Made by a program: the position numbers and the translations under genes. This document shows, in pieces, positions 1 through 64,000 of a DNA stretch of 64,000 bases. Origin of the DNA: Iphione sp. A-MEVVRFRX5 (taxonomy: Eukaryota); the NCBI GenBank assembly GCA_976226885.1, contig OZ320313.1, positions 130,882,001 through 130,946,000 of the forward strand, given 5' to 3'. The notes beneath the pieces were generated by a model. The model saw nothing but the letters and a program-made list of their open reading frames with translations. It was not told the origin of the DNA and did not search any database. Position 1 is the first letter of the stretch, and each line of letters opens with the position of its first letter.

Positions 1-375
1 GGAAAGGAAAAATAGGAGTAGGAGATCACAGAAAAGAGAGAAGGGGAAAGAGAATGGGAGATGATAGGGAAAAAAGAGAATTGATATTAAGAAGAAAAGG
101 GAGAACAGGAATAGGTATTTATTGAAAGATGAACAGAGATAATAGAAATATGATTTCATAGGAAGAAGACACAGGAGAATGGAAATAGGTGTTGGTAGGA
201 AGCAGAAACAGAGGAAAACTACAATTATATCCGCAGAAAGGGGAGAATAGAGCTCATAGGATGATAAAAAGGGAGAATGGGAATAGGATTTCATAACTGG
301 AAGGAAGGGGACAATGGAATTAATAGGAACTAATAGCAAGGAAAGGGAGAGTAGAAATAAGAGTTGATAGGAAGA
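1..375. repeat. Purine-rich (GA-rich) degenerate simple repeat / low-complexity tract
   Basis: Almost entirely A/G with recurring GGAA/GGGAGAATGG/ATAGGA motifs; no coding signal. Confidence 0.7.
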
Positions 376-835
376 ATGTGTGGCCATAACTTTCAGTACC
401 AGGTTGATGAGTACCAGTTGCTTTGTGTCTGTCCAGCAAACGCATTGCACTATGGTGATTTTGTGTTCCCACAACATGAATTCACAATGCTAATTAATTC
501 CAACGAAATGTTTCTACCTAACAAAGTGTAACATGGTAGAGCAGTGTGCCTTATCATGACAAGTTTGTTTTACAAGTGACAAAATGTAAAAATTAGACAC
601 GGTAGATGGAGTGATCTAAGTACATCCAGCCTGTAGTGTCTATATTGCAACGGAAGGCTGCCTTAGGGACATGTCTCAAATAGACAAATGCCTGTAATAT
701 GGACACTTTGGGAAAAAAAGCTTAGACTTGTGTGTGCTATAAAATAAAAGAAGTCTCTAAATGGACACACCTCACTTAGGACAGTTTGGGACAGGCCTAA
801 GGGTGTAATGAGAAAAGACGTTTTAGCGTACCACG

Positions 836-963
836 TGTAATATATTTGGATTTTACTTTGGTGAGAGAGAAACACAGGACACAACGCCATGCTGCTTCAG
901 AACCGGAAGTGAATTTATTCATGAGTTCTGATTGGTTGAAAATACAATCTCGCTGACATGACA
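836..963 (-). repeat. 3' LTR (128 bp)
   Basis: Identical to 5906-6033 except one base (954 T vs 6024 C). Confidence 0.97.
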
Positions 964-978
964 ATCCCTCCTTCCTTC
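964..978 (-). other. Polypurine tract (PPT)
   Basis: Minus strand reads GAAGGAAGGAGGGAT immediately upstream of the 3' LTR. Confidence 0.9.
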
Positions 979-1079
979 GGATACAAGAACATCTCACAGA
1001 TACATATCTTTAGGCCTTTACAATTACTCTATACATACAAGCAATGACATTCCTGAGTGTGAACATAGTGAGAAGTATA

Positions 1080-4000
1080 CTAGTTTGTTACATAGTCTTT
1101 TAAATACTCTGGTTTCCTGCATGATCTGCTTGGACGATCAGGTACTCTTGGTGATACATCTTGTGAGGGACTATCTAGTGGACTTTGCACAGGCACACTA
1201 ACATCTGGCGGGTCAACAGTCTCGTGTTCTGAGAAACTCAGACGCCTTGGAGGGGTTTCAATTACCTCCGCCTGACCCTTAGGTGTACCCTCTACATACT
1301 TCTTGACATGGCTGACATGTCTTTTGTAGGTAACACCTTCTGGTGTGCTCACAATTATCTGAGGTCCACATCTACCAGTTACTTTAACTGGAGTCGCATG
1401 GAAAGGAGATGACAGCTTGTTGTCTTTGTTTTGATTCTTAATTAAAACTGAGTCTCCAACTTGGAGATCCTCGTCAGCTGTCTCAGTGCGACTTTTATTA
1501 GTTCTTTCTGACATTTTAAATTTTCTTTCTCTGTCAGTATCTCTCATCTCCCCATCAAAAGCTCTTGGTCTCAGGGAAGGAAGATTAGTTCGCACTTTCC
1601 TGTTGAACAGAGCTTCAGCTGGACTGACCCCTGTAGTAGAATGAGGTGTGGTGTGGTACGCACGCAGGAAGAGTTTTAGCTCTTTCCTCCAGTCCTTCCT
1701 TTCAGCTTGAAAGGCTCTCATAGACTTTAACAGAGTGCGATTGATTCGTTCAACTTCACCATTTGCCTGAGGCCAATATGGAGTGGTTAGTCTGTGTGAA
1801 ATGTCTAACCTTTCAAGATACTGCGAGAATTTATCTGCCTTGAACTGCGGTCCATTATCTGTAGTGATGGAATATGGTATTCCAAAAAGGTCAATGGACT
1901 CTTCAACTGCCTCAATGACTTTGTCAGTGGTTGTGGTCTTCATTGGCTTCACCAAGAAGAACCTACTATAATAGTCAACAATGACTAGAAGTGTTTCACC
2001 TGATGGAAACGGACCTACAAAGTCTAACGCGAGGTCTTGCCATGGACCATCTGGCAGTTCTGTTGTAGTTATAGGCTCTGGTTTGTTTGTGTGAGATACA
2101 ACTTGACACCCATGGCACTTCTTACAATAGCTTTCACAATCTTTATCAATGCCGGGCCACCAGACCTTCTCACGAAGTCTTGCTTTGGTTTTAACAATAC
2201 CCTGGTGACCTTGGTGTGCCAGTTTAAGTACCTCATTTCTCATACTCTTAGGAATGACAATTCTGCTGTGACGCAAAACTATACATCCGCAGGAAGACAG
2301 CTCTGCACTAACAGCTTTATATGCCGGATTGCATTCTTCAAAACTATTAGTTTGAATACATTTCCTGACAATTGTCAATTCCTTATCGCTCTTGGATTCA
2401 CGTTCAATTGCACGAGCAGACATTGTCCTCGGCACGCTATACTCAACAAGAGCTCTAATGTATTCTTCTGCAACATTGGGCTTCTTTGGGCCTGAACGGG
2501 TCTTTATTGGGAGTCTTGACAGGACATCCGCAATGTTAAGCTTACCTTCAATGTACTTGACCTTGAAGTTATACCCTTGTAATCTCAAGACCCAACGCTC
2601 AATGCGCGCTGAAGGTCGCGATTTAGGCCCATAGATAGTTTGTAATGGTTTGTGGTCAGTTAGCAACTCAAATTCAGTCCCAATCAAATAGATCTGGAAC
2701 CTTTCACAAGCCCAAACTAATGCCAGTGCTTCTTTTTCAGTTTGAGAGTATCTACGCTCTACATCAGACAGAGATCTAGATACATAGATGACAGGCTTGA
2801 AATTACCGTCAGCTTGTTGCTGAACAAGCACTGCACCTAACCCTACAGGCGACGCGTCAGCAATCACTTGTGTCTTCACCCCCCTTTTAAAATAAGCCAA
2901 GACTGTTTTAGAAGAAAGTCTTTGCTTCAGGGTGTCAAATGCTGATTGCTGCTCAAGGGTCCACTTAAATGGGACGTTTTTCTTGGTCAGCCTTCTTAAA
3001 GGTTCAACTGTTGTTTCAAAATCAGGGATGTACCTAGAACAATAGGTAGCAAGACCAAGAAAGCTACGTATGTCACCTGCATCCTCAGGTTGGCGAGCAT
3101 TTTTAATGCACTGAACTTTACTCTCATCAGGACTTAGGCCCTTTTCACCAAGTACATGACCTAGGAAAACCAGCTTATTCATTCTGAAAGAACATTTAGC
3201 CTTATTTAAGGTAATACCACGTTTCTCTAAAACACTGAGAACTTTTTCTAACCTCTCATCATGTTCTTTTTCACTCTTACCATGAATGAGAATATCATCA
3301 GAAACATTTACTGTACCTTCACACCCATATATTATCTGCTGAATGACTTTTTGGTACAACTCAGGTGCAGAGGAAACACCAAACAGTAACCTTTTATAGC
3401 GGTACACACCTTTAGGAGTAATAAAACTGGTAATTTCCCTAGACTTTTCATCAAGTTCAATCTGATGGTAACCCATCTTGAGGTCAACTCGGGAAAATAC
3501 AGTACTCTCATTCAAGTCAAGTAAAGTCTCTTCAATAGTGGGGATAGGAAACCGCTCTCTTACAACAGCTGTATTAGCTTGTCTCATGTCAACACAAACT
3601 CTAATGTCACCATTAGGCTTAGGAACAATAACTAGTGGAGAAATCCAAGATGTAGGCATATCAGTTACTTTTTCTATGATATCATCATCCTCTAGCTTAT
3701 CTAACATCTTTTCTAGCTTTTCACGAAGTGCAAAGGGAACTCTCCTTACTTGCTGTTGAACGGGTTTCACTGATTCATCGACATGAATGTGTAACTGATA
3801 ATCTTTTAACTTTCCTATTCCTTCAAACAGCTTAGGGTGTTTATTCTCTGGTAGCTCTGAGGTCTCTAACTGAGAGATAATCCTAATAAAACCAAGCTCT
3901 TGGCAGGTCTGGCTAGATAGGATATTAGTGACACTTTTACCTTTAATCACTAGAATATCTGTTTGTACAAACTTAGACTTGCCTTCAATACTAGCCTTAA

Positions 4001-5111
4001 ATTTACCTTTAACCTTAAGTGCTTCCTTCTTCCCATATGGGAAAACACGCTTATTTACCTTGGTTAACTTAGGGCACTTTAACAGGTTATAAGTTTGCTC
4101 ATTAATAGCACTCACTGAAGCACCAGTATCTAGGGTCACATCAACAGAAACACCATTAATCTTCACAGTACGGAAAGAATCTTTCGTTTCTTTACCCTCA
4201 GATACACCAAACACACATTCACTCTGTGTACACTCATCTTCAGATGACTCAGATGCATCAGATTCTACACATATCACTTTTGAGGACAAACACCATTTAG
4301 CAAAGTGATCTTTCTTACCACACTTGCGACACTTTATACCTTTAGCTGGACAGTCTTCACTGGATGCAATATGTGAGGTAGAACCACAACGTATACACTT
4401 TTTTGTTTTACCTCTACTCTTACCAACAGATTTACCAGACTTCTGTTTACTTGCATCTGGAACAGAATGTTTATCTCTTTTATTCTGTCTCTGCACTTTA
4501 ACACGGTTTACATCATGAGACAGAGAGTCACTCTTAATGTCCATTTGTTTCACCTGGTGATCAACAGCTTCCATTGCACGGGCAATGTCAAGCGCACGTT
4601 GCAAAGTCAAGTCACCTTTTTCTAAAAGTTTCTTGCGAAGAGCAGATGACCGACACTTGTCAACCAGTTGGTCTCGAACGTCCTCATTGGTGTCATGAAA
4701 GTTGCACACTTCAGCTTGCTTCAATAGTCGGGCAACGTACTGATCAGTTGACTCTGACTCACTTTGAGACATTTTACGAAACACATGACGTTCATACGTA
4801 ATGTTCACCTTAGCAATAAAATGTGAGTCAAGAGTTCGTAAGGCAATGTCAAACACGGTATCATCATCAGCCACAGGACCAGGATCAGTTAATGTGTCAT
4901 AAAGTTCTTGCACATCCATGCCAGCACAGTGGAGTAATAAAGCCTTTTTACGACCTGGGTCATCAATACCTTTTGCAAGGATAAAATACTCAAAAGCCTT
5001 CTTCCACTTACGCCACCGAGGTGCAATTGACGTACTGTCACCCTTACAGTCAAACCTTGGTATACTACCTATATCACTTACAGCCATAGTTACTACCTTG
5101 TTACACAGCAA
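1080..5111 (-). CDS. Gag-Pol polyprotein (gag, Zn knuckles, aspartic protease, RT, RNase H, integrase); first ATG at 5087
   Basis: 1343-codon ORF. Motifs: CIRCGSTSH..C and CRKCGKKDHFAKWC knuckles; LDTGA protease; YRYKRLLFG and NVSDDILI RT; ADASPVGLGAVL/EKEALA RNase H; HQGH..CKKC, DFVGP, TDNGPQF, NGEVER integrase. Domain order PR-RT-RH-IN is Ty3/Gypsy. Confidence 0.97.
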   Translation of the reverse strand: MLCNKVVTMAVSDIGSIPRFDCKGDSTSIAPRWRKWKKAFEYFILAKGIDDPGRKKALLLHCAGMDVQELYDTLTDPGPVADDDTVFDIALRTLDSHFIAKVNITYERHVFRKMSQSESESTDQYVARLLKQAEVCNFHDTNEDVRDQLVDKCRSSALRKKLLEKGDLTLQRALDIARAMEAVDHQVKQMDIKSDSLSHDVNRVKVQRQNKRDKHSVPDASKQKSGKSVGKSRGKTKKCIRCGSTSHIASSEDCPAKGIKCRKCGKKDHFAKWCLSSKVICVESDASESSEDECTQSECVFGVSEGKETKDSFRTVKINGVSVDVTLDTGASVSAINEQTYNLLKCPKLTKVNKRVFPYGKKEALKVKGKFKASIEGKSKFVQTDILVIKGKSVTNILSSQTCQELGFIRIISQLETSELPENKHPKLFEGIGKLKDYQLHIHVDESVKPVQQQVRRVPFALREKLEKMLDKLEDDDIIEKVTDMPTSWISPLVIVPKPNGDIRVCVDMRQANTAVVRERFPIPTIEETLLDLNESTVFSRVDLKMGYHQIELDEKSREITSFITPKGVYRYKRLLFGVSSAPELYQKVIQQIIYGCEGTVNVSDDILIHGKSEKEHDERLEKVLSVLEKRGITLNKAKCSFRMNKLVFLGHVLGEKGLSPDESKVQCIKNARQPEDAGDIRSFLGLATYCSRYIPDFETTVEPLRRLTKKNVPFKWTLEQQSAFDTLKQRLSSKTVLAYFKRGVKTQVIADASPVGLGAVLVQQQADGNFKPVIYVSRSLSDVERRYSQTEKEALALVWACERFQIYLIGTEFELLTDHKPLQTIYGPKSRPSARIERWVLRLQGYNFKVKYIEGKLNIADVLSRLPIKTRSGPKKPNVAEEYIRALVEYSVPRTMSARAIERESKSDKELTIVRKCIQTNSFEECNPAYKAVSAELSSCGCIVLRHSRIVIPKSMRNEVLKLAHQGHQGIVKTKARLREKVWWPGIDKDCESYCKKCHGCQVVSHTNKPEPITTTELPDGPWQDLALDFVGPFPSGETLLVIVDYYSRFFLVKPMKTTTTDKVIEAVEESIDLFGIPYSITTDNGPQFKADKFSQYLERLDISHRLTTPYWPQANGEVERINRTLLKSMRAFQAERKDWRKELKLFLRAYHTTPHSTTGVSPAEALFNRKVRTNLPSLRPRAFDGEMRDTDRERKFKMSERTNKSRTETADEDLQVGDSVLIKNQNKDNKLSSPFHATPVKVTGRCGPQIIVSTPEGVTYKRHVSHVKKYVEGTPKGQAEVIETPPRRLSFSEHETVDPPDVSVPVQSPLDSPSQDVSPRVPDRPSRSCRKPEYLKDYVTN

Positions 5112-5889
5112 AACTCAATGGCATATAAACAGGACACAATGTAAAAGATACACTCTCTACACTTGTGAACTAAACTGGTAGTACACTGACTGAGGTAGGT
5201 TGCACCTGGCACAAACACAAATCATACACAATTTAAATGCACAGTATTAAAGGCATGGCACACATATGACAGTCTCTTTATTATACTCACAAGTCCTGTG
5301 GATATGCTGAATGATATGACAGTCCTTAGATGCATTAAAATCCGTCAACTTGGTTATTGTCAAGTAGAAACACCTTGGAATTGGCTAAAACTTCGTCAGG
5401 CGGCCGAAAATCCGTCAGAGTGGTGAGGAAATGGCTGGAGCTTGTCAGGGCTGACTTGTAACTGCCTGAGGACGTAATAGGCACCTCAGACATCACAGGA
5501 ACCTTGTCAACTCGCCGAAAAACGTCGGAACGGCGAGGAAAATGCGTGGAGTCGACTGGAACTTGCCGAAACTCGTCAAAGTCGGCAAACGGCGCTGGAA
5601 ACCTTGTAGGCTTCATCAGACGGCCGAAAATCGTCACAACGGCGATGTAATAGCGTGTAAACTTAGTAGGGCGGCCAAATTTCCGTCAGGATCACTCCCA
5701 GACTTCTCATATCACTTGCAACTTGAAATCTGTAAAATGCGTCGTCTTCTCAAAATGGCGCGAAGCGAGTAGCTGCACCACTCCTCACTTCAGTCTTCCT
5801 CTTTAGGAATAAATACACAATGACAGCATTCCAGGAGAATGTGATCCTTGAATCTTCATATTTCCTCTCTTTTCTCCAAGTTTTAGAGA

Positions 5890-5903
5890 CATCCTCGTCG
5901 CCA
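5890..5903 (-). other. Primer-binding site complementary to the tRNA-Ser(GCU) 3' end
   Basis: Minus strand TGGCGACGAGGATG starts 2 nt after the 5' LTR and is complementary to the ...CATCCTCGTCG-CCA end of metazoan tRNA-Ser(GCU) (tRNA sequence recalled, not searched). Confidence 0.85.
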
Positions 5904-5905
5904 GT

Positions 5906-6033
5906 TGTAATATATTTGGATTTTACTTTGGTGAGAGAGAAACACAGGACACAACGCCATGCTGCTTCAGAACCGGAAGTGAATTTATTCATGAGTTCTG
6001 ATTGGTTGAAAATACAATCTCGCCGACATGACA
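5906..6033 (-). repeat. 5' LTR (128 bp)
   Basis: Direct repeat of 836-963; minus strand contains CCAAT and AATAAA (5989-5984). Confidence 0.97.
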
Positions 6034-6103
6034 CCACGTACAAGTAGTTTCGCATATATTATATATATATTTTTATATTTATACCTGTACACTAGTTACA
6101 TAC

Positions 6104-6309
6104 CTCTCGCTGTACATATCTGTTGCTGCCGTCCTCCCTAACAAAAGCCATGACCTTGAAACCTGTGTCACCGTAACCTTCCTTAGTGAAGCGGAAGTTG
6201 AGGGGATCGTCGATTCTATCCGGGAAGACGTTCCACGAGGTTCCCTGGATGCCCTCGTAGATAAGCTGACGTCTCTGGTCGCCTTTCTCCCTGAGACAGC
6301 CAGCAATAC
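6104..6309 (-). CDS. Exon 27 (module 5; last exon visible in window)
   Basis: IAGCL...LNFRFTKEGYGDTGFKV...RYVQRE; donor GAG|GTATGT, phase 0. No further exon found in 1-835. Confidence 0.88.
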
Positions 6310-9300
6310 CTGGAGATAGGACCATGGGCACAGATACAACACGTGATACTCACACACACACACGCGCGCGCGCACGAGTACGCGAATACAAATCACAATG
6401 TGGACATTCCTAGTATTAAGAACATTTCGCTTGAGAACAAATACTTTCGAATCTAGTCTAAATAAAAGTCACAATGTGGACACAGAGGGAGTAAAGTAGG
6501 AGGTAATCAGAGAACAGGAAAAGAAAGAGGAGTAAGGTGAAGGACGCATGGAAAAGAAAGGGAGAGGGATGGAAGAGAGGAAGAGATGGCGTGGATGAGA
6601 AAGGAAAGATAACATGAATAATGGATAATGGTGGAAGGAGAGGAAAAGTTCCAGTCACAGCCTAGTTTTCTTGTTTCTTTCCCTCTTACAGCTTACACCT
6701 GTCGATTGTAAATCCGACATACCTATTGGACTGTCCTGACAGTTGCCTGCATTCAGTAAACCCAGGGCGCTGACGTACGTGGCGATGATGGTCTGCAGCA
6801 CAGACTCGTCCTGCCGCACCATGGCGGGGCTGAGGCGGTCGGAGGAGGCACATACGCGGGCATACTGGTCGTCAGCCAACGAGCTGTTTTCCAGCTTACA
6901 CTAAAGAACGACGAGTCATATTCACAGGGTTGGAGGAAAAGTCATGGTAATGCATAGCGTTAGTACACCTTCAGAATTTAACAGTGGTATATCAATATCA
7001 ACTAAAGCGAGCAAACCGCTGGCGAGACCAAAACTGGCAACGCAGTTCCTAGCTTGGTCTCTAGGCGTGTATCACAATACATATTAAAGAAAGCTTCTTT
7101 TCAAAAATATCTATGTTACAGATCATATAATCACATCTATTTCCGAACTAAATGTAAGGAAGTGTAAGACCTCATTCCAAAGCCATCCTCCTCTAAAGAC
7201 CACTTTCACTGAAGAAGATGTGGTGATCTTTCCAGAGAGGTTCTACTATTCACAATATTTCAGCTGGTGGAGCATAAGTTACTTGTCTTCATTAACAGTA
7301 ATTAAAACCAGTAGTTAAAAGACAGTGCTAGATACTCTACCTGGGATACTGAATTATGTTAAGGTAATTATAGGTGATCCCCAGCATCTTAAATAACTTC
7401 ACCTGTCTGTATAAGAACTGAATATGTTATAATTAGAAATATATTACAACCGATATTATAGAGGCAAGGTTACATCTGACAGGTGGCAGTTTCGGCATTT
7501 CTTACTGTAATCAGAGTAACTGATGTTTGCTTAACGGTGATTAACTGACCAGTCGCTGTGGAACTTGAAACTTGAAGGTTAAATTGGCCCATCGCTTGGG
7601 GGGATGGTTGAACATCGTCTGAGTACACTTGTCTCTGGGTAATATACCCACTAACACATTTCCCAGCTACATACCCTTGCTAAATGGTGAAGGGTTATTC
7701 ACAACTAGGAAATGTACAATGATATCAATGGCCTCAGCAGTCGAAGCCAACTGAAGATTGGACAATGTCAAAGCCTACCAGAGATACCTCATTTCTATCA
7801 CTCACTTGTAGGGAGAGCTGCCAGAACTCAACGAACCAGTCATCCGGGATATCGCCGTGGTTAGCCACGGTCAGACTCGTCACGTAGTCGATAAAGCCCT
7901 GCACTTGATCCTCCCTCAACTATACACAGGAGACACGAAGTTGATCAATGAACAGGGCGCAAATAGAATAAACGCATCGCTAGCGCTCTGCGCTATGAGG
8001 AAATAATTGCGACATCGCACTTGCAAGAAATAAACCATTAATACCTCAGCTTTGAGGTCCTTAGATGTTTGTTTTATTCATAGTCAGATGAATATACATA
8101 GTTTCACAGGGGCTTGGCAATTATTTTCACAGAATGAAGTAGACAAGTCAAGCTTCTCCAAACGTTATAGAATTGTCTGAATGTTAGTGTCTATATATAC
8201 ATGTACAAAGTTGAAGGCGTGTGTTTATCAGTGTACACCGACTCTTGTATTGGTGAGCTTCACCATGATGTACACGCACTGCGTAGATGTCGGGGGTTCG
8301 TCCAAGCCCCCAAGAGAAAAGTTTAGTAACACCCAATTATAATGGACCTGTATGTTTACGTGAAGTATGCAGCGTGTTTGGTGGCTGTGAATAGTCTCAC
8401 TATGTCACCATGCTGACGTGTGCTCATGTAACATGTTCAGCATGTAATAACTCAGTGTATAACCATAGCACCCATTGAAGCACAACAGAATAGGACAGCT
8501 GCAAATTTGAAAACACAGTATGTGCACACACTACATGCTATGTGCTACGCATGTGCAAGGAACAACTATGTTAGAATATTTGTTTTCAAAAGAACATGGC
8601 GAAAACACAGCGTTATGGCCATGTAAACAAGTGTACAGGAAAACTTAGCCTTAGCTCAGACTTTTTCATGGCTCGATTACCAAGATTCCACTCTTCATAC
8701 AAGTAGTATGTTATGATTCCTTATGGCAGACGTGGATACATACTCTTTGTGATACAGAAACAATCTTTTGTGACCACTGGAGGGACCAGCCGATTCTGGC
8801 CTTAATAGAGGGCTGTTTCTAAATATGTATTATATAATACTAGGACCAGTGATTGTCGCATGGAGTAACAATGTGAAAATGGTGGCAAAATGATGCTATG
8901 ATTGTTTAGATCTGCAGTGAGCAATGTGTCATAGGTCATGCATTATGATGTGGTTCAGCGATTAGTTAATTCTAGTTGAGTTTTCCTCAGGTTTAGTTGC
9001 GACTGTGTTGACCTACTAATGTATGACATGATGCGTGTACTCACTTTGAGACTGATGGCTCCATTCGCAGCCGACTCCACCCCTCTGGTGGTGGAGTCAC
9101 TCACTCCAGCCGTGGAGCTGAGGAAGATGAAGTTGTCCTCCAGGTTAAGGTCACGTGCTGCTTCCAGAAGAAGGCGAGTCTGCTCCTCGTTCGTGAACAA
9201 CACCACCGCTCTGGCACCTGATTTGGGGGAGAGGACAAAAAAACCCACATAAATTAACTTCCTGCTTACAGTAGAACCTCACCACCGGGGACACCCAAGC

Positions 9301-12300
9301 CAGGAGACATGTACGATGGGGACACTTTTGGCAGACAGAGGATCATACTTTGGCTATGCATAGTATCAACCAGGATTGTGAAGACTCCCAATTAACGTAG
9401 TTGCTCTCACCTTGTTGTTGGCTGAGATTTCGGAGCAGCTCCTGCGCCTGCGCGGCTGTGGCTCCCTCTGCTGGTAGAGTCAGACGCTGCCCTATGCAGA
9501 CATTTTTCTCTCCTGAGGAGTTGAAGAAGGCGGCCATGGCGCTGTTGGCTTCCTCTGTGTCGGAGTTGATGGCGCTGATGTAGTACCAGTCCAGCCTACG
9601 GGTCACCTCTGCCAGCACTTCAGCCTGCGAGAGATGTTGACCATTTTGTCATTAAAGTAGAAACCCGACCACATCACAGCAAAGACCAGACCAATAGAGA
9701 GATCATGATTTTTGAGAACGAGCCATTAATTAATGTCACTCCATAAAGGTGTTGTCTGATGAGAGTAAACTGTAGGAGAGGCCAAAATTGACAAGTCCCA
9801 AGCTTGGTACTAAACATGGGTTTCAACTGTATCTATAAACACAACGTAAAAAATCAGCTGTCTTTCGACTGTTCTATGTTGTCCTGAAGAAGTATAATTG
9901 CAGCTGTTACCAGGAATTGACAGACCAGAATAGCCCAATGTTTACTATGCTGAGGGACCTGTCCACGTTAGTCATTTAAGAATGCAAAAGCTAATGACTG
10001 AATAATACAGAAACACCTGTCATACTTCATCCTGTGAGACCACAACATTTACAGCATAAAAAGCAGTTCTGTGGACTGCCGAAGGTGAAAACCCCTTGGT
10101 TCTTGGCTGAAAGTACCCACGAGGTGGCCATGACCACATCATGGTCAAACAGTACAGTGGAGACCCGATTAAAGACCAGAGCTCATAAGAGATTGAATAG
10201 AGGCAGATACGAAATAATTCATTCTAAATAAGAATATGTCTACTGCAACCAAACCGTGTGTGAGACCAAAGTTGGCCAGCCCCAAGCTTTATACCTGTAC
10301 TAATTAGGTATACCACAGATATAAAGAGCTTCGTTCCGAGAACATTCTTTAATATAATGAAAGTATACCTGTACACACACGTCTTGTGTACTTGTACCTC
10401 TCGACTTACTTGCTTGCTGTCTGGCGGGATGGTGGAGAGGAAGTAGGGTTGTCCCGTCAGCCTGTCATCGCTGGAGGTGGGGCTAACAATGGTGACTCTC
10501 CTGGGTGAGAGGAGAGGGACCAAGACGGAAGAAGACGCCGATGCGTGGGGGATGAAGGCCACGATAGAGGAGGGGTCCACCTGGTGGCAATAAGCAAAAC
10601 CATTGCCTTTTAAAACAGACAATAGAATTTACTAGAGGGAATCCATGGAAATCCATGGACAACATATATTACTGCACTGACCGGGCGCATAGCAATGGCC
10701 ACAATGCTTATGTTAGAGGTGCTTATAATACAGCAGAAAACTGGTTGAATTTCAGTCGATACTTTGACTCAACGTATGGTAATATCTAACGTGAACATAT
10801 CAGATGTGTATTTGTTTATCCTTCTGTGACGGAATTTTTCAGATGACAAATGCATGTTTTAGAATATTACATCATACATGCAGCTAATGTAGTCGTCATT
10901 TTCATGCTAATCGAAGAAATGTAAGGCTTCATGTAGATATTTACCCGTCTATCGTATCTAGCATAATATGTGGAATTGCATACAGTTTTCCCAAATTCAC
11001 ACAGACACTGATCCATCTGCTTGCATCCTATGTATTACCTTACCAGGGCAAAGATGCCATCTTCCTCACACTGAATCTGACCCATCTGTCTAAACCCCAC
11101 CTGTGACCTACCCTAGCAGGGACACAATCTGCCTCACGTAGAAATTGACCTATGTCTAAACCCCAACCATGACCTACCCTAGCAGGGACACAATCTGCCT
11201 CACATAGACACTGACCTATCTGTCTAAACCCCAACCATGACGCACCTTAGCAGGGACATAATGTGCCTCACGTAGACACAGACCTATCTGGCTAAACCCA
11301 ACTGTGACCTACATGTACCTTAGCAGGGACACGATCTGCCTCATATAGAGACAGACCTATCTGTATAAAACCCAACTGTAACCTACCGTAGCAGAGACGC
11401 CATCTGCCTCACATAGACTCTGACCCATCAGCAAGCTGAAGGTATCTCGGGACACTCTCACGTCTGATCCACATGTGTCAATGGCCAGTCCACCCACATC
11501 TATGTTGTTAATGGTGCGATTAAACAGGTTCAAGGCATAGAAGAAAGCCAAAACATTCTGGAAGCCTGAGTCCGAGTTCAAAGGGCCACAACGCAGTGGC
11601 TCACGAGGATCAGGACCGTGTACATCAAAGAAGCCAACCAGGTTGAGGTTGGGACGAGTCCTTGCCATAGCGCGAGTGGGACGGTGGCCTGTGAGTTACC
11701 AATACAGAGGTCATACACAGAGCCCAACATAATAATACATGTATATATACATTTATATCGGTGGGACTGAAGCAACATTTTATCAAGACAAATATTTCGG
11801 TCCGTAATGTGGCAGAAGTATTGAACAATGTACATGTATATAATCTCATCCCAGGTGCTAACATCGGAGTTCACCACAACTACAGGTATGACAGTATCAG
11901 CGCCATAGCTGGTAGTGTGTTCTAACATGGCTGGGGGTGCGCCTCTTATCTTTTAACATTACCACAAGAATACGATGTGACATCGATGAGGAGGCTTCAT
12001 TCTCAGGCGACTCGTTAACACAGGTATACCTATATACATGATGGTATGCAGGTATACGTCGCTTAATGAAGTAGATGTATTCAATGAAGTCATTTTTTAT
12101 CAAAGGTTCACCATTACTGCACAATATTTAAGTGGATAGCTAGTAAAAACAGTTTGTATGTGTAGTACATGGTATATTTGGTTGCCTCCTTCAATCTGAT
12201 CAGTTCTTCTTGGAAGAGTTAATAGACATCAGCCTCAGGCCAGAAAGTACTTTTATAGAAAACACCTTTGTTATAAATGTGCTTCATTCGGATCATACAG

Positions 12301-12911
12301 GTAAAGGTGGTAAACTTTATTATAAAGATGTTTCACCCCTAAAGGGTTTCCAAATGGAGATATACCTGTGTAATGAACATGTATATTTACGTACCCAGTG
12401 TGGCACACTCCTGACAAGCTCCAGGTGATGAACAATCGGAGGACCATGTGATCTCGAACTCCTGGCGTGGTCGGATCTTGAGCAGGTGGGAGTCGTTGTA
12501 GCTGCCCACCTAAGAAGGAAGGCTCCTGTTAGACTTACTCTATACATGCACAAACACCTGGTCATCTCACGGGGGGAGGGGAGTCAGGGGTAAAACAATG
12601 TGATAATAACACACATAACTATTGGCGCTGAAATTACTAGAATCTGGATAACGATTGCTTTTAGAGGTATAGCGTCTGGCGTTAAGGCACGTTGTACCGA
12701 TCCAATGCTATAAAATAATAATCTGCCCTATCCTCTTTTGCAATATATGTGCCATGTATTTTAAACCAAGCAGACTTAGTTAAACATTAACTTCCTTACA
12801 ATCTCACTATGGAGTTTCATAATTCGTTGAGTCTTGTTTGTTTCTATGTCTGTCTCTATATATCTGTCCGTCGCTGCCTTTCTCTCTCTTCTTCTTTCTC
12901 CCTCCCTTACT

Positions 12912-12973
<62 letters not shown>

Positions 12974-15900
12974 ACTCTGTGTTACACTTACATTCTCATA
13001 ATAGAAGTTAGCACTGCCTAGTGGTCGACGGGCTGTGTAGATGTGGTAGCCTCGGTTACTCTCACCATCCGACGTGAACTGGAACTGTTGGTTGGTGGCG
13101 TCCCGGAAGGTGGCGCGCCGGATACCTTCCAGCATGAGCTGGCGGCGGTTCGCCGCATTCCGGAAGTTCTGACACACGCCATTATAGCTGTCACCGCATG
13201 TTTGCTGGAAAAGTATAATATACACATAACCTTAGCAAGGTAATTTTTGTCACTTAAACATATCTCGACGAACCACAGTCGGCTCACGCTTACCGAAGAC
13301 TCAATAATACGAATATGCTTTATATCCGAATGTCTTCTGAAGGAAACATTTTAATTTTAAACAAACAATTCAGTTTCTCATAAGCGAATAGGCCTTATAA
13401 CAAAACCACCTACAAAGAAACAGACTGTGCAAGTGTGTGCCAATATGAAAGTACAGTAATACTTCTCTCCAACGGTCACCTTTAGTTCCAGTTAGTTTAT
13501 GACCATTGCGGAGAGGTTGTTTAGAGTATGTAATATAGAAATCTGTTTCAATGCCATTTGGCCATAATGGGAGATGACCGCTTGAGAGGGATTACCGTTA
13601 GTAGAGCTCCTACTGTAGTACTTATGATACAGTAGGGACTCTCCCCAAGAGCTTGTCATCTTTGGTTCCAGTAAATTTACGACCATTAAGAGAGGTGACT
13701 ACAGGAGGGAAAGATTAGTGTGCAGACCCGTAGGCATGAATTTTTGTGGGTGGTATCAGAAATTAGAGAGGTGGACTCATGATTAGAAAAGTGGAACTCT
13801 GCCACTTTCTCTTCCTCTCTTTCCCTTTCCTTCTTCTCCTCTCTACCTGCCTCTCTCCTCCATGTCTCCTCCCAGTCGCTCTTTCCTCGTCCCACTGTTT
13901 CCCTCAGACAGACTGTCACCTAGCATATTAACTTTATAAAGAGACTGGGTGGAGCTAATTGCCTTTGTGGGGGGGGGGTAGTATTGGTCGATACCCCCAA
14001 TACCCCCTGGCTACCGGCCTGGTGTGTGTAAGCATACTGTTACAAAGACATATGGCCATACTAAGGCGGTGACCGCAGGAGAGGGCTGGCTATTAGAAAG
14101 GTTGATATTGTACATGCATATGCTAACAACAGTATTAGTAGAATATGTTGTGTACACCACTACTCAAGACTCACCCTGAGGGCATAGTCCAGACCAAGCG
14201 CTGCAGAGTACACCGCGTTTGTAGTGTAGAGGACGTAAGCATCCTGTGTGTATCCTGGTGCCCGCACAATGTCGCGCATGGGCAGTTCACAAGCAGTTCG
14301 AAACCTGGATGACCCCGGGGTCAGTGAACACCCATACACTTCCTCGTAATACTAAAAAGACAAGCTCTCTTATTAGTATATTTTAAGTAAATGCATATTC
14401 TGAATCGTGAATTTCTTACTGTATACATATGTCGCACACGTCTCTTTTTAAGACGGTAGGAGTTTGTGATTATTTCTAATAAGGGCAAGTTTATGGGGAT
14501 ACGTTTGGCATCATGGTTGGGTGCATGTAGAATGATTTAAATCTAAATGGTACAGTCATCAACTTTGGAGATGACATGACATTTCATGATGCTTCCAGTT
14601 GAAATATGAATGAAAACAGATCTATATTAATGACGATGATTCTATTGCTATCCTTACATCATATAAAAAAAGCAAATTGTGCCTATCAATTGAGCTGGAC
14701 GGATATTAAAACGATTAAAATTTAACTTTTTATCCTTTTGTTCTATGTCACTATATAACTCTCTGATGGAAGTTCTATTATGATATCACGAAAGGTAAAA
14801 ATAAAGGGCAATAACCTTCTTTATAGATTTAGTTTTGTGCCACAATATTTCTTTAAATTATTACTCCAATTTAACAACAGTTTATGCATAGATGTCTGAC
14901 ACTTAGGCCCCGTTTCCATTAATTTGGAAGCATGTATGTGCGTAGACATGTGTAGACATGCATATTTTTCAATCACACTGCCTTCATATTTTTAACCTCA
15001 AATTCGCTGCAGCCTCACACAACCTCATGCAACCTCGAAGGACACTCCTGTGCGTGAGGTTGCGTGGGGAAAAATGCATGGTCACGTACATGACACGCAC
15101 ATGCTTGCTTATGAATGGTACCAGCTTTATGTGAACTGGGCCTTAGTCAACATCATAGATGTACAGTGGAACCTCTCTACTATAAAACAGCAAAGGGACT
15201 GACCAAGACTGAGTATTTAAACATGATTATATAGATTTGGTTCTGTTTTCCAGTCTGTCCATAGTGGGGGGTGTCCTTTATAGAGGGTGTCCTTAGTAGA
15301 GGGGTTCCACTGTACTTTTAAGGCTCATAACTATAACTGGATATGTAGGGCTTATTAGCCCATTTTTCTTCCAATAAAAGTAAACGTATAAAAAATGTAA
15401 ATGTAAATTTAGCTTTAACACTCGCCTCCTCGAACCATGGGTTCGCCCTTTGTCCGGCAGGATTCCCTAGGTAGCGGTCAAACGTACTGAGGTCAGCAGT
15501 TTCCACGCCCAGAGTGAGCGCATCGGCGGCCACTCTGTTGACACCCTCAAGGAGGTCAAGGCGATTCGACCAGGTCTCTGACCCGACAAAATGGAACTGA
15601 ATATCCTGAAAGAAAAAGCAACAATAACATCCTCAATACACGGCATTACCCCATACTGGAGTTAGACCCGTAACCGACATATGCGTGTCCGTGTGCATGT
15701 GGGGGTATAGTAGATGCTCACCAATGCGACCAATCAACAATGTGGGCAACCCCATAGATATTACGAGAATATCTCAGACAAGAGGGAAACTCTACAATAA
15801 GGGCAAAAATTTGCAGTCCCAGTGGTAATAGCATTACAGGGCTTTTACTGTATACATATCTACCTGTGTGACACGTTCCACAGCCTTAAGGAAGGCGTTG

Positions 15901-18900
15901 ATGTCCTCTGTCGCTATGAATGTCACAACAACGGTCGCAAGCGGCTTGTCTAGGAGCCTGCGCGCCGCGCGTTCCGCCTGCCCGTTGGAGAGGCGGCCGT
16001 CTCCACCCCCGACCGCCAGGCGTATCGCCTGCGCCACACATATGGCGTTTTCGGCCGCTAGGCGCGTGAACTGGCGGGCTGCGTCATCACCGTAAGTTCC
16101 AGGAGAGTGGACTACCTGTAAAGACACCACGACAGAGGCTGGGCTTGACACAGGATGGTTTGCACGTATCTCTGTCTGTGTGATGTGCAGAAGCACGTGC
16201 TCATAATCCACTTGCATGTAAAGACTGTTGACTCTAACTTTAAAGAGCAAGTCACAGGGGAGACCAAATTTGAATTATACCAAGGATATATTTCATTTAG
16301 AGAGACCAGAGAGGAGACCAGACTGAAAAAAAATTCCTGCTCAAGTCCAAATAAATATCTGTGTTTCTGGTAACCCGACCGACGCATAATAGAGCTACAG
16401 ACATACAATACACCATCTTGTTCCTTAGATCACAAGCTTTCATACGAAATCCAAGCAGTAGATTTGGTGGTTTAGGGCTTTAGAGGTATTATCCAGGTTT
16501 TTTTGTTGGTATGTATATGGTTAAAACAACTGACCTACCCCTACATTTTTTCAATCTGTTACTGGAAACAGATCTTTCTAAGCCTTACACATATACAACT
16601 AAGATCGGCGTATTGGAAATGTACATGATTTAACAATACAGTATTCAGAATCAGCATGTTAAAAATTCTAATTGCAATGTTTTACAGCGCATGTATAATG
16701 TATACACCTAAGTACGTTCCTGAGACCACTTTCCTTACCTGAACATACTCGATCCTGTAATTACGCAGCAGTGCGACGATGGCCCTGGCCAGCTTGTCGT
16801 CGGCCGGTACTGTCCTCAGGAAGTTCGGGTAGCGGTTGCTGTCCTTGAAGGCTGTGGACGTGGCGCCGTACGACAGTTGCGGGATGCCCAGCACGTTCAG
16901 GACGGACGCAACGGCGGCCGACGTATCGCTGTCGTAAGCCCCCACGTACACTTCGATATTATCCGGGTTGATGCGGGTGTTACCTGACTGTACACATAAA
17001 CAGGAAGGTTCAAGCTCATAGCAGTTATAACTCGCCTTCTGGGGGGAATCGACAAAGGCAACGACGTTTTAAGGGCATGTTTGACTAATAACACGTTTAG
17101 TTTCTGTGGTATAAACGTAGGCAGAAGGGCATCTGACAGTTAAGGGCAAAAGTTGATGGCGCCACTAATGATCTTCATTCGGAGTTGCTACGGGGGCTTC
17201 CATACCTTGGTCTGGGTTTCGTTTCCATCCGTTATTTTTTCATCCATGTCTGTATGTAAGTAAAATGCATCCGATTTCCAGGCCCGTAGCCAGGAAGTCT
17301 TGTGGGGGGTATCTCAAATCAGAGAGGTGGAACTCTTAGCTACCGAGGTCGAACTCCTGGTTAGAGAGGTTTTCCTTCCCCCCCCCTCTCTCTTTTCTCT
17401 CCCCCCCCTCTCTCTCTTTTCTCTCCCCCCCCCCTCTCTCTCTTTCTCATGATGCACCCTTGGCTATAGGCCTAGAGAGCTGGAACTCCTGTTTAGAGGG
17501 ATGGAACTCCTGGTAAGAGAGGTATTCCTCCCCCCCCCCTCTCTCTCTCCCCCACCTTCTTCTTATGATATAGCCTTGGCTATAGGCCTAGAGAGGTGGA
17601 ACTCCTGGGTTCTGTGGGGGGTATCGGACGATACCCCCGATACCCCCTTGGCTACGGGCCTGGATTTCCGTACTTTTGCTATGTGGCTTAACACAAGCGG
17701 ACAAAACACACGCATGACTACATCAATGCACACGCACAAGCACACATACACACACGAACAATTCGCCAGCTTCTCGTTATTTTGCACATGCGCGGACACA
17801 TATAGACATTAAAAAAATCACACGTATACATACCGTTAAGGGCAGGAGTCCACTCTGTACGTTAGCCACCAATGTGGCAGCCCGTGTTGGACTGCTGCAC
17901 GTGTCCAAGGCGACGCCACCTAGCGTGACGCCGGGCAGCCTGCCGTGAAAGACGCCCGTCTTGTTGTTGACCCGACCGAGGGCGAAGTTGAAGGCCTCCA
18001 CCAGCTGCCAGCCCTGGTCTCGCTGGATGGGGCCGCAGGTGAAGGGACCGTTGCCCGAAGCGTGCACATCAAACAGGCCTGCGGCCAGAAGTAGAACAGA
18101 TGTATGTATGTACAAGTATGCACGTTTTTATGTACATGTATGTACGTTTGTATGTATACACGCATGTTTATATTAAGTATGTATATATGTAGGGAAGTAT
18201 GTATGTATGTATGTATGGATGTGTGTATGTATGTGTGCATGTATATGCACGTGGAAAGCCTCTGATCGGAACACACTTGCACCTTTTCCAAACTGTCCCT
18301 TATTGAGATTTGTCCCTGTTAGAAACTTATTTTAATATGCAGAAAAGACAATATGTTCTCACTAAAAGTATCCCTATTAGAGACTTCGTTCCTATTGGAT
18401 GCGTGTCGCTAAGGTTGCGTTGGCGTGAAGATAGGCCAGTTTTTTTTGCATGCATGTATGTACATGTATGTATGTTTGCATGTACATGTATGTAGGTATG
18501 TAGGTATTTATGCATACTCTCCCGGACGGTCACCCTTGTTTCAGTCCATCGTTTCATCTTCATTACCGCTATAAAAGGAAATTGTTTTATATGTTTTTGC
18601 TCGCCTTTCAAAGGAGTTAGGTCTGTATCCATGGTGGCAGCATTTTTATTCAGCAAAAATATCTTTGCTCCCCCACACCCACCGAAAGCGTTCAACTGTC
18701 AGACGGACAGTGCCTGGGACAGAGGTGTTCAAAGAGTAACCACTACAAGACCACTCACCTGCCAGCAGAACACTGCCTGGGATGGAGGTGAACTGCTCGT
18801 TCTCCTGAGTTAGGAACTGGCACTGAGTGCAGACTCCGGGACAGTCCGAGCGGGCGTTACTGTAGGACGCTGGCAGCCCCACGTCGGTCACCATCAGCGT

Positions 18901-19925
18901 ACCGTCCCTATAACTACCAATCAGCAGGGCCTCACCATTGGCGCCGTACCTGTAGAGGCCATAACCGCGGTCATGCTGCCTGTCCGAGAAGCGTAAGTTC
19001 ACTCCGGAGGGGTCAGTAAAGGTCACGTCCTGGAGCTTGTTCACGATGAGCTGGACGGAGTCTGGAGAGGATCGGAAGGCCTGACAAACGCCATTGTAGT
19101 TGATGCCACACCTGTAACATAGTTTGTTGAGTAGGTAAAATTAAATGGAGAATAAAATGGTACCTTTACAGATTACAGACTGTTATTGTAAATTGTATAG
19201 AAATAAGTTTTAAAATGTTGCATTGGTAAGAGTCTACAGTGGGACCTGGTAATAGGGTTTGCCCTTATTGTTAAGTGGTTGCATTGGTGAGCGTCTACTG
19301 TACTTCAATAACCCACCTCTCCCTCAGCGCTAGATGGATGGCCTCTACCAGGGCGTAGACAGCGTTGACGGTGGTGAGCACACGTGCGTCCTGCTGGTAG
19401 CTCGGTGCCCGTGTGATGGGCCGGCTGGTTACGTCCACACAGTTCCGCTCGTACCTCGAATTGCCAGGAAGGTTGCACTGGTAGAGTTCCTGTTATACGA
19501 GAGATCCAACATAGATTCATTTATTATGGAAAAATTACTGGGGCGCACTATTTTACATTTTTGCAGTGCTTTTCATTTATTAATGAAAATCCAGTGCAGC
19601 TGCTTCTTTTTCAGTGCCTTTACTAAAATATCACTTAAGATTGAAATGGTAATACCACCAACAAATAGTGCATGCCACAAGGCTTGCTCTGAATAATATT
19701 ATCAACCGCCTGCCGTCAACATTTGTTCCAGTCAATTTTTGACCATTGCGTGAGGTGACTCCTGGAGATATGTACATATAGTTTAGTTACACTACACTTA
19801 TAAAACGGCTGCCAGAAGTAGGCCCCATGCGTTCTAATCACTGTGCATGCCTGAACATTTTAGGGCCAATCACCAAGCTGTTGACAGAAGGGTTTAGATG
19901 AGGGTTAGTATCAGATTACCATTTG

Positions 19926-19969
<44 letters not shown>

Positions 19970-22900
19970 CTCTCCCTTCACTGTAGACAACCAGCAGGCC
20001 CGTAGCCAGGAAGTTTTCTGGGGGGTATCGGACGATACCCCTGATACCCCCTTGGCTACGGGCATAAACCAGTGCAAGGGACAAAGGCCCTTGTGTATAT
20101 ATAATATGGCATTGTGTTCCAGAGCCATTTCACAATAGTGGAAGGTGACAGCTAGTGAGGGGTGGCCATTCGGAGGGTTCCTACTGTACATGATGCTAAA
20201 GGGTTATAGATCATGATGCCTTAAATTAAATTTATATCTATAATGACCTGATAGTACCACTAAATTAGTAAACTCTACAGAGGGAATATGCTCGTAGTAT
20301 GTCCTATTTCTTAGCACCAATGTATTATCTCTTAAGAGAAAAATTCCTAAGTAGCTTTTCTTGGACAGTAAACAACATTTTTTTCAAAATACGCTTTTCA
20401 GTCATAAGAATTCCCTGTTCACCAAGATTACTAACTCACATGAATTTATCGTTGCAATGGGCCACGTGTCATCGGACAGTGTTCGTCAATGGGTTCAAAG
20501 AAAGCTCATCCTTAATAGACGATGTCTCATATTTGGTTCCAAGAGTAGACCTTTCAAGTAGAGGCCTGATTGTAGACGTTCCATGTAGAGTGGTCCCGCC
20601 CCAGCCAACACTTCCAATTCCAGACAATTTCATTGGTTATATGAGAATTGTTGGTTGTGTAAATAGAGCGAAGACCCTCTTAAAGGCCAATTCGTAGAGG
20701 ATACCAACATGGGGGAGACACCAAAATCCCCGGGTCCTGAACATGTCTAATCATATTAATAAACAACTCGTAGGGGAGACCAATCCTGGGGAGAAACCAA
20801 AATCTTCCAGTCCAGAGGTTGCTCTCCTAAACAAGTTTCGACAGTAGATTCTAGTCAAAGCTCCAAGTAGAGCTTCACTCAAACGTCAGTCAGTTGAGAA
20901 GTATTATCAGTTATGCAGCCGTTAATCATGGAGAAACCATTGTATAGTTCTACAAGATATAGTCTATGAGACCTGGTTTGTATTGCTTTCCTTTAGATTA
21001 TTATTATTGTCTATCAGATAATGTTCTCTACAGTTCAGTATCACTTAGCTTTCCCACTTCGAGGGTGTCCCCAATTTTGAGCGATACTTCAAAATTTTAC
21101 AAAGATGCGACTAACAAAATACCTAGAAACTTAAAGATAAAAGGCTTGGTTCCAGCAAAGTAAATTCCAAATTAAAGAGGTGACCCTTGTTCTGTACAGT
21201 AATATGTACAGTAAAAACTCAAATAACCATCCACCCTTGGTTCCAAATAGAAAGTGTGACATTTAGCGGGTGTCTGGAGTTTTGAAAAATAAATTAACTA
21301 TAAATAAAAGTCTTGGTCCTAGTAAAATCTGTCCTAGTCAAAGAGGTAGCCCTTATTCTGTGGTCGCCAAAGACCGAGGTTCTGCTGTACGCGCAACTCA
21401 CCTGATAGGCCTCATTGAACCATGGGTTCACGGCCCCATCCTGCGGCATGCGGCCATCCAGGTACGTATTAAACTCCTGAAGTGTTGGTATGTCTACAGC
21501 AAAAGCCAAGGTGGAGGCTGCCTCAATCATATCCGGCACCCGCTCACTGGCCACGAACACCAGCCCGCTGGCCTCCCGACCGACCCGGGCCTTTGCAGCG
21601 AGCAGCTCCCGTATGACCTGCTCATTCGCAAATACTACAACAATGTCGGTGGAAGAGGCGAGCAGTTTCTGCACCACGTCGTTGGCATCACCGTCAGTGT
21701 CGAGCTCGTAGCTGGAGGTAGCGCAGGTGGTGGTCTTGGTGAGGGCTTTACGGAAAGCCTCGATGCCCGTGCGGCCGTAGACGTTGGGGGTGTTGACGGT
21801 TTGCACGTAGCGCCAGCCCATGTAGTCGACGAACCTGGCCATGGCCATGGCCTGCTTGTCGTCGGAGGGCACGGTGCGGTAGAAGGTGGGGTATTGGTTG
21901 CGATTACTGAGGGTAATGCTGGAGGCGCTGGGACTGATGGCACTGACTCCCAGCTGGCCCAGGATGGAGGCCACCTCCTGACTGATCCCACTGGTGTACA
22001 TGAGCCAACCTTATAAAGAAATGGGAAAGCAAACGGTTAGATACGGGGCTTGAAATACAGACGTCCATTGACAGGAAATCGAAACAGACAGAGAGAGTTC
22101 TAAAATGACAGGTGTTATATGCAGACTCTGTTATATGCATGAGCCAACCTAGAATGAAAAGAATGTAAAGCCGTCATTGGACTAGAATCACAGTATCCAT
22201 TGATAGGAAAGTGAGCACTCAAACAAGAAGGAAAGCAAAACAGACACAGGGCTAGAGGGGTATGTAAACTTTGATACAGTCTGTTGCACATGACTTAACC
22301 TTCACAAAGGAAAGCAAACAGCCAAAGAAAGGAATTAAATAGCAAGTAAACTTTGACAGTATTGTTATAAGAATACAATACAATCGGCCTGTACTTAGTG
22401 AACAGTACCTAAGTACATTCGCAGGAAATATCTAACAAATATCTTCACCAAACTAAATCACAGGAACCTTGTTCAAATGGTGAGGGCTGACTATACATTT
22501 GTACATTTTATGGAAAACATCTCACACTTTGAGCCTGTAGACAAGTATTTCTGTATAATATATTGTATCTATGTTTATCTCTCTTTTGTGTATATAGATG
22601 TGATTGTATATAGACTTTAATGACGATGTACACTGTCAACTGTAATATCCTGGCACCAAATAGGATTACCAGGCTAAATAATGGAATAAAAAAAAGAAAA
22701 AATCTCAGACGACTTTCAGACCTTGTTTCTTTGAATGTGTGTATGGGGTGCGCGTAGGCTGCACATGTGTGATCAAACTATGGTCATATTTGTGTGGTCA
22801 GACGCATTTTAATGCATGTTGCGTGCATGCATGAGTGTGGGGTGCATGTGAAGTACATTGTTTGAAACAATCAGTGTCCATAAAATGCATGCAAAATGCT

Positions 22901-25900
22901 GTGGAAAGGCGAATAAATTTGCGTAGGGCATTGAAGTGTGGCCTGGGGCCTAGCTCAGGATAGGATATACATACAAACCTGCTTAATTTGCATTTGATTT
23001 CCATACGAATACACAAAATTTACACAGTTTTGAGAAAGTTGCCCAGAAAACTGCGCAATATTCATGGTAATGGTTCAGTTTCAAGAACTTTACATAAAAA
23101 ACATACAATTCTCAGTAATGTCTGAGTTACAAGAAATTTACATACAAAAATAAAAACATCGTTAAAACAAATGGTTATTTCTGCATACACCCTGCATTAA
23201 GAGAAAATTGCATTCATAGAAACCTAGTCTGATTCCTACTTTTTGGTGGTGTACAGACATTATTATGTTACATATAATATAACCAATACAGGTAGACGGG
23301 CGACTCCCAGTTAAGGGCAAAATTATCTGACGCTATGAGTGGTGAGCTATGCGTGCGTGGTTTTTGGTTGGAGACCATACACAACACACATGGAAACGAT
23401 CCAGAATGGGAGAACGAGCAGCACTAATTCAATGCCAACCAGGCGGTTTGGGGTTGCAGTGTTTATAGTGTCTACAAGGGTGTGTGGACAAGTATTAGTT
23501 AAAATTAAGTGTAGGCAGGTATCGCCACCTATAAAACTGCGACTAGCAATTCTGCGTAGCTCCTGTACCAACCTTTGATGTCGCTGATGTCCACCAGCCT
23601 GCCGTTGCTGTCTCTCGGCATGACGGCACCAGCGTAGACGGAGGAGGCAAGGTTGGAGGCTCGTAGGGGGCTGGAGCAATCGTCCAGGCCCAGTCCTCCC
23701 AGACGCACGCCATTGAGCGCCACGGGCGCCGATTTATCGTTCACTCTCTGTATGGCGTAGAGGAAGGCCTCTGTGTACTGGAAGCCATCCACGGCTCGTA
23801 GCCCGTCGCACGTGAAGGGCGAGGTACCGGGACGGTGGACGTTGAAGAGCCCGGCCAGGAGAAGGTCGCCGTCCAGGTGAAGGCTGGGCGCCGCCTCGTA
23901 CATGTATACACAGTCCGGGCACACGGGGGCTCCACTGCATGACGCCCGCACGGAACCAACTCGCTGGAGGGCGCCGGCTCCCAAGGTCATGGACGGACGC
24001 CGCTCACCAGAGGGCAGCATGGTGTACTGTACGTCACCGATCTGTCAAAAATACGGACGTCGTTACGTATGGCTGGGTCAGCAACAGAATGACATAGAAA
24101 CCCCTGGAAACAAAAAATTTTCAGTTACAAGGACAACTGAATATATGTACTTGTAGTTATGCTCATAAAGAAACCAAGCATTTATATTGAATAAAAGTAA
24201 TATAAATAACAGTGGAATCGGATGTCCAGTATGAATACTTTTGCAAGAATGCATATTTGCCTATTCACATGGATAGCTCATTCCTGGAGGTAAACTATCC
24301 CTTCAACTGACCAAATGCATACGTATAATTATGCTTGTTTATCAGGACAAGGCAATGCGTCCCAACACAGTGAGAAGGACCATGCAATACATTCGCCTAA
24401 CATCAGGAAAGGTTTCTTATGGAGCCTGCAGAACTGCAGGATTTCAAACTAAGAACCTTTTGTATATGTTCTCATTTCTCAAAGAAACAAAATATCTTCA
24501 TTGACATGAAGCCTTCTCAAATGTCTTCACCTTCAGCATCAACAAATTTAAGTTCCTTGAATGGCCACCCTTTATCAGGCCAATTGTCCTCGTGATCCGT
24601 GTGTGTGTTGTATATTTTTGAAAACCAGACACCGTACACCCATCTCGGAATGAGAGAGAAGGAGCAGTGTCAGTTCTGCATTTCAAGGCTGTTTTCATGC
24701 GTAGTATCTGGTTTTCAAACCGGACCATGCAGGCATGAAGGCATTAACAACAGACCATGGGGAAAAGGGTTTGGTAGGATCTCATCCCTTCAGCCCTTAT
24801 CCTTAGTCAATCGTAGAGGGTTTCAAAGTTGTTCGTAGCTTAGCTGCGTTAGGTAGGGATCTGACATACTAACAATTTCTTTCCCTGTCTACAAAAACAA
24901 TGCATAAAGTAACGTTTATGGCGATATTTTCAAAACACTTCATCATTACAACAGCATCTAACACAGCGTCCGCATCTAATCATATTTTCTAAACTATCGG
25001 AGAACGATACATGTATTATGAATAGAATGGATTTGATCAAGGTCTGCACGTTGTCGGTTAGGTGGCTGTCCTTTGAGGATGTGTCATTTTATATTGATTA
25101 TACTTGCCATAGTGAATGTGTTTGCTCCTGGTGCCCTGTAGAGGATGTCATATCCGTTGACCAGCGCTCCGTTAAGGTAAGGGTCCTCTCTCAGGAACCT
25201 AGTCATCGTCTCGGCCTGGTCCGGGGCGCTGTAGAAGCGCGGACAGACGCTGTTGTAGGTGGAGCCACAGTACTGCTGGAGGGTGCGGTGGAGGGCCCGA
25301 GCCATGGCGCCCACCGCCATCACCACGTACGGAGAGTACGGGTTGGAGGTGAAGCCGGGGGCGGCGGTGATTGCCACCTGGTCGACGTTCTGGCACGGCG
25401 CGCGGTAACCGCGAGGGTTGACCGCTGGGTCTAGATAGCAGGAGAAGGCAGCTTCGTACCACTGCTTCAGCCAGGGGTTACTACTGCTGGAGCTGCGCGC
25501 GTTGAGGGAGGACAGGTAGCGTCGCCAACCGTCGATGACGGGAACTTTCAGCTGCCAGGCCAGCATGCGGAAGTTGTATTTGCGGTCGCCGAGGAGGGCG
25601 CTGGCGACGCCCGGAGCCAGCGTGAGGTCAGGGATGACGAGGTACTCGCTGGCGTCTGTAGATCTGTTCAATGCCGCCAGAAGTTGGTCGAAGTGATTCG
25701 CAGACTGTGCGCTCAGGAGTAACACCTTCGCTTCCGGGCGGGCCTGGAGGGCGGCCAATGGGCCCTGGTAGTCCCCAGGCTGGGTTAGTGCTACCCCTCC
25801 CACACAGAGACCGCCACTGATTCCCACCTGCTGCAGGCCGGACAGGAGCTGAACGGCAGCAGGGGAGCCGTCGTGGAGGAGACGGACGTGGGAGGCGCGC

Positions 25901-28900
25901 AGGCGGCCGAGCAACTCAACCACGGCCCGCAGGCCCGTCTCCTTCCCCGGGAGCAGCTCGGTAAAGAGCGGGAAGGCGACCCGATCGGAGAGCGCGGCGG
26001 GAGTGGGGAGGTAGCCGAGCTGAGGGAGAGGAATCCGACCTAATAAAGATGCTATCGCCATGGTGCTAGCGTCTTGGCCCGCCGCCGCGTAGCCTACCAC
26101 CGTGCGAGGGTCGGCTCCTCCAGGGTCGGTCCTTCCATGGAGGAAGTTCACCAGCGCATTATTGGCGATGTCGGCGCTCCCACAGTCATCCCAAGCGATC
26201 GCCCCAAGATTAACCCTTCCCGGCCAGAGGTTCTGATCCCGCGCGTACGTCAGACCGTATAGGAAAGCCTCAATCAGCTCAGCCCCACCGCCCTGTAGGT
26301 CGATCGGCCCACAGGAGAAGGCGGGCGAGCCGGGCAGGCGGACAGAGAACACGCCGCCTAACAACACGCTCCCCGCTACGTGCACCGGCCGGCCGCTGGG
26401 GGCGCCACCGGACAGACATGAGCGACACCCAGTGCTTGGGCACCGAGACTCCGGAAGTGACGTCAGAGGCAGCGTTCGGCTGGGGTTGTACATCCGGATC
26501 AAGTTCTTGTTGAGGTTGAGTGTGCCATCACGGAAGGTTCCGACCTACAAAGTATAAAGGAGGCGATAAGTTTATGTTAGTAATTATATTAGCCAAAATT
26601 TCCATGTGCAGTGCTTTCTGTCTGTGTTCTCCTGAAAGAGAGATGTTATATTTCTTTTGCTGCAACAAGTTCCAATCAAAGCAATACTGTATCTGTGTTG
26701 TTTCAGAAGAACAAAGATAGAAATCACAGGCAGATGGAAATAGTTTTTGTGCATAAATGATGGTCACTACGGGGATGCTGGACATACCGTGGGGGCTGGA
26801 CAGGGTGAAAGATCTCTTTTCAATGGAGAGAAATAGGAGTCAGTTGAATCTTTTCGATGGAAAGAAATCGGAGTCAGTTGAATGACAGCAATGCTTGCCC
26901 CCCCCCCTCATCCTTAGCAACCACACTTCTGCTATGGGGTCTATTAACCTACCCGCTGTAAGCGGTAGCTGCCCTGTCTGTTGTTGTAGTTATATACGGC
27001 ATAGCTGAGGTCGGCGGCCTCCCCACCGCGCGTAAAACGCACTCGCCGCGCCGATAGTTCCGGTTGAGTGGTTGTGGAGGCCAAGGTCGACACACGGTCG
27101 TCAGAACCGAAGGTGAAGTCCACCGGCAGGAGATACTTCCGGTAGAAATCCTCGGATGACATGCGCAGGAATGAGGGGCACAAGCCACGTGACTGACCGC
27201 GACAAAGATCGGCGCGCGCATCGCGGACGGCGCGGGCAACGGCAAAGACAGCGACAACAGCGCTCTCTACCGCCTGCGCTTGCTGGAAGTTGGTACGGCG
27301 CTGAGAGTCTGACATCTGAGGACAGGGAGGGTAGCTGTTGTAGGGTGTGGACGTCACACCTGCGAGAAACAATACCTTCATGTACTGACATGATAAAGGT
27401 AAAAATGAGACCCTTATATACACATGACATGACACCTGGGAGAGCACATTAGACAACCTTCATACATTTACCAACGAGAATAAGAAATAGGCCATGGACG
27501 TGTATGGTTTCTCAGCAATAGAGACCAAGCTTCTGAACTAGGTTTGAGCTATTTTGAGTTGTACTTTCTACAATGGCATGCTTAGAGAAAAAAACGTCGG
27601 GTATACATGCATATTTGTACATGTATTTGGTGGGTAATCTTCAGAATCTGTTGCATTTCCGATTCGCATTCTTTCGTGAGTCTTTCCTCCAATCAAAAAT
27701 CACAGCAGGTTGGAACATGCTAATGATAGATAAGACCTTTGGTCACTACATATAACCTATGTGGATTCAGGAGTGTCTTGGTGAGCTCTGCTACTTACAT
27801 GAGTTCTGTCAAACACTAGACTGTAGTTACATGATAGCGAAAAATATAAATGGTGCATAGTAAACTCACTGGTGGAACCTCAATTTTACCCCCGCTACCC
27901 CCCCCCCCATATATACATGTATATAATTAACAAAAGCTAATGGGTCAGTTAGATTAACGGTGCATAGTTCACTCACCAGGTAGGCGGCAGCGATTGGTGG
28001 TCATATACCACTCCGAGTACCAGGGATTGTCTGTCGGGGGGCTGTTGGCGCTCAGCCTCACCCAATGGTCCTCAAACTCCCGAATCTGCCGGCTTGCTGC
28101 CGCCATGGTCAAAACTCCACGAGCGTAAGGTCTACAGTTTAGGGGAAGGAGTTCAAGTTAGGAGTTAGACATAGAAAGGCCAATAATCGAAACTCACTTC
28201 AACTACTGCCATACATCTCTTCATAACACCCAGAAACACACAGGGACTGTCATAATAAACACCCAGGGGCTGTCATAATACACACCGAGGGATTGTCATA
28301 ATACAGAGCCACCACAGGTATACCGCTCTTCACAACGCAGAGACATATAGGGACTGTCATAATGAAGAGCACCTGTCGTAACCGAGTACATTTGTTCCTT
28401 GAAAGTCAGTAAATTTGAACCTGATACTGTGACTGAAAATTATTAAAGGGAACACATAGAACCTGAGCTAAACTAGTTCCTCTAACGAGGGATAATCTAT
28501 TTCGCCCCTCTCTTTCTTTCCATCTCCCTCCCTGCCTGCCCCTTTATCTCTCCCTCCCTCTCGCTTTCTATCTCTCTCTCTCTCCCCCTCTCTCTCTCCC
28601 TCCTCGTCGGCCTACCTCAGTACTCACTCAGTTACTCTTTACAGCTAACCACTTAATCCGGTATTCAACAAACGCTTCGCTCCTACAAGTATCTCTGTAG
28701 CTCACCTCCCCTGTATGATAGAAAGGTCTGTTCCGACGCTCTCAGGTAGCACCCACTGTAAACGGCCGGAGTTTGCCACGCTGGACCCCATGTCCATCAG
28801 AAGGGCAGCAGACGCCGCGTCTCCCAGGAAGACGACGGCAGTCGCCGGTCCCGCCACCAGGGTACGCACGGCATCCCGGTAGATGGTCTCTGCAAGAGAG

Positions 28901-31900
28901 TTAGAAGCTCATGTACAACATAAATACCCAAATGCAAAGGGACTAATTTCCATGAACCAGATTCATTTTTCAATGAAACTACACAAGAGTCCGTATATAT
29001 TTAGGGTTCGCCCCAACCGCGATTCCTTTAGGTATGACTATCATATTCACCCGAAGTTACCTCAAAGAGCCTGGCTGTTAGCTGTAACGATGGTAGACCT
29101 AGTCTCCAGTTGGATAGTCTGGCCAGCACAGTACTATTGTAAGCATTTGCCATCGATAGTCACGTTATTGTCATCATCATAATTTATAGTTGCTGTGAAT
29201 GATAAGATTATCAACAATAACTAATACATACATGTTAACGTCCACTGAAAGAAATTTCTGTACTTACCTGACATGCCGCCACCTGGCAGATGAACAGCCT
29301 GTCTCAAATATACACCAGCATTGTTTCTATACGTACCTGAGGTGGCCCCATCTGGCAAGTGGACAGTCACACAAACACCAACAGAAACCTCAGGCGGCTC
29401 TATCTGGCAGCTGGACTGAAGACTGAAACAAACACCAGCATTCTTTTTGTGCTTATCTGGTTACCTGTGTTTACCTTACCTTACCTTGTGGCTCAATCTG
29501 GCATGCAGAAAGCCTGACACAAACGGGCACCAGCATGATTTCTGTATTTACCTGAGGTAGCTCCATCTGGCAGGCGGACGGCCTGACTCACACAGACACC
29601 AGCATTGCCAGCGCCCTCTGTAAGGGACGCCAAGCCATGGCGGCCATATTCGCTGTCCGTGTAAGCCACTGCCACGTTAGTCCAGCCCATCGCCGCTAGG
29701 GTCGCCAGCAGCGCCTAGTTATCACGAAACAAAATGGACAGGTTTTCATGAGACATTAAGGATGATTTAACGCGTGATTTACATACTGATCATCAAGATT
29801 AATATGCACCTTTTTACGGCCCTCAAGCTGGTGTGAAAGGTCTCCTATTCCCGGCCTTCACAGAAAATACAGTATGACACAAAATCTGTGACATTTTTTA
29901 TGATACCTTACGAAACCCTGGCAATGTTTCCCTCACATTTAGCAAGCTTAAAGCGTCCATAACTGATAAACCTTTTGTGAAATTTGAAGGGTATATATCA
30001 ATCAAAAATATCAAGGATCAAATAGATTGAAAGTTATATGGACAACAAGGCCTCAAGAGACGGTCAAACCTAAGGAAAGGTATGACAGAGTAAGGACAGA
30101 CGCATTGGCGGACCTTTGTACCGGTCCCGGGAGATGATACCTACCTGGGTCTGGAAGGTCTGGGAGGGCACGGTCCTCACCACGTACGGGAAGTCGTCCG
30201 TGTCAGCCAGAGCGGGCGAGGTGGAGGCGAAGTGGACGGAGGGGATCTGGTAGCGACCCAGGACATCGGACACCTGGCGGGCCACCATCCCCCGAGCGTT
30301 GGTCAGCACCCCTACCATGACAGCAAAATAGATGTTTTATGTATGTATACATATGCCATTTCTTATCATGGATAAAATTCATGTCACTCTGTCAATCCCC
30401 GTAAGTTCGGTCTCTGTGTCCAAGGAGATTATCATTCATGTTCGGGATTCAAAGATGCCGATAGCAGTGTTGTTCGATTCCGGCAGGGGGAGAGAATCAA
30501 ATTTCAAATTTTCAAATTTTCAGACAGCATAATTCACAGACTCAGGCAGCAAATATTCCACGCCCCCGCTAGAAGGTTAGCTTCTCTACGGCCTTGCACC
30601 CAGGATATTACCACTTACCGACCATAGCTGTGGACACATTGCTTGCGCAGCGCTGTTCAGAGGTGCCCAGCTCAGGGAGGATGTTGATTAGACTGTCGAT
30701 GGCCACTTCCGGTCTCTGGCAGGTGTCCTCCATCAGCACACCTACAGGAATGATGTTTAAGTTTTGTGGAGACTTTCATCGTTTATGAGGTTACTTTTAC
30801 TCAAACAATGTTATATTCTTGGTCAAAATCAATCCAGACTGCGTCGGCATACATTGGGTTACTTTCACTTAAAGTAAATGTTATACTTTCACAAATACAC
30901 ATACGCACACACTGTCACCATACATCTGCTTACTTCCAAATAGACACTGCCAACGTATTCAGACACTGCAATAATATTTTACTTAGCCAGCATCGCCATA
31001 TGTCAGGTTACTTCACTATGACACTGTCATAGTACATCTGCTTACCTTCAAATAGACATTGCCATCATACATTGGGTTACATTCATTCAAACAGTGTCAA
31101 CGTAGAGTTACCTTCACTCAGATACTATCCCCCTACATCAGCTTATTTTTTTTCAGACACTGTCATCATGATTATGTGTCTGGTTGCCTCCACTCAGACA
31201 GTGTTATCATACACCGGCTTTCTCCCACTCAGACAGTGTTATTGTACATTCATATACATGTACAATGTATTTTGTTACTTTCAGTAAGAATGGGCTTGAT
31301 TGCTAACATCTGGCTATGGCTGGTCACCTCCTCACAGTAAAAATCTTGGGCACTTTTTCCAGCATACTGTCATGATAAACATTGTTACACAGCCATAATA
31401 CACTTGAGATTTTTTCATCAGACATCACACTTGTTCATAGATCTTTTATTGCAGATTGCAGGAATGGATATACATTGTACATCAAGTGCATTATCCTATT
31501 CGATACAACGCAGTGGCAAAGGTGAGGGTTATGTGAGATCGAGAATGTAGGGTATGGGGTGTGGAAATTAGCTTAGTGCTTTACGATTTCAGTCAATGAT
31601 TAGAATTGCAGAATCTATTCAATGTTTTGTCGTACAACTTCAAACATGGTGTGCATAGACATTTGCCATGTAAATTTATTATTTACTGGCTTAACACTCT
31701 GATTATATCAATGAATATCGGAAACAGTTTGTTGGCCTCTGCCATAACGGCGAGCAACTCGCAGGATCGGTTCCAAACATTATTGACCGACAGCCATAAA
31801 AAGACTGAAAATGGTGCGTCCATCCAAACCCCTCTAATGTACAATCTCCCCCCCCCCCCGTCCAGTTGACTGATCACTGGATGGTCGAAAACACCACTGC

Positions 31901-33207
31901 AAAATAACATTTTATGCTTTTCCGACTGAAAAACACTGTGTTGTTGCTGGGTGGTTGGCACTCGGGCAAAAGGTCAATTATGCCCTATATCCCCTGACCC
32001 TAATCTGCTCTGTGCTAACAATATGAGGATAATTGCTATTAGACAACTGCAGAGGGCCTAGGGGTTGACCTAAGAGAATACAGTGTGTGTCTGTACCTAC
32101 CTAGTTTTACCCCTGGTATGTAGGAGTCGGTGATCCGCCGGCCGTTGATTGTACCGCTGTCTTGGTTGATCGTGTCAACTGCCCAGCGAATAGCCTCATA
32201 TTCTTGCATGCCCCCTAGTGACAAGGAAAAACAGTCAGAAGACAACTGTGAAAAATGCTGCATGTGTGTATGTCAGTGACAATCTACCTGATCACAAAAA
32301 CTAATATTAAAGCAGGGAGTTTACGACATCTTGTCTGATATTCTCGTTAAGGTTCCCCATTTCTCTTCCTTATATTCTGCTGATGTTTCTAATCAACAAA
32401 AACAGTATTCAACACAAGCTGTTGTAAGGTAACATCAAATGACACTTTTAAAAACGAACAGGTCATGATATGAACAAGAACAGAATTAAGAATAGTTCAC
32501 CAAAGAACAATTACTGCATGGTCTACAGTAGAACCTTAGTATTGGGGCCCCAGAACATGGGAGAGATTTTCTTGGAACCATGGCTGTTGTCGTTAATTTA
32601 TGTACCTCTCAGATGTGGGGACACCCCCTGAACGGGTGCACATTCATTGGGAAGGAAGGGGGTCCCCAGATACAAGGTTCTTCTGTGTGCAGGAATACCT
32701 CTCTAAATGAAGCCTCTGATAACAGAGCTCCTTTATACGTGTAATGAAATTGGCTATTTTGACAGTCTCGTGACCCATGACCACTGTCCATTTATCGTTT
32801 TAACGGTAACAACTGAAAATGGAAGGGTCATATAGAGACACATGTATACTTTTACCATGAAAAATGATTCATTAACAAATATTTACTCAGGAACAATGCT
32901 AATTCACACTGAAATGGTGTTGCTCTTATAATGAAGTTGCTCACAACAAAACACAGGGGAATAACTGTATAAATGTAATTTGCCCACCTGTAGATGGGCC
33001 TCCGCAGCCATAGTTGTCTCCTCCTTGCTCGCTCAGGGAGAGTAGCCCCCCGACCAGGACCTGAGCCGACCCCCCGCCTACCACGGCCGACCGTTTACTA
33101 CCACACACCTCCTGGCGCACTGGTCCCCCGCCCGCTACACACGTGACCTCCAACAGCAAGGTCACCGTCACCAGCAACAGCACCATCACTGACGTGGGTG
33201 ACGTCAT
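6104..33207 (-). CDS. Multi-exon gene (27 coding exons in window, 3'-incomplete): class C GPCR-like protein with signal peptide and at least 5 tandem Venus flytrap (ANF_receptor/PBP1 mGluR-like) modules, at least 2454 aa
   Basis: All 27 exons have AG acceptors and GT (two GC) donors with matching phases, total 7362 nt. Each module repeats mGluR/CaSR VFT hallmarks: GLFxVH, C, EAFxxA, GGxxxDxC, RTVPxD, W.YV, NPWF.E.....C, NAVY, F...G....Y. Confidence 0.9.
6723..6900 (-). CDS. Exon 26 (module 5)
   Basis: CKLENSS...RVC...DESVLQTIIATY...NCQDSPIG; phases 0/1. Confidence 0.88.
7806..7919 (-). CDS. Exon 25 (module 5)
   Basis: LREDQVQGFIDYVTSL...DDWFVEFWQLSLQ; phases 0/0. Confidence 0.9.
9045..9217 (-). 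CDS. Exon 24 (module 5)
   Basis: ARAVVLFTNEEQTRLLLEAA...FIFLSS...ANGAISLK; phases 1/0. Confidence 0.9.
9411..9624 (-). CDS. Exon 23 (module 5)
   Basis: AEVLAEVTRRLDWYYISAINS...VCIGQ...NLSQQQG; phases 0/1. Confidence 0.9.
10410..10580 (-). CDS. Exon 22 (module 5)
   Basis: VDPSSIVAFI...PYFLSTIPPDSKQ; phases 0/0. Confidence 0.88.
11035..11430 (-). repeat. Tandem array (about 6 units of 62-75 bp) derived from the 3' end and donor site of exon 21
   Basis: Unit ACCTACCCTAGCAGGGACACAATCTGCCTCACATAGACACTGACCTATCTGTCTAAACCCCAACC aligns with the last ~45 nt of the exon plus the intron start. Confidence 0.9.
11387..11688 (-). CDS. Exon 21 (start of module 5)
   Basis: HRPTRAMARTRPNLNLVGFFDVH...LRCG...GGLAIDTC...LCEADGVSAT; phases 1/0. 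Confidence 0.88.
12395..12509 (-). CDS. Exon 20 (end of module 4, linker 4)
   Basis: VGSYNDSHLLKIRPRQEFEITWSSDCSSPGACQECATLG; phases 0/1. Confidence 0.88.
12905..12975. repeat. (CT)n microsatellite
   Basis: Long CT run. Confidence 0.95.
12992..13204 (-). CDS. Exon 19 (module 4)
   Basis: QTCGDSYNGVCQNF...FQFTSDGESNRGYHIY...YYEN; phases 0/0. Confidence 0.9.
13454..13615. mobile_element. Degenerate Tc1/mariner-type MITE
   Basis: TA|CAGTA...TACTG|TA ends; imperfect TIRs. Confidence 0.4.
13723..14021 (+). mobile_element. CAGG-TIR mini-element, copy A (degenerate, 299 bp)
   Basis: CAGACCCGTAGGCA...GATACCCCCAATACCCCCTGGCTACCGGCCTG; same ends and internal AGAGGTGGAACTC motif as copy B. Confidence 0.7.
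14175..14351 (-). CDS. Exon 18 (module 4)
   Basis: YYEEVYGCSL...AC...DAYVLYTTNAVYSAALGLDYALR; phases 0/0. Not in the ORF track. Confidence 0.9.
14906..15142. mobile_element. PIF/Harbinger-type MITE
   Basis: TTA|GGCCCCGTTTC...GAACTGGGCC|TTA (TTA TSD) with internal inverted blocks. Confidence 0.7.
15164..15312. mobile_element. Tc1/mariner-type MITE (149 bp)
   Basis: TA TSD; TIRs CAGTGGAACCTCTCTACT / AGTAGAGGGGTTCCACTG (17/18 match). Confidence 0.85.
15426..15605 (-). CDS. Exon 17 (module 4)
   Basis: DIQFHFVGSETWS...FDRYL...NPWFEE; GC donor GAG|GCGAGT; phases 0/0. Confidence 0.87.
15864..16115 (-). CDS. Exon 16 (module 4)
   Basis: VVHSPGTYGDDAARQF...ICVAQ...VVVTF...AVERVTQ; phases 0/0. Confidence 0.9.
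16739..16987 (-). CDS. Exon 15 (module 4)
   Basis: SGNTRINPDNIEVYVGAYDSDTS...PQLSYGATS...YPNFLRTVPADD...EYVQ; phases 0/0 require the acceptor at 16988, not the one 4 nt further in. Confidence 0.9.
17279..17662 (+). mobile_element. CAGG-TIR mini-element, copy B (384 bp)
   Basis: 14-bp TIR CAGGCCCGTAGCCA/TGGCTACGGGCCTG flanked by the 6-bp direct repeat GATTTC; interior has duplicated AGAGGTGGAACTCC and C/T tracts. Confidence 0.85.
17834..18078 (-). CDS. Exon 14 (module 4)
   Basis: LFDVHASGNGPFTCG...VEAFNFALGRVN...GGVALDTCSSP...LLPLT; phases 1/0. Confidence 0.92.
18100..18250. repeat. (TATG)n-like microsatellite
   Basis: GTAT/ATGT repeats; a second patch lies at about 18445-18510. Confidence 0.85.
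18759..19111 (-). CDS. Exon 13 (end of module 3, linker 3, start of module 4)
   Basis: CGINYNGVCQAF...IGSYRDG...SDCPGVCTQC...PGSVLLAG; phases 2/1. Confidence 0.92.
19317..19489 (-). CDS. Exon 12 (module 3)
   Basis: ELYQCNLPG...NC...DARVLTTVNAVYALVEAIHLALRER; phases 0/2. Confidence 0.9.
19995..20066 (+). mobile_element. CAGG-TIR mini-element, copy C (72-bp minimal core)
   Basis: CAGGCCCGTAGCCAGG...GGGGGTATCGGACGATACCCC...TGGCTACGGGC flanked by the 6-bp direct repeat AACCAG. Confidence 0.85.
21402..22009 (-). CDS. Exon 11 (module 3)
   Basis: WLMYTSG...YPTFYRTVPSDDKQAMAMARFVDYMGWRYV...NPWFNEAYQ; phases 1/0. Confidence 0.92.
23573..24041 (-). CDS. Exon 10 (linker 2, start of module 3)
   Basis: IGDVQY...SCSGAPVCPDC...DGDLLLAGLFNVH...LDDCSSPLRA...DIKG; phases 0/1. 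Confidence 0.92.
25108..26544 (-). CDS. Exon 9 (1437 bp; linker 1 plus essentially all of VFT module 2)
   Basis: VGTFRDG...SRCPSTGCRSC...GGVFSVR...NPWLKQWYEAAFSC...YDILYRAPGANTFTM; ends at a GC donor (ATG|GCAAGT); phases 0/0. Confidence 0.88.
26953..27359 (-). CDS. Exon 8 (module 1)
   Basis: GVTSTPYNSYPPCPQ...AVVAVFAVARA...LCRGQSRGLC...YAVYNYNNRQGSYRLQR; phases 1/0. Confidence 0.88.
27977..28131 (-). CDS. Exon 7 (module 1)
   Basis: PYARGVLTMAAASRQIREFEDHW...DNPWYSEWYMTTNRCRLP; phases 2/1. Confidence 0.88.
28706..28889 (-). CDS. Exon 6 (module 1)
   Basis: ETIYRDAVRTLVAGPATAVVFLG...LQWVLPESVGTDLSIIQGR; phases 1/2. Confidence 0.85.
29261..29610 (-). repeat. Tandem degenerate copies (about 5) of the 3' end and donor of exon 5
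   Basis: TACCTGAGG..CCATCTGGCA...ACACCAGCATT recurs at about 29265, 29334, 29386, 29480 and in the exon itself. Confidence 0.8.
29552..29714 (-). CDS. Exon 5 (module 1)
   Basis: ALLATLAAMGWTNVAVAYTDSEYGRHG...VCVSQAVRLPDGATS; phases 0/1. Confidence 0.9.
30145..30311 (-). CDS. Exon 4 (module 1)
   Basis: VLTNARG...QIPSVHFASTSPALADTDDFPYVVRTVPSQTFQTQ; phases 1/0. Confidence 0.9.
30619..30741 (-). CDS. Exon 3 (module 1)
   Basis: GVLMEDTCQRPEVAIDSLINILPELGTSEQRCASNVSTAMVG; |GTAAGT donor, phases 1/1. Not in the ORF track. Confidence 0.88.
30790..31440. repeat. Degenerate ~35-bp minisatellite in intron 2
   Basis: Recurring (G)TTACTT(T)CAC..CAGACACTGTCATCATACAT motif. Confidence 0.65.
32101..32214 (-). 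CDS. Exon 2 (module 1)
   Basis: GGMQEYEAIRWAVDTINQDSG...IPGVKLG; TAG| acceptor, |GTAGGT donor, phases 1/1. Confidence 0.9.
32988..33207 (-). CDS. Exon 1 (signal peptide, start of VFT module 1)
   Basis: MTSPTSVMVLLLVTVTLLLEVTCVAG...VLVGGLLSL...YGCGGPST; donor G|GTGGGC, phase 1. An upstream acceptor at about 33240 implies a 5'UTR intron. Confidence 0.85.
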
Positions 33208-33650
33208 GATGACGCCAGGGCCAAGAGAGTGGTGTCTTTCTGCGAATTCTGAAAAACAATGAAGTGACTACAGATACTTTGAAGAACAATGTAATTATTA
33301 CATGTTGACTTATTTAGTGTTTGTCTTGCATATACGTAGTTTACAAAGGTACTTAGACATGGCTTCACATGCTGGCTCTGCGCAAATACACACTGCACCA
33401 ACTATATGTATACGCAAACGTACACATACATTTATACGTACATGTACATGAAAATATAACACATGCACAGTGTCCATGTATGTTAAAACATGATGATATA
33501 TAGTGTCTGTGTGCATTAATGTAAATACACAGATACACAAACACGACCGTCAAGGTGTTCACAAGGAATACACGTAACCGGCATTTTGTATGCACACAGA
33601 CGCCTAGACATGCACCCACCCATAAACACACCCACGCACAGCCAACGTAC

Positions 33651-33747
33651 AGCCCCAGGTGACAAACGAGCTTCTGTTGGAGTCGGAGACGCTCCAGTGG
33701 ATCAGCCACGTGACTGGAATACCGCTACATCTGGGTCGTTTATTAAA
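33651..33747 (-). promoter_or_regulatory. Candidate core promoter and short non-coding first exon of the VFT gene
   Basis: Minus strand TTTAATAAA lies 32 nt upstream of an Inr-like CCAGTC, followed by E-box CACGTG and a donor GCT|GTACGT at 33651/33650; an acceptor precedes the ATG exon at 33240. Motif-only inference. Confidence 0.3.
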
Positions 33748-34457
33748 CGTAGCACAAACACGCAAACACATACACAGGGTCGTAGCGAAGCCAAAAATCT
33801 AAGATGGGGTGCTTGCTGTCTACAGGTGCTGTCTCAGTCTGTAAATCGCTCTGTACTCCGGATTTGCTGACTCAGTTTGTGAATTTAAACATTAGAATCT
33901 GATGTAAGAATCTGACGTATTGATGGAACAACGAATACACACACACACACACACACGTCTAGTCTGTCCCTGGTCGTCACGGTCCAGTGGTCATGCCCCG
34001 TGACTGGAATGTCTGGCGTATTTTAAATCTGTATGACGGCCAATAACCTCTCACGGACTTCACTAGACTCACACCCCCATCCATGAAACACATCATGAAA
34101 GCCCTACAAATCTGTGTGAATGGTCTAATGCCCTGCATACAGCTTAGAAAGTGTTTCCGTGTGTGTGTGCGTAAATGCGTTGCTCCATCAGTGCATCAGT
34201 AAATCAAATTCTTAAACTTCTCTTTAGAAGTTTGTGAGACTTAAGAGCGTACAGTTGAGACCCCCATAGGAGAACAAACTTGAGACCTTGAAGTTTTGGT
34301 TGCTCTCATGATGTGGTCGCATTAGACAACCTTTTTTTACAGTGATATGAATTGTTGAGTCTGAGAAATCTCGGTCCCTTCTCTGATCTGGTCTCCCTCG
34401 TGATCTGGTCTTTAGCTGGGTCTCTATTGTATATAATTACATAACCATTGTAGGATA

Positions 34458-35040
34458 TGGAACCCTCTGTAGAGTTGTGTGTAACCTTCTGTGTGTGTGC
34501 TGTAACCCTCTGTAGAATTGTGTGTGACCTGTTGTGTGTGTCCTGTAATCTTATGCAGAGTTGTGTGTAACCTGTTTTGTGTGTCCTGTAACCCTCTGTA
34601 GAGGTGTCTGTTACCTGTTTTGTATCCCCTGTAACCCTCTGTATCAGTGTCTGTTACCTGTTGTGTGTCCCCTGTAACCCTCCGTATAGGTGTCTGTTAC
34701 CTGTTGTGTGTCACCTGTAATCATTTGTAGAGGTGTCTGTTACCTGTTGTGTGTATCCTGTAACCCTCTGTAGAGGTGTCTATTACTTGTTGTGTGCCTA
34801 CTGTAACCCTCTGTATAGGTGTCTATTACCCGTTGTGTGTCCCCTGTAACCCTCCGTATAGGTGTCTGTTACCTGTTGTGTGTCACCTGTAACCATTTGT
34901 AGAGGTGTCTGTTACATGTTGTGTATGTCCTGTAACCCTCTGTAGAGGTGTCTATTACCTGTTGTGTGCCTACTATAACCCTCTGTAGAGCTGTCTGTTA
35001 CCTAGTATATGCCCACTGTAACCCTCTATAGAGGTATCTC
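34458..35040. repeat. 43-bp minisatellite, about 14 units, with a duplicated 4-unit higher-order block
   Basis: Consensus TGTAACCCTCTGTAGAGGTGTCTGTTACCTGTTGTGTGTCCCC. Confidence 0.92.
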
Positions 35041-38000
35041 GTTATGTATCTATCACATACATGGACTTTCACAGCTGTGTTGCTACCTTGAATTTTAATG
35101 ACTATGCGTATTAACTGGGGCAGTTCCATGAGGCCCTGTTCTGTGCTCATCTGTGTACAGAATGGGATATTTCCTAAATTTCACAGCCATGTGTACGTAT
35201 TGTTGCCGTGATTTTTGTTGACTACGGGTAAAAACTGGATTGCTTTAGGAAACACGCAAGAACATGGTCCTTTGCCCGTTCTTCCCCTTTGTACATGGAG
35301 ACCACAGTGCCACAGGGACGCATGTATGCGGAAATTATGCTTTACCTTTGCTAAGTTACACTTGTCATTACATGCGTTTGTCTCACCCATATACATTACA
35401 CATAATACTGTACCACCCTCTGACAGGAACATAACTGTAAGTACAGGGCCAAAGTTCACTTAATGACTACATAATCAAACTGTAATTGTAGACTCTGTAC
35501 AACAGTGTTTTGTTATGACCTTCTATGTGAAATTAGGGTGAGATAATGAATATTACACGGCAATATATAGTGGCAATCCATGCTTGATGACTCGTTTGGA
35601 TCCACCATATGTGGTAGAGCCAAACTCGTCCCAATGTCACACAATATCAGTTTGTCAGCGTGTTGGTGAAGGGCGAGTTGCTAAGGACGTCAGTTGATGA
35701 AGGGGTGAGGTAATAACAGAAATCCCAGGATCATAATGATGAAAGAGATTCTTTGTGGTATGGTAACTTTGGGGTTGGAAAGACTGCTCAGCTCTCTTTT
35801 CAATGATAAGAAACAGGAGTCCTTTAACTCACGGCAAACTTTGCCCACACTGTCAACGGCAATAGCCACACTTCTGCTGAGCTTCTGACCGAGGACATGA
35901 CCTTTGCTTGGGGAGGCATACTACAACTCCCAGTTACTGCTCATCGTTTTCTTTGACCACGAAGATATCTTTTTGCCCTAAACTTGTGGATAAGAACAAC
36001 AGAACGAGTGGACCTGCTAAGCACAGGCGCAAATGAGCCTGGGGACCAAAATCTGTGAAGATATTTCTGAAATTTTCACCACAGTAGTACTGTCAAGCAC
36101 GCATCTAGTGGGTACCATTTCTATAAAAAGAAATCTCCAAATTCTATCTCTGATAGAAACAGGAGTATCTTGTGCACAAGGTCTAGGAAGATGTTGGGAC
36201 AGTGAGATGGTTGGAGGTCATATAACTTTAATTATTGCTTAATTCCTTCCGATTTGGGGTGGGAAACCAAATGGTAGGAGCCACTGAATTAACTGATTGA
36301 GTTTATCTGAGTGATATTAAACACACCCATTTCAGTGTATAATTTTACCACTTCCTACTTTCAACAGTGTTTATGTCGTATTAGTATGAAAATAGTTCAA
36401 AAGAGGGCATTAAACAGTTCACTCAACATGTAACTATGATTCCCACGATACACCAATTACTAGATCTCTACTTTGCCTAATAATGTCACAATGATGCTAT
36501 GAAGGTATTTACATATACACAGGCAGGAAACTGGCACAACTTGGCGTTATTTTGACGTTGGTAACATAGAGTGGTGATCAGTCAATTTAGTGTACGTAGG
36601 TACGCCTTCTATAAGCAGCAAGAAGACAAAGGACACTCCTAACAGACACTTAACTAACCATGTGCATCTAAGCCCTAGGTTGCAAAGTTTACATCTACAG
36701 TCATCCTTCTTCTTCCGGCCCCTAACCGGATTCCCTTGTTTTCCGGAAGAAATGTAACGTTACCTTAGTCCGTAAATTGATGTTATTTTCCTCAACAGTC
36801 CGATTACCTTGTCAAGCGGACTAAACTTGCTATTGCAAAACTTCCCTTTGATGATGCATGGTTGATAGTATTAATTAGGCAGAATCTCAAATGAAATTCT
36901 GGGGAGCACTCTTGCGTTAACTCAGGTGTGATTCAGTAATGGCATGAATTTTGCGGCTCGCCCTCAGCAGCACTTTATGGACTTTCCATATACAGTGCAA
37001 AGCCACCTTATAAGGAGATGCCTCTAATAGAGACACCTTTGGAAAGTACAGATTCTATTTGTTTGGACAAAGCCTACCGAGAAACGGATCTGGTTTCCCG
37101 GGACAGCAGTTCAGGCGAGGCAGCTTAATACATGTACATGGGGTCCCCAGGGTCAAATACAAGTATGTTCTCAGAATTTGCAGGAATCGACTCGGGCTAC
37201 TTTCTTGTTTTATTTCCTCACCGTCATATTACCCTCGGATCTAGTGACCTATATAGTGGCAGACAGGTTCCTTACTCATTATCTCAACCAACGACATCTA
37301 GTTATCATACATTTACTCAAATACATATCCATCCTAATAAATGCATATGATTTAATGGGTGATAATGAAATTCACATGATATACAAATTAGCCTCAGTTC
37401 CCTTGAAAATAACTATATACAACATAACAATGGCCAAAGTGAATTATAGTAAATAGGAAGCTACACGTTGTCTGGGTACTCTGATATCAACTGTCTGGTA
37501 TCTATCCCATCACTTCTCTCATCTTTTCTTCTTAAATCACAATATGATTTCCATTTGTGTCATCTATATACTTACAGACATGAAAGGATGTCCATACACT
37601 GCAAAAGTACAAAAACTAGACATTTTGTTGGTGAAGGGTGTATTTTGTGGATAGGAGAAAATTAATGGTCTCATCTATGGCAAGCACAAACTTGTGAAAT
37701 ATGTGAAATACAGTCACCCAGTATACCTAGGAGATCACCTATAGCACTTGTTAAATGTGGTCTGTGTTGCAGTCTGGTCTCCTGGTCTTTAAGTGTGGGT
37801 CAACTTTATATTTCACTGCTCCCAAATTCCATAAAAAGCCGAAACGAATTTTCATAGCTGCCATACTTAAAGGTATGCATACGCTCTCATGTAGAGACGT
37901 ATGTATAGTGTCCATATACACGTGTGTATCGAACAGTTTTGCTTGTTTTATCAAGGATATACTGCTAATACAAACTGTAGTATACATGTATGTACCTCTA

Positions 38001-38099
38001 ATTGAAAGTTGGTTATTATATTCCGGGAAAACCATTGCAATTCCCTTGATTATGTTTTTTTATGTATCCGTAAATAACGACTCAAAATAGTATATTCTT

Positions 38100-38310
38100 C
38101 TGACTGTGACGCACGATGCAATGCCAGAGAGAGAGAGAGACAGAGACATAGAGAGAGACAGAGAGAGACAGACAGAGACAGAGGCGGGAGAGAGGGGGAA
38201 ACGGTAAGATACAGGGGGGGCGGAAAGGAGAGAGAAAGGGGGAGACGAGAGAATGAGAAAGAGCGACAGAGAGAGACAGAGGCATAGAGAGCGACTGAGG
38301 GGCAGATAGA
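38100..38310. repeat. (GA)/(GACA) microsatellite region
   Basis: GAGA/GACA runs. Confidence 0.85.
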
Positions 38311-40679
38311 TAACAATGTCCGTTGGGCAAACTGACGAGGTAGAGCTATTAGGAATAGTAGAGAAAAGGTTCGGGATCGTAGTGTGATACGAGGAATGGT
38401 AAAGAAGGGAATGGCGGTGGATGGGTGGCGGTGACAAATATTGGAACTACCCTCGCGCTGACGGGCACGGCTATCACGTCATCTGGCGGTGACTAGCCTG
38501 TTTGCTTAGATGAGTGGGATGACTTCTTTTTTTCGTGGGGGAGCGAGACGGGCAGGGCTGTAACTGACGCCTGTATCTTCATATTTGCGTAGCAGTGTCA
38601 GAGAACCGACAGAGAAACATGTGACCTGAGTGACAGAGAAGGAGGAGAGAGAATTTAAAATCGTTTTTAAAGAAGAACGGATGTATGCCTGTGAGAAATG
38701 ATGTACTAGGCCTGTGGATAGCCTGAGTATAATGTGATCTTAAGTCAAACATAATAGTTGAGACAGGGTCAGAGAAGACACAGACCGATGCACCAGTTCA
38801 GGTGGAACGAAACACAAATAAGTGAGAGGCCAGAATGCAATGGTAGGCTCATAAACATACAATGCATCTGTTTGAGAGATTGTGAAGTGTTTTCATTTTG
38901 CTGTTGGTATTGAATCGGATTTACCGCGCATACAAAAATGAATTCAACGATGTGAATAAGGCTATTTTCTAGAACCCCTTATTATTGTTTTATGCTGTAT
39001 GTGTGAGTTAGCTGCGTGATACACCCCAATTTCCAGTCCGGTCCCTCTCCATCTTTTATTTGACCTCACAGGGCTTCGTTGTTCCCTACATACTTGTTTC
39101 TTATTTTTGCTCAGTCAGCCATCTTTTTTGTTCCTATAGTTCTTTCTAGACATCAGCACTACACTATCTGTTTTCTTGAGTACCCTCTGTAGTGCACCCA
39201 GACAGCCCTTAAGGTACATTGTCCACACATCTATTTTCTTCGCTGCAGACAATGAGGACACCGTAGACTCTGTAGCCACTACAGGCAAAACCGGTCTAGA
39301 TTTAACTGAATGGTCACTGCAGTTCTGTCTTCCATGGACCGTTATGGCCTGGAATGTCTGTGGTGTCTACCGTGAAAAAGAGATGTGTGGACAACAACCC
39401 TTTATTCTCTGAGGTCTCTGAGGCCTGGGCTAAAAATATACATGTTTACACTCATTAAGTTGAACACATGGACACGTACGAAAAACCCAGCAGGTCAGGT
39501 AGATAGGCAGGAAAAGTTAATTAGTCCCAACATTTGGCAAAGTCTTTCTAGCCATCTATATTTATGTAAATATATGTAAATCAATCTATATATGCATGTA
39601 CATATCTGTGTATATATGCGCAAGTTTGTTGGGACGTGGCCATTCTGCATGCTATCGAGCCCCAAAACAATGTGTACGCATATGACACAGTACATTATAA
39701 ACGAATTCAATGTAACAACGCAATTCTAACACTTGAAAAAGCTTTGTTATGTATACGCAAGAGCTTGTTCTCCACCCATCATTGATTCTTGGAGGTCTCA
39801 GCCCTCGACCACGTCCCTAATACTAGGGCACAAAGCCTCTGGTCACGGCCCATTATGTGCTTGGGTTCTGGTCGGGTGGGATTCGTTGTGTGTGTGGGTG
39901 GGGGGGGGGAGGGTCTACTTTTGTCGAACATTGTTTTACGAATATTAATGTGTTGATATAATGAACACCTATATATGTTAAAAGAAATGAGGATATAGGC
40001 TTGCAATACATTTTTAACACTGCAATGCCGTTTGCATAGATGATAAGATAGGAGAAACAGCCGGAGTCAATCCAGGTACAGGAGTTTTGACAGAGCTAAG
40101 GATAGCAGGAGGCAGGGCTTATATAGTGGGTTAAGTAGGAGAATACTAAATCAAGCTGGAGAGGACCGGAGGAGGGCAGGATATAGCAAAGGAGGTTAAG
40201 AAGCTGATTAGGCGAGCTTGGGCTAGAACGGCACAGACGAGCAGTGTAGGGACAGGAAAGAGCCGATGAGAGAGAAGAGAGTACGAAGGAGAATCTGAGT
40301 AGAATGACAGAGTGTACGATCAAAACAGTGCTGAAAGCAGAGAAAGAGCAGGATGGGGGAGGAAGAGCAGTATACACCGGGGACATAGTAGGGAGAGCCC
40401 AAGGAGCAGCGGGCGAAGGAAAATGGGATGGGGATAGGAGTGGATGGAGAATGATTGCTTAGATACAAAAAAGAGGTAATTTGAGGAGTAGACTTTGAGT
40501 ATTTTATATATGCATATATGTACAAAAATGTGAGAGATATCAATATATAATTATATAACACAAAAGATAAAGGAACATTGGAAGCGTTGACGAGGATGGA
40601 AAATAAGAAGTGAGCAGGGAGGAACAAGAATGGGTACGAAATATATGGAAGAGGAGAAAGAGACTGAATAATTCGGTAA

Positions 40680-40681
40680 GT

Positions 40682-40729
<48 letters not shown>

Positions 40730-40742
40730 AGAAAGTGGGAGG
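40680..40742. repeat. (GA)n microsatellite plus G tract
   Basis: GA run followed by poly-G. Confidence 0.95.
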
Positions 40743-41029
40743 GAGTCGCTGTTTGGCATTGTTGATGCATTACTCACGTTGTGTCGAGCCAGACTGATGG
40801 TGTTTACTGTCAAACAGGCTTGGTGGTGTACCTTTATTCCAGGATTCAGTAGTGTAGAACGTGCAGTCATGGTGACTGCCTCCTACAGAAGCCAAAGTCA
40901 CACACTGGCCCCTGTGAACCCTGCAGTAGGCTACCACGGTCTCTCGCACACACTGCCTTTTTATCCCTGGACCACGATACTAATAAACCATTTGGAGTAG
41001 AACAGCGCAACTTGGGACATGCTTGGTCC

Positions 41030-41245
41030 TCATTTAAAGGGTGTCCCCAGTCCTGGATGGTACTATGTACAGCAGAATCTCACAACTGGAGACAGCCTTG
41101 GTTTCTAGGGAATGTGTTCCCCGTTTAAAGGGTGTCCTCCGTCCTGAGTAGTACCATATACAGTAGAACCTTGCAACCGGAGACACCCTTGGTTCCCTGG
41201 GAATGTGCCCCCCCCCCATTTAATAGGGTGTCCCTAGTCCTGGCT
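41030..41245. repeat. ~88-bp tandem repeat (about 2.3 units) derived from a Tc1-like MITE end
   Basis: TTTAAAGGGTGTCC...TACAG(C/T)AGAA(T/C)CT...GGAGACA.CCTTGGTT..GGGAATGTG repeated. Confidence 0.7.
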
Positions 41246-44200
41246 GCCACAATGAAGTTGTAATATGTGTTCCTCACAGTGGTTTTTAATGCAGGACAAT
41301 GTCGAACACAATAGCTGTTGCCAAAGGTCTTACATGTACATCGGTTTTCTATACTCTTCAGTGATGAGGCAGCTGGTAACATATAGTTGAAAGGTTATTC
41401 TACACCTGTTTTATGACTTTAGAGTATCGAGATGTGCCTCCATTGACTCTGCAATTAAGTACCTCGTAAACACCTTTGCCAAAGACCATTACTATCCATA
41501 CTACTGACACACCTACACTGTGAAAATGTTTAAGTGCTACTATGTTGATGTGCTGATGAAATCAAAGACAAATATTAAATCATCAACACTTTTAAATGTG
41601 CTGTATTAATTGTAGTGGCTGCATTAACCTGCAGACATCAAAACCATTAAGCTTCTTCTATACATATCAAAGTATTAATAAAGTGTTCCAAGCTCACGTA
41701 TTAATCTATATATTTCTATTATAGTTTTATACATAATAGGTACTGATTATTAGTAACATGTAACGTGTAATGTGTCTAAAAAGTATTGAAGATAATGTGT
41801 TTAAATCTAAACATTTGTTTTATGAGTACATTTATATGTCTACACACTACCCAGAGACAGGTGAATTTTAAATTCTAAATGACAGGTTGTGACTAATCGT
41901 ATAAGCATCCCTCCAGAGACGAGTTCATTGTATTCAAGCAGATGAGATCACACATTGGATAGTCGTTCTAGAATTCTATTTCAAGACTGGAAATCGCTAG
42001 TTTCACTCCAACTGGTGGCAGCGCATCTCCGTTATGTTCAAAAGTACACTTTTTTAAAAAAAGTCACACCCGTAAATAAACCCAAAAGAGGTACTTGTCA
42101 TACCTAAATAGAGTGGGAATGGTGGCACGGGACTGGTTTACAACCATATGGGAGAGGCTGACTTGCAGGAGAGGAAGGGAAAGTATGATCATTCCTTCTT
42201 GGAGATTTTATATTTTGTTCCCCCATAATAAGTAGGAATTTCTTACCCAGGAATTTATTAAACAATATTCATCAACAATACTTTAGGTAAAATGAGAGAA
42301 GAAGCATGCATAGACATCTCTTGGTATTCCATTACCTCATTATTCCAGTATCCTCGCTATTCCATCCGTAATTGCCTGGGCGCTGACTGAATAATGTTCC
42401 AACACCTCGCTATTAAAGGCATAATCAAGTGGAACCAGTGTTGCAATAGCGAGGAGTTACTGTAATTTAAAGATTGATTTGTTCCACCATATTGTCTAAA
42501 CGGTCACAAAATTGATAAATTAGGTCCATTTGTTATGGTTTGTTAAACTCCATCTATAAACCGTTGCCTGAAAACAGTCCGTTATATACAAATGTGATCT
42601 TTTGGTAAGGTAGCTTCTTTTATGTTTATATAACATGGCATGTAGATATTTTATTGTAATGGGCAGCTTTGAATTTATGTTGGTTTCTAAAGAGAACTTT
42701 ATTTTTTAATACAAAAGTTAGACTACTTTTCCAGCTGTGTTTGGGAATCTGACTCTCTAGATGAGCAAAGCCCACCATTAGGGACTAGAATACCATTTCA
42801 CTGCTACACTAAGTCAGCTTTGCTAACTCTTTGTGTACATAAAGCCAAAACATATCTGTCATTCTGCTAACAAGTTGAAAAAATATAGGGTTGGTTGGTA
42901 GGTGTTGTTTTCTTTTTTTACCACACAAATATATCAGTGAAAAGGAGAGACTCATCCCTCTTGCTTGGCACCTAATGACCAAAGAAAAAAGTGTCAACTG
43001 GGTTACCGGAAAACACAAATATTTATGTTTTTAGATCTCACCTATATGCTCCACTCCAACAATAATCTGACACACTTGCTAGATGGCATACCTCCATGAC
43101 TAATTATTCTGATTACATCACTAGCTATGTAAAAACAGAGGTTAATCAGTACCAAGGATGACTTCAGAGCTTCGCCGTCGAACGGGGGATGTTCCATGTC
43201 ATTTGTGTTTGGCTTGAATGTCTCCTGTTTTTGTTAAACAAAATTGGAAAAGAAACATTTTCCACCGTCTGTTTTGCCGCCCTTTCCACAATGTTTGCCC
43301 GAATATTGGTCTCCTGGGAAAATACTACGAATTGCGATCCTAACCCCGAACAGCACGTACAGTACTGACGCCTTGGTCGCCACACCTGCACAGGAACCAG
43401 TGAACCTATGGCTACTACTTGGCACGATCTAATACAGGCATTCCTCTCTTAAGGAATCCTCTGAGAACGAAGTTACAGTTCACTGTATAAAAAATATTTA
43501 TTCCAAATCTGAAGCTAGAGTCCCCAGTGGTAATATATTCAGCCCCGGTTAACTGAACCCTAGTAATCGGAATTCTCTGGTTATGTGGGTCATTTAGTCC
43601 CGATCAGTTTTAGAAGATACATACCTTGTTCGGTTTATTGGAGCTGACTCCATTATGCTTCTGTAAACGATATTTCTGATAATGGAGTGATGTCTCTAAA
43701 CAGATATACTTCATAAAGAGAGGTATGTCGTTATAAAAAGATGAAATTCGCAGAGAGGACCAAGTCAGGTCGTACATGTATACCTGTGTACGTACGCGAA
43801 TTATAACACCATTGCCTAAACTGCCAGCCTCATCGTCACACCTGTGCATGATATATTTCCACTACACCCCCAATAATGCCTCGGTAAAGGTACAGACCCA
43901 TACCTGTCAATAGAAGCCCGTGATGACCTCTAAACTCGATCCTGTGAAACCCGTCCTGGTCGATATAATCTCCAAGGGGAATGTTCTAACGTGTAGGAGA
44001 GGAGTGGGCTAAAATCCTGTCTACCTAACAAATACAGATATTAAGCTTCAGGCCTATCTCATCTGGGACCCTTACTGACGCAGAAGGACCTTTTCTTCAT
44101 CGTATCTCTTTTACCTTAGGGGAAGAGGACTAATTCCCAATTTATAATTTAGTTGATTAGACTTTATGATGTGTTGCTTTATGAGGCAATGAGCCCAGGA

Positions 44201-46724
44201 TCGTATTTTCCCTGTCTTCTCTCTTAAGACTAGCACGTACTCTGAATAGACAGAGAGGAGGGGGCGTAGAGACAGAGAGATGGATAGATCACGTTTCATT
44301 TAAATAATGCTCTTATAAAAACAATACACAATACTTTAAATATCAATAACAGTGAAAATATTAATATCACGTGCGTTATGCACATTTGGAATACGGCTTA
44401 AACATCATATTGATATTAGACAGCTGGCATAAGGGAATACTTTCAGGCGATGTTTTATACGGAGAGGGGAATGAGATGGATCTCATTCTGCCTGCCATTG
44501 GGAAATATTTGTTCTGAGCTGATCTTTATCTGTCTCTCATCCCTTGACTGCTGAGACCGTCCATCCATATTCACACACAGGGAGGTTGATCAGGCCTGTG
44601 GTTATGCCGCCACTGCCCCCTAATCGTCTGCTCCCAGTAGCTGGCACGCAGGTACCCGTCTTTTTACCAGTTCCCATGCCATGCTTCCGGATGCTCGGTT
44701 ATGTTTGCCTCATACTCATGTGTAATTCAACGAACATTATTACAAATATAAACACCCTATTGACGGAGACTCTCTTGATGGAATGTCTCGCTATACGGCG
44801 AGATTGAGGAAACTGTATAAGTAAGTACATGTAGGTCAAAAATGACTTTGTATATGGAAATTCACTACGGACAAGACCCTGTAACGAAGACATCTCACAT
44901 AGTGAACAAGCAAGAGACATAAAAAATCTCTCTAACTTCCTATTGCCGTACTCCTACTATTCTGGACAGGCCTCTCTATGGACATATTCTTGCCGTTCAC
45001 TTTGCTGTCCATACCTGAGATTCCACTTTATATATACATGAATATATATACGTATCTGTGGGGCCTTGTGCTTGATACACAGTGGAGATTTCCTATACGG
45101 AGAAAGCGCTGCCCATTTCTAGACCAGTACCAACATGATACAAGCTTAATGTGGAGCTTGATATTGTGCATATCCTCTCTCTAACAACCATCTCTTAGAA
45201 AGACCAGCGTTGGCCTGGAATGTGTGGTGGTCGTTATACAGAGCCGTCACCGTATATTGACAGAATTTAGATTGAAGGTGTAAATGGTCACAGCTATGGT
45301 AACTACATCCTCATAGTAAATATAGGTGACATGGTATGCAACACCCCCCCCCCCTCCGTTCCCCGGGCTTTTTGTGGCCCTTCCAAACGGAAGCCTGCTA
45401 TGTCTGTGTGATATCCAGGTCAGAGTCCTTACCGTCAGTGATTAATTTGCAGGGATAATTGAGATGAGGTATCTAGCTTCTCTTCCCTGTGCGTCTTACA
45501 CCCTAGGTTTACCAGGGAGCTGAGAGGGAAACGTTTGACGAGGTTCAGACCGGTGACCTCACTGCCTGCGTGACTAGCTTAAGAAATCATCTATAAGTAG
45601 ATAGACAAAGAAGTATAAATACAAACACAAACTGACTGAAACACGCAAATAGAGAGCAGCTAGGCTGAGATGAGTGTCCATGCACGCTGCAATCACGTCG
45701 GACTCACCACAGTCTTTTAAGTTCGTGCCAACTACTAGCCTCAATTTCCATATAGTGTGCGTGTTTCCCATCCATTTTCTGCTGTAACAACAGAGTTTGT
45801 GTTAGCCTCAATTTCCATGTGTCCAAATTCCCCGTCCATTTTCTCCTGTAACAACGCTGGAGTCTGTTTACCTTTGATTAGGAAATTTCACCGTCAAAGA
45901 AAACATGTACATGCTGGTGACACCGACGCACTGATGGAAAATATGGGTACATGTAAATTAAGCCTTAGCTCTAATATCCATGTACCAGTGTTTAACTGGT
46001 ACATGTTTTATAATGATACAATGGATTTTGACATTTTTGAGACCCGGTTTTAGTTTTAGGCTTGGACATGGACCATGGAAGATTAGGGCATATCCGTGTC
46101 CGTGTCTGTGTTTATCAAATATGCACAGGCACACGAAGGTAGTCGAAGTGACTAATTTAGTCTCCATAATGATGATCATTGTGTACCTGTATGCTAATAG
46201 ATGTCAAGCACGGGGTTCATAATTAACCTCGTAAATTTCATATGCTCTATGCGTGGTAAAACCTTCACTTAAAACAAAGCCAACAGTGCTCAGTGTGGCA
46301 AATTCGAGTATGTGTATGAGAGAAAAATCACATAATATATTGGGTGCATGTACACTTTGCACTAGCAGGAAGTTTCATTTGCTAGAAAACATTTGCTTCC
46401 GTGACTCTTTCTTTCAGACCATACACGATACAAATATGATATAATATGCATTTAGAAAATGCCAATGCACACGTATTTTCACGGGATGGCACTTGTTGAT
46501 GATGAATTGTTATGAATGCGTGTTTCTGGAAGATTCGGGAAGTCAAGGTAAAAAAATTCAATTTTATGCTTTTGTGTCTTTAATCCCTCCGCCGGATGTA
46601 AATGATGTATGTAACACAGTCATGTAATAAGCTGTGTTTTAATTGTAAAGTGTATAGATGGAAGAGTCCTAAGTATAAGGCTCTATGAGCAGGAAGGAGC
46701 TATAATAAAAATGTTCGAATATGC

Positions 46725-46995
46725 ATAAAAAATATCTGTGGTTCTGGTGATATGTGAAAACCTATAGGGTCGGTCGGTAGGTGGTATTTTTAATTTTTAT
46801 TTTGTTCAATGTTAATTTACATTTAATATCTCAAATGTATACAGAAATATCACTTCTACTGATTATATCTTAATAAAACCTATATCAATAAAAGTTAATG
46901 ATATAAGGAACTTATTGGTATGTAGTATGAGTCTCACTAAACAAGAAAAAATCAGGGTCGGTCGGGTTACCGGAAACACAATTTTTTTTTAACAT
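46725..46995. mobile_element. Copy of the GGTCGG/GGTTACCGGAAACACA MITE family (degenerate ends)
   Basis: Shares ATCTGTG.TTCTGGT, AGGGTCGGTCGG and GGGTTACCGGAAACACA with 50218-50532 and 61906-62208; partial copies at about 16325-16385 and 42880-43035. Confidence 0.65.
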
Positions 46996-48977
46996 GGACG
47001 GCATGTGTGTTGTGCCTGTCTGTCATTCTGGCCAGCATACACTTGTCGCACAGTGGACACTGTGTGTGGCTAATTGCAAAAATGTTATTGTATCCAGAAT
47101 GTTAAAGGATTATTGGTAGAGAATACCAAAGGGTGACAGTTGAGGTTAAATGAATAACCTTTAAGGTCAAGTATGTATAATTGATCGCAAATGTCAATGC
47201 CGTCAACTGCTGTACAACTTCTAAATAACCAGAAGCTGAACAAGAACCTACTGGTGCATTGTGATCCTTTCCATAGTGTTACATGTAAATGTGATTTAGG
47301 TTTGACACAAGGTTTCCTACATGTCTTTCTTCACGCCCAACAGGTTTGGTCTCAAGAGAGATAGTAAAAGATATCATGGACTAATGCAAAGCCAATGTTT
47401 ACAATTTAACCTCAGTGTCAAGGCTGGATGGAGGCTAAGAATCAAAGGCAATGGATCCTCATCCGTCTGCTGGGCCCCCGTCTTACTAGCCTCATCCTTA
47501 CATTCCAAGCAGCATATGATATCTGGATCGCCAGCCTTTCATCTGGGATTAAAAAGTACACTCTCGTCTACCAGTTGAGGCCCTTCTGTCTCAAATTGGC
47601 TGATCACACGCATCTTAGTTACGTTCTGCTTGAAATGGTTATGATGTCAAAATAATGCCCCGCTTATGTTTCTGAATACAATAACAATAATCTCTGTCAT
47701 AGACAGGAAATGGCAGAAGCGTCAATAAAATGGGTGTGTACAATATATAAGCCTACAAAATATAAGCCAATAAATCCAAGTTTGGTATTCAAAAAGGAAA
47801 AAAGTCGAAGAACTTCATACTAAGTATAGAATTAAGGTTACTTATGACACAAGATGACACAAACGGTTTATAACCTCATTTGTATTTGCAGTGATTACAT
47901 CGGTCTGAAAGCACTAAACGCCAGCGCAAATACCAGAGAAGAAAGTTATGCCAAGATCAGATATCAAACAAGTCACCATGGCCGATAGATTAAGGAACGG
48001 CTAAGAATTTCTACGTAGAAATTTAACTGACCGGAAGTAATTACAAGTAATGGCTTCACCTTCACTAAATACAATCAGTTTTGTACACTAAGTTATTGTA
48101 TACAGTATGAGCTTGCCAAATAGTTACCTCTGTCCGGCAGTCACTTATTTCGGTCAAATATCTATGGAACAGACTCCTATTATGTACATACAGACTAAAC
48201 TACCTCATTCCACTGGTCACCTCTCTTCACAGTCATCTTCTTGGTGTACAATAATGCCTTGGTATTGAACCACCAGAAGTCATATTACATTATATGTGCT
48301 TTGGAAAATTGTTATCAATTGACCTGGATCTCTCAGCTGAGGATGTCCTTCAGGGAGCGCCTCACACAGCTAGAGTTACTACCTGTCTTTTTCTCTCTTA
48401 CCCAACTCAGTGTGAATTGTTTCAACTCAACTAAAACTTGAATTTCGCTGATATTAAATGCCACCTGAAATTTGTCTGAAATAGCTCAACTGAAGTAAAC
48501 ACAAAGAAAGCAAATCAGCCAAAAAACCTTCAGAAGTTCTGAGGGACAGTGCTTTTTATATACACACGATCTGAATACTAGATCGCAGGGAAGATGGGAC
48601 CAGATACTAATAGTACTAAACATATACATGTATACGTTTGTACAAGGAAGAAACCACAGAGGGAACCAGACTACACCTGAGTCCATATCTCTCCAGTCCC
48701 AGGGGTGGTCTCTTAACCAAGATTTAACTGTACCCTGTTTTGGCCATGGTATATTACACACCTCAACTCACACCCATGAACACATATATATTTTAATTTA
48801 CCCTCAATATCTATATACATCATCATCCTCACGAGTACTACCTTGCCCTCAGATCCATCATTGTTCTCTCTTTCCCTCTTCTCACTTCATCTCGTCTGAC
48901 TTCCTATCTGCAGGTCTTGTGCATTTTAATTCCCCCATACTATTATATACCCTGCTACCTCAACCTAATCTTCACTC

Positions 48978-49150
48978 CAGTAGAACTCCGATCGTGGGTA
49001 CATTCAAAACAGGGGACACCGTTTGACTGGGGACACGTTTGGCCAAAACAGTGTCGTATTTTGGCTATACATGGTGCTAGGACTGGGGACATTCCAAAAA
49101 TAGGGATACTTCCAATGGGAACTAGAGTGCGTACCGTGGAGGTCCTGCTG
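48978..49150. mobile_element. Tc1/mariner-type MITE (degenerate)
   Basis: CAGTAGAACTCC...GGAGGTCCTGCTG|TA with internal GGGGACA repeats. Confidence 0.55.
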
Positions 49151-50217
49151 TATCAGCCTGTTTGTCCCTCTCTATATCCTGACCTCTCCCACTCTTACTT
49201 TTCATCACTTCCACTTTCAAAGCAACCTTCTGTGTTCTCCCTGTGGCACCTCTTCCTCTATTACCCAACTCACCTCTCCCCCTCATTCACAGCATACTTC
49301 TCTAACCTACTCACTGTGACTAACCGTGTGGTTTCTCCTTGTGGAATGTACACCCCTTATACTTCACCTCAACGTTCTGTCCCAATTTTTTCCTCAAATT
49401 CCTTCTGGCACCTGTACGCGAAAAGTATTTTTCATGGGCATATGAAACACACACGCCCACCAAAAGGCGAATCCACGCAGGAAAAGCGGGTGGGACCACT
49501 CTGACATTTCAACCTACCTGGTCTTGTACTGAGTACTGGACTAACCAATCAGGTGTGGACCTAACCTGGCCAATACTCTCCCCTCCAGGTGTTCCTGCAG
49601 CAACCCTCTCTCAGTGAGTACTTCTCCAGGGGGATCCTCCAATGGCGTTGTAGCCTGCTAGTCTCTTCTGTCAGAGAAAGTGTGTTTTGTTTCCTCTCCT
49701 ACAAGCCTCACCTATGTCCCCAACCTTGCACTGCTCCCCTCTCAGCAGCAGGTTGTCAAGAGGCCCGGTGTCTGCCTCTCTCCCCGTGTCCTGCCGGAGT
49801 GACTGGTGCTGCTTCTCCCTGGCTACGTTCCGCTCCCTCGCACCTCCGCACGGCGGCCCGGAGGGAGGCACATACGCACCCTCCCACACATCCACACACA
49901 AGCACACCTACTAGAGTTACTACCTATGGTAGGAATTGGGACGCGCGGCCGGTCACGGTATGCCGACCGTGTGACCTACTTTATCGGGCTCCGTCACGAT
50001 CCAATGCGCACGTGACCTACATCGCTATGGCGCCGGTGACATCGGACGACTTCCGACGGATATGACGTATGCCCTCCCTCTAGACGAGGAATGACATAGA
50101 CCTTTGACGACACTTATATATTTCTAGTATTCTTGTGTGTATGTGAGTGTGTGTGTCTTGGTGTTTGGGCGACAGTATATAAATGTGATCAAGTTTACAC
50201 TGGACACAAACCTCTTA

Positions 50218-50532
50218 GGCCTAAAAAAAGTTCTGTGTTTCCGATAACAAGCAGAAAATATATAGGATCGGTAGGTCAGCGGTATATATTTTATTTGTCT
50301 TTTTTTCTATGTTTATTCATACTCCAAGCAACAAATGGTAATATATGTTCTATTGTTTAGATTTTACTGAAACTTATACCAAATGAGAGCTAAGGAACAC
50401 CATGGTATATGAGTCTCTACCTTTATTCATTGTTGAGATATCCACAAAACAAGAACAAAATAAAAATCTCCATTAACACCAAAATGAGGGTTGGTCAGGT
50501 TACCGGAAACACAGATATTTTTTGTTTAGGTC
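50218..50532. mobile_element. MITE with ~35-bp TIRs, possibly Kolobok-type (TTAA-like target)
   Basis: CTTA|GGCCTAAAAAAAGTTCTGTGTTTCCGATAAC ... GTTACCGGAAACACAGATATTTTTTGTTTAGGTC|TTAA. Confidence 0.7.
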
Positions 50533-50619
50533 TTAAAGGTGGGGATGCATTGATTGATGAATTATCCATATTTAATGACACCATCTCAAAATTTAATTAT
50601 CAATAACAGTTCGGTGTAA

Positions 50620-50990
50620 ATAAGTTAAATGGTTGGAGGAGGAGCAGGAGAGAAAGGGGCAGATGAGTAGGAGAGGAAGACGGGAGAAGAAGCAGTAAGG
50701 CGGGAGACGAAGGAAAAGAGCAGTGGTGGCATCATTGAAGAAGAGAAGAAGGAGGACGAGGGGAGGCGGAAAGAGGAAGGCAAAAAAAATTAGAAGCAAG
50801 AGAACAAATAACACAATAAAGTGGGGAAGAGGGGAGTAACAAAAGGAGAGGAGAAGGAAGTGGAGAGCAAGAAGAGGGCGACGCGAGGCCAAAAAAAGGA
50901 GGAAGGAAGGGAGAGAAGAGAGGAGAGAAGGCAAGAGGGAAAAAGATGTGAAGAGGAGTGGGAGGGAGTAACATGAGGGAGATAAATGGT
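50620..50990. repeat. Purine-rich (GGA/GAA) simple repeat
   Basis: G/A-rich low-complexity tract. Confidence 0.8.
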
Positions 50991-52879
50991 CCTAATATGT
51001 AATGTAATGTGTATTGTTAAGGCCACATAGGCACTCAGGACGCAGACCTTCATTAGCAAACCCCACAAAAGGGTCTAAAAATGTTCAATTTCAATCTGTT
51101 TATTGTCCATTCTTTGTACATCACACAAAGTTATCCGTGATCCTTACATATTAGTATTAGTTATCCGTGTTCCTTACATGTTAGTATACTAAAAAGTGAT
51201 GACACTCTAAAAACAATCGTTCAGTCTGAGACATGTTTTTGTGTAACACTTTATCATATGTTAATGTACCAATAAAACTTAACAAATACTCACAAATATA
51301 ATATTTTTAAAGACTTTCAACAATTTAAAAATATTTCAATGGTGTTTACATGAAAAAATCACTGCTTATGATGTCTAAGAGTTATTTTTTGCGGGTGCTT
51401 AAATTACCACCAGTTTAATGAAAATATTCACAATTTAACACTTGTTTTAGTGTAAGCACATAAATTGCTTAAAGCTAAAAATATCGTAGACTTAAATAGT
51501 GGAGCAAGAACCTACTTTCTCAAGTTACAAACCTCCCTACCTCCTTCCATCAGTCATTCCTCCCAATCTCTTTCTCTCCCGCTCATCTTCCATTTTTCAT
51601 GAAGATGGACCTCCTACAGTGTTTCTAGCGGGAGTGTATTTTAACCTTCGGAACCTCTCTCTCATTACAAATAAATACACACGGTACAGATGCACTAGAT
51701 AAAAGTATTCACCAACCAGACCTTTTTACCACTAACTGTACAGTCACAAAAATAAACATGGACCACTTTTACTATCAAAAGGAATACAAGAAAAATTCAG
51801 GGTAAAAACCTTCTAACCAGCCCACCTGTGGGCCACATGAACATGTGCCGTATTTACCTGTGTATGAAGTTACATATTGCATGTTCAATTGAAACTTAAT
51901 AACTGCAGTAAAAAGCTATATGAACTCAATTTGTGAAAGCCTTTATTTCAATTTCCAAATATGAAAATAAATTTTAGTAAAGCACCTAAGAATTAATCAC
52001 ATGATCATAAACGTCATCCAAGAGATGAGCTGTATGCAATCTAGCCACTCTGTGCCTGTTGATTGGAGCATGCGGACATGTTCATCACTTGCTCCGGTTT
52101 GTTAGTTTCCTGAGACCAATCTGTCATCAGATTCAGCGGTCCCTCCATGTCACACCCTGTCATCTTGGGGAGTACATGGGCTGAGTGAGGTAACACATTG
52201 GTAATTTCACTTACCTTGGTCACAAAGTCTCCTTCTAAGGTGCCTTGAAAAAAACAGGCATAAATCTTGGGAGCCATGTCGGGTCTAGGCATGCACCTGA
52301 GTTCTAGACTGATCTGCAATTAGTGGACATGTTCAGGTCCAAAGCTTCAAACTGGTTGTAGAACACTGAATCTTGGCATGAATGTGGGCATGGCCCGCAA
52401 TATTCTGCATAAATCCTGAGAGGATAAGGACTACTTGGGTTCCAGATCTTTCTCCTGATCATAGAGGGTTGAAAAGTTGTACACATGCTGCGGGCCTGGC
52501 CTGCAACATTCCATAAAAGTCCTATGAAAATCAGGGCCAGTTCCAGTCCCCATATTCAAAATGGCTGCAGGACACCAAGATGTAGGTCAGAGGCAGTGCA
52601 CCTAGCCTACAGTACTCTGGATAAGTGGTAGCACTACATGATGCTAACTCAAGGTACGAAGTTCACTCATGGCCGGTTTCCCATTCATGCTACCTTATCT
52701 GCTTGAGCCTCACCTTGGCTTAGGTGGATGCTTATAAGAAGTTTCCCATTCACTTTCTTATCTACAAGTCAGCCAGATAAGGTGAGGCAGAGATGAGGTG
52801 AAGTAGTCTATGAATTTGTGATACAAAAGCAACATAAATCGATGAAAAAATGTAAAATATAAAGAAATAATAGGTTTTT

Positions 52880-55800
52880 ATGGCTATGAGGTCCCCCCAG
52901 CCCTCTGCGCTCTGTCCAACACAACAATGCCCTTGGGGCTGGGGTACTGCTAAACAACCTTTGTTGTATTGTCGCACTGTGTCCAGGCTGTCCTAGGCGT
53001 CATTTATGTAATAAAGGAATGCTTTTCTCTCCCCTAAGACTGTCACACGGATTGGATTATGGAATGTGAGAACAATATATGAAACAGGGAAAGCAGCACA
53101 AGTGGCTAGAGAAATGGAGAGATATAGGTTGGAGATATTGGGAATCAGTGAAACGCGCTGGACAAAAACAGACAAGTGACACTATCAACAGGACATATAC
53201 TACTGTACTCAGGACCACCAAACGAGGATCCAAACCATGTCAATGGGGTTGGACTCATGATGACAAGAAGAGCAAGTAGGAGCCTAATTGAGTGGGAACC
53301 AGTCAGCGATCAGATTCTAACAGCCTGCTTTCTCTCAAAATTTCAGAAAGTGACAATTATCCAGTGTTACGCACCTACAAACACAGCAGAAAAGGAAGCA
53401 AAGGAGGAATTCTATGAGCAGCTGCAGGGTGTATTAGACAAAACACCAAAAAGAGACATCGCAATTGTGATGGGCGACCTGAATGCCAAGGTGGGCAGCG
53501 ACAACACAGGGAGAAAGCAAATCATGGGAAGACATGGCCTAGGGAACATAAACGAGAACAGAGAGCTCCTCACAGACTTCTGCGAGCAAAACGACCTTGT
53601 TATTGGTGGAACCATCTTCCCACACAGAAGAATGCACAAGGTCACCTGGACATCCCCAGATTCAAAAACAGAAAACCAGATTGACCACCTCACAGTCTCT
53701 TGCTGCTGGAGAAGGACCTTGCTAGATGTCAGAGCAAGTAGAGGGGCAGATGTAGGATCTGATCACTCGCTGGTGATCGGCAAACTGAGAGTTAAGATCA
53801 AAGCAATGAAGAAGACGGGCGACCAACAACATCAAAAATTCAACATCTCCAAGCTCAAAACACCAACCCAGAAAGATGAATTTGCCATTTCCCTCCGAAA
53901 CAGATTTCAGGCCCTGGCTGATCTGGAGGATGACTCACTGGAGAAAAAATAGGAACGAGCTAGGACCACTTTCACAGAGACCTCCGAAGAAAAACTGGGC
54001 TTCAGAAAGAAGGAGTTCAAGAGCTGGCTGTCAGAAGACACCATTTCTACAATAGAAGAAGGAGAGAAATCAAACAGAGACTAGGACAGGCAAGAACTAG
54101 GGCACAAAAGCAACGTATCCAATGCAAATACACCTCAAAAAACAAAGAAGTAAAGAAGAGTGCATGAAGGGGCAAGAGAAGATTAGTAGATGAGCTTGCT
54201 GAAAAAGCAGAGGAAGCAGCAGACAGGAATGACATGAGGACACTGTACAACATCACCTGACAGATGTCAGGAAGGAAAGCCAATACAAATGGACCAGTAT
54301 GAGGGAGCGATGGAACAATACTCAGCAAACCAGCAGACCAGCTAAACCACTGGAAAGAATATTTCAGAGGCCTTCTCAATGGTACACCAGTAGCAAATAC
54401 ACCAGTCCTTGAAGAAGGAGAGGACCTAAATGTCAACCTGGGCCCCATCACCAAAGAAGAAGTAATTAAGGCTATAAAGAAGATGAAAAATGGGAAAGCA
54501 CCAGGACCTGACAGCATTCACCCAGAAATTTTGAAAGCAGACCCGAACACTACAGCAGACATTCTCATCAACGTCCTACAAGAAGCATGGGATAAGGAAG
54601 ATACACCTGAGGAATAGAAGATGGGTCATATTGTGAAGCTTCCAAAGAAGGGCGATCTCAGCAAATGCCAAAACTGGAGAGGAATACAGCTTCTCTCAAT
54701 GCCCAGCAAAATCTTCACCAGGGTGATCCTGGAAAGGATCAGAGCTGCTGTAGATGCCACACTGAGAGAGGAACAAGCTGGATTCTGGGCGGGGAGATCA
54801 TGCATCGACCAGATTACAACCTTGCGAATCATCATCGAGCAATCACTGGAGTGGCAGTCACCACTATATGTCAATTTTGTTGACTACAAAAAGGCATTAG
54901 ACATGGTGGACTGGGCAAGAATCTGGCAAATCCTCAGGCACTACGGAATCCCACAGAAAATCACCAATATTATCCAGAGCCTGTACAGAGACACCAGCTG
55001 CAGAGTCATCCACAGCGCCAACCTATCACCACCTTTCAAAGTGAACACCGGAGTCAGACAAGGATGCCTGCTGTCACCCCTAATCGTCTCACTCGTTGTG
55101 GACTGGGTGATGAAGACCAGCATAGACCAACCCAGGGGCATACAATGGACTTTAAGAAGAAAGCTGGAGGACCTCAACTTTGCTGATGACATCGCCCTGC
55201 ACTTGCACTCACAAGTACATATGCAAGAGAAAACAGAGAGGCTGAGTAACACTGCAAGGGGGGCAGGTTTAGAGATCAATGTGGGGAAAACAAAGAGCTT
55301 GCGGGTAAATGCTATGCAAGACACACCCATTTACATTGGGGGCCAAGCCATAGAGGATGTTGACCTCTTCACCTACCTGGGCAGTATTGTCAGCAAGACG
55401 GGAGGGACAGAAGAAGATGTAAAGACTAGGATCAGCAAGGCACGCCATGCCTTTGTCATTCTCAAACCTATATGGAGAAATGAAAACCTGAGTCTGCACA
55501 CCAAGCTGTGGCTATTCAACACCAACGTCAAGTCTGTGCTATTATATGGTTCGGAGACCTGGAGACACACAAAGAGACTAGACAACAAGCTATAAGCTTG
55601 CATCAACACCTGTCTCCACCAGATCCTGCAGATCAGATGGCCAGAAAAATTCTCAAAGGAAGAACTCATGCACAGGACAAAACAAGACCCAATCACCAAG
55701 AGTATACAGATGAGGAAGTGGGGCTGGGTCGGACACACCCTGCGCAGAGGACAGACTCACATCCCATGCCATGCCCTAGACTGGAACCCTCAGGGAAAAC

Positions 55801-55970
55801 AGAAGAGAGGACGACCAGTCAACAATTGGAGAAGAACCCTACAGGCAGAGCTGAGAAACATCAACATGACCTGGAATGAAGCCAAGAGAACTGCCCAAGA
55901 TAGAGCAAGATGGAGATCTGTAGTGCGGGCCCTATGTTCCGACCAGAATGAAGAGGACTAAGTCAAGTCA
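52880..55970 (+). mobile_element. RTE-clade non-LTR retrotransposon, near full length, decayed (5' end approximate)
   Basis: APE endonuclease plus RT homology; 3' end ...ALCSDQNEED* followed by an (AAGTC)n tail typical of RTE-type elements. Confidence 0.9.
53035..55961 (+). pseudogene. RTE ORF (endonuclease-RT) broken by stops and frameshifts
   Basis: WNVRT..ILGISETRW, IQCYAPT, MGDLNAKVG, NQIDH, SDH (endonuclease); GKAPGPD, QAGF, GVRQGCLLSP, FADD, YLGS (RT). Frameshift near 53170; premature stops at about 53950, 54618 and 55593; further frameshifts near 54070 and 55650. Confidence 0.92.
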
Positions 55971-56382
55971 GTTTCTTTATGAAGACACCATTAGAAGCGT
56001 TTTTAAATTGCAAGGTCATCGTTTTTACACCTCCAACATTTGAGTGACTCATCCGACAATTCCTCTGGAATGACCCCGTGGCCATAAAATGCAGGAAAAT
56101 AAATGTCTGTAGAAGTGTTGGCATGTGATAGCCTGTGGCATTAGTGGTTGGAAGGGCTGCAGAAATAAGTGCAGATATCTCCAATATTGTCTCTGGCCAA
56201 AACCTGAATAGCTGTCTAATTTCATCAGCAGAATATAATTCCATTGGGTTATTGGGGTCTGGTAGCCTCCTGGGTACTTGTCCAAGCATGATATGCCTGT
56301 ATTCTGCAATTCTGCCTCTTCCATGTTCCTCCAGCTCATCAAAAAGTCCATACAGTTCCATGATTTTTCCTCGAAAAACCAT
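55963..56382 (-). pseudogene. Harbinger/HARBI1-like transposase N-terminal fragment
   Basis: YSADEIRQLFRF..ETILEI...LQTFIFLHFMATGSFQ resembles the HARBI1 N-terminal region (F..RFR...LQ....L.F.ATGSFQ); the DDE core is absent. Confidence 0.7.
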
Positions 56383-57124
56383 ACTGGCCTGTTAAGGTAG
56401 ACCCCAAGACACCCCTTGGCCTGACTTTACAATTACTACCTTATCTCTAGCCTGCACTGAACAAGAAACCCCCTGTCTTATCACCAAGATGCCCACTGAG
56501 CCGCTGCAGATAAGCCGTGCAATTGGGAAACCCTAATCCGTTGACGGGCGTCTTATGGCCACACTTAGACAGTCCACAGGTGAATGGGAAACCGGCCATC
56601 ACTTTTGACGATGTACGCTAGAGTCCCTGCCTTCCCATAACATCACATGAGTGCAAACATGAGTATAAGCACCTATGCTTGTTTGTAACATGCCCCTGGA
56701 TGTACAACCCAAAGCATGGCACAGATCCCTGAGGGAGTGCCTCCCAGGGCCTCAGGTGGGAGCTAGCACTCCAATGCCCACAACTCAGCCCAGAGTGGAA
56801 TGATGGGGTTGAAATTTTATAGTGTATCTGCCTCACTCAGGGCTACTTGCATGAAACATTTCATGTCAACATGGTAATTATTGCCAAAGTTATAGCAGCT
56901 TCTCTGTCGGGTCCCCTGCCACGTTTGAGTGTTTTGGACCTGGGATCTTGGGGTTCCAGTTATGTCAGTATTGGGGACAGGACCTATAGCATATGCCTGA
57001 AAATTTTCAGGATGATAGCTCATTTTCCCTGGTCTACAGAACTGAGACACTTCATGCACCTTACTTGGGTGGGAAAAAGGGGAGGAACAGACCAGAAAAT
57101 GTAACGGTTTCCATTACCAGCAGA

Positions 57125-58030
57125 CAGCTGATCCTTCTGGATCTCTTGGCCCACAACAAAATGGTGAAAACTGTTTTTCTCCATAAGGTTTTGTTGTGGA
57201 GTAATGGGTGATTTTGTGCAGATATATGCACTGTCTACATACATGTATCACCACCAAACTCTGCAGACCTACCCATTGTGTGTTTCTGAGGTCCAAAGAA
57301 AGTTTGGAGGCCCTAGAAGCCTAGCAGGCCAGGCTAGGGCTGTTTTTGTTGGATTCATTTTCTCAATGGATCCATATGGATCATGTGGCCTGCAGCATGT
57401 TGGCGAAAACCATTTATCTCTATGGGGTCCCATTGCAGACCTACGGACCATTTTGTGCAGATATGCAATGATAGTGTATTGCCAACAAACTCAGTAGACC
57501 TACCCTTTGGGTGTATTCTGAGGTCCTGAGAAAGTTTGGAGTCCCTACAGGCCCAGAAGGCCAGGATAGAGCCATTATTGTCAGTATAATTTTCTCAATG
57601 GATCCTTATAGATCTTGTAGCCTGCAGCATAATGGTGAAAACCATTTCTCCCTATGAGGCTTCATTGCAGAGCTATGGATGATTTTCTGTAGATATGCAA
57701 CTTTTGCCTATCATCACCAAACTCAGTAAGCCTACCCTTGGGCTATTTTCAGAGGCCCTGAATGTCTTTGGAGGCCCTAGAGGCCTGGTGGGCCAGGCTA
57801 GGGCTGTTTTTGTCAGGTTCACTTTTTGATCGGTCTGTATAGATGATGGTGCAATCCGTTCCTCTCTATGAGGTTTGGTTGCTTAGTTACGGGCCATTTC
57901 ATGCAGAAACGTAGCATTCGCGTATCATTACAAAACTAGGTAGGCCTACCCTTTGAGGGTCCCTGAAGGTCCTGAATGAGATTGGAGGCCCCAGAGGCCA
58001 AGCTAAGACTTGTTTTGTTGGTTCATTTTT
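57125..58030. repeat. Degenerate ~230-bp tandem satellite (about 4 units) plus a detached unit at 58580-58785
   Basis: CTACCC(T)T...GAGG(T/C)CC..A.AGTTTGGAGGCCCTAGA...GGCCAGGCTAGGGC...GATCC..ATGG(T)GAAAACC...GCAGATATGCA...CCAAACTC repeats at about 57269, 57500, 57731 and 57947. Confidence 0.85.
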
Positions 58031-59199
58031 TTGAATTTGTAATGAATTTATTCTGGCAATTATTATACAATCATGTATATCAGTCCAGAGTGATATGAGA
58101 ATTTATAAAAAGAGATGACATAAGCATTTTTAAAACATATGAAAAAGCCTATGATTGTGACTGCCACATCTATCGAGCACTCTAGTTGTATATTATATCT
58201 TGATAATTTGCCTCCTATTGGGACATATTTAGATCTCCTTTATAGGTCGATGACCTATGGGCTCTAATTTGTTACTACTTACATATATATGAATTTATTA
58301 TTTGCATCCTACAATTATTTTATAGAAACCAGGTCGATGACCTACGTTTTCAGTATTCATGTGTCTGCTTTATAAACAGGTCGATGACCTAAGTTTATAG
58401 GAAACACCTTCAATTAATTTGAATAGATGAGTTCATACCTTTACATTTTCCATCACAACCCATTATAGTCTATACTTTTGTGTATTTTTTGTATACTTAT
58501 TCTTATTCAGGTTGCACTAATCCTTGTGGCAGCTCTCCTCTTCCTCAAATAGCTCTTGAATTCCCTCTCTGGTTGTAGAGATATATTTTCAGAGGCCCTG
58601 AGTAAGTTTCAAGGCCCTAGGGGCTGGTCGAACTTTTTTGTCGGGTTCATTTTTTCCAATTGACATGTATGGGCCTCATGGCCCACAACACGATGGTAAA
58701 ACCTGTGCCTCTCTATGATTTTCCGTTGCAGAGCTATGGGCCATTTTGTGAAGATATCCAACATTTGCATATTGCCACCAGACTCAACGCCTGGAAGGAG
58801 CTTCTCCAGCACCCCTCTGGGAGAAAAGGGGGGGCCCAGGTAGCTGTGAACACTGCCCCCATATCCTAAGGTAGCAGATTACCTAGTGCCTTGGGGCATG
58901 GGAAATACATTGGGGTTAACACTGTGATGGTTGGTGTCATGAGTTACTTGAGGGCAGGCCACCTGGCCGAGCACCCATTTTCAGCATAACATCCACATTC
59001 GGCAAGGGACAAAATCACCCCCTGTGGCTCATCCCCTCACAAGGGTAGCCAGCTATGGAAAATACTAAGGGTTTTACAACAGGGTGATGCATTTGCCGCC
59101 CAGCACACCTCTGCCCTTGCAGGTGCCCTGTTCTTGGACATCTCCAATGAGATACCAGTGTCCCGCAGTACCCTCCCCCACTACACCTATTAGTTACCA

Positions 59200-59700
59200 A
59201 GTACAACTTCAAATTTCAATAAAGGGAGAATTAAAAGGACATTATGTAAAGTGGGAATTACAATTACAAAGAGTAGGCTCCGAGCAACCCACCTGCCAAA
59301 TATTATACCAAAGAGAACGAGCTATGAACTTAAACCATCATTTTTTGCTAGAAAAGTTTGGAATGAGATACCTGATGCAATAAAGGTCCCAGACAAAGAT
59401 ACATTTAAGAACTCATTAAAAAGGGAACTACTAAATCGACTCTGTAAAGAAAACTGGAGAGTCTCATGAATCCTCAGCCAGATGCATTGAGCTTGTTATT
59501 CGCTGTCTTACGTGATACTTGAATATCATTAACTTTATGTTCCATGTAATTAGTGTACATTCTGCTGTATATATTTGTATATATTGTTGTATATATTGTA
59601 AATATGTTGTATATAGTAGTTGTAAGAGAGTCCCGCATGTATGGTACCTGAAACTGGCACCTATTGATTGCCAGTATAAATAAAAGTTTTTAAAAAAAAA
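59200..59700 (+). mobile_element. 3' fragment of a CR1/L2-group LINE (ORF2 C-terminus, 3'UTR, poly-A)
   Basis: ...IIPKRTSYELKPSFFARKVWNEIPDAIK..DTFKNSLKRELL resembles the F..R..W N.LP...FK..L terminus; AT-rich UTR ends in AATAAAA plus an A run at 59692-59700. Confidence 0.55.
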
Positions 59701-61142
59701 GTCATACACCTGGAAGAAGATCAGAGGAGGCCATTGCCCAGGTCCTCATACCTCTCCTCGCACCTTTGCTCACACCTTTTCCCACCTCCTTTTGGTGTGC
59801 TACTGCTACTGGCCAAGTCCTTGCACCTTTCCTCACACATTTTTGCACGTTCTTCTGATGTGTGCTACTCCTACTGGCTAGGTCCTCACACCTCTCCTCA
59901 GACATTTTGTCAATTTCCCACCATTTGGCATCCAGGAGGGATTATAAGGAGCTGTCTTTAACCACTCCTCCATTCAGAGCTGCTCTGACACTCTATATGG
60001 AAATATGGAAAAATTCGGAAATGGGACCACCCCCTAAATGGGACCACTTATGAAAAGAACCAAAGGTGGTCCCATTAGTGAGGTTCTACTGTACTATGGG
60101 TCTACTCTACAGGTCCATGGGCCCACAACACAAGGGCAGTGCTTAGCAACAAGACCCCTGTACAGGGCTCCACCATTGAACATCATACTCAGGAGAAGAG
60201 GCTGGCCAGAGGAATCACTCCTCTTTTACCCCTACACTAGACCAATGCTGACAGGGGACAACAGCTCCCACCAGCACAAGTTTAGAAGGTTGGAAGCCCA
60301 AGCCTTGGCCCGGGGCCCCTCTCCCACTTTTCAGTGCTGACATACCTGCCCCCCTTGAGGCCACGTCAGCCCCAATACAAGTTACAGCTGGCCTTGTTAC
60401 TCCACCAGAACTGGGGATTTGGAAACCTTGGCACTGCCTTAAATGACTACTGGTCCAAGTTCATTGGAACTGGGGACTCGGTGTGTCCTTTACTAGGAGG
60501 TGAGGGATATTTGTCCTCCAGACCCTCCTCTGCCTTCAGGCATTTCCTCAGGTCTTGCAACTCCCCTCGGAGAGTCAGGTAAGTGTATGGGTCACAGGAT
60601 ACAGATGCAATACACAAATCATCCCTCGGATGACATCACTGATCACATGATTAATTTACTATTTGAACAAGTTTACAATGTTTGAGTATGATTAAGCTAG
60701 TGATATAAGTGACATCATATCAAGGACCTTCCCTGGAAAGTCAGATGTGACAGTAGCAAAGGTCTGACATTCCTTCCACACCCTGTTGGGTCTTGTATTC
60801 TGGCACCATGTTACACAAAATCAATAATGGCTAGATTGAACACAGCTCACTCCTTGATATGATATTGACAGCCAGCCTGTGTCCTGTCTGAAACATGGTC
60901 CCAAACTGAACCATATACAGTAACTTTGACCAACAAGCCTCACTATTTCCCATGCAATGATCTTTTTGAAAATTGAAACCTTGCTCATTCCTATAAGGTT
61001 TGAACCAAGTTTCTATCTTATATATTTCCATTTTTAAAAATACTTCAAAGATCTTATTCATTAGCATTCAGTGAGAATATTAGATAACAGAAAGGCCCAT
61101 ATATCATAAGAAAACCTGATGTTTCAGGTTTAATTTGATGTA

Positions 61143-61303
61143 CAGTAGACTCTAACCCTGCGACCAGTCGGCCAGTGCAACCAGTTTTTTAAAGAACAAA
61201 TCAAATCAATTAGGAGGAATAACCAATGCTTTAGGCGACCAGTCGGCCAGTGCGACCAGTTTTGTACAGTCCCTTTGGTGATCGCTTTAGGCGGAGGCAA
61301 CTG
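61143..61303. mobile_element. Tc1/mariner-type MITE
   Basis: TA|CAGTAGACTC...GAGGCAACTG|TA; internal direct repeat GCGACCAGTCGGCCAGTGC(A/G)ACCAGTTTT twice. Confidence 0.65.
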
Positions 61304-61905
61304 TATAACATGTATATATTGTGTATGAATTAGGTATGAGGGAAATTAAGTGAAAGTAGCTACCACACACTCTCTACATATCCTCTGTTCATAATCAGGC
61401 TGCTTGTTCTGTAATCTAAGCTTAATACAGTTCATGAAAATACTTTTTAAATGCTACCAATAAATTTGTCATATCTGAAAAACTTTGTGTATGAAGATTC
61501 ATAAGTAAAGAAAAGGTTTAAGAAAACCTATCTTAGTACCACATTTTAGTCAGTTTTCTGCATTGTTCCTATAGGACAATATTCCATCAAATTCTTCCCT
61601 TTTTATGACATGAAACCTTGTATAATTCAATGACTACTTGTGCAATTTTTAAAATTTAAAATGCAAAATGAAGTAGAGGGTCTCCTCTATTTACTAAATA
61701 CAGTGTTAATAGAAGAAATTTTTAAAAACGGTGTCACATTGCTAGTATCAGTAGACTAATTATAGTCAGATGTCGTAAACTCATTTAACTAGTAAAATAG
61801 ACTCCAAATCCCAAATCAATTCCTCTTATAGAGTCAACGTTCCTACAAAGTTTGAACCAAGTGGGGGTTTGAAAGCAGCCACTTGGCCACTCTGTATATT
61901 GCCTT

Positions 61906-62208
61906 GGCCTAAACAAAAAATAACTGTGTTTCTGGTAACCCGACCGACCCTCCATTACAGCCAATTGTAACTTCTTTGAATGTTCTTTGAATAACTTCAG
62001 AATGAATAATGATAGAGACAAGGGACTAGCTTTCATTTGCTATAAGTTTCATTAAAATCTAAGTAATTGAAGTGATATTACCATACACATTTCTTCTTAC
62101 CACCCTGAATTAACATAGAAATAAATGAAAAATAAAAAAATAGTAGCTACTGACCGACCCTCTAGTTTTTGGCTTGTGACCAGAAACACAGAACTTTTCT
62201 TTTAGGCC
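61906..62208. mobile_element. MITE of the same family as 50218-50532 (opposite orientation)
   Basis: GGCCTAAACAAAAAATAACTGTGTTTCTGGTAACC...ACCAGAAACACAGAACTTTTCTTTTAGGCC. Confidence 0.75.
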
Positions 62209-64000
62209 ATAAAGCCAGCACTCTTATCCACTGCGCCACAGAGGCTGAACAAAGGTTATACAATGATTCTTTCTTTCATTTCAGGGGGAAAGATGGTGAC
62301 CGCTATTAAAAAAACAATTCTTGGTGAAGCGTGATTTCCTTTTTCTTTAAGTGTTACAGCTGATTTGAATTCTTGGTGAAGCGTTATTAGCTATGCCCTG
62401 ACTCCCCCTGTAACCAACATTATCATAATATACAGAAGGGTCAGTGGTAACACTTGTTATAATCTAGTAATTACGCCAATTAGGAACATTATATTTAACA
62501 AAACATAAGCAAAAATGGTTTAATAAACGAAATATACTATACTCCCGGGCCATATTATTGATTCTATGTAATTGATCTAGATCAGCTACGGACAGTTTTA
62601 GAGGTTAGACAATGTGGGAGGTTTATCTTATAAATCACAGCCTTGTCAGTTGGGGTTCACAGCAGAAGCGTGTGTGGTCTAGTTTGAGTGATTTGCACGA
62701 TACAGAACTTACGTGCGCTTTTCACGTGCTGTCCGATGTTATGTTGTGCTAATCTTTCTCACTGCACTGATGGCATCTAGTGTGTAAACTGTGTACTACT
62801 TAGCCCTCAGTGACACCACGTATGGATAAGTAAAGGTAACACGCCCTTAGCCTGTTTAACCATTGTTTGTTTTGCCTCTAGTTACCCATCTGCTCCACAT
62901 CTCTTTGCATATTACCATATAAGTGGGTCTTTTGAGGTACCAATGACAAGCTATTGCAGTTTTGAAGTTGGCCACGTGGAAATTTGGCCTAAAGTCATGT
63001 TATTCCACAAAGAAGAACAACACATTGGTGATCTTTATTAGCTACATTAGATATGGGATAAAATGTACATCTTTAGCATGCACAATAAATAACAACACAT
63101 TAGTGAAGATCATTATACAAACATATACAATAAAGTCAATCAGCTTTTTGGACCCAAGGTTTTACTTTTATTTGCAAAAATATTCTTAACCAGGATATGT
63201 GTGACAAGCTGATTGAACTTATAGTGTATTGCTCAGGAGCTACAAATTTCCACAAAGCCAATGTATCAAAAAAGAACCACCATCACATCAGAGAATCAAT
63301 CAAAGCATTACTTTTTGCGAAATGATCACAAAATAGCAGAAGAAAGTGTATTGTTCTAGTGTTTTAACACCTAGTCATATATCAATTTGGACAGACAGCC
63401 ATAAAGGTCAGCAGACAGATTTAAATAAGTGATTCTATATTGGTAAAATAGTTACTGTTGATATTTTGAATTTATAAGTGAAAATCATATAAGAACCACG
63501 TTTAGCTTTTTCAGAGAGGATGTGCAGATTCATCAATCAGACCTCAGGATGGAACTGGGTCAGTTATTTTCAGGAAGAGTCATGCAATGCACTGTTGCTC
63601 CTGAAATGACGCCTCCTGTAGAAAATGCTGCAAATGGCTTTGAACAAGATATTGACACAAGGCTGGCCATCCATATGCATAGAACGCTATTAGGTAATGA
63701 CCTACCAGTAAGAAGTCATGTAGGAGTGGGAGGAGACTGCGACATATGATGAGCTTGAGTGACTGACATGACCCATCAAAAGTGAATATTGTAGACAGTG
63801 TTGGGCTGAAAAAAGAGGAGCAAACATGGTAAGGTCGCGCAATGCGTATAGATGGTCTTACCATCTACTTTGACTCTAGTGCTCCATCTGAATAACACCT
63901 CTTCTTCATTGTTTTAAAAATTAACGCTTCATTTCTGACTATGTAAATGTTATAAGATAAATGTAAAAATAGAGAAAATGGATATAAAATCTTGAAACAT

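What the first reader, a model, noticed from the sequence alone, without database searches (positions are those of the whole stretch)
6104..33207. Class C GPCR-like gene with at least five Venus flytrap modules in tandem (a possible multi-sensor receptor)
Seen: 27 exons join in phase into 2454 codons with a signal peptide and five successive ~480-aa repeats, each with VFT hallmarks. M1 is exons 1-8, M2 exon 9, M3 exons 10-13, M4 exons 13-20 and M5 exons 21-27+. Established: mGluRs, CaSR, GPRC6A, T1Rs and V2Rs have exactly one VFT per chain. Inference: this is an intact receptor or secreted sensor with a chain of ligand-binding clamshells, possibly for combinatorial chemosensing or ligand relay. 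Similar predicted proteins may already exist as uncharacterised models in invertebrate annotations, so the novelty is likely functional rather than absolute. The ORF track fragments this gene beyond recognition.
Basis: partly seen in the sequence, partly recalled or inferred. Interest (0 to 1): 0.92.

Follow-up and report, generated by a model that had tools for sequence, protein, structure and literature searches.

The report
Receptor gene with five flytrap domains

Summary
On the minus strand, 27 exons (33207 to 6104) join in phase into 7368 nt, or 2456 codons. There is no stop or frameshift. The product has a signal peptide and five complete ANF_receptor/Venus-flytrap (VFT) modules.

- **One chain:** All four module junctions lie inside single exons, so this is not a gene array.
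- **Family:** The product is collinear end to end, at about 33-35% identity, with a family of roughly 2800-aa predicted proteins built as 5 x VFT + 7tm_3. Members occur in nemerteans, molluscs, an annelid, a brachiopod and amphioxus. Hemichordates, echinoderms and a lobster have four VFTs. All are "uncharacterized" or misnamed mGluR3/GRM7-like, and I found no paper on them.
- **Age:** Each module position forms its own clade across phyla, so the five-module chain is ancient.
- **Transcripts:** Intron-free 9-kb contigs from sequencing-run assemblies encode whole orthologues.
- **7TM:** It is not in the window. In the nearest relative's locus, six exons (linker plus 7TM) follow the homologue of exon 27.
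- **Insertion:** Here that intron holds a young, intact, same-strand Ty3/gypsy element.
- **Pockets:** Only modules 3 and 4 keep the full amino-acid-binding pentad.

The multi-sensor function is untested. The scan also noted the 3-Cys linker on this same DNA (s1-352055).

The parts
32988..33207 (-). Exon 1: ATG at 33207, signal peptide (residues 1-24), start of VFT module 1
32101..32214 (-). Exon 2 (M1)
   Evidence: Boundaries chosen by 5-7 of 8 guide proteins; same junctions in relative L002
30619..30741 (-). Exon 3 (M1)
30145..30311 (-). Exon 4 (M1)
   Evidence: 8 of 8 guides
29552..29714 (-). Exon 5 (M1)
28706..28889 (-). Exon 6 (M1)
27977..28131 (-). Exon 7 (M1)
26953..27359 (-). Exon 8 (M1, C-terminal lobe)
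25108..26544 (-). Exon 9, 1437 nt: last strand of M1, 3-Cys linker 1 (26442-26416) and nearly all of M2 in one exon. GC-AG intron donor GCAAGT at 25107-25102
   Evidence: Pfam ANF_receptor E 7e-12; donor chosen by 7 of 8 guides; sequence read; homologous intron in L002
23573..24041 (-). Exon 10: last strand of M2, 3-Cys linker 2 (23939-23910), N-terminal lobe of M3
21402..22009 (-). Exon 11 (M3 core)
   Evidence: Pfam ANF_receptor E 7.6e-30; 8 of 8 guides
19317..19489 (-). Exon 12 (M3)
   Evidence: 8 of 8 guides
18759..19111 (-). Exon 13: end of M3, 3-Cys linker 3 (18843-18820), first strand of M4
17834..18078 (-). Exon 14 (M4)
   Evidence: 8 of 8 guides
16739..16987 (-). Exon 15 (M4)
   Evidence: 8 of 8 guides
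15864..16115 (-). Exon 16 (M4). The 3' end at 15864 was chosen by 5 of 8 guides and 15849 by 3
15420..15605 (-). Exon 17 (M4)
14175..14351 (-). Exon 18 (M4)
   Evidence: 8 of 8 guides
12992..13204 (-). Exon 19 (M4)
   Evidence: 8 of 8 guides
12395..12509 (-). Exon 20: last strand of M4, 3-Cys linker 4 (12434-12405), start of M5
11387..11688 (-). Exon 21 (M5; holds the odd loop cysteine C2096)
10410..10580 (-). Exon 22 (M5)
9411..9624 (-). Exon 23 (M5)
   Evidence: 8 of 8 guides
9045..9217 (-). Exon 24 (M5)
7806..7919 (-). Exon 25 (M5)
   Evidence: 8 of 8 guides
6723..6900 (-). Exon 26 (M5)
6104..6309 (-). Exon 27: end of M5. Phase-0 donor GAG|GTATGT at 6103-6098. The open frame continues into exons that are not in this window
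836..6033 (-). Ty3/gypsy LTR retrotransposon, same strand as the gene, inside the intron after exon 27 (65 nt past the donor). LTRs are 836-963 and 5906-6033 (128 nt, TG..CA ends, one mismatch). The 5-bp target duplication CCACG is at 831-835 and 6034-6038. The intact 1343-aa gag-pol ORF is at 5111-1080
1..830 (-). Continuation of the same intron. No recognisable linker-5 or 7TM coding sequence

Best explanation
Shown: window 33207-6104 (minus strand) is the 5' part, 27 exons and 2456 codons, of one protein-coding gene. It is orthologous to a conserved bilaterian family of giant class C (mGluR-type) GPCRs. Family members are built as signal peptide, then five Venus-flytrap modules each followed by a short three-cysteine linker, then a 7TM domain. 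The full nine-cysteine CRD is absent. Inferred from orthologues and from the nearest relative's locus: the missing part (linker 5 plus the 7TM, about six exons) lies just beyond the left edge of the window, past an intron that has recently acquired a gypsy element. Inferred mechanism: M5, the membrane-proximal module, plays the role of the single VFT of an ordinary mGluR. It is the only module with an unpaired conserved cysteine, and that cysteine sits in the lobe-1 loop that carries the intersubunit disulfide in mGluRs. M5 would therefore dimerise covalently and drive the 7TM. The 7TM of the orthologues keeps the TM3-ECL2 disulfide and the K3.50/E6.35 lock residues. Every module keeps the lobe-2 cysteine that ties the VFT to the CRD in mGluRs, and every module is followed by three cysteines. 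The likely result is one linker-internal disulfide and one lobe-2-to-linker disulfide per module, so closure of one clamshell would pull on the next. M3 and M4 keep the complete alpha-amino-acid-binding pentad (Ser, Ser/Thr, Asp, Tyr, Glu/Asp) but lack the residues that read glutamate's side chain. They probably bind an amino acid or an amino-acid-like ligand other than glutamate. M1, M2 and M5 have altered pockets, implying other ligands, no ligand, or a structural or modulatory role.
For: - **Gene model:** It is open and canonical.
- **Domains:** Five ANF_receptor modules are present.
- **Junctions:** All four lie inside exons 9, 10, 13 and 20.
- **Collinearity:** A single BLASTP alignment of about 2450-2500 residues covers model residues ~10-2457 at ~33-35% identity in the 20 best-scoring of the 30 listed family proteins.
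- **Orthologue architecture:** 5 x ANF_receptor + 7tm_3 with no NCD3G.
- **Transcript evidence:** Logan contig L001 is 9030 nt with one uninterrupted ORF (118-8526) encoding all 2802 aa. Other clusters come from 8.6-11 kb contigs, one with 852 member sequences.
- **Module phylogeny:** M1 to M5 each form a clade across phyla, SH-aLRT 98-100.
- **Nearest relative (L002/L003):** The same structure, no stops, pN 0.18-0.33 against pS 0.67-0.76, and six further exons encoding the 3-Cys linker 5 plus the 7TM.
- **Pocket residues:** Tabulated per module.
- **Cysteines:** Census and conservation.
- **7TM residues:** Invariant K627 and C606/C693, near-invariant N730/R735/W736, with the alignment to mGlu3.
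- **Closest solved structures:** mGlu3/7/8/2 for the VFT (E 1e-53) and mGlu3/2 for the 7TM (E 1e-18).
- **Structure models:** AF2 of M5+7TM gives pLDDT 85.8, and Foldseek's best matches are full-length mGlu chains at E 1e-45. AF2 of M3-M4 gives pLDDT 88.3.
Against: - The 7TM of this particular gene was not seen; nothing 7TM-like lies in 1-6100.
- A same-strand LTR element 65 nt after the last donor could end or mis-splice transcripts of this allele.
- AF2 gives low confidence for every linker (pLDDT below 50-55) and only moderate pTM (0.55-0.62). Neither the disulfide pattern nor any rigid coupling between modules is supported by a model.
- Pocket residues of M1, M2 and M5 vary widely between species, which weakens any 'five sensors' reading.
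- No expression or ligand data exist for any family member.
- The cysteine-parity argument assumes all other conserved cysteines are paired within the chain.
Confidence: 0.8

Rival explanations
1. In this genome or haplotype the gene is cut short. The young same-strand gypsy element in the intron after exon 27 supplies termination or splice signals, so the product is a secreted five-VFT protein (read-through gives three more codons, V-C-N, before a stop) or the allele is null.
For: The element is intact and recent: LTRs with one mismatch in 128 nt, a perfect 5-bp target duplication, and an open 1343-aa ORF. It is in sense orientation and starts 65 nt past the donor. No 7TM exon is visible in the window.
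Against: The insertion is intronic and leaves the donor GAG|GTATGT untouched. All 2456 codons are still open, but an insertion this young would not yet have allowed decay, so this is weak evidence. Family members with a complete 3' end carry the 7TM.
Confidence: 0.12
2. The chain is real, but most modules are not sensors. M1-M4 serve mainly as a long, stiff or adhesive stalk (spacer, matrix or partner-protein binding), and signalling depends on one module only.
For: The pocket pentad is degenerate and variable between species in M1, M2 and M5. M2 of this gene has a very long branch and a skewed composition.
Against: M3 and M4 keep the whole pentad in many species and in this gene. M4 is the most conserved module between this species and its relative, 73% against 51-56%. 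All modules are under purifying selection and keep all structural cysteines.
Confidence: 0.25
3. The five modules belong to separate genes or transcripts (a tandem array of VFT-only genes), and the long reading frame is an artefact of joining them, as happens in merged models of fish CaSR/V2R-like gene clusters.
For: Merged multi-VFT models do exist. The Polypterus 'CASR, partial' proteins have 5-7 VFT stretches, and several fish hits have NCD3G between VFTs.
Against: Here each junction (end of one VFT, linker, start of the next) lies inside one exon. There is no 7TM, CRD, start codon with signal peptide, or stop between modules. Whole orthologues are encoded by single intron-free transcript contigs.
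Confidence: 0.02
4. It is a decaying pseudogene.
For: The transposon insertion; the fast-evolving, GC-rich, intronless M2.
Against: There are no stops or frameshifts in 7368 nt, and splice sites are canonical. pN is far below pS in every module against the relative, including M2, with dN/dS about 0.12-0.14 where it could be computed.
Confidence: 0.02

Closest known systems
Metabotropic glutamate receptors, groups II/III (mGlu3, mGlu2, mGlu7, mGlu8)
   Same: They are the closest solved relatives of both the VFT (E 1e-53) and the 7TM (E 1e-18). Shared features are the lobe-1 cysteine pair, the lobe-2 cysteine, two local disulfide pairs, a loop cysteine in the membrane-proximal VFT, the TM3-ECL2 disulfide and the K3.50/E6.35 residues. 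The alpha-amino-acid pentad is present in M3 and M4.
   Different: This family has five VFTs per chain instead of one. No nine-cysteine CRD (NCD3G) is present; each VFT is followed by a roughly 10-residue three-cysteine linker. The residues that bind glutamate's distal carboxylate (K74/R78/K405 in mGlu4 numbering) are not conserved in any module.
Unnamed multi-VFT class C GPCR family in public annotations (for example Tubulanus XP_074641006, Capitella CAPTEDRAFT_209901, Aplysia LOC101850490, Octopus vulgaris 'metabotropic glutamate receptor 3', Saccoglossus LOC100374272, Branchiostoma LOC118426443)
   Same: Collinear over all five modules at about 33-35% identity. Modules are orthologous one by one. 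The linkers and every cysteine are the same. The window protein is sister to the Capitella protein (SH-like support 96).
   Different: The window shows only the ectodomain exons. M2 is unusually diverged and is encoded by a single exon. No member has a described function, so this is membership of an uncharacterised family.
GABA-B receptors
   Same: Class C GPCRs that also lack the cysteine-rich domain between the VFT and the 7TM (established knowledge; stated in 10.1101/2025.04.15.649019).
   Different: GABA-B has one VFT per chain and no cysteine linker, and it is far more distant in sequence (7TM E about 1e-4).
BvgS-type bacterial sensor kinases with tandem periplasmic VFT domains (PMC4352136)
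   Same: More than one VFT in series ahead of a membrane-embedded transducer. This is a useful analogy for how a membrane-proximal VFT can relay signals while distal ones modulate (abstract).
   Different: BvgS is bacterial, with two VFTs as far as I recall and, from my own knowledge, a different periplasmic-binding-protein class. Its output is a histidine kinase, and there is no homology beyond the general fold. The resemblance is an analogy only and was not tested here.
Merged gene models of fish CaSR/V2R (OlfC)-like clusters
   Same: They appear in searches as proteins with several ANF_receptor stretches.
   Different: They carry NCD3G, and in one unnamed merged-looking model (P0077, source not looked up) a 7tm_3 piece, between the VFTs. 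They cover only 22-48% of the query, so they are fused neighbouring genes rather than one multi-VFT chain.

Membership tests
Class C (glutamate-family) GPCR | Extracellular ANF_receptor / Venus-flytrap ligand-binding domain | tested here: met
   Pfam PF01094 hits on single exons. Five full modules by HMM. Closest PDB sequences are mGlu VFTs (on the orthologue).
Class C (glutamate-family) GPCR | 7tm_3 heptahelical domain in the same chain | tested here: inconclusive
   Not present in window 1-6100. Present after VFT5 in the orthologues scanned with Pfam here, listed as a precomputed Pfam domain for nearly all other full-length family hits, and present as six exons after the exon-27 homologue in the nearest relative's locus L003. 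Sequence left of the window is needed.
Class C (glutamate-family) GPCR | TM3-ECL2 disulfide and the K3.50/E6.35 lock residues of the class C 7TM | not testable with these tools
   Met in orthologues: invariant C606/C693 and K627, near-invariant N730/R735/W736, and the alignment to mGlu3. The window's own 7TM is unseen.
mGluR/CaSR/T1R-type class C receptors | Nine-cysteine cysteine-rich domain (NCD3G) between VFT and 7TM | tested here: not met
   No PF07562 hit in any family member scanned. Only a C-x3-5-C-x2-C linker follows each module, and the same holds between VFT5 and TM1 in orthologues and in L003.
mGluR/CaSR/T1R-type class C receptors | Exactly one VFT per chain | tested here: not met
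   Five modules in one reading frame, with junctions inside exons.
Metabotropic glutamate receptor (glutamate-binding) | Basic residues that bind glutamate's distal carboxylate (mGlu4 K74, R78, K405 equivalents) | tested here: not met
   Not conserved in any of the five modules of the window protein or across the family.
Amino-acid-binding class C VFT | Pentad binding the alpha-amino-acid moiety (Ser159, Thr182, Asp of the PPD motif, Tyr230, Asp312 in mGlu4-like numbering) | tested here: met
   Complete in M3 (S,S,D,Y,E) and M4 (S,T,D,Y,E). It is 3 of 5 in M1 and M5 and 1 of 5 in M2. The alignment is to an mGlu4/8-like reference, and the residue roles come from established mGluR and CaSR structures (my knowledge).
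Multi-VFT class C GPCR family (uncharacterised database proteins) | Collinear five-module chain with module-by-module orthology | tested here: met
   Single ~2450-2500-residue alignments to the 20 best-scoring family proteins. Each module falls in its own cross-phylum clade, SH-aLRT 98-100.
Multi-VFT class C GPCR family (uncharacterised database proteins) | Three-cysteine linker after every module and an invariant lobe-2 cysteine in every module | tested here: met
   Linkers 1-4 at residues 546, 1025, 1497 and 1991. All are conserved at 97-100% across 39 family proteins, and the lobe-2 Cys at 100%. Linker 5 is off the window.
Venus kinase receptors / receptor guanylyl cyclases / iGluR amino-terminal domains | VFT followed by a tyrosine kinase, a guanylyl cyclase, or a ligand-gated channel core | tested here: not met
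   Orthologues show only ANF_receptor (with the overlapping Peripla_BP_6) and 7tm_3.

The most novel reading that the evidence does not exclude
The five flytraps are five distinct ligand or state sensors, disulfide-stapled in series. One GPCR chain would then integrate several chemical inputs (coincidence or ratio detection) or pass a closure signal down the chain to a dimerising fifth module. That would be a mode of class C signalling with no described precedent, kept since before the protostome-deuterostome split and lost in vertebrates.
Probability: 0.2. Interest if true: 0.9.

Novelty: new variant of a known kind. Interest (0 to 1): 0.72.

Why it matters
The textbook class C GPCR has one flytrap per subunit, and the activation model (VFT closure, dimer reorientation, CRD approach, 7TM rearrangement) is built on that.

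This gene belongs to a family kept for more than half a billion years in at least eight phyla. Members carry four or five flytraps in series and replace the cysteine-rich domain with a three-cysteine stub. The family sits in databases as "uncharacterized protein" or is misnamed mGluR3/GRM7-like.

It offers a natural test of how far a VFT signal can travel, whether tandem VFTs pair within a chain, and what the minimal VFT-to-7TM coupler is. It also matters for annotation: multi-VFT models are not always merged genes, and receptor counts labelled "mGluR" in molluscs and annelids include these proteins.

The sequence points to concrete targets for experiments: the M3/M4 pockets, the odd cysteine in M5, and the linker cysteines.

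Tried and rejected
1. **Spurious exons past 6100.** The first aligner runs continued beyond 6100 and invented small exons inside the gypsy element and in the low-complexity left end. The alignments there are junk, and I dropped them.
2. **Exon 27 end.** I first ended exon 27 at 6100 (phase 1). After seeing the phase-0 junction in the relative's locus and reading the bases, I corrected it to 6104, GAG|GTATGT.
3. **M2-to-M3 junction.** With GT donors only, the guides disagreed and inserted tiny filler exons. Allowing the consensus GC donor GCAAGT resolved it in 7 of 8 guides, and the relative has an intron at the same spot.
4. **7TM in the window.** tblastn and a motif scan of 1-835 and 1-6100 found no linker-5 or 7TM sequence.
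5. **Neighbouring windows.** The scan's own notes held nothing on a 7TM for this gene.
6. **Inter-module geometry.** AF2 folded the modules well but gave low-confidence linkers and moderate pTM, so no geometry or disulfide map can be claimed.
7. **Shared intron positions.** Only some are shared between modules, so this does not inform the duplication mechanism.
8. **Intronic repeat.** Only low-complexity matches turned up.
9. **Literature.** Seven searches and four papers read found no description of multi-VFT class C receptors. Subscription journals are not covered, so the absence is not proof.
10. **Other readings.** I rejected VKR, guanylyl-cyclase and iGluR-ATD readings (no such domains in orthologues) and the merged-gene-model reading.

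Full report
**What is in the sequence.**
The window has no N runs. The minus strand between 33207 and 6104 holds many stop-free segments whose translations look like pieces of Venus-flytrap (VFT) domains. Pfam confirms ANF_receptor on single exons: E 7e-12 for the 479-codon exon at 26544-25108, and E 8e-30 for 22009-21402. tblastn of these pieces against the window shows five successive VFT N-terminal lobes, near 33000, 26400, 23900, 18100 and 11700.

**Gene model.**
I wrote a spliced protein-to-genome aligner with local alignment, canonical splice sites, three intron phases, and penalised frameshifts and stops. I ran it with eight full-length relatives as guides.
- No guide needed a frameshift or a stop.
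- One junction, M2 to M3, resolved only when the consensus GC donor GCAAGT (25107-25102) was allowed. Then 7 of 8 guides chose it. The nearest relative has an intron at exactly that position, with a GT donor.
- The final coding sequence is 7368 nt, 2456 codons, with no stop.
- The N-terminus is the only strongly hydrophobic stretch, consistent with a signal peptide.

**One chain, not five genes.**
A module HMM finds five complete modules. Between them lie four short linkers with the motif C-x3-5-C-x2-C, at residues 546, 1025, 1497 and 1991.
- Each linker sits in an exon that also encodes the last strand of the preceding module.
- For linkers 1-3, the same exon also encodes the start of the next module (exons 9, 10 and 13; linker 4 is in exon 20).
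- There is no start codon with a signal peptide, no stop, no CRD and no 7TM between modules.

**The family.**
An exhaustive HMMER search with exon 9 against 1.84 billion representatives returned, directly below one 412-aa fragment, a set of 2730-2872-aa proteins with five matched stretches each. Pfam gives them 5 x ANF_receptor + 7tm_3 and no NCD3G. Their sources and names come:

| Group | Examples | VFT modules |
|---|---|---|
| Nemerteans | Tubulanus, Lineus | 5 |
| Molluscs | Many bivalves and gastropods, Octopus, Argonauta | 5 |
| Annelid | Capitella | 5 |
| Brachiopod | Lingula | 5 |
| Cephalochordate | Amphioxus | 5 |
| Hemichordates | Saccoglossus, Glandiceps | 4 |
| Echinoderms | Acanthaster, Anneissia, Antedon, Patiria; Asterias | 4; Asterias (2647 aa) gave five HMM stretches, four full-length |
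| Crustacean | Panulirus (lobster) | 4 |

- All members are "uncharacterized" or "hypothetical", or are auto-named "metabotropic glutamate receptor 3" or "GRM7-like".
- The window protein aligns to the 20 best-scoring of the 30 listed members as one alignment of about 2450-2500 residues at ~33-35% identity.
- In a full-length tree it is sister to the Capitella protein (SH-like support 96). The window therefore probably comes from an annelid or a near relative. No protein closer than about 35% overall is in the libraries.

**Transcript-level support.**
One orthologue is encoded by a 9030-nt contig assembled from a sequencing run, with a single ORF at 118-8526. Other clusters come from 8.6-11 kb contigs, one with 852 member sequences. 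Since the genomic gene here spans more than 27 kb with 26 introns, intron-free contigs of that size are best read as mRNAs carrying all five VFTs plus the 7TM.

**Age of the architecture.**
In a tree of 48 modules plus six single-VFT outgroups, the lophotrochozoan modules at each position M1 to M5 form a clade (SH-aLRT 98-100). M1 also groups with M1 of the hemichordate and the crinoid (97). M2, M3 and M4 form a clade (100) with M5 beside them. The five-module chain therefore predates the split of annelids, molluscs and nemerteans, and at least the M1-versus-rest distinction predates the protostome-deuterostome split.

**The nearest relative and the missing 7TM.**
The 412-aa fragment P0001, 52% identical to M2, comes from a 1.3-Mb ENA contig. 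I fetched two overlapping loci from it, L002 and L003.
- The same gene is there, with no stop or frameshift, and M2 is again a single exon.
- Identity to the window protein is 56% (M1), 51% (M2), 55% (M3), 73% (M4) and 67% (the first part of M5).
- Non-synonymous differences (pN 0.18-0.33) are far below synonymous ones (pS 0.67-0.76, saturated) in every module. Where computable, dN/dS is about 0.12-0.14, and this includes M2.
- After the homologue of exon 27 comes a 1.65-kb intron. Six exons follow, encoding [I]G-x-W, a 3-Cys linker 5 and a complete 7TM.
- In the window, nothing like this lies in 1-6100.

**The gypsy insertion.**
The intron after exon 27 holds a Ty3/gypsy element in the same orientation as the gene.
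- Its LTRs are at 836-963 and 5906-6033: 128 nt, TG..CA ends, one mismatch.
- The target-site duplication CCACG lies at 831-835 and 6034-6038.
- It has an open 1343-aa ORF with protease, RT, RNase H and integrase domains.
- It starts 65 nt past the donor.
- The remaining exons are therefore expected just left of the window. Whether this young insertion disturbs the transcript cannot be told from the sequence.

**How it probably works (inference).**
By sequence, both the VFTs and the 7TM are closest to group II/III mGluRs. An AF2 model of M5 + linker + 7TM of the Tubulanus orthologue is confident (pLDDT 85.8), and Foldseek's best matches are full-length mGlu chains (E 1e-45). I aligned all modules to an mGlu4/8-like reference and read off the pocket residues:

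| Module | Alpha-amino-acid pentad | Score |
|---|---|---|
| M1 | partial | 3 of 5 |
| M2 | mostly lost | 1 of 5 |
| M3 | S, S, D, Y, E | complete |
| M4 | S, T, D, Y, E | complete |
| M5 | partial | 3 of 5 |

- The basic residues that read glutamate's side chain are not conserved in any module.
- Across the family, M3 and M4 are the best-kept pockets, and M4 is the slowest-evolving module.
- Every cysteine of the mature window protein is conserved in the family, in 74-100% of members.
- Each module has the lobe-1 pair, two local pairs and the lobe-2 cysteine (100% conserved in all modules). In mGluRs that lobe-2 cysteine bonds to the CRD (my knowledge of the mGluR literature). Each module is followed by three linker cysteines.
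- Counting cysteines, M2, M3 and M4 with their linkers come out even. M5 with linker 5 is odd. The extra cysteine, C2096 (95% conserved), lies in the lobe-1 loop that carries the intersubunit disulfide in mGluRs.
- I therefore read M5 as the dimerising, transducing VFT, and the linkers as stubs of the CRD that staple lobe 2 of each module to the start of the next.
- The orthologues' 7TM keeps the TM3-ECL2 cysteines and the K3.50/E6.35 positions, so G-protein signalling is plausible.
- AF2 does not settle the chain's geometry. In both models the linkers have pLDDT below 50-55, and pTM is 0.55-0.62.

**Comparison with known systems.**
- It works like, and is related to, an mGluR. It fails two features that define the mGluR/CaSR/T1R type (one VFT, and a nine-cysteine CRD) and lacks the glutamate-specific residues, so the database label "mGluR3" is not justified.
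- GABA-B also lacks a CRD but is far more distant.
- BvgS-type bacterial kinases have tandem VFTs (PMC4352136). This is an analogy only.
- Fish "multi-VFT" hits carry NCD3G between VFTs and cover less than half of the query. They are merged neighbouring genes.

**Novelty.**
I ran seven full-text searches, one with six locus identifiers, and read four GPCR-evolution papers. These included de Mendoza 2014, the 2025 choanoflagellate GPCR catalogue, the eLife 2018 GluR phylogeny and the cephalopod GPCR study. None mentions class C receptors with several VFTs. The library lacks most subscription journals, so this is absence of evidence. The proteins themselves are public predictions. The gene is thus a new member of an existing but undescribed family, and the family is a new variant of the class C receptor. 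The same scan noted the three-cysteine linker on this DNA (s1-352055); my counts agree with it.

**Limits.**
- The window's own 7TM is unseen.
- There are no expression or ligand data.
- Splice sites are inferred from homology, with one alternative at exon 16 (15864 against 15849).
- The disulfide map and the dimer cysteine rest on parity arguments.
- The taxonomic placement rests on one FastTree tree.

Noticed in passing
window 831-6038: A very young, apparently autonomous Ty3/gypsy element. It has 128-nt LTRs differing at one base, a perfect CCACG target duplication and an uninterrupted 1343-aa gag-pol ORF (5111-1080, minus strand). It is inserted in sense orientation 65 nt downstream of the exon 27 donor of the receptor gene.
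   Followed up: yes
window 25102-25107 (minus strand): The intron after exon 9 uses a GC-AG donor with the perfect GCAAGT consensus. The homologous intron in the nearest relative (L002, donor at 11216) uses GT.
   Followed up: yes
window 25108-26544: Module 2 is encoded by a single 1437-nt exon in a GC-rich stretch (about 0.51 against about 0.44 nearby), while its paralogous modules M3 and M4 are split into 4-8 exons. In the module tree it has by far the longest branch (2.03 against a median of 0.74), a skewed composition, and only 1 of 5 pocket residues. It is still under purifying selection and is also a single exon in the relative. This suggests an old intron loss plus a burst of change.
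   Followed up: partly
Proteins P0003/P0161, P0162/P0163, P0166/P0180, P0167/P0004 (not in the window): Several species have two family members with consecutive locus numbers, so probably adjacent genes. In molluscs the two fall into two old clades, while in nemerteans they are lineage-specific duplicates. Class C receptors act as dimers, so paired genes could be heterodimer partners. No second copy lies in this window.
   Followed up: partly
window 53176-55595 (+): Two ORFs of a non-LTR retrotransposon: an endonuclease (Exo_endo_phos_2, E 1e-6) and a reverse transcriptase (RVT_1, E 1e-29, plus DUF6451). They are separated by about 670 nt, so the copy is probably broken.
   Followed up: partly
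window 17610-17660 and 20013-20063; GA-rich tracts near 12907-12963, 17320-17610, 28517-28597 and 40680-40745: A short 51-nt segment is shared at 94% between two introns, and several introns hold GA-rich low-complexity tracts. No clear dispersed repeat family was established.
   Followed up: partly
Proteins P0055, P0058 and similar: Many proteins of about 1100 aa with two ANF_receptor domains and no 7tm_3 hit appear among the more distant matches. They could be a separate two-VFT family (secreted or single-pass). Their sources were not looked up.
   Followed up: no

What the first reader, a model, noticed from the sequence alone, without database searches (positions are those of the whole stretch)
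9045..32214. Ligand-pocket residues differ module by module; none keeps the glutamate-specific arginine
Manual alignment to rat mGlu1 contact positions (R78, S165, T188, D208, Y236, D318, K409). M4 keeps the full alpha-amino-acid set (YDSD, GATS, VPAD, TYG, GSET). M3 nearly does (YTSG, SASS, VPSD, VYG, ASER) and has Arg at the K409 site (DARV). M1 loses S165 and D208 (ARGM, VPSQ). M5 loses the Y236 and D318 equivalents (EEAN, SSTA). M2 is the most degenerate. The R78 position is E, L, Y, L and N in M1-M5. Inference: not a glutamate receptor; M3 and M4 may bind different L-amino acids, while M1, M2 and M5 may be structural, allosteric or bind other ligands.
Basis: partly seen in the sequence, partly recalled or inferred. 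Interest (0 to 1): 0.72.

Follow-up and report, generated by a model that had tools for sequence, protein, structure and literature searches.

The report
Five-flytrap receptor, two intact pockets
The window holds most of a gene for an unusual glutamate-family (class C) receptor with five ligand-binding "Venus flytrap" domains in a row, and only the third and fourth keep the residues that grip an amino acid, a pattern a related species shares, so these two are probably the sensing modules.

Summary
A 27-exon minus-strand gene (33207-6104) encodes a signal peptide and five mGluR/CaSR-like flytrap (VFT) modules.

At the mGlu1 sites R78/S165/T188/D208/Y236/D318/K409 the modules read:
- M1: E/G/T/Q/Y/E/A
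- M2: L/D/T/K/A/(T or L)/Y
- M3: Y/S/S/D/Y/E/R
- M4: L/S/T/D/Y/E/Y
- M5: N/S/S/D/E/T/S

A multiple alignment and direct alignments to solved mGlu2, mGlu3 and CaSR chains support them.

New evidence:
- A complete orthologue in a related genome has 5 VFTs plus a 7TM domain (2798 aa). Its M3 and M4 match the window at all seven sites, while M1, M2 and M5 differ and are degenerate.
- M4 is the most conserved module (73% identity against 52-56%).
- Each module position is an old clade across molluscs, nemerteans, a brachiopod and a flatworm. Tubulanus keeps the core motif in all five, so the degeneration is lineage-specific.
- Degenerate M2 still models as a VFT.
- A loop cysteine is invariant in M1 and M5 only.
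- No 7TM lies in the window; a young LTR element follows the last M5 exon.

Ligands are untested. All named relatives are annotated as uncharacterized or hypothetical, and no paper was found. Two first-reader notes on this same stretch exist.

The parts
6104..33207 (-). Partial coding region of a 5xVFT class C receptor gene. It has 27 exons: signal peptide plus modules M1-M5. The 3' part (linker and 7TM) is not in the window.
   Evidence: Collinear hmmsearch chain against a full-length profile of six orthologues, profile positions 4-2449. Splice junctions were chosen by profile score, with GT-AG at 24 and GC-AG at 2. The translation is stop-free. Exons, high to low: 33207-32988, 32214-32101, 30741-30619, 30311-30145, 29714-29552, 28889-28706, 28131-27977, 27359-26953, 26544-25108, 24041-23573, 22009-21402, 19489-19317, 19111-18759, 18078-17834, 16987-16739, 16115-15864, 15605-15426, 14351-14175, 13204-12992, 12509-12395, 11688-11387, 10580-10410, 9624-9411, 9217-9045, 7919-7806, 6900-6723, 6309-6104.
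26443..33207 (-). Module M1 (residues 1-545, 8 exons): signal peptide plus a VFT with a degenerate pocket (E78, G160, T183, Q203, Y231, E312, A405).
   Evidence: Codons: 32203-32201, 30291-30289, 30222-30220, 30162-30160, 29648-29646, 28743-28741, 27273-27271. The relative's M1 differs at 7 of 11 pocket sites.
23940..26442 (-). Module M2 (residues 546-1024), encoded almost wholly by the single exon 26544-25108. Its pocket is the most degenerate (L601, D669, T692, K712, A740, non-acidic at the D318 site, Y914).
   Evidence: Pfam ANF_receptor E=7e-12. AlphaFold2 model pLDDT 85.8, pTM 0.85. Best PDB matches are mGlu VFTs, E about 1e-26, TM 0.66-0.80. It has the longest stem branch of the five modules in the module tree.
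18844..23939 (-). Module M3 (residues 1025-1496, 4 exons). The core amino-acid motif is kept (S1153, S1176, D1196, Y1224, E1302). The distal pocket has Y1079 and R1385.
   Evidence: Codons: 23777-23775, 21992-21990, 21923-21921, 21863-21861, 21779-21777, 21545-21543, 19384-19382. All seven sites are identical in the relative.
12435..18843 (-). Module M4 (residues 1497-1988, 7 exons). The full core motif is kept (S1626, T1649, D1669, Y1697, E1783). The distal pocket has L1550, Y1872 and R1788.
   Evidence: Codons: 18004-18002, 16930-16928, 16861-16859, 16801-16799, 16094-16092, 15578-15576, 14237-14235, and 15563-15561 for R1788. It is 73% identical to the relative against 52-56% for the other modules, with dN 0.20 against 0.37-0.43. 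11/11 pocket sites are identical. Leu at the R78 site in the M4 of all ten 5-VFT receptors aligned, plus Lingula, Octopus and Macrostomum.
6104..12434 (-). Module M5 (residues 1989-2454, 7 exons), the membrane-proximal VFT. Its pocket lacks the Y236 and D318 equivalents (N2046, S2116, S2139, D2156, E2184, T2266, S2359).
   Evidence: Codons: 11557-11555, 10541-10539, 10472-10470, 10421-10419, 9552-9550, 9113-9111, 6804-6802. Only 3/11 pocket sites are shared with the relative.
30647..30649 (-). Loop cysteine C143 of M1, in the loop that in the eel mGlu4-like reference also holds a Cys.
   Evidence: Invariant in M1 of all 10 species aligned and absent from every M2, M3 and M4.
11411..11413 (-). 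Loop cysteine C2094 of M5, in the same loop position.
   Evidence: Invariant in M5 of all 10 species aligned.
831..6033 (-). Ty3/gypsy-type LTR retroelement inserted in the intron 70 bp downstream of the last M5 exon.
   Evidence: The 1343-aa ORF 1080-5111 has protease, RVT_1, RNase H and integrase domains. It is flanked by 133-nt direct repeats at 831-963 and 5901-6033, 98% identical.

Best explanation
The stretch is the extracellular part of a class C (glutamate-family) GPCR gene whose ectodomain has five tandem Venus-flytrap modules instead of one. Short three-cysteine linkers join the modules.

Shown:
- The five-module chain is one gene.
- Its orthologues in a related genome and in nemerteans and molluscs end in a 7tm_3 domain and have no NCD3G cysteine-rich domain.
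- In this lineage only M3 and M4 keep the conserved set that holds the alpha-amino and alpha-carboxyl groups of an amino acid in mGluR and CaSR (Ser/Thr, Ser/Thr, Asp, Tyr, Glu).
- No module has the Arg/Lys pair that binds the glutamate side chain.

Inferred:
- M3 and M4 are the orthosteric sensors for two different L-amino acids or amino-acid-like ligands. M4 has a hydrophobic/aromatic distal pocket (Leu, Tyr) that recalls CaSR. M3 has Tyr plus Arg.
- M1, M2 and M5 no longer bind amino acids in the canonical way but are kept as folded, selected domains.
- M5 is attached to the 7TM and, like M1, carries the invariant loop cysteine. It probably forms the disulfide-linked dimer that turns upstream clamshell closure into 7TM rearrangement. 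This would resemble the non-binding VFTs of GABA-B GB2 or T1R3, but in cis.
- The ancestral lophotrochozoan receptor probably had five competent pockets, and lineages have since silenced different ones.
For: - One gene: collinear exon chain and stop-free model. The orthologous locus in a related genome (ENA ERZ25767047 contig) gives a complete 33-exon, 2798-aa protein with signal peptide, 5 VFTs, a short Cys-containing linker and 7TM.
- Architecture in relatives: P0002, P0003 and P0006 each have five ANF_receptor stretches plus 7tm_3. No NCD3G was found in four orthologues at E<=1, while the eel mGlu4 control gives NCD3G at E=3e-15.
- Pocket residues.
- Constraint: M3 and M4 pockets are identical between the window and the relative at all 7 sites, and at 9/11 and 11/11 extended sites (P=0.06 and 0.03 against the module background). 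M1, M2 and M5 give 4/11, 6/11 and 3/11. M4 has half the dN of the other modules.
- Motif retention across ten 5-VFT receptors: the core-5 motif is complete in 6 M3 and 5 M4, against 3 M1, 2 M2 and 3 M5. Tubulanus keeps it in all five.
- Module orthology: each position is a clade with SH-aLRT 94-100.
- M2 keeps the VFT fold.
- The loop Cys is invariant in M1 and M5 only.
- Roles of R78 and K409 versus CaSR W70 and I416, and of S147/S170/Y218/E297: PMC4928972. S165A and T188A reduce glutamate binding: PMC5372683.
Against: - No ligand, expression or signalling data exist for any member.
- No sequencing run was listed for the window, so splicing and transcription of this copy are unverified.
- The 7TM is not in the window, and a young LTR element sits in the following intron. 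This copy could therefore be truncated.
- M3 keeps Arg at the K409 site and M4 keeps Arg at the R323 site, so acidic ligands are not excluded.
- Some species have degenerate M3 or M4 (for example P0002 M4, P0009 M4, and gastropod M3 at 3 of 5). 'M3/M4 are the sensors' therefore holds for this lineage, not for the whole family.
- The two-module AlphaFold2 model gives confident domains but pTM 0.58 and a linker with pLDDT below 50. It shows no defined route for transmitting closure from M4 to M5.
- The equivalence of the loop Cys to the mGluR/CaSR intersubunit disulfide rests on alignment of a variable loop.
- The binomial support is modest (P about 0.03-0.06).
Confidence: 0.6

Rival explanations
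1. True multi-sensor. All five modules bind ligands. M1, M2 and M5 have re-tooled their clefts for non-amino-acid ligands (cations, anions, peptides, nucleotides, other metabolites), and the receptor integrates up to five signals.
For: M1, M2 and M5 are under purifying selection overall (52-56% identity at saturated dS). M2 keeps a confident VFT fold. The bacterial BvgS family has one to five tandem VFTs, and its authors propose that these integrate several chemical signals (PMC4352136).
Against: The cleft residues of M1 and M5 are less conserved between the window and its relative than the rest of each module (4/11 and 3/11 against a 54-56% background). That is the opposite of what a conserved new binding site predicts. 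M2 is at background level (6/11).
Confidence: 0.2
2. The motif in M3 and M4 is retained for structural or hinge reasons. The receptor is not an amino-acid sensor at all. It could be an adhesion-like, mechanosensitive or protein-binding receptor, or constitutively active with the VFT chain as a spacer.
For: No functional data exist. Chelicerate 4-VFT relatives (Limulus, P0111) have no module with the full motif, so family members can exist without a canonical pocket.
Against: The five core residues face the ligand in solved mGluR and CaSR structures, and mutating them changes ligand binding rather than folding. They are lost freely in M1, M2 and M5 without loss of the fold, so the fold does not require them. 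Their joint retention in M3 and M4 therefore points to ligand binding.
Confidence: 0.1
3. The window's copy is no longer a receptor. The LTR insertion after M5 truncates the transcript, giving a secreted five-VFT protein or a young pseudogene. In that case the pocket pattern is a legacy of the ancestral gene.
For: No 7TM-like sequence lies anywhere in the window. An LTR element with an intact 1343-aa ORF and 98% identical LTRs lies 70 bp past the last M5 exon on the same strand. No RNA run was listed.
Against: 2,454 codons over 27 kb have no stop or frame break, and splice sites are conserved with the relative. The insertion is intronic, and only about 830 bp of the intron beyond it is in the window, while the relative's intron is 1.6 kb. 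The 7TM exons are therefore simply expected outside the window.
Confidence: 0.1

Closest known systems
CaSR / GPRC6A / T1R / fish OlfC type class C amino-acid sensors
   Same: The VFT has the conserved alpha-amino-acid set. M3 and M4 have Ser, Ser/Thr, Asp, Tyr and a Glu at the CaSR E297 position. They lack the basic R78/K409 pair, which CaSR replaces with W70 and I416. M4 has Leu and Tyr there.
   Different: There are five VFTs in one chain instead of one. Orthologues have no NCD3G cysteine-rich domain before the 7TM. Three of the five clefts are degenerate. No ligand is known.
Metabotropic glutamate receptors (mGlu1-8)
   Same: They are the best sequence and fold matches. mGlu2, mGlu3 and CaSR chains top the PDB sequence searches, and mGlu VFTs top the Foldseek search for M2. 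Module starts resemble the mGluR N-terminus ('GD..L.GLF.VH', conserved Cys pair).
   Different: No module pairs a basic residue at the R78 site with a Lys at the K409 site, in any of ten species. The modules form their own clade outside four canonical mGluR-like references.
GABA-B heterodimer (GB1 binds, GB2 does not) and T1R3
   Same: Labour is divided between ligand-binding and non-binding VFTs. GABA-B also has no cysteine-rich domain (PMC12716839). The membrane-proximal M5 has a degenerate cleft, like a transducing, non-binding VFT.
   Different: Here the binding and non-binding VFTs are fused in cis on one polypeptide. Sequence affinity is to mGluR and CaSR, not to GABA-B.
BvgS-family bacterial sensor kinases with tandem VFTs
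   Same: One to five periplasmic VFTs lie in tandem ahead of the membrane. The domains have unequal roles: VFT1 is open and mobile, VFT2 is closed without ligand. Integration of several signals has been proposed (PMC4352136).
   Different: BvgS is bacterial, uses a different periplasmic-binding-protein subclass, and outputs through a histidine kinase rather than a 7TM/G protein. The resemblance is by analogy, not homology of architecture.

Membership tests
Class C (glutamate-family) GPCR | Extracellular ANF_receptor / Venus-flytrap domain | tested here: met
   Pfam ANF_receptor on window exons. There are five collinear modules. The M2 model matches mGlu VFTs.
Class C (glutamate-family) GPCR | 7tm_3 heptahelical domain on the same polypeptide | tested here: inconclusive
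   Absent from the window. Present in the complete orthologue of the related genome and in P0002, P0003, P0004 and P0006. The window ends about 830 bp past an LTR insertion in the intron after M5.
mGluR/CaSR/T1R subgroup architecture (ANF + NCD3G + 7TM) | Nine-cysteine NCD3G domain between VFT and 7TM | tested here: not met
   No NCD3G at E<=1 in four orthologues. The eel mGlu4-like control gives E=3.3e-15. The relative's linker has only three Cys.
mGluR/CaSR/T1R subgroup architecture (ANF + NCD3G + 7TM) | A single VFT per protomer | tested here: not met
   Five VFTs in the window, the relative and lophotrochozoan orthologues. Four in Saccoglossus, a crinoid and Limulus.
Glutamate-binding mGluR | Basic pair equivalent to mGlu1 R78 and K409 that holds the gamma-carboxylate | tested here: not met
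   The R78 site is E, L, Y, L, N and the K409 site is A, Y, R, Y, S in M1-M5.
Class C alpha-amino-acid-binding VFT | Core set equivalent to mGlu1 S165, T188, D208, Y236, D318 (CaSR S147, S170, D190, Y218, E297) | tested here: met
   Met in M3 (S, S, D, Y, E) and M4 (S, T, D, Y, E). Not met in M1 (G, T, Q, Y, E), M2 (D, T, K, A, non-acidic) or M5 (S, S, D, E, T).
Class C alpha-amino-acid-binding VFT | Measured binding of an L-amino acid | not testable with these tools
   This needs protein biochemistry or a cell assay.

The most novel reading that the evidence does not exclude
Multi-flytrap class C GPCRs are an ancient, overlooked bilaterian receptor class. They have five modules in lophotrochozoans and four in hemichordates, echinoderms and chelicerates, and no counterpart turned up among the vertebrate and insect hits examined here (the Polypterus multi-ANF entries were not followed up). 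Ligand-binding VFTs (here M3 and M4) and silenced VFTs are wired in series on one chain. A ligand-independent, disulfide-dimerised proximal VFT (M5) acts as the transducer to a 7TM without a cysteine-rich domain. Different lineages have silenced different pockets of an ancestrally five-pocket receptor, so the receptor computes on several ligands in cis.
Probability: 0.35. Interest if true: 0.85.

Novelty: new variant of a known kind. Interest (0 to 1): 0.68.

Why it matters
Current descriptions treat the metazoan class C ectodomain as stereotyped: one ANF domain, with or without NCD3G (PMC12716839). All mechanistic models of class C activation rest on a single VFT dimer sitting on the 7TM.

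A conserved receptor with five VFTs in series asks a new question. Only two internal VFTs keep an amino-acid pocket, and the membrane-proximal one is degenerate. How does clamshell closure two or three domains away from the membrane reach the 7TM?

The system also offers natural 'binding' and 'non-binding' VFTs in cis, with lineage-specific silencing as ready-made mutants. The family spans molluscs (including a schistosome-vector snail and farmed bivalves), nemerteans, brachiopods and flatworms, with 4-VFT relatives in deuterostomes and chelicerates. Every named member is annotated only as 'uncharacterized' or 'hypothetical'.

The M3 and M4 result makes the ligand question directly testable with isolated domains.

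Tried and rejected
- Sequencing-run look-ups for the window, on a 6.1-kb stretch and on the M2 exon alone: none was listed. Read laying was therefore not used, and splice junctions and expression of this copy remain unverified.
- A PDB sequence search with the 59-aa M4 exon carrying the K409 site found nothing. That site is assigned through the near-identical motif in M3 ('QDARVL' against 'QDAYVL') and the multiple alignment.
- Per-module dN/dS between the window and its relative: dS is saturated (1.7 to infinity), so only dN and identity are interpretable.
- A two-module (M4-M5, Tubulanus) AlphaFold2 model was meant to show whether neighbouring VFTs pack rigidly. Domains are confident, but pTM is 0.58 and the linker pLDDT is below 50. 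The alignment was shallow and staggered. It says nothing firm about geometry.
No coordinates are returned, so pocket geometry could not be measured.
- Five literature searches for tandem or multiple VFT class C receptors found no description of this architecture in animals. Absence from this library is not proof.
- A phage-database search with the retroelement ORF was irrelevant and blank.
- Rejected: that the modules are a tandem array of separate genes. There is no 7TM or signal peptide between modules, splice phases are continuous, and full-length single ORFs exist in orthologues.
- Rejected: that M2 is a decaying remnant. It is 52% identical to the relative at saturated dS, and its fold is confident.
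Full report
**What is in the window**

Open segments there carry ANF_receptor (Venus flytrap, VFT) similarity. The best solved-structure relatives of one large exon are CaSR and mGlu2/3 (E about 1e-22).

A HMMER search of the single-exon module M2 against 1.84 billion representatives returned proteins of about 2,790-2,870 aa with five matched stretches. Pfam shows five ANF_receptor domains followed by 7tm_3 in these proteins.

A profile of six such proteins picks out 27 collinear pieces on the window's minus strand. They cover profile positions 4-2449 without gaps or inversions. Choosing splice sites by profile score gives canonical junctions almost everywhere. The result is a stop-free model of 2,454 codons running 33207-6104. 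It starts with a signal peptide and has five VFT modules, each beginning at a short C-x-C-x2-C linker.

Two donors are GC rather than GT, after 25108 and after 15426. The relative has GT donors at the same protein positions, which supports their placement.

**Check of the observation**

I aligned the five window modules with the modules of eight full-length relatives and four canonical class C VFTs, one of them an eel mGlu4-like receptor.

| Module | R78 | S165 | T188 | D208 | Y236 | D318 | K409 |
|---|---|---|---|---|---|---|---|
| M1 | E | G | T | Q | Y | E | A |
| M2 | L | D | T | K | A | non-acidic | Y |
| M3 | Y | S | S | D | Y | E | R |
| M4 | L | S | T | D | Y | E | Y |
| M5 | N | S | S | D | E | T | S |

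Independent pairwise HMMER alignments of single exons to solved chains agree:
- M3 Ser pairs with CaSR S147 and mGlu2 S145, and M3 Glu with CaSR E297.
- M3 Tyr and M4 Leu sit opposite the Arg of mGlu2 'GIQRLEAM'.
- M3 Arg sits opposite the Lys of mGlu3 'EQESKIMF'.

The meaning of these sites is taken from papers, not memory:
- R78, S164, S165, S186 and T188 bond to glutamate, and S165A and T188A reduce binding (PMC5372683).
- CaSR holds the amino-acid backbone with S147, A168, S170 and Y218.
- R78 and K409 of mGluR1 hold the side-chain carboxylate and are replaced by W70 and I416 in CaSR (PMC4928972).

The 'D318' residue kept in M3 and M4 is a Glu, as in CaSR.

The best hit to M2 (52% identity) lies on a 1.3-Mb contig of ENA assembly ERZ25767047. 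I fetched 31 kb around it. The same procedure yields a complete 33-exon gene of 2,798 aa: signal peptide, five VFTs, a short three-Cys linker, 7TM and a short tail. This supports the expectation that the window's gene is also a receptor whose 3' exons lie off the window.

Module identities between the two species are 54, 52, 55, 73 and 56% for M1-M5. dS is saturated, so dN/dS is not usable. dN is 0.20 for M4 against 0.37-0.43 for the others.

At the seven reader sites, M3 and M4 are identical in the two species. For an extended set of 11 cleft positions:

| Module | Cleft sites identical | Module background identity |
|---|---|---|
| M1 | 4/11 | 54% |
| M2 | 6/11 | 52% |
| M3 | 9/11 | 55% |
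| M4 | 11/11 | 73% |
| M5 | 3/11 | 56% |

So the clefts of M3 and M4 are held more tightly than their modules. Those of M1 and M5 are held less tightly, and M2 is at background. All five modules remain under purifying selection.

**Family context**

Named relatives are all 'uncharacterized' or 'hypothetical':
- Tubulanus polymorphus (nemertean).
- Sinanodonta and Argopecten (bivalves).
- Physella, Babylonia and Bulinus (gastropods).
- Octopus, Lingula (brachiopod) and Macrostomum (flatworm).
- Four-VFT receptors in Saccoglossus (hemichordate), Anneissia (crinoid) and Limulus.

Several full-length ORFs sit on Logan contigs of 8.6-10.2 kb with no introns. I take this as inferred evidence that full-length mRNAs exist.

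In maximum-likelihood trees each module position M1-M5 is a clade (SH-aLRT 94-100) that includes the brachiopod, flatworm and octopus modules. The five-module order therefore predates these phyla. The 4-VFT deuterostome and chelicerate modules attach near M1, near M5 or at the base of the M2-M5 group.

Across ten 5-VFT receptors the core five-residue motif is complete in 3 M1, 2 M2, 6 M3, 5 M4 and 3 M5. Tubulanus has it in all five modules, and Sinanodonta in M2-M5. Each module clade contains members with the full motif, so the ancestral receptor most likely had five competent pockets. The silencing of M1, M2 and M5 seen here is lineage-specific. Leu at the R78 site is found in the M4 of all ten.

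No module of any species pairs a basic residue at the R78 site with a Lys at the K409 site.

**Further anatomy**

- No NCD3G domain is detectable between M5 and the 7TM in four orthologues, while the control mGlu4 scores E=3e-15.
- A Cys lies in the loop that also holds a Cys in the eel mGlu4-like reference. From general knowledge, this loop carries the intersubunit disulfide of mGluR and CaSR. This Cys is invariant in M1 and M5 of all ten species and absent from every M2, M3 and M4.
- Window M2, despite its ruined pocket and the longest stem branch, models confidently as a VFT (pLDDT 85.8, pTM 0.85). Its best PDB matches are mGlu VFTs (E about 1e-26, TM 0.66-0.80).
- A two-module model (Tubulanus M4-M5) has confident domains but a disordered linker and pTM 0.58. 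No packing can be inferred from it.

**Mechanism proposed (inference)**

M3 and M4 close on two different amino-acid-type ligands. M1, M2 and M5 are retained as structural or allosteric domains. M5, fused to the 7TM and probably disulfide-dimerised, transduces without binding, as GB2 or T1R3 do in trans. BvgS-family kinases, with one to five tandem VFTs of unequal roles, are the nearest known analogy (PMC4352136).

Three rival readings are scored separately: five real sensors, no amino-acid sensing at all, and a truncated copy.

**Limits**

- No 7TM lies in the window. An LTR element spans 831-6033, with 133-nt LTRs 98% identical and an intact 1343-aa pol ORF. It sits 70 bp past the last M5 exon.
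- No sequencing runs were listed.
- Ligands, dimerisation and coupling are untested.
- Literature searches found no description of multi-VFT class C receptors in animals. A recent survey describes the metazoan architecture as stereotyped.
- Two first-reader notes on this same stretch exist, one on the five modules and one on the tri-Cys linker. I confirmed the first directly and the second in part.

Noticed in passing
window 831-6033 (minus strand): Ty3/gypsy-type LTR retroelement with an uninterrupted 1343-aa gag-pol-like ORF (1080-5111) and 133-nt LTRs 98% identical. It is inserted on the same strand as the receptor gene, 70 bp downstream of the donor of the last M5 exon. It looks young and could affect 3' processing of the receptor transcript.
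   Followed up: partly
window 25108-26544 (minus) and L001 9800-11215: Module M2 is encoded by one 1.4-kb exon in both the window and the related genome, and M3 by only 4 exons. M1, M4 and M5 have 7-8 exons each. M2 also has the longest stem branch (0.67 against 0.29-0.39). This is possibly intron loss through a cDNA-mediated event in the common ancestor.
   Followed up: partly
window 25107-25102 and 15425-15420 (minus strand): Two predicted GC-AG introns (donors GCAAGT and GCGAGT). The related genome has GT donors at the same protein positions.
   Followed up: partly
window 53176-55595 (plus strand): Fragments of a non-LTR retrotransposon: endonuclease (Exo_endo_phos_2) ORF 53176-53952 and reverse transcriptase (RVT_1 plus DUF6451) ORF 54621-55595.
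   Followed up: no
proteins P0055, P0085, P0092, P0035: A set of roughly 1,080-1,130-aa proteins with two ANF_receptor domains and no 7tm_3 hit. They may be a separate two-flytrap family without a membrane domain, or truncated gene models. Their sources were not looked up.
   Followed up: no
proteins P0041, P0068, P0139 (Polypterus senegalus 'CASR protein, partial'): Fish entries of 2,496-3,171 aa with 5-7 ANF stretches. They are probably run-together predictions across a tandem array of CaSR/OlfC-like genes rather than true multi-VFT receptors. This was not examined.
   Followed up: no
Saccoglossus P0013 988-1465 and crinoid P0016 967-1435: In both deuterostome 4-VFT receptors only the third module keeps the full S-T-D-Y-D/E motif. 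'One or two live pockets among several silenced ones' may be a general rule of the family.
   Followed up: partly
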